DNA of 44,188 nt from Chiloscyllium plagiosum (taxonomy: Eukaryota). Below are positions 1-44,188 of the stretch, piece after piece (positions within the stretch are counted from its first letter, which is position 1; each line of letters opens with the position of its first letter). The notes under the pieces are model-generated. The model saw nothing but the letters and a program-made list of their open reading frames with translations. It ran no database searches and was not told the DNA's origin. Location of the stretch: contig NC_057718.1 of the NCBI RefSeq assembly GCF_004010195.1, forward strand, positions 70,353,382 through 70,397,569. The letters are read 5' to 3'. The position numbers and the translations under genes are program-made.

Positions 1-490
1 ACTACTGTGCCACCGTGCCGCGCACACACACACATCATCTATTGCATCCTCTGCACCCGATGTGGCCTCCTCTATATTGGGGAGACAGGTCGCCTATTGC
101 GGAGCGTTTCAGAAAACACCTCTGGGACACCCAGACCAACTAACCCAACCACCCTGTGGCTCAACACTTCAACTCCCCCTCCCACTCCACCAAGGATATG
201 CAGGTCTTTGGACTCCTCCATCACCAGTCAGCACCGCCTTCCTAACCTGCAATCTTCTTCCTGACCTCTCCGCCGACCTCTCCGTCTGACCTATCACCCT
301 CACCTTGACCTCTTTCCACCTATCACATTTCCGACACCCCTCCCCCAAGTCCCTCCTCCCTACCTTTTATCTTAGCCGGCTGGACAAACTTTTCTCATTC
401 CTGAAGAAGGGCTTATGCCCGAAACGTCGATTCTCCTGTTCCCTGGATGCTGCCTGACCTGCTGCGCTTTTCCAGCAACACATTTTCAGC
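1..490 (+). mobile_element. Penelope-like retroelement 3' fragment (GIY-YIG endonuclease remnant, 3' UTR, hammerhead motif)
   Basis: ORF 7..264 contains IIYCILCTRCGLLYIGETGR (GIY-YIG with CxxC); a shifted frame gives PVAQHFNSPSHSTKDMQV; C-rich UTR, then CTGAAGAAGGGCTTATGCCCGAAACGTC at 401-428. Confidence 0.88.
401..428 (+). ncRNA. Minimal hammerhead ribozyme motif (PLE-associated)
   Basis: CUGAAGA-A-GGGC(UUAU)GCCC-GAAA-CG-UC; conserved core, 4-bp stem II, palindromic ACGU stem III; stem I weak in this copy. Confidence 0.75.
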
Positions 491-1606
491 TAGTGGAATA
501 AAGGCAAAACTAGCCATTAGGATACAAAACTGGCTCGAAGGTAGAAGACAAAGGATGATGATGGAGGGTTGCTTTTCAAACTGGAGGCCTGTGAATGGTG
601 GTGCCACAAGGATTGGTGCTGGGTCCAGTACTTTTCATTATTTATACATTGATTTTGATGTGAACATAGGAGGTATAGTTAGTATGTTTGTAGATGACAC
701 CAAAACTGGAGGTGTAGTAGACAGTGAAGAAGGTTACCTCAGAGTACAATGGGATCTTGCTCAGCTGAGCCAATGGGCTGAGGAGTGGCAGATGGAGTTT
801 AATTTAGATAAATGTGAGGTGCTTCAGTTTGGAAAAGCAAGTCAGAGCAGGACTTAAATACTTAATGGTGAGGCCCTGGGGAGTGTTGCTGAACAAAGCG
901 ACCTCGGAGTGCAAGTTCATAGTTCCTTGAAAGTGGAGTCACAAGTAGATTGGATAGTGAAGAAGGCGTTTGGCATGCTTTATTGAGCAAAGCACTGCAT
1001 ATCGGAGTTGGGAGGTCATGTACAGGAAACAATGTACAGGACATTGTTTCGGCCACTTTTGAAATATTGCGTGCAATTCTGGTCTCCTTCCCATCAGAAG
1101 GATGTTCTGAAATTGAAAGTTCTCAGAAAAGATTTATCAGGATGTTGCCAGGGTTGAAGGATTTGAGCTATAGGGAGAGGCTGATGGGTGGTGCTGTATT
1201 CTCTGGAGTGTCGGAGGGAACACTCCAGGGAGGCTGAGGGGTGACCTTATAGATGTTTATAAAATCATGAGGGCATGGATAGGATAAATAGACAAGGTCT
1301 TTTCCCTGGGGTGGGTGAGTCCAGAACTAGGGGGCATATGTTTAGGGTGAGCATGGAAAGATAAAGGTACCTAAGAGACAACTTTTTCACAGAGTGGTGC
1401 AAGTATGGAATGAGCTGCCAGAGGAAATGGTGGAGGCTAGTACAACACAGCGTTTAAAAGGCATCTGGAAGGGTATATGAATAGGAAGGGTTTAGACATA
1501 TGGGCCAAGTGCTGGAGAATGGGACTAGATTAGATTAGGATATCTGGTCAGCATGGATGAGTTGGACCGAAGGGTTTGTTTCTGTCTTGTACATATCTAT
1601 GACTCT
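491..1606 (+). mobile_element. CR1-clade LINE, 5'-truncated and degenerate (RT C-terminal half to 3' tail)
   Basis: [44 protein letters not shown]; frameshifted; ends ...CTATGACTCT. Confidence 0.92.
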
Positions 1607-2382
1607 AAAGCCAACGTTAATTTTCATACAGAAAACTATGCTGAATATGAAGTTTCATGAAAGAGACATTTATGCATTCCCATGATATTGGTTGGTTGGA
1701 AAAGGATGGAGTGAAGCTATAGATTGTTAGTGTGTGAAATTTGTGACCCAGTTGCTTATGTAAAGAATGCAGATTATTGGTGTGAACATGTTCAGATCAT
1801 TTCAGGTCAAAAGGTATCTGTGAAACAAGTTATGAGAATGGTAAATATGGGCTATCACTTTTCAACAATCTTCTAATTTTAATATCTGAAATCTTCATAG
1901 ACGAAAGTGATTTTTTTGAAGAAGACAACACTGATCTAACATGACAGCTGTGATGACTTGGCCATGTTGAGACAGGCTCATGAAATCATCACTGAATAAG
2001 TATCAGTTTGAATCAAAAACAAAACTGTTATAAAAGGCACTAAAACTTTCTGAAAGTTATACATTGGAATACAAGTTGCCTGCAGATCATTCAACTTGAT
2101 GGGCGTGAGGGGAATGACATTAGACACCAGAATCTAAAAAAGAATTGTATTTCAAGTAATAGCTTTTGAGCAGCAAAACAAAAATAGAAAGAAAGAAATA
2201 CAAATTGATGATAATGAGAAGTTGGAAGATTCTCCCTCCCTGTATGTCTCAACGTCAAAATTGTTATCTGGTGAAAAAGTTACGTGAGACAACAGCCATT
2301 TTTGGAGCACTTAAAATCTACAAACTTCCCCACTGATGTAGAATATGAGTCTGCAATTAAACAGCTGACTATAATAATCAAT

Positions 2383-2725
2383 AGGGAGATAATGGCTTAA
2401 TGATCTTATTGCTGGACCTGAGACCCAGATAAATCCAGAGACCCAGGTAAAGTTCTGGGGACCCAGGTATAAATCCCATCCCAGCAGATGGTGGAATTTG
2501 AATTTTAAAAAAAAAGTCTGGAATTAAGAGCCTAATAATGACTGTGAATTAATTGTCAGGAAAAACTCATCTACTTCACTTAGGCCCTTTAGGGAAGGAA
2601 ACTGCCGTCCTTACCTGGTCCAATCTACTTGTGACTCCAGGCCACACAGACCCCTGGGCAATTAGGGATGGGCAATAAATGCTGGTCTAGTCAGCGATGC
2701 TCACATCCCATGAATGCATTCAAAA
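2383..2725 (+). mobile_element. SINE family 2 (degenerate tRNA-like head, LINE-derived 3' tail)
   Basis: Homologous to the reverse complement of 7128-7425; tail GGGATGGGCAATAAATGCTGG...CACATCCCATGAATG is shared with the LINE 3' ends at 19173-19390 and ~27610-27660. Confidence 0.65.
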
Positions 2726-2860
2726 GAATGACAGCCAACTTGATTTCATTGACTCATTGTCTCCATTATAAGCTTTTCTTCTTCACTGGCTTGCTATCAA
2801 CCATTCCTTTGTCTGCCTAACTTTCTTTTTCTCTCTCTGGGCTCTGTTTCAACCTAACTT

Positions 2861-2981
2861 AAAGAAGGGCTTTTGCCCGAAACGTCGATTTCACTGCTCC
2901 TCGGATGCTGCCTGAACTGCTGTGCTCTTCCAGCACCACTGATCCAGAATCTGGTTTCCAGCATCTGCAGTTATTGTTTTT
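2861..2981 (+). mobile_element. Mini PLE insertion (hammerhead stem II onward plus tail)
   Basis: AAGAAGGGCTTTTGCCCGAAACGTCG...; TSD ACCTAACTT at 2852-2860 and 2982-2990. Confidence 0.8.
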
Positions 2982-4002
2982 ACCTAACTTGAATAACTAG
3001 TTACCAACGTCATCTTATCTTTCATCATCTTATCCCTTGATTTTTATCTTTATTTTTCAAGTAATCAGCATCCTCTGGATGTCTGTCCCTAATCAATTGA
3101 AAACCAGTTTCAAGGTGTGTTTCTTTAGCTGCACTGGAGCCTGAACACTATCGTTTGACGTGAATGTGCTCTGGTGGCTACTCAAATTGTTTACATTTTT
3201 TGATCCTTTGCTGGCTCCGTGCAGTACTGGATAGTGTAACCTGCCAGGAGTTTGGGTAGGAAGATTTGGTGAAAGGAATTAATCTTTCCAATAAGCAGAG
3301 AAGGGAGGAGGCCTTTAATATTATGACTGCCACCCAGTATATAAACAACTGATGTCATAGCTTAGGGAATAGCAAGAAAAAGCAATAAAAACCAGAGACT
3401 GAGTCAAACATATTTATTTAATCACTTTGAAACACAAGATTTCCAGTGTCATAAAATAGCAAAAAATGTTTGTCTTCTGATTATTAATGCCAGATAGAAA
3501 TTGTATTTCACATGAGTATTTTGTGACTCAAGCTGGTATGCAAACATAATTTGAAAGGTAACAAAAAAATATTAATGAGAAAAAGCTCTTCAACTCTCAA
3601 TTGTATATTTTCTTTATTAACTCTGCATGGAGTAAACTCAATCATGGCGCCCTTTGTGCTGTTGTTTAGATTTATCAATACATTTTTCAGCAGTCCTCTC
3701 CAATTTTGATATGGAGACACCATTAAAAGAGGATGAAGAAAGAAAAACCAGCAAAAGTTGCAAATGATGCATACTGGACCAACTCATCCTGCATACCTCA
3801 AAATGAATCTCCAGTATAACTAGATATTTCCAAGTATTTCGTTTTTTGTTTTATTCCCCTGGAGCTGGACACCATTTGAAGAATGTGAAGGAGAAAGAGG
3901 GATATCATTTTTTTAAAAAAGAGAGAAGGGGGAACACTATTTGAAAAGGAGGTAATTTTTTTCAAAAAGAGCATGAAGTGAGCAGAAGTACCATTTAAAA
4001 GG

Positions 4003-4066
4003 ATGGTTGGTGTGGACTTGTTGGGCCAAAAGGCCTGGTTACACACTGTAGGGGAATCTAATCTAA
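4003..4066 (+). mobile_element. HE1-type SINE 3' tail fragment
   Basis: GGTGTGGACTTGTTGGGCCAAAAGGCCTG...CACACTGTAGGGGAATCTAATCTAA matches the tail of full copies (e.g. 26107-26410). Confidence 0.8.
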
Positions 4067-5800
4067 ACCTTGCCTATCCAAATGTCTTTTAAATGTTGTA
4101 ATTGTACTCAGCTCTACCATGTCCTCTAGCAGCTCGTTCCATATACATATCACCTTCTGTGTGAAAACGTTGCCCCTCAGGTGCATTTCAAACCTTTCCT
4201 CTCCCATGGTTTGTCTCACCAAAATGCAACACCTTGTATTTATCTAAGTTGAACTCCAACTGCCATTCCTCAGCCCACTGGCCTAGTTGATCAAAATCCC
4301 ATTTTATTCTTCATTGTCCACAATATCATCAATTTTGCTGGCATCTGCAAACTTACTAACCATGCCTCCTATAATCTCATGCAAATCATTTCTATAAATG
4401 ACGAACAACAGTGGACCCAGCACCAATCCTTGCACCAAGGATCCAGCCTGAACAACAATCCTCTACCATCACCGTCTCTGCCTTCTATTGGTGTATAGTC
4501 CCTTCTTAAATAATGGCACAGCATTAGCAATCCTTCAGTCTTCTGGCACCTCATCCGTGGCTGTTGATGATATAAATATCTCTGCTAGAGAGGCCCACAA
4601 TTTTTTCATTAGCCTCCCACAATCTCCTGGGGTACACTTGATCAAGTCCCGGGGACTTATCTACCTTCTTGCATTTTAAGACCTCCCGCACCTCCTCTTC
4701 TGTTCTATGAACTCTTTTCACGACATCACTATTTGTTTCCCAGAGTTCCCAACTTTCTGTGTCTTTCACCATAGTAAATACTGACATGAAGTATTTGTTT
4801 AGGATCTCATCCACCTCCTATGGTTCCATGCAGACATGACCTCATTCATCTTTAAGGAGCCCTGTTCTCTCCCTAGTCACTCTTTTGCCCTTAATATACT
4901 TTTAGAATCTCTTTGGATTCTCCTTAGCCTTATCTGAGCTACATCATGACCCTTTTTTCCCTCTTACGTGTACTGTTACAGCTCCCCCCCCTCCAACCCC
5001 ATACTCCTCAAGGGTATGCCATCAGTCAATACCTGACATATGCCTCCTTTTTCTTGACCACAGCCTCAATATCTCTAGTCATCCAATTGTCCTTACTCCT
5101 GCCAGCCTTGCCCTTCACACTAACTGGAAAATGCTGTTCCTGAACTCTCGTTATCACACTGTTGAATGGCTTCCAGTTTCCAGACAAGCCTTTACCTGTG
5201 GACAGCCTCCCCCAATCAACTTTTAAAAGTTCCTGTTTAATACCATCAAAATTGATCCTGCCTCAGTTTAGAACTTTAATTTGTGGACCTGGCCTTTTTT
5301 TTCAATTACTATTTTAAAAATAATAGAATTATGGTCACTGATCCCAAAGTGCTCCTCCCCTAACATTTCAGTCACTTGCCCTGCCTTATTTCCAAGGCAG
5401 AGGTCTAGTTCTGTCCCTTCTCTAGTATCTACAAATTAATTGAGAACATTTTCTTGAACACACTTAACAAGTTCCTCCCTAGTCCAAGCCCTTAGTACTC
5501 TGGCAGTTCCAGTCTAAGTATGGAAAGTTTAAATCCTCTACTATTACAACCCTATTATTCCTATATCTATCTACATATTTGCTTCTCAATTTCCACAGCA
5601 ATTGGGGGGGTTCTATAGTAAAATCCCATCAAATGCTCACCCCTTCTTCTTTCTCAGTTCCACCCGTACAATTTTGCTGGGTGATTCCCCCAGGAATAGC
5701 CTCCCTAAGTACTGCCATGATGTTTCCCTCCTTCATGTAAACTCCTCCTTCTCTCGTTTCCCCTTCTATCTTTCCTATACCATCTATATACCAGAACATT
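4067..5800 (-). mobile_element. CR1-clade LINE, internally deleted and degenerate (endonuclease to RT fragments)
   Basis: ORF 4551..4814 MDEILNKYFMSVFT...DKSPGLDQVYPRRLWEA; GPLLFVI / SKFADASKI remnants near 4330-4420. Confidence 0.85.
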
Positions 5801-6099
5801 TAACTGGTGTTGAGAATTCCAGACATTCGCTAACTCCAAAAGAAGAAATTCCTTTGCATCTCAGTTACAAAGTAAGTGTATCTTTATTTATGATTATGTC
5901 CCCTAGTTTGATGTTCCCTCATTAGTGGGAACATATTCTCAACATCTACCCTGACAAGACACCTCAAAATCCTATATGTTTCATTAGACCAGCCCTCATT
6001 CTTCTAAACTCCAATGAATAAACCTGTTTAGAATTTCTTGAAGAGGTTGAACAGCAATTTTTCTTTCTCCACTGAAAACTTCACAAAGATACGTGAAAA

Positions 6100-7120
6100 T
6101 TAAGAAGTAGAACCTGATAGCCTATATGAGTCTTAAAAAATTGTGGCAGAAATGGTAGAGATCTTCCAAATGATGTACCAAAACTCATTAGATTCTGTAA
6201 GAGTGGACTAGAAAATAGCAAATGTAACACCTTTTTCAAGACAGGCAGGAAATAGAAAGCATCAAGTAATAGTCCAGTTATGCTACCTTATGCTGGAAGC
6301 AATTTTCAGAATCCATTATTAGGGAGATAGTAACAAGTTACTAAGAAAATTAAAATGGGATCAAGCAGAATCAACATCATTTGTGAAAGTGAAATATGGT
6401 TTAATTTATTAGCAAAGTTTGAGGAAGCAACAAGCAAGGTGGCTCAAAACAACAAAATGTTGGAGATCACAGTGGGTCAGATAGCATCCATGGGGAGAGG
6501 ACAAACTAATGTTCCGAATCTAAATGACTCTTCATCAGAGCTGAAGTCAAGGTGGCTAAAAGGGAGCCAAAGATGTGGTCTATTTAAATTTTCAAAAGAC
6601 ATTTGATAAAGTTCCACATCAAAGTTTATAAAATAAAAGTTCATGATGCAAGGGTAACAAATTAACATGGATAAAGAAATGGTTTGTTTACATGAAGAAG
6701 GGACAATGGATAAATGATTTTTTTTTTAGTTGGGAAGTTGTAACTAGTGCATTGCCACAAGGCTCAATCCTGGGTGCTTCAACTGGTCATCATCAATATC
6801 AATGATTTTAATGAAAAGACCAAATGCATGTTGGCTAAATGTATAATGACACCAAGATAGATAGGAAATAAATGAATAAAAGGAGGTAAAAAGTCCACAA
6901 ATGAATGAGCAGAAGTTTAGTAATTGGAGTATAATGTGGACAAATGTGAACTTGTCTACTCGATTACCCTTTCAGCTATTCTTCATATCAATGCAGTTTT
7001 ACTAATTTAATAGGAAATTGCGGAACACAGTGGTGGAGAGGGATCTAGGTGTCCTGGTACATCAATCTCAAAAGCATGCAGCCAGAGTAAATGATTAGGA
7101 AGGTAAATGGAATGTTGGTA
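6100..7120 (+). mobile_element. Old, highly decayed CR1-clade LINE RT fragment
   Basis: Recognisable remnants of KIANVTPF, NLLAKFEE, FSKTFDKVP, PQGSILG, DTKI motifs with many stops and indels. Confidence 0.7.
6445..6547 (-). mobile_element. 103-bp PLE-type insertion carrying a near-complete hammerhead motif
   Basis: Minus strand CAGCU-CUGAUGA-A-GAGUC(AUUUA)GAUUC-GGAA-CA-UU-AGUUUG; TSD CAAGGTGGCT at 6435-6444 and 6548-6557. Confidence 0.78.
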
Positions 7121-7127
7121 CTTCTTT

Positions 7128-7425
7128 TGTTTTATTTTTTTCATGAGACATGGATATTCCTGGCAAGGCCAGTACTTGTTGCCCACCCCTAATTGCCCTT
7201 GAAATGAGTAGCTTGCTAGGCCATTTCAGACGATAGTTAAGAGTCAACCATATTGTGGGTCAGGAGTCACATGTAGGTCATGATGACAGATTTTTAAAAA
7301 GTATATTGGCAACCAGTTTGGTTTTTACAATCGTCACTGATAGTTTTTCTGGTCACCGCTACTGAGACGAGCTTTATATTCAAAATTTATTAATTAAATT
7401 TAGTTCCAACCAGTGTTATTACATT
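7128..7425 (-). mobile_element. SINE family 2 copy
   Basis: Reverse-complement homology to 2383-2725 (TTGCCCACCCCTAATTGCCCTTGA..., GGAGTCACATGTAGG). Confidence 0.65.
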
Positions 7426-7607
7426 TGCCTGAATGGAACCTCCTGTTCCATTATGCTTGACTCTGTGGCCAGAACATACTCGAAATTAAAATAGGTTTAG
7501 ATGTTGCCATTAATTAAAAGTGTTTTGGGTATTTATTTTGTCTTGTTACAGTCATGCAAGCATTGAACATTCAACTAGTGTTATTAATATATGTTATGAA
7601 TTATTGA

Positions 7608-8205
7608 AAAAAAACAAAATTACTGTGAATTTTGTAAATAAGAAACAGAATGGGCAATTGTTAGGGACTAGGTTTATAATTATAATTCCAGCCTTGGCCA
7701 ACTGCCTGTGTGAGTTTGCACATTCTCCTCCTTTCTGCATGGATTTCCTCTGGGTGCTCCGGTTTCCTCCCACAGTCCAAAAGATGTGCAGGTTAGGTGA
7801 ATTGGCCATGCTAAATTGCCCATGTGTTCAGGGATGGGTACGCTCGCTGCATTAGTCAGGGGAAATGTAGAGGAGGAGTAGTAGGGAAATGGTTCTCGGA
7901 TGGAACCACTTTTGGCGAGTCGGTGTGGACTTGTTGGGCCAACACTGTAGGGTTTCTATGATTCTAGAAACAGAAATTGCTGGAAAAGCTCAGCAGGTCT
8001 GGCAGTATCTGTAGAGAGACATCAAAGTTAACGTTCAGGATCAAGACACTCTTCCTCAGGACTGATGGTAGCTGGAAAGTCTTCTGCATATAAAGCAACA
8101 TTTTCCTAGTTACCATCAACTACGAGGAAACATTAACACTGATTTCTCTCCACAGATGCTGCCAGACCTGTTGAGCTTTTCCAGCAGTTTCTGTTTTTGT
8201 TGTTG
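7608..8205. mobile_element. Palindromic (inverted-arm) PLE terminal structure, interrupted by an HE1 SINE
   Basis: 7967-8030 is the inverted repeat of ~8131-8198; perfect 15-bp TSD GTTATGAATTATTGA at 7593-7607 and 8206-8220; hammerhead remnants in both arms. Confidence 0.82.
7651..7965 (+). mobile_element. HE1-type V-SINE, 5'-truncated
   Basis: V-domain GAGTTTGCACATTCTCC...GGTGCTCCGGTTTCCTCCCACAGTCCAAAAGATGTGCAGG; TSD AGAAACAGAA at 7641-7650 and 7966-7975. Confidence 0.88.
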
Positions 8206-8550
8206 GTTATGAATTATTGATGCTTATTGAAAGCTCAGTGTGAGCAGAAAACTAGCACAATATCTGCCTCTTAGCTAGAGGAATTCCTGGAACCTGGAAA
8301 CAGCCTTAAGCATTAAAGGGGAAAAGAATTCCATGGATCTTTTTTGCAAATTTATGCATAGTTTGAAGTGTAAATTTACTGAAATTAAAATGACATTAAT
8401 TAAATCTATCTTCTTATTATTAACAATCTTCTTATTAACAATGATACACAGTGTTCCATTGTTTTTTTTTCCAAGGATTTATTAGTCACTGTTATAGAAC
8501 ATAGAATATAGAATGTTACAGTGCAGCTCTGCATCTTATCCATGCCCTTT

Positions 8551-8840
8551 GGGGCGGCGTAGTGGTTAGCACTGCTGCCTCACAGCACCAGGTCCCAGGT
8601 TCAATTCCAGCCTCGGGTGACTGTCTGTGTGGAGTTTGTGAGGGTTTTCTCCGGGTCCTCTGGTTTCCTCCCACAGTCCAAAGATGTGCAAGTCAGGTGA
8701 ATTGGCCATGCTAAATTGCCCATAGTGTTAGGTGTGTTAGCCAGAGAGAAATGGGTCTGGGTGGGTTACTCTTCAGAGGGTCGGCGTGGACTGGTTGGGC
8801 CTAAGGGCCTGTTTCCACACTGTAGGGAATCTAATCTAAT
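8551..8840 (+). mobile_element. HE1-type V-SINE
   Basis: tRNA-like head (AGTGGTTAGCAC..., GGTTCAATTCC box B), V-domain, (ATCTA)n tail. Confidence 0.92.
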
Positions 8841-10018
8841 TCACAACATCCTTTGGCACTATCCACAACTCTGCCTAGTGTCATCCACAAATGTACTACC
8901 CCATCCTTCTACACTCACATTCAGATCATTTATAAAAATGGCAAACAGCAGTGGTCCCAAAATAGATCTTTGCAGCACACCACTGGTAACTGAGATCCAA
9001 GATGAACATTTCCATCAACCACCAACCTCTATCGTCTTTCAGCTAGCCAATTTCTGATCCAAACCGTTAAACCACCTTCAATCCTAAAACTCTGTATTTT
9101 GTGTAATAGCCTACCGTGTGAAACTTATCAAACGCCGTACTGAAGTCTAAATACACCACATCAACCACTTTACCTTCATCCACCTGTTTTGTCACCTTCT
9201 TGAAGAACTCAATAAGGTTAGTGAGTGTTAACTACCCCTAATCAAATTGTTCCTTTCCAGATTATTATAAATCCAATCTCATACAACCTTTTCCAACACC
9301 TTAACCACAACTGACGTAAGGCTCACTGGCTATAATAATCAGGGTTGGACTAGAAGCACTTAATGAATACATTTTGCCAATATTCCCTTTGGAAAAGGGC
9401 AATGTCAGTGAGATTGCAGAGATATAGGCTCACTGGCCTATAATTACCAGGGCTGTTCCAACTCCCCTGCTTAAACAAGGGAACAGCATTTGCTATCCTC
9501 CAGTCTTCTGGCACTACTCCTGTCGACAACGATGACATAAAGATCAAAGGCAAAGGCTCTGTAATCTCCTCCCTGGCAGAGGGTCTTATCTATTTTAAGA
9601 TCTTCCAAAATTGTTTTCACCTCCTCTTTGTCAACTGCAATCCTATCTAATCTAGTAGCCTGTATCTTGGTATTCTCACTAACATTGCCTTTTTCCAATG
9701 TGAATACTGGCAAAAAGTATTCATTAAATACTTCTCCTACATCCTCAGATCCCACACACAACTTCCTACTACTGTCTTTAATTGGCACTAATCTTACTCT
9801 AGTCATTTTTTTATTCCTGATATACCTATGGAAGGCCTTAGGATTTTCCTTGTTCCTATCCGCCAACAACTTCACATGTCCCCTCCCTCCTGGCTCTTCT
9901 TAGCCCTCTCTTTAGATCTTTTCTGCCTAACTTATAACTCTCAAGCCCCCTAACTGAGCCTTCATGCCTCATCCTCAGATACGTCTTCTTTCTCTTGACA
10001 AGAGTTTCAACTTCTTTA

Positions 10019-10102
10019 ATGGAAATGTGTTGCTGGAAAAGCGCAGCAGGTCAGGCAGCATCTAGGGAACAGGAGAATCGACGTTTCGGGCACTAGCCCT
10101 TT
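10019..10102 (-). mobile_element. Mini PLE insertion starting within the hammerhead core
   Basis: Minus strand AAGGGCTAGTGCCCGAAACGTCGATTCTCC...; TSD CTTCTTTA at 10011-10018 and 10103-10110. Confidence 0.8.
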
Positions 10103-10931
10103 CTTCTTTAGTAAACCATGGCTCCCTCTCGACAACTACCTCCCTACCTGATAGGTATATAGTTACCAAGGACTTGCAATAGCTGTTCTTTGAATGAGCT
10201 CCACATTTCAAGTGTGTTCACCCCCTGCAGTTTCCTTCCCCATTCTATGCATCCTAAATCTTGTCTAATCACATCATAATTGCCTTTCCCCAGTAATACT
10301 TCTTGCCCTGCGGTATATACCTATCCCTGCCCATCGCTATTGTAAACATAAGTGAATTGTGGTCACTATCGCCAAAGTGCTCACCTACCTCTAAATCTAA
10401 CACCTGGCCGGGTTCCTTCCCCAGTACCAAATCCAATATGTCATCGCCCCTTGTTGGCCTGTCTACATACTGTGTCAGAAAACCCTCCTGCACACATTGA
10501 ACAAAAGATGACCCATCTAAACTACTTGAACTATAGTGTTCCCAGTCAATATTGGGGAAGTTAAAGTCCCCCATAATAACTATCGTATTACTCTTGCTCC
10601 GATCGAGAATCATCTTTGCTATCTTTTCCTCTACATCCCTCGAACAATTCGGAGGTCTATAAAAAACTCCCAACAGGGTGCCCTCTCCTTTCCTGTTTCT
10701 AACCTCAGCCCAAACTACTTCAGTGGATAGGTCCTCAAACTATCTCACCTGCTGTAATACTACCCTTGATTAACAATGCCACCTGCCCCCCCCACCCTGC
10801 TTTTTTACCATTTTCTCTGTTCTTACTGAAACATCTAAACCCTGGAATCTGCAACATTCCTGTCCCTCCTCTAGCTATGTCTCTGAATTGGACACAACAT
10901 CAAAATCCCAGGGTAAAATTGGCCTGGAATA

Positions 10932-12092
10932 TTGGCCTTGATTTTTATGTCCTCTTTGTCTACAGGAGTAGTGCCAGAAGACTGGAGGATAGCAAATGTG
11001 GTTCCCTTGTTCAAAAAGGGGAGTAGGGATAACCCTAGTAACTATAGGCCGGTGAGTCTCACTTCTGTTGTGGGCAAAGTCTTAGAGAGAATTGTAAGGG
11101 ATAGGATTTATGCACATCTGGGTAGGAATAATGTGATCAAGGATAGTCAGCATGGTTTTGTGAAGGGCAAGTCGTGCCTCACAAACCTTATTGAATTCTT
11201 TGAAAAGGTGACGAAGGAGGTTGATGAGGGGAAAGCGGTAGATGTGGTATATATGGATTTTAGTAAGGCGTTTGATAACGTTCCCCATGGTAGGCTACTG
11301 CAGAAAATACAGAGATATGGCATTGAGGGTGAGTTGGAGGTTTGGATTAGGAATTGGCTGGATGGAAGAAGACAGAGGGTAGTAGTTGATGGCAAAGTTT
11401 CTTCATGGAGTGCCGTCACTAGCGGTGTTCCGCAAGGATCTGTTTTGGGACCATTGCTGTTTGTCATTTTTATAAATGACATGGAAGAGGGGTTAGAAGG
11501 TTGGGTGAGCAAGTTTGCGGATGACACAAAAGTCGGAGGAGTTGTTGACAGTGAGGAAGGATCTGGCAGGTTACAGCAGGATATAGAGAAGCTGCAGAGC
11601 TGGGCAGAAAGGTGGCAGATGGAATACAATGTAGCTAAGTGCGAGGTGATTCACTTTGGGAAGAATAACAAAAAGATGGGGTACTGGGCTAATGATCGGA
11701 TACTTGGTAGTGTGGATGAGCAGAGGGATCTTGGTGTCCATGTACACAGATCTCTGAAAGTTGCCACCCAGGTAAATAGTGCGGTGAGGAAGGCATATGG
11801 CGTACTGGCTTTTATTGGTAGAGGAATTCAGTTCCGGAGTCCTGAGGTCATGATGCAGTTGTATAAGACTCTGGTACGGCCGCATCTGGAATATTGTGTG
11901 CAGTTTTGGTCACCATACTATAGGAAGGATGTGGAGGCACTGGAACGGGTGCAGAGGAGGTTTACCAGGATGTTGCCTGGTATGGAAGGAAAATCGTATG
12001 AGGAAAGACTGAGGCACCTGGGGCTGTTTTCACTAGAGAAAAGAAGGTTTACGGGTGACTTGATTGAGGTGTACAAGATGATTAGGGGGTGA
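10932..12092 (+). pseudogene. CR1 ORF2 reverse transcriptase domain (uninterrupted 386 aa; no endonuclease, premature stop)
   Basis: NYRPVSLTS, QHGFVKGKSCLTNL, YMDFSKAFD, GVPQGSVLGPLLF, KFADDTK, RPHLEYCVQFWSP. Confidence 0.93.
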
Positions 12093-12396
12093 GATAGGGT
12101 CGACAGTATGAACCTTTGCCCGCGTATTGAGACGGGTATTACAAGGGGGCATAGCTTTAAAGTAAGGGGTGTAGATATAGGACTGAAGTTAGGGGTAGGT
12201 CCTTCACTCAGCGAGTCGTAAGTTCATCGAATGCCCTGCCAGTAGCAGTGGTGGACCCTCCCTCTTTATGGGCATTTAAGAGGGCATTGGATAGGTATAT
12301 GGAGGATAGTGGGTTAGTGTAGTTCAGGTGGGCTTGGATCGGCGCAACATCGAGGGCCAAAGAGCCTGTACTGCGCTGTATTCTTCTATATTCTAT
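10932..12396 (+). mobile_element. Young 5'-truncated CR1-clade LINE
   Basis: Open RT frame to 12092, decayed C-terminus, 3' hairpin region and (TTCTAT)n tail running into the gap. Confidence 0.95.
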
Positions 12397-12931
12397 NNNN
12401 NNNNNNNNNNNNNNNNNNNNNNNNNNNNNNNNNNNNNNNNNNNNNNNNNNNNNNNNNNNNNNNNNNNNNNNNNNNNNNNNNNNNNNNNNNNNNNNNNNNN
12501 NNNNNNNNNNNNNNNNNNNNNNNNNNNNNNNNNNNNNNNNNNNNNNNNNNNNNNNNNNNNNNNNNNNNNNNNNNNNNNNNNNNNNNNNNNNNNNNNNNNN
12601 NNNNNNNNNNNNNNNNNNNNNNNNNNNNNNNNNNNNNNNNNNNNNNNNNNNNNNNNNNNNNNNNNNNNNNNNNNNNNNNNNNNNNNNNNNNNNNNNNNNN
12701 NNNNNNNNNNNNNNNNNNNNNNNNNNNNNNNNNNNNNNNNNNNNNNNNNNNNNNNNNNNNNNNNNNNNNNNNNNNNNNNNNNNNNNNNNNNNNNNNNNNN
12801 NNNNNNNNNNNNNNNNNNNNNNNNNNNNNNNNNNNNNNNNNNNNNNNNNNNNNNNNNNNNNNNNNNNNNNNNNNNNNNNNNNNNNNNNNNNNNNNNNNNN
12901 NNNNNNNNNNNNNNNNNNNNNNNNNNNNNNN
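12397..12931. other. Assembly gap (535 N)
   Basis: Run of N. Confidence 1.
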
Positions 12932-13046
12932 GGCAAAAGCCCTTCATCAGGAATTCCTGATGAAGGGTTTTTGCCCGAAACGTCGATTTCGAAGCTCCTT
13001 GGATGCTGCCTGAACTGCTGTGCTCTTCCAGCACCACTAATCCAGA
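12932..13046. mobile_element. Back-to-back PLE termini with hammerhead motifs (palindrome centred on GAATTC)
   Basis: GGCAAAAGCCCTTCATCAG-GAATTC-CTGATGAAGGGTTTTTGCC; complete core at 12957-12984. Confidence 0.85.
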
Positions 13047-14856
13047 ATCAAAATCCCAGGTACCAACCCATGAGACAAGTTCACCCACCTTATTCCAGAT
13101 TCTCCTGACAATGAAGTACACACATGTCAAACTAAAATCCTGATTGCCAGTGTCCCCTCGTGACCTTGTAAACCTATCCCTGACTTCACTACCCCCACCT
13201 TCTTTACACTGGAACTATAATTCAGGTTCCCATCCCCTTGCAGCATTAGTTTAATCCCCACACCCAAGGAGCATTAGAAAATTTCTCTCCCACGATATTG
13301 GTACCCTTCTGATTCAGATGAAGACTATCCTGTTTGTAGAGGTCCCACCTTCACCAGAAAGAGCTCTAATTATCCAAGAATCATAAAACCCTCCCTCCTG
13401 CACCATTGCTGCAGCCACATGTTCAGCTCCGCTCTCTCCCTGTTCCTCGCTTCACTAGCACACGGCATATAGATTCTGACAGGTCCATTTATCCAGTTAA
13501 GATTGTGGGATCATGTAAAAAGATGTATGAATAATTGCTTAATTCCACCGACATCCTGGTGTTGACTCTGCAATTATGGCTTGAAATACAGTAACTGTTC
13601 TGGCTTTTGAGATGATATAATGGAGAATAATTGAAAGTCATATTGTTTCAATTTTAATTATTTTCTCTGCAGTTTTTGACACTTATGATTTTTTATGTTT
13701 CTTCTCCATTTTATTTTTAAATTTGTGTTTTAACATTTCAAAGAACTGTTAACATAGCCAGACTATGACTAATGTACAAATGTTTTTATTTATGACCTTC
13801 ACTTTTAGATATCAGGAGCATTTGACAAAGCATCCTGTCTCATGAATAGGAATAAAGCATTGCATTTGACAACAATCCAGCCAGGAACTTCTCAAATCTA
13901 AAGCTGCTCCACATTGAAGTTGTTACTGGCATAGGAAGGTACAACATACTTCTCTGTTCAGATGTAACAAACATAGTGCATCACAACAGCTGACATCGGT
14001 ACCTGAGTTTGGATCCTGTATTTTATGTTTTAACAAGAAAATTTAAATCAAATTAAAAACAAAACTTTAATCTGACACACCACATGAATATTTCATCATG
14101 ATTCCTACGTACCAGGTTCCAATTTGCGAAAAGATACAAAATCTCAAGCCAAAAGTTGTAAATCAGTTTGGTGCATTAATAGCAGGAAAGTCATTCTTCA
14201 CTATAGTTCAGAATTTGTGAGAGGAGCGCCCGAAGTTTTAATTAAAGACTCTATTAAACACTGAACTGGTTCCTACTCTACAGCTTTCATGTGTTTTGTA
14301 TTTGATCTTGCACTTCTGAATCATAATAAGATCAACCTGAATAACTATTAATTCGAGCAATGTTGCTTCAGAGCTTTAGAGATTTTGTTATAAAATAATG
14401 CCATTCTGAGCAGTGGGCTTACAGTTGATTACAACACGCTTGCCTTTACAAACTGCAGCTGTTTGTAACTGGTAGGCTTAATTTCTGCTCTTTATCTTCA
14501 AACTAATGAACGGTTTATTTTCTGCAATCTATATGAATTTAGCTGGTCAAATTTTACATAAAGAGTACCATGTTGCATATAATATGCTGGAATTAAATGC
14601 TAGAAAGAGTTCAAATTTCAAGCAGGTACAGAAATCAAATATAAAACTCCTTTTTTCCATTTGTTTTCATGCATTTATATACATCAGGAATATAAATCTT
14701 GATATCCCATTAAAAACAGTTCTGCTCTTCTTATTCATAAACATTTTTGTGTAAATATAACTACGATGTTGCAAACTTTGTACAACCTTAGCTTTGTAAA
14801 CATTACTTTCTTATTTTGTAGGGAGAAGAAACAAACTGAAGTGTTCTGGATGGGGC

Positions 14857-16540
14857 AAAGAACAAAGAACAAAGAAAATTTACAGCCCAGGAACAGGCCC
14901 TTCCGCCCTCCAACCCTGAACCGATCCAAATGTACTGTCTAAACCTGTTGGTCAATTCCTAAGCATTTGTATCCCTCTGCTCCCCACCTACTCATGCATC
15001 TGTCCATATGCATCTTAAATGAATCTACTGTGCCTGCCTCTACCACCTCTGCTGGCAATGCTCTTCCAAACGCCCACCACCCTCTGTGTGAAATACTTGC
15101 CGCATGTATCCCCCTTAAACTTTCCACCTCTCACCCTGAAAGCATGGCCTCTCATTATTGAATCCTTCACCCTGGGAAAAAGCTTGTCTCTATCCACCCT
15201 GTCTATACCCTCCATGATTTTGTAAACCTCAATCAGGTCACCCCTCAATCTCCTTGTTTCTAGTGAAAACAACCCTAACCTACTCAACCTCTCTTCATAG
15301 CTAGCACCTTCCATACCAGGCAACATCCTCATAAACCTTCTCTGCACCCTCTCCAAAGCGTCCACATCTTTTTGGTAATGTGGCGACCAGAACTGTACAC
15401 AGTATTCTAAATGCGGCCGTACCAATGTCTTGTACAATTTTAACATGACTTGCCATCTGTTATACTCAATACCCTGTCCAATAAAGGCAAGCATACTATA
15501 TGCCTCTTGACCACTCTATCCACTTGTGCAGCAACCTTCAGGGTACAACGGACCTGCACTCCCAGATCTCTCTGCTCATCAACGTTTCCCAAGGCTCTTC
15601 CATTCATTGTATAATTCGCTCTAGAATTAGCCTTGCCTAAATGCAGCACCTCACATATGTCTGGATTGAAAGCCATCTGCCACTTTTCCACCCAACTCTC
15701 CAGTCTATCTATATCCTCCCGTATTCTCTGACAGTCCCTTATGCTTTCTGCTACTCCACCAATCTTTGTATCATCTGCAAACTTGCTGATCATACCAACA
15801 GTTCCCTCTTCATTTATGTATATTACAAATAACAGTGGCCCCAGCACTGATCCCTGTGGAACACCACTGGTCACCTTTCTCCAGTTCGAGAAACTCCCTT
15901 CAACTACTACTCTGTCTCCTGTTGCTCAACCAGTTCTTTCACCACCTCGCTAGAACACCCTGCACACCATGTGACTTCACTTTCTCCATTAGTCTACAAT
16001 GGGGAACCTTATCAAATGCCTTACTAAAATCCATGTATGTGACATCAATAGCCCTTCCTTCATCAAATACATGGTCACTTCCTCGAAGAACTCTATTAAG
16101 TTGGTAAGGCACGATCTCCCCCGCACAAAACCATGTTGCCCATCACTGATAAGATCATTCTTTTCTAAATATAAATAGATCCTATCTCTCAGTACCCTCT
16201 CCAGCAACTTCCCCACCACCGACGTCAGGCTCACTGGTCTGTAGTTACCCGGAATATCCCTACTACCCTTTTTGGACAGGGGGACAACATGAGCAACCTT
16301 CCAGTCCTCCGGCACCTCACCTGCATTTAAGGATGCCACAAAGATATCTGTCAGGGCCCCAACTATTTCCTCTCTCACCTCCCTCAGCAACCTGGGATAG
16401 ATCCCATCCGGTCCTGGGGATTTGTCCAGCTTCATAACCTCTAGCATACCCAGCACATCTTCCCTACTTTTGCCAACGTGATCCAGAATAATCAAACTTC
16501 TATCTCTAATCTCAAGATTCATGTTCCTCTCCTCAGTGAA
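14857..16540 (-). mobile_element. CR1-clade LINE, 5'-truncated, few disruptions
   Basis: ORFs 15989..16522, 15440..15874, 15015..15494 are consecutive RT segments; tail (AAAGAAC)n at 14857; same subfamily as 39387-39968. Confidence 0.95.
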
Positions 16541-16643
16541 TAGGAAATGCTTTCACATCCATCACATTTTGAATAATGTCTTTAAAAATGAACTCTTCAA
16601 ATTCTGGTGCATCTCGAATTTGAGAAATATTAACAGCACATTG

Positions 16644-17858
16644 GCGTGGGTCAAAACATAGTGGGGGGGCATGGACCTAACAAGGGAGTTGCGGGCCTTA
16701 TGGTCTCTGTGGGGTGTGGATAGGTGTGGGATGGGAAATATATCCCTGTGGTGGAGACTGTTTGTAGATGGCAGAAATGGCGGTGAATGATGCACTATGT
16801 CCGAAGGTTGAGGTGGAAGGTGAGGACCGCGGAGGGGAGGGGTGGGGGGGGTTGGGGTTCTGTCTTTGTTGCAATTGGAGGGGTAGGGTTCAAGGGCTGA
16901 GGTGCGGGAATTGGAGAAGATGCGTTGAAGGACATTGTTGACCATGAGGGACGAGACATTGTGGTCCTTGAAGCAGGAGGCCATCTGAGATGTTCAATGA
17001 TGTAATTGGTCCTCCTTGGAGCATATGCAGTGGAGGCTGAGGAATTGGGAGTAAGGCATTGTGTTTTTATAGGAGGGTAGGTGGGAAGAGGTGTAGTCCA
17101 GGTATCCCTCCACCAGAGATATATTTCCCTCCCACTCCTATCTGCTTTCCACAGAGACCATTCCCTCCGTGATTCCCTTGTTAGGTCTATGCCCCCCACC
17201 GCAAGAGGTGTAAAACCTGCACCTACACTTTCTCCCTCACCTCATCCATATCCGGCAGAGATTTTCCTGCACCTCCACACGTCATCTACTGTGTCCATTG
17301 CTCTCAATGCGGTCTCCTCTAAATTGGACACCCTGTGGCCGAACACTTTAACTCCCCCTCCCACTCTGCCAAGGACATGCAAGCGCTAGACCCCCACCAC
17401 AGCCAAATTCTAGTCACCCGATGCACGGAAGAAGAATACCTCATCTTCCACCTTGGGACCCTCCAACTACATAGCATCAACATTGATTTCACCAGTTTCC
17501 TCATCTCCTCTCCACCCACCTTATCTCAGATCCAACCCTCCACTCGGCACCGCCCTATTGAACTGTCCTATTTGTCCATCTTCCTTCCTACCTATCTGCT
17601 CCACCCTCTGCTCCGACCTGTCACCATCACCCCAACCTTCATCTACCTATCGCATTCCCAGTTACTTTCCCCCAGCCGCACTCCCTTGCCATTGATCTCT
17701 CAGCCCCCTTGCCCACCCCCACACCCACATTCCCGATGAAGAGCTTGTGCTTTAAATGTCAATTGTCTTCCTCTCGGATGATGCCTGACTGGCTGTGCTT
17801 TTCCAGCATCACATATTTTGACTCTGATCTCCAGCATCTGCAGTCCCCAGCTTCACCT
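16644..17858. mobile_element. PLE with inverted 5' segment (minus part ~16660-17085; plus part ~17100-17858)
   Basis: ~16662-16757 is the reverse complement of ~17107-17199; AEHFNSPSHSAKDMQAL..EEYLIFHLGTLQLHSINIDF (GIY-YIG C-terminus); TSD AGCACATTG at 16635-16643 and 17859-17867. Confidence 0.85.
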
Positions 17859-18864
17859 AGCACATTGACTTCAACAAGCAAACCTACATTTTGTAAATAT
17901 GCTGGTAATGTGAGGTTGTAACCAGTAAGTATGATCTGAACACTGCAAACATATAATGGATAACCTTCAAATAAACCTGCTTTTCAAATCAAGCCATAAT
18001 GTAGTTTGTCCCTAATCTCTGTGTATTAGTTACAGGTGTTTTCATAATATGAATCATATTTATTATTCATATAATTTATCCTACTTTTGTTTTCCTTTCT
18101 GTGGTTTGACATGCAGTTATTCTGACTTAATAATTGAAAACATTTCCAATGTGTGAGCTGCAAATTGTGATAAGACCCATATTCAGGCGTTGACATATGG
18201 CATTGTTAGCCTATGGGAAGATGTGGCTAAGCTTCAAGTAGCAACAAGTGTATGAATGGAATCCTTGAAATGAAAGTTGAAAAACTGCTGAAATTCATAC
18301 CTGTGAACAGGAAACTGCATTTTGAAGCCCCACCCTAGCAATATGATTACTGCCCTCCACATTTCTGAATATGTGTCAAAGTATCAGGTTAACCTGTTAA
18401 AGATCCTGACAAACTGGTTTCTCCATAGAATTAAGCCATATTCATTGGAGAGTTGCCATCTGGCTCCCTTTATTTTAGTGCTTTAGTAATCTTGTGAGAA
18501 TGTAGAATGACTAAAATTATAACCTCTGAAAGTAATTTAAAATTGTTACATACCTTGTTTTAAAACAAGAGCATCGTGTCATTTCAAATGCATAATCATT
18601 TTAATTACTCTTGGTATTACAATTAAACCTGATATACAGAGTCATAGTTCATATTTTGAATTGGAAACAGAGTGCTGAGTTACTGTTTCATTCAGGATTT
18701 CCAAGAATGTTTGCACAAAATATCCTGTATTTATATAGTTCTCTATTATGTTCTCAGGATTTCTCAGAAACCTTTGCTTGTATTGAAATACTTTGAATGC
18801 AATCACTTATTGGTGCGTAAGAATCTAAAAGAGTACATTGGCATGAATAACCATTCATGTTTTA

Positions 18865-18990
18865 TATTTCTGATGGAAGGGCATCAACCTTAAATTCTGA
18901 CAACAAAGAGCAGTCTGGCCAGCTGAATATTTTCCAGCATTTTCTGGTTCTACTTCAGATTTCCAGCATCCACAGTATTTTTGTTTTGTA
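18865..18990 (+). mobile_element. Old PLE tail fragment with decayed hammerhead motif
   Basis: TCTGATGGAAGGGCATCAACCT...TTTCCAGCATTTTCTG...CAGATTTCCAGCATC resembles the other PLE tails. Confidence 0.55.
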
Positions 18991-19172
18991 TATATTCTTT
19001 AGTCAAGGTGTGAGTTGAATTAAAAATGTTGACCAGGATAGCTTTCCTCACCTTCACATTGTGCTACAGTATATTTTAGATGCATGTAGCAGCTGAACAT
19101 CTGTGATGGGATAATATTGGAAATTATTATTGGGTGCAAACTATTTTTATTTAGAAAACTGTAGATCGATTT

Positions 19173-19390
19173 TTATTTTTTTTTTAATTCACTCATGGGA
19201 TGTGGGTGTTGCTGATTGGACCAGCATTTATTGCCCATCCTAAGGTGGTGATGAGTTGCCTTCTTGAACCGGTGCAGTCTATTTGGTATACATACACCTG
19301 CTGTGTCAATAGGAAGTTTCAGGATTTTGACCCAGTGACACTGAAGGAACAGTGATACATTTCCAAGTCTGAGTGCTGAGTGACTTTGAA
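19173..19390 (-). mobile_element. 3' end of a second non-LTR LINE family (likely partner of SINE family 2)
   Basis: ORF end RLHRFKKATHHHL, then GGATGGGCAATAAATGCTGG...CACATCCCATGAGTGAATT-polyA. Confidence 0.7.
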
Positions 19391-19561
19391 CATAGAACAT
19401 AGAACATTGAACAGGGGTGTGTGGGAGGAGCTTTTTGGCTCAATGTTCTGTCGAACATGATGCTAAATTAAACTAATTCCTTCTGCCTGTACTTGGTCCA
19501 TATCCCTTCATTCCTTGGTTCTCTAAGAGTCTCTTAAATGTCCTTATCATATCTGCTTCAA

Positions 19562-19696
19562 CCATTTCCTGAAGAAGGGCTTATGCCTGAAACGTCGATT
19601 CTCCCGCTCCTCGGATGCTGCCTGGCCTGCTGTGATTTTCCAGCACCACATTTTTCAACTCTGGTACTCCAGCATCTGCAGTCCTCACTTTTTCCC
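19562..19696 (+). mobile_element. Mini PLE insertion with hammerhead core, inside a CR1 3' tail remnant (19388-19710)
   Basis: CTGAAGAAGGGCTTATGCCTGAAACGTC at 19569-19596; TSD TCTGCTTCAA at 19552-19561 and 19697-19706. Confidence 0.82.
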
Positions 19697-19714
19697 TCTG
19701 CTTCAATCAGCACC

Positions 19715-19920
19715 TGTTATGGACCAGGTCAAATCCTGAACTGTGAGAACTGGCCACTCCCCTTATATTGCACATGTGTTTTAAAATAAAACACTTTAAA
19801 ACACTTTCAAGTAAATATTTCCAGACATTTTGGAACCTCTGCCTTTACGATTCCTCTGAAAAAAACCAAGGACAACATAACCTTGTTAAAGGAGCAGTAT
19901 TGTCGCACCCTTCCCCCTTA
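19715..19920 (-). repeat. Putative polypurine tract and 3' LTR of the Gmr1-like element
   Basis: Minus strand AAGGGGGAAGGG immediately followed by TG at 19907; candidate terminus ...ATAACA at 19715; no second LTR seen to confirm the boundary. Confidence 0.5.
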
Positions 19921-20180
19921 AAATAAGAATGCACCATCAATATCCAAAGATGGCTTCATTTTTAAACCTCTCAATCTTACACTGCTAGTACACTACAACA
20001 CACATATATATTACATTGACAATAAACATGCAAACATGCACTACTACATTCTGTCTCAGACCATTTACTTCTGCCACCGAACACTTCCATTTCTCATCTA
20101 AGATTTGACAATGCGTCGGCAATCACGTTTCACCATCCTGCCACATGCACAATTTTCAAATTGAATGGCTATAACAACAA

Positions 20181-20260
20181 GTGCTGAAAATGTGTTGCTG
20201 GAAAAGCGCAGCAGGTCAGGCAGCATCCAGGGAACAGGAGAATCGACGTTTCGGGCATAA
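20181..20260 (-). mobile_element. Mini PLE tail inserted in the RNase H region
   Basis: Near-identical to the reverse complement of 412-490; starts in the hammerhead stem II loop. Confidence 0.82.
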
Positions 20261-20699
20261 GTACCACCTAAACAGTCTGGAATTTCTTGTCCTTCAATTT
20301 CTCCACAAACTTCAATGTACATGATTGTCTCAGATACATTACTGAGATACATTACATAAACGTTGAAATATTCTAACGCCAACACCAAGCTCAAAGTCTC
20401 CTTCTCAATGGTCAAATATTTTTGTGGATGAATGTTCAATGTCCTGGAGAAATATTGATAAGTCTTTCAATCTTCTTGCTGTCTTCCTGCAAGAGCACAG
20501 CACCGACACCCACATCACTTGCATCGATAGTCCGTACACAAAGCCATTCGAGGTGGCTAAGTGTGGCTAACACTGGGGCAGTGATTAACACTGCTTTCAG
20601 GCTGTCAAATGCCTTCAGACAGTTCGCTGTCCACTGAAACTTCTTGCCGCTAAAATTTGGTATGAATTTCCAATAAAATCTATTCAATCCCAGGAATTA

Positions 20700-22305
20700 G
20701 AGTCACAGAGTCATAGAGACGTACAGCACAGAAACAGACACTTCAGTCCAACTCATCCATGCCGACCAGCTATCCCAACTCAATCTGATCTCACTGCCAG
20801 CACCCAGCCCATAACCCTCCAAACCCTTCCTATTCATACACCCATCCAGATGCCTTTTAAATGTTGCAATTGTATAGCCTCCACCACTTCCTCTGGCAGC
20901 TCATTCCATATATGTACCACCGTGTGTGTGAAAAGATTGCCCCTTAGGTCTCTTTTATATCTTTCCCCTCTCACCCTAAACTATGCCCTCTAGTGCTGGA
21001 CTCCCCGACCACAGGGAAGAGACTTTGTCTATTTATCCTATCCATGCCCCTCATGATTTTATAAACCTCTATAAGGTCACCCCCTCAGCCTCCGATGCTC
21101 CAGGGAAAATAGCCCTAGCCTATTCTACCTCTCCTTATACCTCAAATCCTCCAACCCTGGCAACATCCCTGTAAATCCTTTCGTGTTTCGCAACATCTTT
21201 CCGATAGGAAGGAGACCAGAATTGCACACAATATTCCAACAGAGGCCTAACCAATGTCTTGTACAGCTGCAACATGACCACCCAACTCCTGTACTCAATA
21301 CTCTGACCAATAAAGGAAAACATACCATACTGGGCGGCATGGTGGCACAGTGGTTAGCACTGCTGCCTCACAGCGCCAGAGACCCGGGTTCAATTCCCGC
21401 CTCAGGCGACTGACTGTGTGCAGTTTGCACGTTCTCCCCATGTCTGCATGGGTTTTCTCCCACAGTCCAAATATATGCAGGTCAGGTGAATTGGCTATGC
21501 TAAATTTCTCATACCGTTAGGTAAGGGGTAAATGTAGGGGTATGGGTGGGTTGCGCTTCGGCGGGTCGGTGTGGACTTGTTGGGCCGAAGGGCCTGTTTC
21601 CACACTGTAATGTAATGTAATCTAATCTAATCTAATGCAATCTAATCAAACACCGCCTTCACTATCCTGTCTACCTGTGACTCCACTTTCAAGGAGCTAT
21701 GAACCTGCACTACAAGTTCTCTTTGTTCAGCAACGCTCCCTAGGACCTTGCCATTAAGTGTATAAGTCCTACTAAGATTTGCTTTCCCAAAATGCAGCAC
21801 CTTGCATTTATCCGAATTAAACTCCATCTGCCACTTCCCAGCCCATTGGCTCATCTGACTAGATCCTGTTGTAATCTGAGGTTACCCTCTTCACTGTCCA
21901 CTACACCTCCAATTTTTGTGTCATCTGCAAACTTACTAACTATGCCTCTTATACTCACATCCAAATCATTTATATAAATAATGAAAAGTAGTGGATCCAG
22001 CACCGATCCTTGTGGCACAGGCTTCCAGTCTGAAAAATAACCCTCCACTGTTTTCTACTTTTGAGCCAGGTCTGTATCCAAATGGTTAGTTCTTCCTGTA
22101 TTCCATGAACTCTAACCTTGCTAACCAGTCTCCCTTGGGGAACCTTGTCCAAAGCCTTACTGAAGTCCATATAGATCACGTCCACCACTTTGCCCTCATC
22201 AATCCTCTTTTTTACTTCAAAATAGTCAATCAAGTGTGTGAGACATGATTTCCCATGCACACAAAGCAATGTTGACTATCCTAATCAGTCGTTGTCTTTC
22301 CAAAT
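20700..22305 (-). mobile_element. CR1-clade LINE, 5'-truncated, inserted in the Gypsy pol
   Basis: ORFs 21970..22269, 21851..22048, 21642..21854, 21135..21323 are RT segments; tail (AGAGTCA)n at ~20700. Confidence 0.93.
21332..21646 (+). mobile_element. HE1-type V-SINE, full length
   Basis: GGGCGGCATGGTGGCACAGTGGTTAGC (box A), GGTTCAATTCCC (box B), V-domain, (TAATG/TAATC)n tail. Confidence 0.93.
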
Positions 22306-22344
22306 TGTATGGTTTGGAGGTGCCATTGCAGGACTGAGGTGTAC

Positions 22345-22470
22345 AAAGTAAAAAATCACAATACACCAGGTTCTTGTCCAACAGATTTATTTGGAAGCAC
22401 TAGCTTTCAGAGCACTGTTCCTTTATCAGGAGGTTGTGGAATATAAGAATGTAAGGCACAGAATTGTAGT
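22345..22470 (-). mobile_element. PLE tail (same family as 27927-28732) with decayed hammerhead motif
   Basis: Minus strand CCTGATAAAGGAACAGTGCTCTGAAAGCTAGTGC...AATAAA; homologous to 27927-28050. Confidence 0.78.
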
Positions 22471-23873
22471 ACTGCGCTTTTCGTTGATAGTTTGGGAAAC
22501 TCCCCAATTATCATTGTCCATGTCCAATGATATGGCCCAAGAAGGTGACTTGGGCTTTGGCAAAATCACTTTTCGCCAGGTTTATCACCAAGCTTTCCTC
22601 CAGAAGTCAATTGAACAATTCAGATAAATGTTGCAAATCTTGCTTCCACATGTGACTAAAAATCAGCAAGTCATCAATACAAACTACCCAGTTGGGTAAT
22701 CTGGAAATGACCTTATTTGTTAATCTCTGAAATGTGGCCGGAGCGTTTTTCATACCAAATGGCATGACTTTAAACTCATACAGTCCATTTGACATTATTG
22801 AAAGCCAAAATTGTCTACACTCTTTCAGACAAAGGTACCTGCCAGTATCCTCTCAGTAAGTCCAACTTAGAAATGTAAATTGCTTATCCCACCTCCTCAA
22901 CACGCTCTTCCAAATGTGGAATCTGATATGCATCAGTCTTTGTAACTGCATTGTTTTTGTGATAGCTTTTGTGTAACCATCTGATTTGGGCACCATTACT
23001 GTGGGTGAGCTTCAGTCACTGTAATTCACTTTGATTATGTTGTCTTGGAGCATGCATTCAATCTCCTTTTGAACTTGTGCCAACTTTAGAGGGTTATGCC
23101 AACAAGAATATTGCTTAATCAGAACAGCATTCCCTTTATCTACACCATGTATAATTAGGTTAGTACTTCACAGTTTATTTCCACAAAATTCCCCATGCGA
23201 TAGCAATAATTCTTTCAGGTCATTTTGATTTTCCTCTGGAAGGTAACTCAGTAATTTATCCCAATTTTTGATAACTTGCTCATGGTCCAACTTAATTTGA
23301 GGAATGTCCATTTCAGAGTCCTCTGAACTTGGTTCTTCACTCCATCTTGCAATCAATAACACATTCTCCTCTTGCTTTCCTTCCCTGTCAAAATATCTTT
23401 TGAACATATTCACATGACATACTCTGAGTTTTCTTTCTGTCTGAAGTCCTTATCAAATAGTTCACCTCACTCAATCTCCTTTCAACATAATAAGGTCCAC
23501 TAAACCTTGCTTTTAAAAGGTTCACCTATCACAGAAAGTAATATTAAAACTGTATCTCTGATTGCAAAATTGCGCATTTTTGATTTCTTGTCTACTTCCC
23601 GTTTCATTGTATGTTGTGACACCTTTAAATGCTGTTTAATCAACTCTCCTGCTATAGTTAACCATTCCTTAAAATTTGACATATTGTCCAAATATGTGGT
23701 CTCTAAATTCTGACTTATCAATTTCTTCTTAAACAATTTTAGCAGTCCTCTCGCTCCATGCCCAAAACCTAATAGAAATGAACTAAATTTGGTTAATTCA
23801 TTTGGTGCAATTCTGATGGAAAAAAATACAAATGGAATTCCTTAATCCCAAGCAACTGGATAGTCTTGACTAT

Positions 23874-24172
23874 GGGTGGCATGGTAGCCCAGTGGTTAGC
23901 ACTGCTGCCAGAGACCTGTATTTGATTCCAGCATATTATTCCCGTGTCTTTGTGGGTTCACTCTAGGTGCTCTGGTTTCCTCCCACAGTCCAAAGATGTG
24001 CAGGTTAGGTAAGTTGCCTATGCTAAATTGCCCATAGTGTTTAGGGATGTATGGGTTAGGTGCATTTATCTGGGGAAATGTGAAGTAGTAGGAGTATGGG
24101 TCAGATACTGTTCAGAGGCTGGGTGTGGACTTGTTTGGTTGAATGGCCTGTTTCCACTCTGTGGGGATTCTA
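23874..24172 (+). mobile_element. HE1-type V-SINE inserted in the integrase
   Basis: Head GGGTGGCATGGTAGCCCAGTGGTTAGCACTGCTGCC, partly deleted V-domain, tail. Confidence 0.88.
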
Positions 24173-25112
24173 AGCCCTCAACGTGGTCTTTGACCCCAAT
24201 GTCTGACCCCACCTTTCTAGCGCTCCCGTAATTCTGGGTGGTATGCAGTAGATTTGAATTGCTTTGTTCCTAAGCTGTCCATAAGTTCCTTGAATAATTT
24301 TGATGTAAAGATTGATCCTTACTCTGATTGTATCTCTGTGGGTAGTCCATCTCTAATGAAAAATTTGAGTAACTCCTCTACAATCCTTTTCGCTATGATA
24401 GCGCATTATGGAACAACTTCTGGAAATCTAGTGGACACTAGATTATTGTAAACAAATTCTGATTCCCACGTTTTCCATGGTCAGGAAAAATCCCAGGATA
24501 TGCTTCCTCTAATAGCTCAGTTGCCTGAGTTTCTGCTGGCTTTTCAACCCTGGTAAGCAGCACTCCTACCTGTGAACCACCTACATCATCAACAAGGACA
24601 ATTTCTGTTCCTGGAGCTGAGAGTTTGTCTAGTACTCCTATCATGACTTTTCCACTCTTCACTGGAACTCTAACTTCACTCAACATAATTAAGGACTTCT
24701 TGTCTCACTGTGAATCCCTGTTACTAGCACTTTTTTTCTGGCGTAGTCCTTCAGAGGTATATTTCTCCTCATCTTTCAACATTAAAGGTTGAGAGGATCC
24801 TGTATCGCATAATATTGTAACCTCTTTACCTGCTGCTCCTGGCCCATGCAAGTAAACGTTAACTTCACAGGTATATGGTTGAAGAAGATCTGGCACTTCC
24901 TCCTTAACCAACCTCCAGGTTGTACATTCTGATGCAGCTTTTTAGCCTCCACTGCTCCAGAAAAAGCAACCCTACTTTATCTAACCTTTCCTTATAGCTC
25001 ATACCCTATAATTCAGGCAGCATCCTGGTAAACCTCTTCTGCATCCCTTTCAAAGCCTCCACATTCTTCCTGTAATGTTGTGACCAGAATTGAATGCTAT
25101 ATTCTAAGTGTG

Positions 25113-25666
25113 GAGAAAGTGAGGACTACAGATTCTGGAGATCAGAGCCGAGAGTGTGGTGCTGGAAAAGCACAACCAGTCAGGCACCATCTGAGGAGCA
25201 GGAGAATCGACATTTCGGGCAAAAGCCCTTCATCAGGAATGAGGCTTGTGAGCCGATGGATTGGAAAGATAAATCGGAGTGGGGTGGGGCTGGGGGGAAG
25301 GTAGCTGAGTGCGATAGGTAGATTAAGGTGGGGGTAATGGTGATAAGTCAGAGAGGGGAGTGGAGCAAATAGGTTGCAAGGAAGATAGACAGATAGGATG
25401 GGTCATGAGGGTGGTGCCAAGTTGGAAGGTTAGATCTGAGATAAGGTGGGGGAAAGGGAAATCAAGATACTGGTGAAATCCACATTAATCCCATGTGGTT
25501 AGTGGGTCCCAATGCGGAAGATGAGGTATTCTTCTCCAGGTGTCGGTTGGTTAGGGTTTGGTGATGGAGGAGGCCCAGGACCTGCATGTCCTTGGCAGAG
25601 TTGGAGGGAGAAGTGTTGGGCCACGGGATGGTGGGGTTGGTTGGTGTGGGTGTCCCAGAGACATCC
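25113..25666 (-). mobile_element. PLE 3' fragment (GIY-YIG C-terminus, UTR, hammerhead at 25209-25236)
   Basis: SAKDMQVLGLLHHQTL; 14-bp TSD ATA(T/C)TCTAAGTGTG at 25099-25112 and 25667-25680. Confidence 0.88.
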
Positions 25667-26106
25667 ATACTCTAAGTGTGCCTAACCAAAGTCTTATAAA
25701 GCTGCAACATGATATGCTGACTCTTGTACTCAATTCCTTACCAATAAAGGCAAGCATGTCATAAACCTTCTTTACCACCCTATCTACTTGTGTGGCCACT
25801 TTCAGGGAGCAATGGAATTGAACTTCAAGTTCCCTCTGTATGTCAATGCTGTTCAGGGTCCTGCCATTAACTATATTTTTCTCTGGACACTTGATCTCCA
25901 AAACTGCCTCACAATTACTCAGATTAAACGTCATCTGCCATTTCTCCACCTATATCTGCAGATGATCTATATCCTGCTGTATCCTTTGACAACCTTCTAC
26001 ACTATCCACAACTCCTCCGGTCTTTGTGTTGACTGCAAACTTACTAACCCCCCAGTTACATTTTCATCCCAATCATGACAGCAGAGGTCCCAGTATGGAT
26101 CCTTGT

Positions 26107-26410
26107 GGGCGGCACGGTGGCACAGTGGTTAGCACTGCTGCCTCACAGCGCCAGAGACCCGGGTTCAATTCCCGCCTCAGGCGACTGACTGTGTGGAGTT
26201 TGCACATTCTCCCCGTGTCTGCGTGGGTTTCCTCCGGGTGCTCCGGTTTCCTCCCACCATCCAAAGATGTGCAGGGCCAGGTGAATTGGCCATACTAAAT
26301 TGCCTGTAGCCTTAGGTAAGGGGTATGGGTGGGTTTCGCTTCGGCGGGTCGGTGTGGACTTGTTGGGCCGAAGGGCCTGTTTCCACACTGTAATCTAAAC
26401 TAAATCTAAT
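26107..26410 (+). mobile_element. HE1-type V-SINE, full length, young (CpG-rich)
   Basis: Intact box A/box B, V-domain and tail GGGCCGAAGGGCCTGTTTCCACACTGTAATCTAA. Confidence 0.95.
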
Positions 26411-26888
26411 CAAACCATTAGTCATTGACCGCCAGCCTGAAAAACACCCTCCTACCATTTCCCTCTGCCTTCTTGAAGCTAGTTCTGAACCTATTTGGCC
26501 AAGTCACTGTGGATCCCATGCATCTTAACCTCTGGATGAGCCTACGATGAGGGGTCTTGTCGAAGCCTTACTAAAATCCATGCAGAAAACATTCATTGCT
26601 CAACCCTTATTGATCACCTTCGTAACCTCCTCGAAAAATTTCATCATGTTAGTAATGCCGTACACAAAACCATACTGACTGTCTCTAATTAGGCCACTCT
26701 TTTCCAATTACACATAAATCCTTTCCCTCACAATTCTCTCTAAAAGCTTCCCAATCACTGAAGTAAGAGACACAGGTCTATTGTTTCCTGTATTATCCCT
26801 ATTTCCCTTCTTGAACAGAGGAACAAAATTAGCTACTCACCAGTCCTCCAGGACTTGTCCAGTGGCTAATGAGGTTACAAAGATCTTG

Positions 26889-27003
26889 AAGAAAGTGAAG
26901 ACTGCAAATGCTGGAGATCAGAGTCAAAATGTGTGGTGCATTAGGTCAGGCAATATCCGAGGAGCAGGAGAATCGACATTTCAGTCATAAGCCTGACAAA
27001 GGC
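26889..27003 (-). mobile_element. Mini PLE insertion
   Basis: PLE tail homology; perfect 14-bp TSD TTACAAAGATCTTG at 26875-26888 and 27004-27017. Confidence 0.8.
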
Positions 27004-27926
27004 TTACAAAGATCTTGGTCCATCGCTGCTCTTGCCTTTCTCAATAACCTGGGTTAGATACCATCAGGCCCTGGGGAACTTATCCTCATTAACATTCATT
27101 AAGAGACCCAACATTACTTCTTTCGTGATCTCAAAATGCCCTAACATATTTGCATGTTCCATAGTAATGTCACTATCCTCTATACTTTCTCATAGTTAAA
27201 TACTGATACAAAGTACTCATTTTGTGCCTTCAAGCACAAGTTCCCTCCTTTATCTTTGAGTGGTCCTACCTTCTCCCTCGTTATCATATTGTTTTTAATG
27301 TATGTATAGAATGCCTTGGGATTTTCTTTAAGTCTAATTGCCAAGGTAATTTCATCACCCTTCCTTGTTCTCCTAATTCCCTGGAGTTTTTGCCTATTTT
27401 ATTTATATTCATCACAGGCCCTGTCCAATTTTAACTTCCTAAATCTTACATATGCAAGGTAGGAGGAGACCTTGCAAGCGGTGGCATCCCCTTGTTTCTG
27501 CTGACTTGGTCGAGCTATAGGTATAAGCAGCCATGGGTTTGGAAGATGCTGTCTTAGGAACCTTAGTGAATTCCTGAAATGCATCCTGTATTTTTGTACT
27601 CATAGATCATGGGCAGCACTAGTTGGCCAACATTTATTGCCCATCCCTAGTTTCCCTTGAGAAGGTAGTGGTGAGCTACCTTCTTAAACCACTGCAGTCC
27701 TGCAGTTGACCCCAAATGCTGTCAGGGTGGGAATTCCAAAATTTTGACCTAGTGACAGTGAAGGAATGGCGATTTATTTCCAAGTCAGGATAGTGAATGG
27801 CTGAAGGGGAATTGCAGGTGGTGGTGTTTCCATGTATCTGCTGTCCTTGTCCTTCTAACTGGAAGTAGTTGTAGGTTTGGAAGCTGCTGTCTTGGTGAAT
27901 TTCTGCAGTGCATCTTGCAGATAATA

Positions 27927-28732
27927 GTTAAAAATCACCAACACCAGGTTATTGTCCAACAGGTTTATTTGTAAGCACTAGCTTTCAGAGCGCCGCTCCT
28001 TCATCAGGTGATTGTGAAGTATAAGATCATAAGACATATAATGTAGAGCAAAAGATTGCAGTGTCATACATTGATATATTGAACAAACCTGGATTGTTAA
28101 GTATTTCATCTTTTAGAAAGCAGGTTTTGGTTCATTAATATGTAAATCCCAGAACATTTTTTAAGTCACCTTCTCAAGATAACTTAAGGTTTTATAACAA
28201 AAAGTGACATCTAAGCTCAGACAATGCAATGTAAGGTCAGAGTCTGTTTGTATCCCAATCTTGAGTCAAATTGGTTCTATTTCCAATGTGGAATTTACAA
28301 AATATTACATGGATAGACTGCTTGCATTTACTGCTTGCAGATTGTGCATTTTTGAGCAAAATAAAATATATCAGTAAATGTAATTCTGCAAATACAAATT
28401 CACCCTATAGACTTATATGTGTGTGCGTGCGTGCGAGAGACAGAGAGAGAGATTGCGCATATGAGTGTGTGTATTTGTGTAAAGTGGGTGTCTGGTGTGA
28501 TGGAGTATAAGCATGTGAGAGGGTATGTGCATGCGCGAGAGTGTGGGGGGGGTATGTGTATGTGTGTATGAGAGAGAGCGTTTATATGAGAGTAGGTCTG
28601 CATGAGTGTGTAAGACTGTGTGAGTTGTGTGCATAATAGAGAGTATATAATGTAGTTGGGTCACTGTAGTGCAACATGAACCCAAGATCCCAGTTGAGGC
28701 CATCCTCATGGGTACCAACAGACTCTGACCTT
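27927..28732 (-). mobile_element. PLE 3' fragment with CA-rich 3' UTR, hammerhead (27976-28010) and AATAAA
   Basis: Minus strand GTHEDGLNWDLGFMLHY (GIY-YIG C-terminal GLN motif); CAC-CUGAUGA-A-GGAGC(GGC)GCUCU-GAAA-GC-UA-GUG. Confidence 0.82.
28415..28645. repeat. Degenerate (GT/GA)n low-complexity tract within the PLE UTR
   Basis: GTGTGTGCGTGCGTGCGAGAGACAGAGAGAGA... GTATGTGTATGTGTGTATGAGAGAGAG. Confidence 0.8.
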
Positions 28733-28865
28733 TGATTCCGGGAGATTCAAAGTGGTGATGCCGTTGAATGACAAGAGGTAATGGTTAGATTCTTTCTTGT
28801 TGGAGATTATCGTTGCCCAACATTTGCTTGGCACGAATGTTACTTGTCACTTGTCAGCCCAAGTC

Positions 28866-29788
28866 TGGGTAAGGTCCTAGGGAATGTTGCTGAACAAAGA
28901 GACCTTGGAAAACAGGTTCATAGCTCCTTGAAAGTGGAGTCACAGGCAGTTAGGATAGTGAAGAAGGCATTGGTATGCTTTCCTTTATTGGTCAGAGTAT
29001 TGAGTACAGGAGTTAGGAGGTCACGTTGCGGCTGTACAGGACATTGGTTAGGCCACTGTTGGAATATTGCATGCAATTCTGGTCTCCTTCCTATCGGAAA
29101 GATGTTGTGAAACTTGAAAGGGTTCAGAAAAGATTTACAAGGATGTTGCCAGGGTTGNNNNNNNNNNNNNNNNNNNNNNNNNNNNNNNNNNNNNNNNNNN
29201 NNNNNNNNNNNNNNNNNNNNNNNNNNNNNNNNNNNNNNNNNNNNNNNNNNNNNNNNNNNNNNNNNNNNNNNNNNNNNNNNNNNNNNNNNNNNNNNNNNNN
29301 NNNNNNNNNNNNNNNNNNNNNNNNNNNNNNNNNNNNNNNNNNNNNNNNNNNNNNNNNNNNNNNNNNNNNNNNNNNNNNNNNNNNNNNNNNNNNNNNNNNN
29401 NNNNNNNNNNNTGACCTTATAGAGGTTTACAAAATTATGAGGGGCATGGATAGGATAAATAGACAAAGTCTTTTCCTTGGGATCGGGGAGTCCAGAACTA
29501 GAGGGCATAGGTTTAGGGCGAGAGGGGAAAGATATAAAAGAGACCTAAAGGGCAACTTTTTCACGCAGAGGTTAGTACGTGTATGGAATGAGCTGCCAGA
29601 GGATGTGGTGGAGGCTGGTACAATTGCAACATTTAAGAGGCATTTGGACGGGTATATGAATAGGAAGGGTTTGGAGGGTTATGGGCCAGGTGCTGGTAGG
29701 TGGGAGTGGATTGGATAGGGATATCTAGTCGGTCTGGATGGGTTGGACCAAAGGGTCTGTTTCCATCCTGTACATCTCTATGACTCTA
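28866..29788 (+). mobile_element. CR1-clade LINE 3' fragment spanning a gap
   Basis: LYRTLVRPLLEYCMQFWSP..., DLIEVYKIMRGMDR..TRGH..FFTQR..WNELP; tail CTATGACTCT. Confidence 0.93.
29158..29411. other. Assembly gap (254 N)
   Basis: Run of N. Confidence 1.
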
Positions 29789-29879
29789 ATGTCCAAGACT
29801 TATTGCAGACTGGTCAGTGTGGACTTGTTGGCCAACTGGCCTGTTTCCACACTGTAGGGATTCTATGATAGGAATAGGA

Positions 29880-32800
29880 AGATAAGTAACATGAATATGT
29901 GGCTCATGGAAAGGTGTAGGAGGGAGGGTTTTACAGTTTTGGATCACTGGGACAGCTTCTGGGGTAGGTGAGACCTGTACAAGCTAGATAGGCTACACCT
30001 GAACCTTGCGGGATTTGTTTGTACTGTTGGGGAAATTTTAAACTAATTTGACAGGGATTAGGACACACAAGTTGTAAAGTTGGGAGCAAGGTCCAATCAG
30101 ATATAAAAGGAATGCTAGGACAGCCCAGGAGGTGGAAAGGACATGACAAGTTAAACATATGGAAAGTCCAGAAAGCTAAATTGCTTTAATGCAAGGTGCT
30201 TGACTGATTGGGCAGATGAACTTAGAGCATTGATCAGCACATGGGAATAAGATATTGTTATTATTATCACTGAGACACAGTTGAAGGAAAGGCAGGACTG
30301 GCAGTTCAACATTCGTGAGCATAGGTGCAATAAGGGGAGAAGTAAGCGAAGTGAAGGCATTGTATTATTCATAAAGGAGACCATCATTGCAGTAATGAAG
30401 GAGGATTTTCCGGAAAGGTCTTCAAATGAGGCCATCTCGGCAGAGCTTAAAAATAAAAATGGGCAGATACCTTGCTGGGATTATACTGCAGGCCTTCCAC
30501 CAGTTAGAGGGAGATAGAGTAGACATGTAGGCAAACCAAAGAAAGATGTGAGAGTTAAAGGATAAGAGGGGATTTCAACTTTGTTAACATTAAACTGGAG
30601 TCACCTTAGCGTGAAAGGATTAGATGGGTGGATTCTTAAAATTGCATCAGGAGAGCTTTTTGTGCTACTGTGTAGATAGTCCTACTACAGATGAGGCAAT
30701 GCTATACCTAATCCTAGGGAATTAAGTTGTTGAGGTTTCAGTGGACAAGCATTTTGGGGACAACGACTATTAGTCAGTAGGTTTAGGGAAAGGGTTGCGT
30801 AGAAGTTAAATTGCGGGAATGCCGATTTCAATTTCAATATCAATAGACATAATCTGCACAACATTGCAGGTAAGTCTACATTAGGAATGTGGGAGTTGTG
30901 TAACGTAGAATTAGTGAGAATGCAGGGCCTGCATCTTCCTCTAAGAATGAAGGCAAGGATAGCAGGCCCAAGGGACCATGGATACCAAGGAATATCAAGA
31001 GTTTGATAAAGAAAAAGGAAGCATGTGTCAGGTACAGCGTATTGAATCAAAGGAGATCCTTCAAAATTGTAGAGAATGTAGGGGATTACTTAAAAAGGAA
31101 ATTTGGAGCCAACGAGCAGCCACAAAATATCTTGGCAGATGGGTTCAAGGCAAACCTCAAGGCTATTTATGAACATATTAAGGGTAAGAATGGGAAAGAC
31201 TGGGAAAGAGTGGAGCCTATTGGAGAGCAAAGGGCCAACCTGTCTTAGATGAGGTCTTAAATGAATACTTTTCAGCTGTATTCACATAGGAGAAAGACAT
31301 TATAGCTAGCTATTTCAATCAAGATAGTGACGTTCTAAAGCATGTTGAAGCTTAATAAGGAGGAGAATTAGATGTTTTAATGGGCATAAGGGTACACAAG
31401 TCCTTAGGCCCTGATGGATTTATATGCCAGGCTACTGTGGGAGGCAAGGGAAGAGATTGCTGGGCTCTGGCAGAGACATTTAATATCTCACTGGTCACAG
31501 GTGAAGTGCCAGATGACTGGAGCTAATGTGGCTCCTTTGTTCAAGAAGTGCAGCAGGGCTAGGTCAGATAATTACAGACCAGTTGGTCAAAGGTGGAGAT
31601 ATTATTAGAACAAATTGTAAAGGATAGGATTAATCAATACTTGAATTGTCTGGGATTGATCAGGAATAACAGATTTGATAAAGGGAATTCTGTCTGACTA
31701 ATTTATTTGAGCTTTTTGAAAAGGTGAATAAATGTATTGATGAGGGTAATGCAGTTGATGCGGTTTACCTGGACTTCAGTAAAGACTTTGACAAGGGTGG
31801 CACAAGGAAGGCTGGTCCAGAAGATAACAGCCCATGGGATACAAGGCAAATTGACAAAGTGGATCCAAAATTAGCTTACAAATAGGAGGCAAAGGATGAT
31901 GGTTGAGTATTGCTTTTGTGATTGGATACCTGTGGCCAACTATGTACCATAAGGATCAATGCTAGGACTCTTACTGTTTGTTATGTACATTAATGACTTG
32001 GATGTGAATGTAGAAGATATAATTAGTAAGATTGCAGATGACATGAAAATTAGTGGTGTTGTTGATCGGAGGATGGTTTTAGTCTACAGTCTGATATTGA
32101 TAGGAAGGTAAATTGAGCAAAGCAATGGAATTTAATCCCAGTAAGTGTGAATTAATGCATTTCAGGAGATCTAATAAGGGAAGGACATACACAATAAATG
32201 GTAGGTACCCTGGGAGCATTGAGGAACAAAGGGACATTGGTGTACATATCCGTAGATCCTTGAAGGTGTCAGCACAAGTATACAGGGTTGTGAAGATAGC
32301 ATAAAGAATGCTTGCTTTCATTAGCCAGTGCATAAAATACAGGAGTAAGATAGTCTTGTTACATCTTTATAAAACATTTGGTTAAGGTAAAGATGGAATA
32401 CTGTATGCAGTTCTGGTTGCCACACCAATGGAAGAATATGATTGCACTGAAGAGGATGCAAGGAGGTTCACTAGGATGTTACTTTCATGAAAAGTCTCAA
32501 TTATGAGGAGAGTCTAGATTGGCTTTGTTTTCCTTGGAGCAGAGAAGGCTGAGGGGTAATCTGATTGCAGTAAACATAATTATGTGAGGCATAAACAGAA
32601 TAGGTTGTGAGAATGTTTTCCGCATGGCAGATGGACATACGTTTATGGTGAGGAGCAAGTTCTTTAGAGGAGATCGGAGAAAGAATTTTTTTCACCCAGA
32701 GGATGGTAGAAATATAGAATATGTTGCATGAGAAGGTGTTGGAGACTGATATTCTTGCAACATTTAAGAAGTAGCTGGATGAGCATTTAAAATCCCAGGG

Positions 32801-32880
32801 CATAGATAGTCAGCTCTGAACCAAGTGCAGGTGAATGAGATTAGTGTGTTTGGTGCACCGAATGATCTATGCTGTATAAT
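29880..32880 (+). mobile_element. Old long CR1-clade LINE (ORF1 esterase end, endonuclease, RT), heavily decayed
   Basis: LYKLDRLHLN (~29975-30005), CFNARCL, ITETQLKERQDWQFNI, GDFNF, YARLLWEAREEIAG, DNYRPV, EFNPSKCELMHF. Confidence 0.85.
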
Positions 32881-32959
32881 TTTCTCTCCTTCTTTAAATA
32901 AGGAATCTAATATTCCAGATATAGCTTCATCAATACAGCCCTTTACACCTGAACAACAA

Positions 32960-33092
32960 CCTCCCCACTTTTTAGGACATTTTCTAGCCAACCTGTTCAG
33001 AGCTGTATTACACACCTCTGGAGAAGGTGAGACTTGAACCCAAGCCTCCTGGCTTTGAGGCAGGGTCGTTACTATTGCATTACAAGAACCGC
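32960..33092 (-). mobile_element. Possible third tRNA-derived SINE head
   Basis: Minus strand GGTTCTTGTAATGCAATAGTAACGACCCTGCC...CTTGGGTTCAAGTCTC resembles box A/box B. Confidence 0.4.
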
Positions 33093-33214
33093 CTTCTTTT
33101 GTATTCATTCCACATATAACAAATGATTACAATCCATTAGTGCTACTAATTACTTGCTCTACCAACATAGTAACCTTCTGTGATTCACACACGAGGACAC
33201 AAGGAAAATGGGTT

Positions 33215-34121
33215 TAGAATGGTTAGGTCGAGAGTGTGGCGCTGGAAAAGCACAGCAGGTCAGGCAGCATCCGAGGAACAGGAGATTCGACTTTTTTGGG
33301 CATAAGCCCTTCATCAGGAATGATGGTTGTGGGTTGAGAGGCTGAGAGATAAATGCAAGGGAGTGGACCTGGGGGGAAGATAGCTGAGAATGTGATAGGT
33401 AGGTGAAAGTGGGGGAGAAGGTGATAGGTCAGAGAGGAGGGTGGAGTGGATAGATGAGAAGGTTGATAGATAGATCAAGAGAGTGGTGCTGAGTTGGAGG
33501 CTTGGGACTAGGTTAAGATGGGGGAGAGGGGAAATGAGAAAACTAGTGAAATCCACATTTATCCCGTGTGCTTGCAGGGTGCAAGATGGAAGATAAGGCG
33601 TTCTTCCCACAGGATCGGATGGTTTGGGTTTGGCCCAGGACCTGCATGTCCTTCTTGGAGTGGGAGGGAGAGTTGAAATGTTCAGCCATGGGGCGATGGA
33701 GTTCATTGGTGTGGACATCCCAGAGAAGTTCTGACACGATCTGCAAGTTAGCGTCTTGTCTCCCCGATGTAGAGAGACCACATCGGGTGCAATGGATACA
33801 AGTAAATGACGTTTGTGGGGGAACAAATAGATTTCTGTCAGATGTGGAAGGATCCTTTGGGGCATTGGAAGGAGGTGTGGACACAGATTTTGCATTTCCT
33901 GCAGTGGCAGGGGAAAGTGCCAGGAGTGGGGTGAGGGCTGCTGGGGAAGCGTGGATCTGACAAGAGAGTCATGGAGGGAATGGTCTCTCTGAAACACTGA
34001 TAGGGGTGGGAGGAAAATATATCCCTAGTGGTGAGGTCTGTTTGTAGATGGCACAAGTGACGGAGGATGATGCGATGTACACGGAGGTTAGTGGGATGAA
34101 ACGTGAGGACCATGGGGGTTC
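33215..34121 (-). mobile_element. PLE 3' fragment (Cys linker plus GIY-YIG, hammerhead at 33289-33317)
   Basis: VLTFHPTNLRVHRIILRH, PGTFPCHCRKCKIC, TCIHCTRCGL, PMAEHFNSPSHSKKDMQVLG. Confidence 0.9.
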
Positions 34122-34996
34122 CTAAGTATTTGCTGCCTTTGCCTTTGTAAATGGAAGTTGCCTTGGGTTTGGAAGCTTCTATTTAAGGGTTCGTGCTGTT
34201 CCGTTTCAGGTACAACTCATCAGTATTGCACAGGTCCCACCATCCCCAGAAATGAACCCAGTGATCAAGAAATCTAAAGCCCTCCCTTCTACTCCAACTT
34301 TTCAGCGACACATTCACCTGTTCTATCCTCCTATGCCAGTACTCATTTGCATGTGGCACCATGCAAAATTATTTAGTAGAATAGATAGAGGAAAAAGTAT
34401 GTTTAGTGGTTGAGTCAATAAAAAGATAAATTCAAACTCCTTCACAAACAAACTAGAAGTGGTACAAGAATTTGTTTCACTCACTGAGCATTTGGAATGT
34501 GTGATGCTGCACATTAAAAGGTGAAAGCTAATTATGTAAATAATTTTAAAACTTAGTTCAACAGGTAATAGTAAAAGAAACTTAGTGTTAACAGATGAAA
34601 AGTGGAGATGTAGGACTAAATAATCCTCTTTCAAAGAGCCAGCACATGCACAATAGGCCAAATGGCAGTCTGCTGTAATTTTCCATGAATAAATGGAGCT
34701 CATCAATCCCACATTATGCATAGGTCAAAGAATCAACAAATCAATATGATAACCCTGTTTGTCCCTTTGACAGCTCTATGAACAGATTAACATGGACTCA
34801 ATTTAGCTTTCTTTTGAAAGGAGCGCCTCAATTTGCACAACTCATTCTTTACTGCAGCATATGAATAATTAACTAACTTGTGATCTTTTGACCAAGCTGA
34901 CAGTTGGTATAAACACAGTAAATCATTAAAACCAGATTTTTAAAGTTTCCAGTGTCTCCTGGGGAAATCATCTTAATTTAAATATGTAGAGATCAA

Positions 34997-35431
34997 TTAG
35001 ATTCCCTACAGTATGAAACAGGCCATTCGGCCCAACAAGTCCACACCGACCTCCGAAGAGTAACCCACCCAGACCAATTTCCCTACCCTACATTTACCCC
35101 TGACTAATGCACCTAACACTATGGGCAATTTAGCATGGCCAATTTTTAAAAAGCTGTACTCTTTTTGAATGCAAAATATTCCTAAACTTTTATATAACCC
35201 ACCCAGACCAATTTCCCTACCCTACATTTACCCCTGACTAATGCACCTAACACTATGGGCAATTTAGCATGGCGAATTCACCTGACCTGCACATCTTTGG
35301 CCTGTGGGAGGAAACTGGAGCACCCAGAGGAAACTCATGGAGACAATATGCAAACTCCACACACAGTCACCTGAAGCAGGAATCAAACCCAGCTCCCCGG
35401 TGCTGTGAGGCAGCAGTGCTAACCACTGAGC
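34997..35431 (-). mobile_element. HE1-type V-SINE with internal duplication and templated insertion
   Basis: Reverse complement of HE1; 84-bp duplication 35061-35144 / 35195-35278. Confidence 0.9.
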
Positions 35432-36438
35432 CTAAAGGATGTTCCTCCTTTTCCAATTCTAGAAATATTTAAACTGTTAACTATTGCGAAATTAAAGCTA
35501 AATGATGAACTTGTAGTGAATCATACAGTTTAAAGATAAGATTTTGTACAGTGCTTGCGCATGATTGATTTTATGTGTTTTTACTTAATTATGTTTCTTT
35601 TCATTGCAATTAAGTTGACAAAAACAACCATTATAACTAAATTCAGTAAACATAAGTTGGTTTGCTGTCCCAGTCTTATGATTGCATTTTATACAAGTAT
35701 CCTGGTAGAAATTATTTGTATTCTGTGTTGATACATAATGGCAATCAAAGACTGAAATATCTCACCTTTAACTTAGTACAAGTACAATAAAATTTAGGGA
35801 GGAGCAAATCAGTTTAGACAATTCATGCTTTTGTTGCTATAAAGGTTTGCTGAACAGTGCCTAGAAATATGATGACTTAAAGTGCTCTGTAAGTTATAAA
35901 AGTTTAGGAATATTTTGCATTCAAAAAGAGTACAGCTTTTTAAAAAACATTTTCTCCCTTCCCCTGTACTAGAGGGCTTGGTTCTGTTTTCCTGTTACTA
36001 AAATGCACATCCATAGCTTTGCAGAGTATAGTAATGATTGGAACTCAATGCAAGATGATGATGAGACCTCTCCCCATCCCTTCTCTCTTTTGTCTGTACT
36101 CACTCAAGTCCAAGCCTATTATGGGCAGGAAGAATTTTAATCCACAGGATATTTACTGTTTGTATCAAGAATTGGTACATCCAAACTACCAAAATGAGCC
36201 ACAACTAATGTCAGAATTTTCTCTTCCCAGGGATAATTTGCCCTGATCTAGGCTATCAATTAAAATGAACTAACCTGAGCAAAGACCCAGGTTAAGGATT
36301 TCATTTTGATTTCTATGACTCAAAGTTGACCTTATCTTTGCATCCTTCTAAATCAATGTTAATTATTATTTTTTCAATACCAAGCAAATCCTGCAGAATC
36401 ATTTTTTAGAACCTATGCTTTTCTTTATTTTTACTTAG

Positions 36439-36579
36439 TTTGGTACAAGTATGGTGAGTGCATCACTACTCAACCTACATTTGAGTTGTCTTTCATTTCC
36501 TTCCAGAGTGTGCAGATACCACCTGGAAAATTGGTATGCTATGAATGAGGGATTATATTTATGGTTCGACCTGTTAAAG
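36439..36579 (+). CDS. Candidate internal exon(s) of an unidentified host gene
   Basis: Acceptors TTTTTACTTAG|36439 and TTTCATTTCCTTCCAG|36507; donors 36453|GTGAGT and 36579|GTGAGA; 141-nt open frame FGTSMVSASLLNLHLSCLSFPSRVCRYHLENWYAMNEGLYLWFDLLK; lies in non-repetitive DNA. Confidence 0.4.
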
Positions 36580-36681
36580 GTGAGATTCCTAAAAAGAACA
36601 TCTTAAACCACTTCTTTTTGACATCTTATTTAATATAATTCTAATGCAGAGTCATATCTGGTTTCTAAACTATTCATAAGG

Positions 36682-36968
36682 CTTGGTGGCTCAGTGGTTA
36701 GCACTGCTGCCTCTCAGTGCCAGGGAACTGGTTTCGATTCCTGCCTAGGTGACAGACTGTGTGGAATTTGCACATTCTTCCCATGTCTGCGTGGGTTTCC
36801 TCCCACAATCCAAAGATGTGCTGTTCAGGTGAATTGGCCATACAAAATTGCCCACAGTGTTAGGTGCATTAGTCAGGGGTAAATATAGGGTGGGTTACTC
36901 TTCGGAGGGTTGGTGTGTATTTGTTGGGCCGAAGGGCCTGTTTCCATTCCGTACGGAATCTAATCTAA
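36682..36968 (+). mobile_element. HE1-type V-SINE
   Basis: GGTGGCTCAGTGGTTAGCACTGCTGCC, GTTTCGATTCC, V-domain, ATCTAATCTAA tail. Confidence 0.9.
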
Positions 36969-37014
36969 AATAGAAACAAGTATAGTTACAGCGCAGTGCA
37001 GGTCCTTTGGTCCA

Positions 37015-38570
37015 TGATGAGGCCATTCTGCTCCTAGGTTCTACTAATAGAATATAATAAGATCATGGCTGATCCAACATTCCTCATATTCACTTTTTTA
37101 CATTTTCCCCGTAACCCTTGATTCCTCTATTGAACCAGAATCTATCGATCTCAGTCTTAAATATACAAAAGGACTCTGTCCCATAGCTCTCTATGGCAAG
37201 GTGTTCCAAAGTCTCGCAACCCTCTGAGGAAGAAATATCTTCATATTCTCAGTCTTAAATTGGAACCTCTTTATTCTGAGACTTTGCCTTCTAGTCTGAG
37301 ACTTTCCCATGATGGGAAACACCCTCTCAGCATTTGCCCTCCCAAACTCCTTAAGAAGCCTTTTCTTTATTCTTCTAAATTCCAGTGTGGAGAATCCCAA
37401 CATGATTAGCCTTTGCCCATAAGACAATCCTTCCATACAAGGAATCATTCTCATGAACTTCCTCCAAAGAAATGATATCTTTCCTTAAATAAGCGGACAA
37501 AAACTGTTCACAGTACTCCTGATGGGGTCTCACCAGCACTTTGTATAGCTCTTATACTCCAACTCCTTTGAAATAAGAGCTAATATTCCATCAGCCTGAT
37601 TACCTGCTGCATCTGTGTGCTAGTGTTCTGTGCTTCATACACAAGTTCTCCCAAATCTGTGTTGTACCTTTCTGCATTTTTCTTTATTTAAATAATACTG
37701 TGCTTTTATTCTCCCTTCAAAAAGTGAACTCTACATTTTCTCACATTTTACTTCATTTGCCAACTTCTTGCCCATTATTTAACCCATCAATATCTCTCTG
37801 TTTGCGTCCATCTCGCAACCTGACTTTCCTTATTTTTTTGTGTTGTCTGCAAATTTGACAACAGTATATTCACTTCCTTCCTCCAAGTCATTAGTATATA
37901 CTGTAAACTGTTGTGGTCCCAGCATCGATCCCTGTGGAATCCCACTGATCACAGGTCACTAATCAGAAAAATAATTCCTTATCCTCACTTGCTGTTTCCT
38001 GCCCTTGAGCCAATTCTCTGTCCATGCAAATATACTTCTGCAAAACCAAGGACTGTTATCTTATGATTTACATGAAGTACCTTGTCAGAGAGCTTCTGAA
38101 GACCAAATACAACACATCTACTGGTTCCTCTCTATCCACTCTGTCTGAGACTTCCTCAAAAATCTCTAATAAGTTAATCAGAAATAATTTCTCTTTCATG
38201 AAACCATGCTCTGTTTGGTTAGATTATGATTTTCAAAATGTTCTGCTATTACTTCCCTAGTAACGTATCCCAGTACAATAATCAACCTATTGTCCCTGCA
38301 TTTTGCCTCCTGTCTCTTTTGAATAGGGGTGTCACATTAACAGTTTCTCAATCCTCTCCAGAACCCAACGATTTTGGAAAATTACAACCAATGCATCCAC
38401 AATCTCTGTAGCCACTCTTTTAGGATCCAAAGATGCAAATCATCAGGCCAGTGGATTTATCTACCTCAGGCCCCATTAGTTTGACTAATACTACTTCTTT
38501 AGTGATGGCAATGATACTTAATTCCTTTCCTCATATTCTTTAGTACTAGTGGGATCTTCAAAGACTCTTC
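37015..38570 (-). mobile_element. Old CR1-clade LINE (different subfamily) RT to 3' end
   Basis: ORF 37191..37454 (RMIPCMEGLSY..QRVARLWNTLP); minus [18 protein letters not shown] at ~37840-37945. Confidence 0.82.
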
Positions 38571-39386
38571 CATTGTTAAGTCTGTTCAGGATTGGATCTC
38601 CTGGGACCATATTAAATTAATCTGATCTCAGTGTAGACGTGTACCTTCCCTACTGTTCAACCTTTCAAGTAACTAATTCTTGCAAGGGAGGTTCATGAGC
38701 TCAGTAACCTCAGTGATCTTTCCTGGGTGGGACCAATAAAATTAGTCAGGTGGTAGATAAGCAATGCAAATTGCTTTTCCTACTTCAAACCAGTGCAAAT
38801 GAGTCCTAAGTTGCAAGGAGGTTGTGAAAAATATCTAGAGTCATTTATGACATAGCAAGAGGCCATTCAGTCCATCAGATTCATGCTAGCTGTCCACAGA
38901 TCAATCTAGTCAGTCAAAATTCATAACTCAGTCTTTAAAAACCAAAATAATTGTGGATGCTGTAAATCAGAAACAAAAGCAGAAATTGTCAGAAAAGCTC
39001 AGCAGGTCAGGTGGCATCTGCAAAGAGAAATCAAAGTTAACATTTCAGGTCAGATGACCCTTTCTCAGAACTGATGGTAGCTAAGAAAATCTTTTTTTAT
39101 GCAGAAGATGGGGTGGGGGAAGGGGGTAAGGAGTAAACGATAGGTGATTGGGATAGAGCCCAAAAATGTTTGCAACGGTTGGACAGAAAGAGGAATAGAT
39201 AATGATCTGGCTAGGAGGGTGAATATAACTGTTAATGGAGACTGTTAGTGGCTAATAATCCCCTCCACTTCCTTGTCCATCTCCTGCAGGGACCGTTCCC
39301 TCTGGGCCACCCTGGTCCACTCTTCCTTCGCTCCTAATAAACCCCCACAGCCCCATGGCACCTTCCCCTGCAACTGCAGAAGAATA

Positions 39387-39968
39387 ACAAAGAAGAACAA
39401 AGAAAATTTACAGCCCAGGAACAGGCCCTTCGGTCCTTCAAGCCTGAGCCGATCCAAATGTACTGTCTAAACCTGTCAGTCAATTCTTAAGCATTTGTAT
39501 CCCTCTGCCCCCCACCTACTCATGCATCTGTCCAGACGCATCTTATATGAATGTACCTTGCCTGCCTCTACCAGCTCTGCTGGCAACGTGTTTCAAATGC
39601 CCACCACCCTCTGTGTAAAGTACTTGCCGCGTGTATCCCCCTTAAACTTTCCACCTCTCACCTTGAAAACATGACCTCTTGTTATTGAATCCTTCACCCT
39701 GGGAAAAAGCTTGTCTCTATCCACCCTGTCTATACCCTCCATGATTTTTAAACCTCAGTCAGGTCTCCCCTCAATCTCCTTTTTTCTAGTGAAAATTAAC
39801 CTAACCTACTCAACCTCTCTTCATAGCTAGCACCTTCCATACCAGGCAACATCCTCGTAAACCTTCTCTGCACCCCCTCCAAAGCGTCCACATTCTTTTG
39901 GTAATGTGGCGACCAGAACTGTTCACAGTATTCTAAATGAGGCTGAACCAATGTCTTGTACAATTTTA
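39387..39968 (-). mobile_element. CR1-clade LINE 3' fragment
   Basis: Closely similar to 14857-15441, same (AAAGAAC)n tail. Confidence 0.93.
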
Positions 39969-39969
39969 G

Positions 39970-40230
39970 AGGAGAAAGTGAGGTCTGCAGATGCTGGAGA
40001 TCAAAGTTGAAACTTTATTGCTGGAACAGCACAGCAGGTCAGGCAGCATCCAGGGAACAGGAGATTCGACGTTTCGGGCACAGGCCCTTCTTCAGGAATG
40101 AGCAGAGAAGCAGAGAGTGTTCAGCAGGAGAAGATAAAAGGTAGGGAGGAGGGACTTGGAGGAGGGGCGTTGGAAATGTGATAGGTGGAAAGAGGTCAAG
40201 GTGAGGGTGATAGGTCGGAGTAGGATGGAG
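39970..40230 (-). mobile_element. PLE tail with intact hammerhead core (40068-40095)
   Basis: Minus strand CUGAAGA-A-GGGC(CUGU)GCCC-GAAA-CG-UC. Confidence 0.82.
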
Positions 40231-40319
40231 GCACTAACGGTCTCCATTAATAGCTATTCACCCTCCTATCCAGATCGCTATTCATTCCTTTGTCTGTCTA
40301 ACAGTTCTGCTCTGTGTTT

Positions 40320-40652
40320 GGGACGGCACGGTGGCTCAGTGGTTAGCACTGCTGCCTCAAAACACTGCTGCAGTTAGCACTGCTGCCTGGCACCAGGGTC
40401 CCAGGTTTGATTCTGGCCTTGGGTGACTGTGTGGAGTTTGCACGTTCTCCCAGTGTCTGCGTGGGTTTCCTCGGGGTGTTCCAGTTTCCTCCCACAGTCC
40501 AAAGATGTGCAGGTCAGGTGAATTGGCCGTGCTAAATTGCCCATAGTTTGGGGGCATTAGGGAAATGGGACTGGGTGGGTTACTCTTCAGAAGGTCAGTG
40601 TGGACTTATTGGGCCAAAGGGCCTGTTTCCACACTGTAGGAAATCTAATCTA
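40320..40652 (+). mobile_element. HE1-type V-SINE with stuttered head
   Basis: GGGACGGCACGGTGGCTCAGTGGTTAGCACTGCTGCC, with CACTGCTGC repeated three times. Confidence 0.92.
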
Positions 40653-41990
40653 AATCACCTATCATTTACTCCTTACCCTATCTTCTGCATAAAAACCAAA
40701 ATTTTTCTAGCGAACATCAGTTCTGAGGAAGGATCACCAGACATGAAACATTAACTCTGATTTCTCTTTACAAATGCTGCCAGATCTGCTGATCTTTTCC
40801 AGAAATTTCTGTTTTTATAATTCAGTCTTTGTAGCCCTGTAGGTTTATTTTCTTCAAGTATTCATCCATTTTCTTTTGAAAGTATTGTTTCCTCATCTTC
40901 ATCTTACATTGAGCTCCATGTCATTACCACACTGTGCAAAACTATCACAATGCATTTCTTACTCAGATTTTGCACCCACATTCACTCAATCCTTGATAAT
41001 CAGCTAATTAGACAAGCTTTTCTTTGCCTACTTAATCTAAATTTATCATAAACTTGTACACCAATTTCACCTCAATCTCTTTGATCCAAAGAGAACAGCC
41101 CCAACATTTCCAACCAAGCCTTTAAGTAAACACTGGAACCTTCCTAGTAAATTTCAAAATCCTTCACATATTTTGTCAAGTGTAGTGAGCAGCAATAGTT
41201 GAGAGAGAATGTGAGTTTTATAAAGGTTCAGCATAATTCCCCTGCTTTTGTACTCACTCCCTCTATTTATGAAGGCCATGGTTTGCTGATCATCCTTATA
41301 CTGATCAACATTTACATTCACATTGCAAGGTTTATTAACAACTATTTATTAGGCCCTATTATTCTTATATATCTCAACTCTCCATTCATAAATTTACAAC
41401 TGGTGTTATACAATGATGAATATTTTATCCCTATTGATAGCTGTTTCCAGGACCCTATCAGCTGATGCTGTTCAATATCATACACACTAGTTAGGAGATT
41501 TCATTTGTGCTACAGATCAACAAGGAAGGGGAAAATGTCATGTTAATAGATATCTTAGGCTCTTGTGACAGAATTTTTTGAATGTAAACTCAAGTGAAAG
41601 AGACAAACTCACTGTTAAAATATACTAAACCTAGGACATGCATTTTCTTTAGTATTAGTGACCATGGATTTTTGAACTGCTGGTCTAACTCAATAGTGGT
41701 GCAATTGTGCAGGCACACACAAAGAGTATCATACTTTCTGAGAAATAATCATGTGAATATGTTTCATCCTGTACAGTTAATTAAAATATTGCCATCAATT
41801 AATAAACCTGAGAGAAACAATAGAGTACTTCCCAGTTTGTGCCTCTTATAAAGGGTCCCACCTCTATCCTTACTACTGATTCACAGAGGGGTGTGGCTCA
41901 CATTTTGTTTTCTAATCATCACATGCATTCAAGGTTATGCAAGGAAGTTACGACACCAACAAAAAAATATGCAAGTTGACATTTGTTGTT

Positions 41991-42972
41991 ATAGAGACAT
42001 AGAGATATACAGCACAGAAACACACCTTTCTGTCTGATTCATCCATCCTGACCAGATATTTATATGAATCTATTCCCATTTGTCAGCTTTTGGCCCATAT
42101 CCCTCTAAACCCTTCCTATTCATACACCCATCCAGAAGCCTTTTAAATGTTGTAATCATATCAGCCTCCACCACTTCCTCTGGCAGCTAATTTCATACAA
42201 GCACCATCCACAGTGTGAAAACGTTGCCCCTTAGGTCTCTTTTATATCTTTCCTCTCTCCACCTTAAAACTATGCCCTCTAGTTTTGGACTTACCACCAC
42301 AAGAATCAGTGCTAGGTCCACTTCTTTCATCATTTATATAAATGATTTGGATGTGAACATTGGAGGTATAGTTACTAAGTTTGCACATGACACTAAAATT
42401 GGAGGTGTAGTGGACAGCAAAGAAGATTATCTCTCAGAGTGCAACAGAATCCTGATTAGATGTGCCAATAGGCCGACGAGTGGCAGACAGAATTTAACTT
42501 AGATAAATAAGAGGTGCTGCTTTTTGGAAAGGCATAATCAGAACAGGATTTTTATACGTAATGGTAAGGTCCCGGGAATGTTGCTGAATAAAGAGACCTT
42601 TGAGTGCAGGTTCATAGTTCCTTGAAAGTGGAGTCGGAGGTAAATAGGATAGTGAAGGCGGCATTTGGTGTGCTTTCCTTTATTGGTCAGTCCATTCAGT
42701 ATAGGAGTTGAGAGATAATTTTGTGGCTACACATGACATTGGCTAGGCCACTTTTGGAATATTGCGTACAATTCTGGTCTGCCTGCTATAGGAAGGATAT
42801 TGTGAAACTTGAAAGGGTTCAGAAGAGATTTATGAGGAAGCTGCCAGGGTTAGAGAATTTGAGCTAAAGGGAGAGGCTGATTAGGCTGAAGCTATTTTCC
42901 CTGGAGTGTCAGAGTCTGAGGGGTGACCTTATAGATGTTTATAAAATTACAAGGGGCATGGATAGGGTAAAT
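41991..42972 (-). mobile_element. CR1-clade LINE with 5' inversion (3' part minus 41991-42295; RT part plus 42296-42972)
   Basis: ORF 42215..42502 crosses the junction into [26 protein letters not shown]; the two parts are nearly adjacent in CR1 coordinates. Confidence 0.8.
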
Positions 42973-42974
42973 CA

Positions 42975-43221
42975 GAGAATCCCTACAGTGTGGGAACACT
43001 GAAGAGTAACCCACCTCCTACCCTTCATATCCTTAAACACCATGGGCAATTCAGCAAGGCCAATTCCCCTAACCTGTACAGCTTTGGATTATGGGAGGAA
43101 ACCAGAGCAACCCTACACAGAAATAGGGAGAATGTGCAAACTCCACACAGACAGTCGCCTGAGGCTGGAATCGAACCCAGATCCCTGGTGCTGTGAGGCA
43201 GCAGTGCTAACCACTGAGCCC
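42975..43221 (-). mobile_element. HE1-type V-SINE
   Basis: Reverse complement of head (GGGCTCAGTGGTTAGCACTGCTGCC, GGTTCGATTCC) and V-domain. Confidence 0.9.
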
Positions 43222-43787
43222 AAGCTTGTTAAAGGGGTATTGTTAATTCTGGTAAGATGTTTCCAATGTTTGTAAACAGAGTGTACACAACACCATCAGG
43301 AGATTCTTAGGCTACATCACGACAGATGACATCCCAGTGGTTTTAATAAGTAGTTTATGAGTGAAAACATGGTTACTGAGATATTTGTGCTGCAGCAGTT
43401 GAAGTAGACCAACATTAAATCATCTGCTGCAAAGAACACTGATATGTTACATGACATAATGATACTCTTTAGTACGTTTCAGGGTCATGTGTTGACAACC
43501 TCTCTTTCAATTCTGACACTCAGCAGTCTGAATCAACTACATCTCAAGACTTACATTCATTAAATGTTGGTGGAGATGGGTTTTAATATTTTGCCTTCAA
43601 CATTTCTTGTTCAGCTGTTTTTTACACTGTACCAATGTACCACAAACTTCATATTCTTAGTGAAAAAACAGAACTAGCATTATTGGACATTTAATATTTA
43701 TAGGCTTTATCAAATCTTGTCAAAGAGTGATGATGTAGCAAAACTAGGAACCTATATAAGTTAACAAGCACAAAGGTTATCAGGACT

Positions 43788-44188
43788 TAGAACATAGAAC
43801 ATAGAACAATACAGCACAGAACAGGCCCTTCGGCCCACGATGTTGTGCCGAACATTTGTCCTAGCTTAAGCACCCATCCATGTACCTATCCAACTGCCGC
43901 TTAAAGGTCACCAAAGATTCTGACAACCTAGATTGAGTACCCATCCATGTACCTATCCAAATGCCGCTTAAAGGTCGCCAATGATTCCGACTCTACCACT
44001 CCCACGGGCAGCGCATTCCATGCCCCCACCACTCTCTGGGTAAAGAACCCACCCCTGACATCTTCCCTATACCTTCCACCCTTCACCTTAAATTTATGTC
44101 TCCTTGTAACACTGTTGTACCCCCGGGGAAAACGTTTCTGACTGTCTACTCTATCTATTCCTCTGATCATCTTATAAACCTCTACCAA
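43788..44188 (-). mobile_element. Young CR1-clade LINE 3' end (continues beyond the window)
   Basis: ORF 43928..44188 VEVYKMIRGIDR..TRRH..FFTQRVVGAWNALP; tail (TAGAACA)n at 43788-43808. Confidence 0.93.

What the first reader, a model, noticed from the sequence alone, without database searches (positions are those of the whole stretch)
401..40761. About 17 minimal hammerhead ribozyme motifs in at least four co-varying families
Seen: CUGANGA-A-[stem II]-GAAA-[2 nt]-UH recurs at 401-428(+), 12957-12984(+), 19569-19596(+), 25209-25236(-), 27976-28010(-), 33289-33317(-), 40068-40095(-), 6506-6543(-), ~39037-39075(-), 40716-40761(+), with decayed or truncated copies near 2861, 8027, 10079, 17733, 20245, 22398 and 26976. 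Stem II co-varies between families (GGGC/GCCC, GGAGC/GCUCU, GAGUC/GAUUC, GGGUC/GACCU) while loops vary (UUAU, UUUU, CUGU, UAGU). Stem I also co-varies (CAC/GUG, AGUU/AACU, AGCU/AGUU). Stem III is reduced to a palindrome (ACGU or AGCU), and an extra A follows A9. Known: Penelope-like elements carry minimal type I hammerheads thought to cleave as dimers. Inference: these are shark PLE ribozymes at roughly one per 2.5 kb, some possibly still competent.
Basis: partly seen in the sequence, partly recalled or inferred. Interest (0 to 1): 0.75.

Follow-up and report, generated by a model that had tools for sequence, protein, structure and literature searches.

The report
Penelope jumping-gene hammerheads, start-site stubs
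These are real but mostly decayed copies of the tiny hammerhead self-cutting-RNA motif already known from Penelope-like jumping genes; many copies begin just before the motif, about 30 bases after a TATA-like box, so the motif is likely the capped front of the element's RNA, and copying likely used uncut RNA.

Summary
The motifs are real: 6 strict minimal hammerheads in the window versus 0 in 20 shuffles. Eleven are one family (A), two B, three C, one an older variant. They are pseudo-LTR ends of Penelope-like retrotransposons: GIY-YIG fragments lie upstream of five window copies, one with a Neptune-type cysteine linker. Density is genome-wide: one copy per ~3.4 kb, roughly 250,000 strict motifs. 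Core letters are 94% identical across six families, stems 35%. One family outside the window has a U3-A8 core. All this matches Cervera and De la Pena 2014. Extra: 5' ends pile up 2-12 nt before C3 (115 of 195 versus 11 of 80 in the next 11 nt), ~30 nt after TATA-like boxes, with an extra G in family A1. This likely marks a capped transcription start. A cut-site pile-up was not established; cleavage is untested. This scan noted the same readings before on other DNA, including this genome. Verdict: new member of a known kind.

The parts
27..246 (+). Broken GIY-YIG endonuclease fragment of a family A Penelope-like element
   Evidence: tblastn with a related copy, E 1e-23; translation
397..491 (+). 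Family A1 minimal hammerhead (C3 401, predicted cut after C428) plus short tail; intact core. A of the Inr-like TCATTCC at 397
   Evidence: RNA reads show 95 loose ends before 397
2864..2999 (+). Family A stub, 5'-truncated inside the core, long tail
6504..6542 (-). Older-family hammerhead remnant, A13 changed to G, stem I AGCU/AGUU
7960..8203 (.). Family C fold-back: decayed copy on - (C3 8059, one A of GAAA missing) and core-deleted inverted partner on + (~8118-8203)
10014..10104 (-). Family A stub truncated inside the core
12932..13061 (.). Family A inverted pair joined at a GAATTC centre: intact-core motif on + (C3 12957, starts at -4) and partner on - cut by an assembly gap
16859..17845 (.). 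Family A element with inverted 5' part (RT-thumb fragment on -), EN fragment on + and decayed motif (C3 17733, two core changes)
19565..19690 (+). Family A stub starting 3-4 nt before C3 (19569); intact core, G10.1-U11.1
20176..20261 (-). Family A stub truncated in loop II
22315..22465 (-). Family B copy, G8 changed to A
25123..25660 (-). Family A copy with EN fragment; motif 25205-25240, intact core, AUGU palindrome
26900..26991 (-). Family A stub truncated in stem II
27897..28713 (-). Family B copy: short EN C-terminal match (28675-28713), 3' region, motif 27975-28011 with intact core, CUA triplet, CAC/GUG stem I
33225..34119 (-). Family A copy with RT thumb, C-x4-C-x2-C linker and EN; motif 33285-33321 with G12 changed to A
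38954..39390 (-). Family C copy; motif 39035-39072 with G8 changed to A
39982..40235 (-). Family A3 copy; motif 40064-40099 intact with perfect 4-bp stem I
40675..40835 (+). Family C copy with TATA-like remnant; motif 40719-40756, stem II and palindrome broken

Best explanation
The motifs are minimal type I hammerheads in the terminal repeats of several Penelope-like retrotransposon families, and most copies are short, likely inert stubs that were likely made when reverse transcription began in the tail ~60-100 nt past the motif and ran off the capped 5' end of an uncut RNA predicted to start ~4 nt before the catalytic core. Shown: the motifs, their link to RT/EN fragments, cross-family core conservation, the two 3' ends, the 5'-end pile-up, the TATA-like boxes and the extra G in A1. 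Inferred: a Pol II start at the hammerhead's first stem; cap-templated G; priming of both target strands giving the inverted pairs; purifying selection acting on source elements, not on dispersed copies. From the literature, untested here: cleavage as a dimer through the ACGU/AGCU palindrome, probably protein-assisted. A cut at the 5' motif would remove the capped first ~32 nt.
For: PLE link: in a 1.16-Mb random sample, 18 of 27 EN hits lie <1.2 kb upstream of an A tail on the same strand, 1 upstream of B, 8 unlinked; 2 of 2 hits of a second EN type lie upstream of B. DKG and LPKIHK motifs and a C-x4-C-x2-C linker are present. Conservation: core 94% versus stems 35% and ungapped tail 32% across six families; non-CpG departures from the family majority in A are 43/1067 at core versus 627/5430 in the tail. 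Family F has U3-A8 in 1,001 exact copies versus 20 C3-A8, 5 U3-G8 and 1 C3-G8. 3' ends are bimodal at about +50-65 and +90-100 from the cut, like the two RT start sites and optional tail in PMC11167929. 5' ends: 115 of 195 copies reaching -2 stop within -2..-12, versus 11 of 80 in the next 11 nt (p 2.5e-12). TATAAA lies 29-32 nt before the common end in B, C and F; A has TTTTATC and an Inr-like TCATTCC (promoter consensus recalled). Extra G: 77 of the first 100 of 5,062 A1 copies with a non-consensus base at -5 have G; 25 of 35 among unrelated flanks (my count; p 6e-8). 156 of 335 copies have an inverted partner.
Against: No cleavage, cap or start site was measured. No full-length element with two pLTRs was recovered; the long hits were N-gaps. 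Pfam scores are below curated cut-offs (RVT_1 25.8 versus 29.6 bits; GIY-YIG E 0.022). The extra G is not seen in family F (6 of 17, p 0.40; my count). The pile-up is not significant for F alone (p 0.16) and borderline for C (p 0.054). D shows no pile-up (0 of 8) and E little (2 of 9). Family A, the most abundant, has no canonical TATA. The hammerhead dimer fold is 9-17 kcal/mol less stable than the cofold minimum at the six intact sites. Requiring copies to align past -2 may inflate the within-family core figure.
Confidence: 0.8

Rival explanations
1. The stubs are a separate non-autonomous, SINE- or retrozyme-like mini-element copied from short master loci, so their common 5' end and G are simply the master's sequence.
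For: Very high stub numbers. Non-LTR retrozymes are reported in one chondrichthyan and derive from pLTRs (10.64898/2026.07.22.740005). A direct repeat of two D motifs 226 nt apart occurs in L078.
Against: The same boundary recurs in four unrelated families at their own TATA-like spacing. Stub sequences match those of long EN-bearing copies, and upstream flanks are unrelated to each other. Window copies are solitary or inverted, not tandem.
Confidence: 0.12
2. The 5' pile-up reflects reverse transcriptase stalling or hairpin-guided joining at the hammerhead structure, not an RNA 5' end.
For: Ends also rise inside the core (A: 44 of 142 between +14 and -1). About half the copies are inverted pairs joined at short palindromes or microhomologies.
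Against: A stall is expected at the 3' side of a helix, not after the whole motif is copied (inference). Stops drop about tenfold just past -12. The extra G also occurs in non-inverted copies.
Confidence: 0.15
3. The boundary is a 3' splice site, as in D. virilis Penelope, where an intron ends at helix I.
For: PMC4209133 reports that arrangement. Family F has a pyrimidine tract plus AG there.
Against: Non-inverted copies share no upstream exon (by eye). A and B lack an AG at the boundary, and F copies keep the AG.
Confidence: 0.05
4. The hammerheads cut efficiently in vivo and the cut RNA (or its circle) is a main template, as in the rolling-circle model.
For: 8-10 of 177 random A copies begin at 1.1-1.3 (by eye), a weak post-hoc bump. 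Core conservation implies selection.
Against: In young A1, about 9 of the first 100 of 812 rows are junctions at the cut, versus about 53 of 100 of 102 rows at a control site 5 nt upstream. Scaled, that is about 125 versus 75, not clearly different, against 5,062 rows at the start-site position (patterns differ). F: 1 of 48 near the cut. PMC11167929 found unprocessed RNA to be the dominant substrate. Stubs say little about how full-length copies arise.
Confidence: 0.15

Closest known systems
Minimal hammerheads (min-HHR) in pLTRs of metazoan Penelope-like elements (Cervera and De la Pena 2014, PMC4209133; parts 1-2 of 4 read, 2 supplement files searched, file 1 not searched)
   Same: Type I topology, unpaired nucleotide after A9, G10.1-C11.1, palindromic remnant of stem III, many covarying families, mostly solitary truncated copies, a U3-A8 variant, presence in fish Xena/Poseidon/Neptune elements.
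   Different: No shark named in the parts read or the searched supplements. About 250,000 strict motifs are estimated here versus about 4,000 (coelacanth) and 9,000 (Xenopus), with different descriptors. The 5'-end pile-up and TATA spacing are not described in the parts read.
Poseidon element PAc of Anolis carolinensis (PMC11167929; passages read)
   Same: Internal RT initiation at two sites giving an optional 30-40 nt tail; both target strands primed; hammerhead near the element's 5' part; unprocessed RNA used as template.
   Different: Families A-C look Neptune-type (cysteine linker seen in A). The searched text has no 'TATA' or 'transcription start'. Activity was shown there, none here.
Complex EN+ PLE insertions: pLTR, adjacent inverted 5'-truncated copy, tail (Craig et al. 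2021, PMC8557442; passages read)
   Same: 5' truncation, inverted partner, tail, Neptune CX2-5CxxC linker.
   Different: Here the typical insertion is only ~100-140 nt per arm, with a preferred 5' boundary at the hammerhead.
Non-LTR retrozymes (10.64898/2026.07.22.740005; parts 1-3 of 5 read, supplements closed)
   Same: pLTR-derived type I hammerheads, reported in one chondrichthyan.
   Different: Defined as tandem repeats with a hammerhead per unit; the window's copies are solitary or inverted.

Membership tests
Minimal type I hammerhead (min-HHR) | Core boxes CUGANGA and GAAA with UH, in type I order | tested here: met
   6 strict sites versus 0 in 20 shuffles; 83 versus 2 in a reversed control over 1.16 Mb
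Minimal type I hammerhead (min-HHR) | Extra nucleotide between 9 and 10.1; G10.1-C11.1; palindromic stem III remnant | tested here: met
   Of 58 hits: 57 with the extra base, 42 G-C and 11 G-U, 49 palindromic
Minimal type I hammerhead (min-HHR) | Covarying stems around a conserved core across families | tested here: met
   Core 155/165 versus stems 73/210; stem I double changes; U3-A8 family
Minimal type I hammerhead (min-HHR) | Self-cleavage after NUH as a dimer | not testable with these tools
   No assay; the dimer fold is not the energy minimum
Rfam hammerhead families | Covariance-model hit | tested here: not met
   No hammerhead hit at E<=10; the motif has no proper stem III
EN+ Penelope-like element | RT followed by C-terminal GIY-YIG endonuclease upstream of the 3' pLTR | tested here: met
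   Fragments in order in L054, L064, L065, L072 and window 33225-34119; Pfam hits below cut-off. Strong for A; weaker for B, C, F
EN+ Penelope-like element | Full ORF flanked by two pLTRs, each with a hammerhead | tested here: inconclusive
   All 14 long-frame loci examined were gapped or broken
EN+ Penelope-like element | 5' truncation, inverted partner, optional 30-40 nt tail | tested here: met
   156 of 335 copies inverted; bimodal 3' ends
Neptune clade | CX2-5CxxC linker between RT and EN | tested here: met
   C-x4-C-x2-C in window 33580-34120(-), family A; Nematis shares this feature
Neptune clade | Placement in an RT phylogeny | not tested
Non-LTR retrozyme | Tandem units each with a hammerhead | tested here: not met
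   No same-strand adjacent pair among the window copies

The most novel reading that the evidence does not exclude
In these elements the hammerhead is the first ~32 nucleotides of a capped Pol II transcript, with its first stem doubling as the initiator. Self-cleavage would then be a self-decapping switch, and the hundreds of thousands of stubs are run-off copies of uncut, capped RNA: a genomic map of Penelope start sites showing that cut RNA is rarely copied from the 5' end.
Probability: 0.4. Interest if true: 0.55.

Novelty: new member of a known kind. Interest (0 to 1): 0.3.

Why it matters
The finding as given is a published kind in a new host group, at unusually high copy number. The role of PLE hammerheads is stated to be unclear (PMC8557442). 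The start-site geometry gives a sharp, testable handle: if the motif heads a capped transcript, cutting would remove the cap rather than only trim tandem precursors. Six covarying families, one with a natural U3-A8 core, make a ready panel for dimer and protein-assisted cleavage assays.

Tried and rejected
Rfam scan: no hammerhead hit. The bare two-box pattern is at chance level. The protein search was off-frame, and its long 'open frames' were assembly gaps, so no intact element and no overlapping ORF was found. Cut-site footprint: inconclusive. Extra G in family F: not seen. Run search: no RNA holder listed. Laying two single-cell polyA runs of one sample (about 2% and 6% read): 1,611 reads from X19 on both strands, 96% running on into unlike sequence, none from X20, and no place where many molecules begin or end. 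These reads come from copies embedded in other transcripts and say nothing on start or cleavage. The sigma-70 scan was irrelevant to a Pol II promoter. Putative host exons on + were translated but not identified. Literature searches: Penelope+hammerhead+shark gave 4 papers, none on shark elements by listing or passage; Penelope+pLTR+TATA+hammerhead gave 0; Penelope+Neptune+shark+retrotransposon gave 0; U3-A8 gave only PMC4209133. Lunse et al. (PMC5785218) is not held. The library lacks most subscription papers and Repbase/Dfam.
Full report
Observation. A strict minimal-hammerhead descriptor finds six sites in the window (C3 at 401+, 12957+, 19569+, 25236-, 28007-, 40095-) and none in 20 shuffles. 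The two boxes alone are at chance level (9 versus 5.0), and Rfam has no hammerhead hit. Four of the ten 'full' sites are damaged: 33317 (G12 to A), 39068 (G8 to A), 6538 (A13 to G) and 40723 (stem II and palindrome). Eleven sites are one family, A, whose subfamilies differ in loop II; two are B, three are C, and one is an older variant. 'At least four families' is therefore fair, but the sites are not 17 independent ribozymes.

What they are. GIY-YIG endonuclease fragments lie upstream on the same strand of window copies 401, 17733, 25236, 33317 and, as a 13-residue match, 28007. Copy 33317 also keeps an RT-thumb piece and a C-x4-C-x2-C linker, which PMC8557442 gives for Neptune and Nematis elements. 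Elsewhere in the genome, RT pieces with DKG and LPKIHK motifs precede A motifs. Pfam gives RVT_1 at E 1e-5 and GIY-YIG at E 0.022, both below cut-off; 2 of the 4 queries had no hit. In 1.16 Mb of random stretches, 18 of 27 EN hits lie within 1.2 kb upstream of an A tail, 1 upstream of B, and 8 are unlinked. For C, 2 of 20 loci show upstream EN; for F, 2 of 20 show RT or EN pieces, one of them inverted. No full-length element was recovered: all 14 long-frame loci were gapped or broken. The host looks like a shark from recalled repeat resemblance only.

Abundance. One A 30-mer pattern has 48,069 exact matches in the 3.56-Gb genome; B has 5,034, C 349 and F 1,001. Tail profiles find 224 copies in 773 kb, one per 3.4 kb. 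Strict C3-G8 motifs number 83 in 1.16 Mb against 2 in a reversed control, which scales to about 250,000. The window is ordinary for this genome.

Selection. Across six family majorities, core positions are 155/165 identical, stem positions 73/210, and the ungapped tail 120/375. In A, non-CpG departures from the majority are 4.0% at the core and 11.5% in the tail. This mixes subfamily differences with decay and may be inflated by my alignment filter. Only 65 of 107 A copies that reach past the core keep all 11 core letters, so the dispersed copies decay. All four stem I pairs show double-sided changes in nine hand-picked copies (relatedness inflates this test). Family F, absent from the window, has U3-A8 in 1,001 copies against 20 C3-A8, 5 U3-G8 and 1 C3-G8. 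I infer selection on source elements for the hammerhead fold.

Copy ends. Copies were ascertained by the tail only: 335 A, B, C and F copies scoring 20 or more. Fifteen gap-cut copies and the window's own were dropped, and F includes copies from 30 loci. 3' ends fall in two groups, about +50-65 and +90-100 from the cut, like the two internal RT start sites of the anole element (PMC11167929). 156 of 335 have an inverted partner. 5' ends pile up just before the core: 115 of 195 copies reaching -2 stop within -2..-12, against 11 of 80 in the next 11 nt (p 2.5e-12; A 62/98, B 16/36, C 14/20, F 23/41; F alone p 0.16). D (0 of 8) and E (2 of 9) show little or none. Long copies carry TATAAA 29-32 nt before the common end in B, C and F; A has TTTTATC and an Inr-like TCATTCC (consensus recalled). 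Among A1 copies with a non-consensus base at -5, G occurs in 77 of the first 100 of 5,062 rows, and in 25 of 35 rows with unrelated flanks (my count; p 6e-8). An extra G at full-length L1 junctions is ascribed to the mRNA cap (PMC11702581, passage). Family F shows no G excess (6 of 17). RNA reads from one run show the same junction (95 loose ends before 397) but come from embedded copies on both strands and do not map a start.

Cut site. By eye, 8-10 of 177 random A copies begin at 1.1-1.3. In young A1, about 9 of the first 100 of 812 rows are junctions at the cut, versus about 53 of 100 of 102 rows at a control position. Scaled, that is about 125 versus 75, with wide error. A cleavage footprint is not established; if present it is far rarer than the start-site stop.

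Mechanism. Shown: motif, PLE context, conservation, end patterns. Inferred: Pol II starts at the first stem of the hammerhead; the element protein starts reverse transcription in the tail and runs off the capped end, giving 100-140-nt stubs; priming on both target strands gives the inverted pairs. From the literature: min-HHRs cut weakly and only as dimers (PMC4209133); the anole one needs the element protein and is not required for insertion in vitro (PMC11167929); 1 of 9 Xenopus dimers cut (10.64898/2026.07.22.740005). Here the dimer fold is 9-17 kcal/mol above the cofold minimum at the six intact sites, and window copies have no same-strand neighbour, so they are likely inert. Rivals: a separate mini-element, stalling at structure, a splice acceptor, or cut RNA as main template.

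Known versus new. Cervera and De la Pena 2014 describe the motif type, the extra nucleotide, the palindrome, the families, and the U3-A8 swap (parts 1-2 of 4 read; no shark term in 2 searched supplement files, file 1 not searched). The 2026 preprint reports retrozymes and PLEs in one chondrichthyan (parts 1-3 of 5; supplements closed). The whale shark paper lists Penelope (passage). D. virilis Penelope has a TATA-less internal promoter (PMC2377424, passages). Searches found no paper on shark PLE hammerheads or on a start site at the motif; the library is incomplete, and Lunse et al. was seen only as a reference. This scan holds 770 earlier notes with these words, including the start-site, extra-G and U3-A8 readings in this genome; they are not independent evidence.

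Verdict. Real; a new member of a known kind; interest 0.3. The most novel open reading is a hammerhead that forms the capped front of the transcript and would decap it on cutting (probability 0.4).

Noticed in passing
L133-L152; L143:1497-1536(-): Family F (not in the window) has a U3-A8 core in 1,001 exact copies and a self-complementary AGCU/AGCU stem I.
   Followed up: yes
L097:5693-5734(+), L074:518-559(+), L078: Families D and E have a longer stem II, an extra U after A9, a TATA-like box about 50 nt upstream (seen in E) and no clear 5' pile-up. Two D motifs lie 226 nt apart on one strand in L078, retrozyme-like.
   Followed up: partly
window 430-470(+), 40760-40790(+); L133-L152 tails: The tails of A, C and F share an ATG-containing stretch; in C and F it follows a pyrimidine tract and CAG. 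It may be a start codon, a splice acceptor or the RT-binding hairpin.
   Followed up: no
window ~2140-2280, 3700-3770, 13810-13940, 14822-14860, 36509-36580 (+): Short exon-like stretches suggest the window lies in introns of an unidentified host gene on +.
   Followed up: partly
window e.g. 8553-8840, 21330-21650, 26107-26410, 40322-40655; 500-1610, 10960-12390, 30100-32880: Many copies of a tRNA-headed SINE (HE1/V-SINE-like) and CR1/L2-type LINE fragments; names recalled, not tested.
   Followed up: no
window 35075-35160 and 35198-35275 (+); 35132-35190 and 35872-35930: A short local duplication inside a SINE, and an inverted match between about 35132-35190 and 35872-35930, seen by eye.
   Followed up: no
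window 16690-17850: A longer family A insertion with its 5' part inverted, joined near 17103: the classic PLE inverted arrangement at larger scale.
   Followed up: partly
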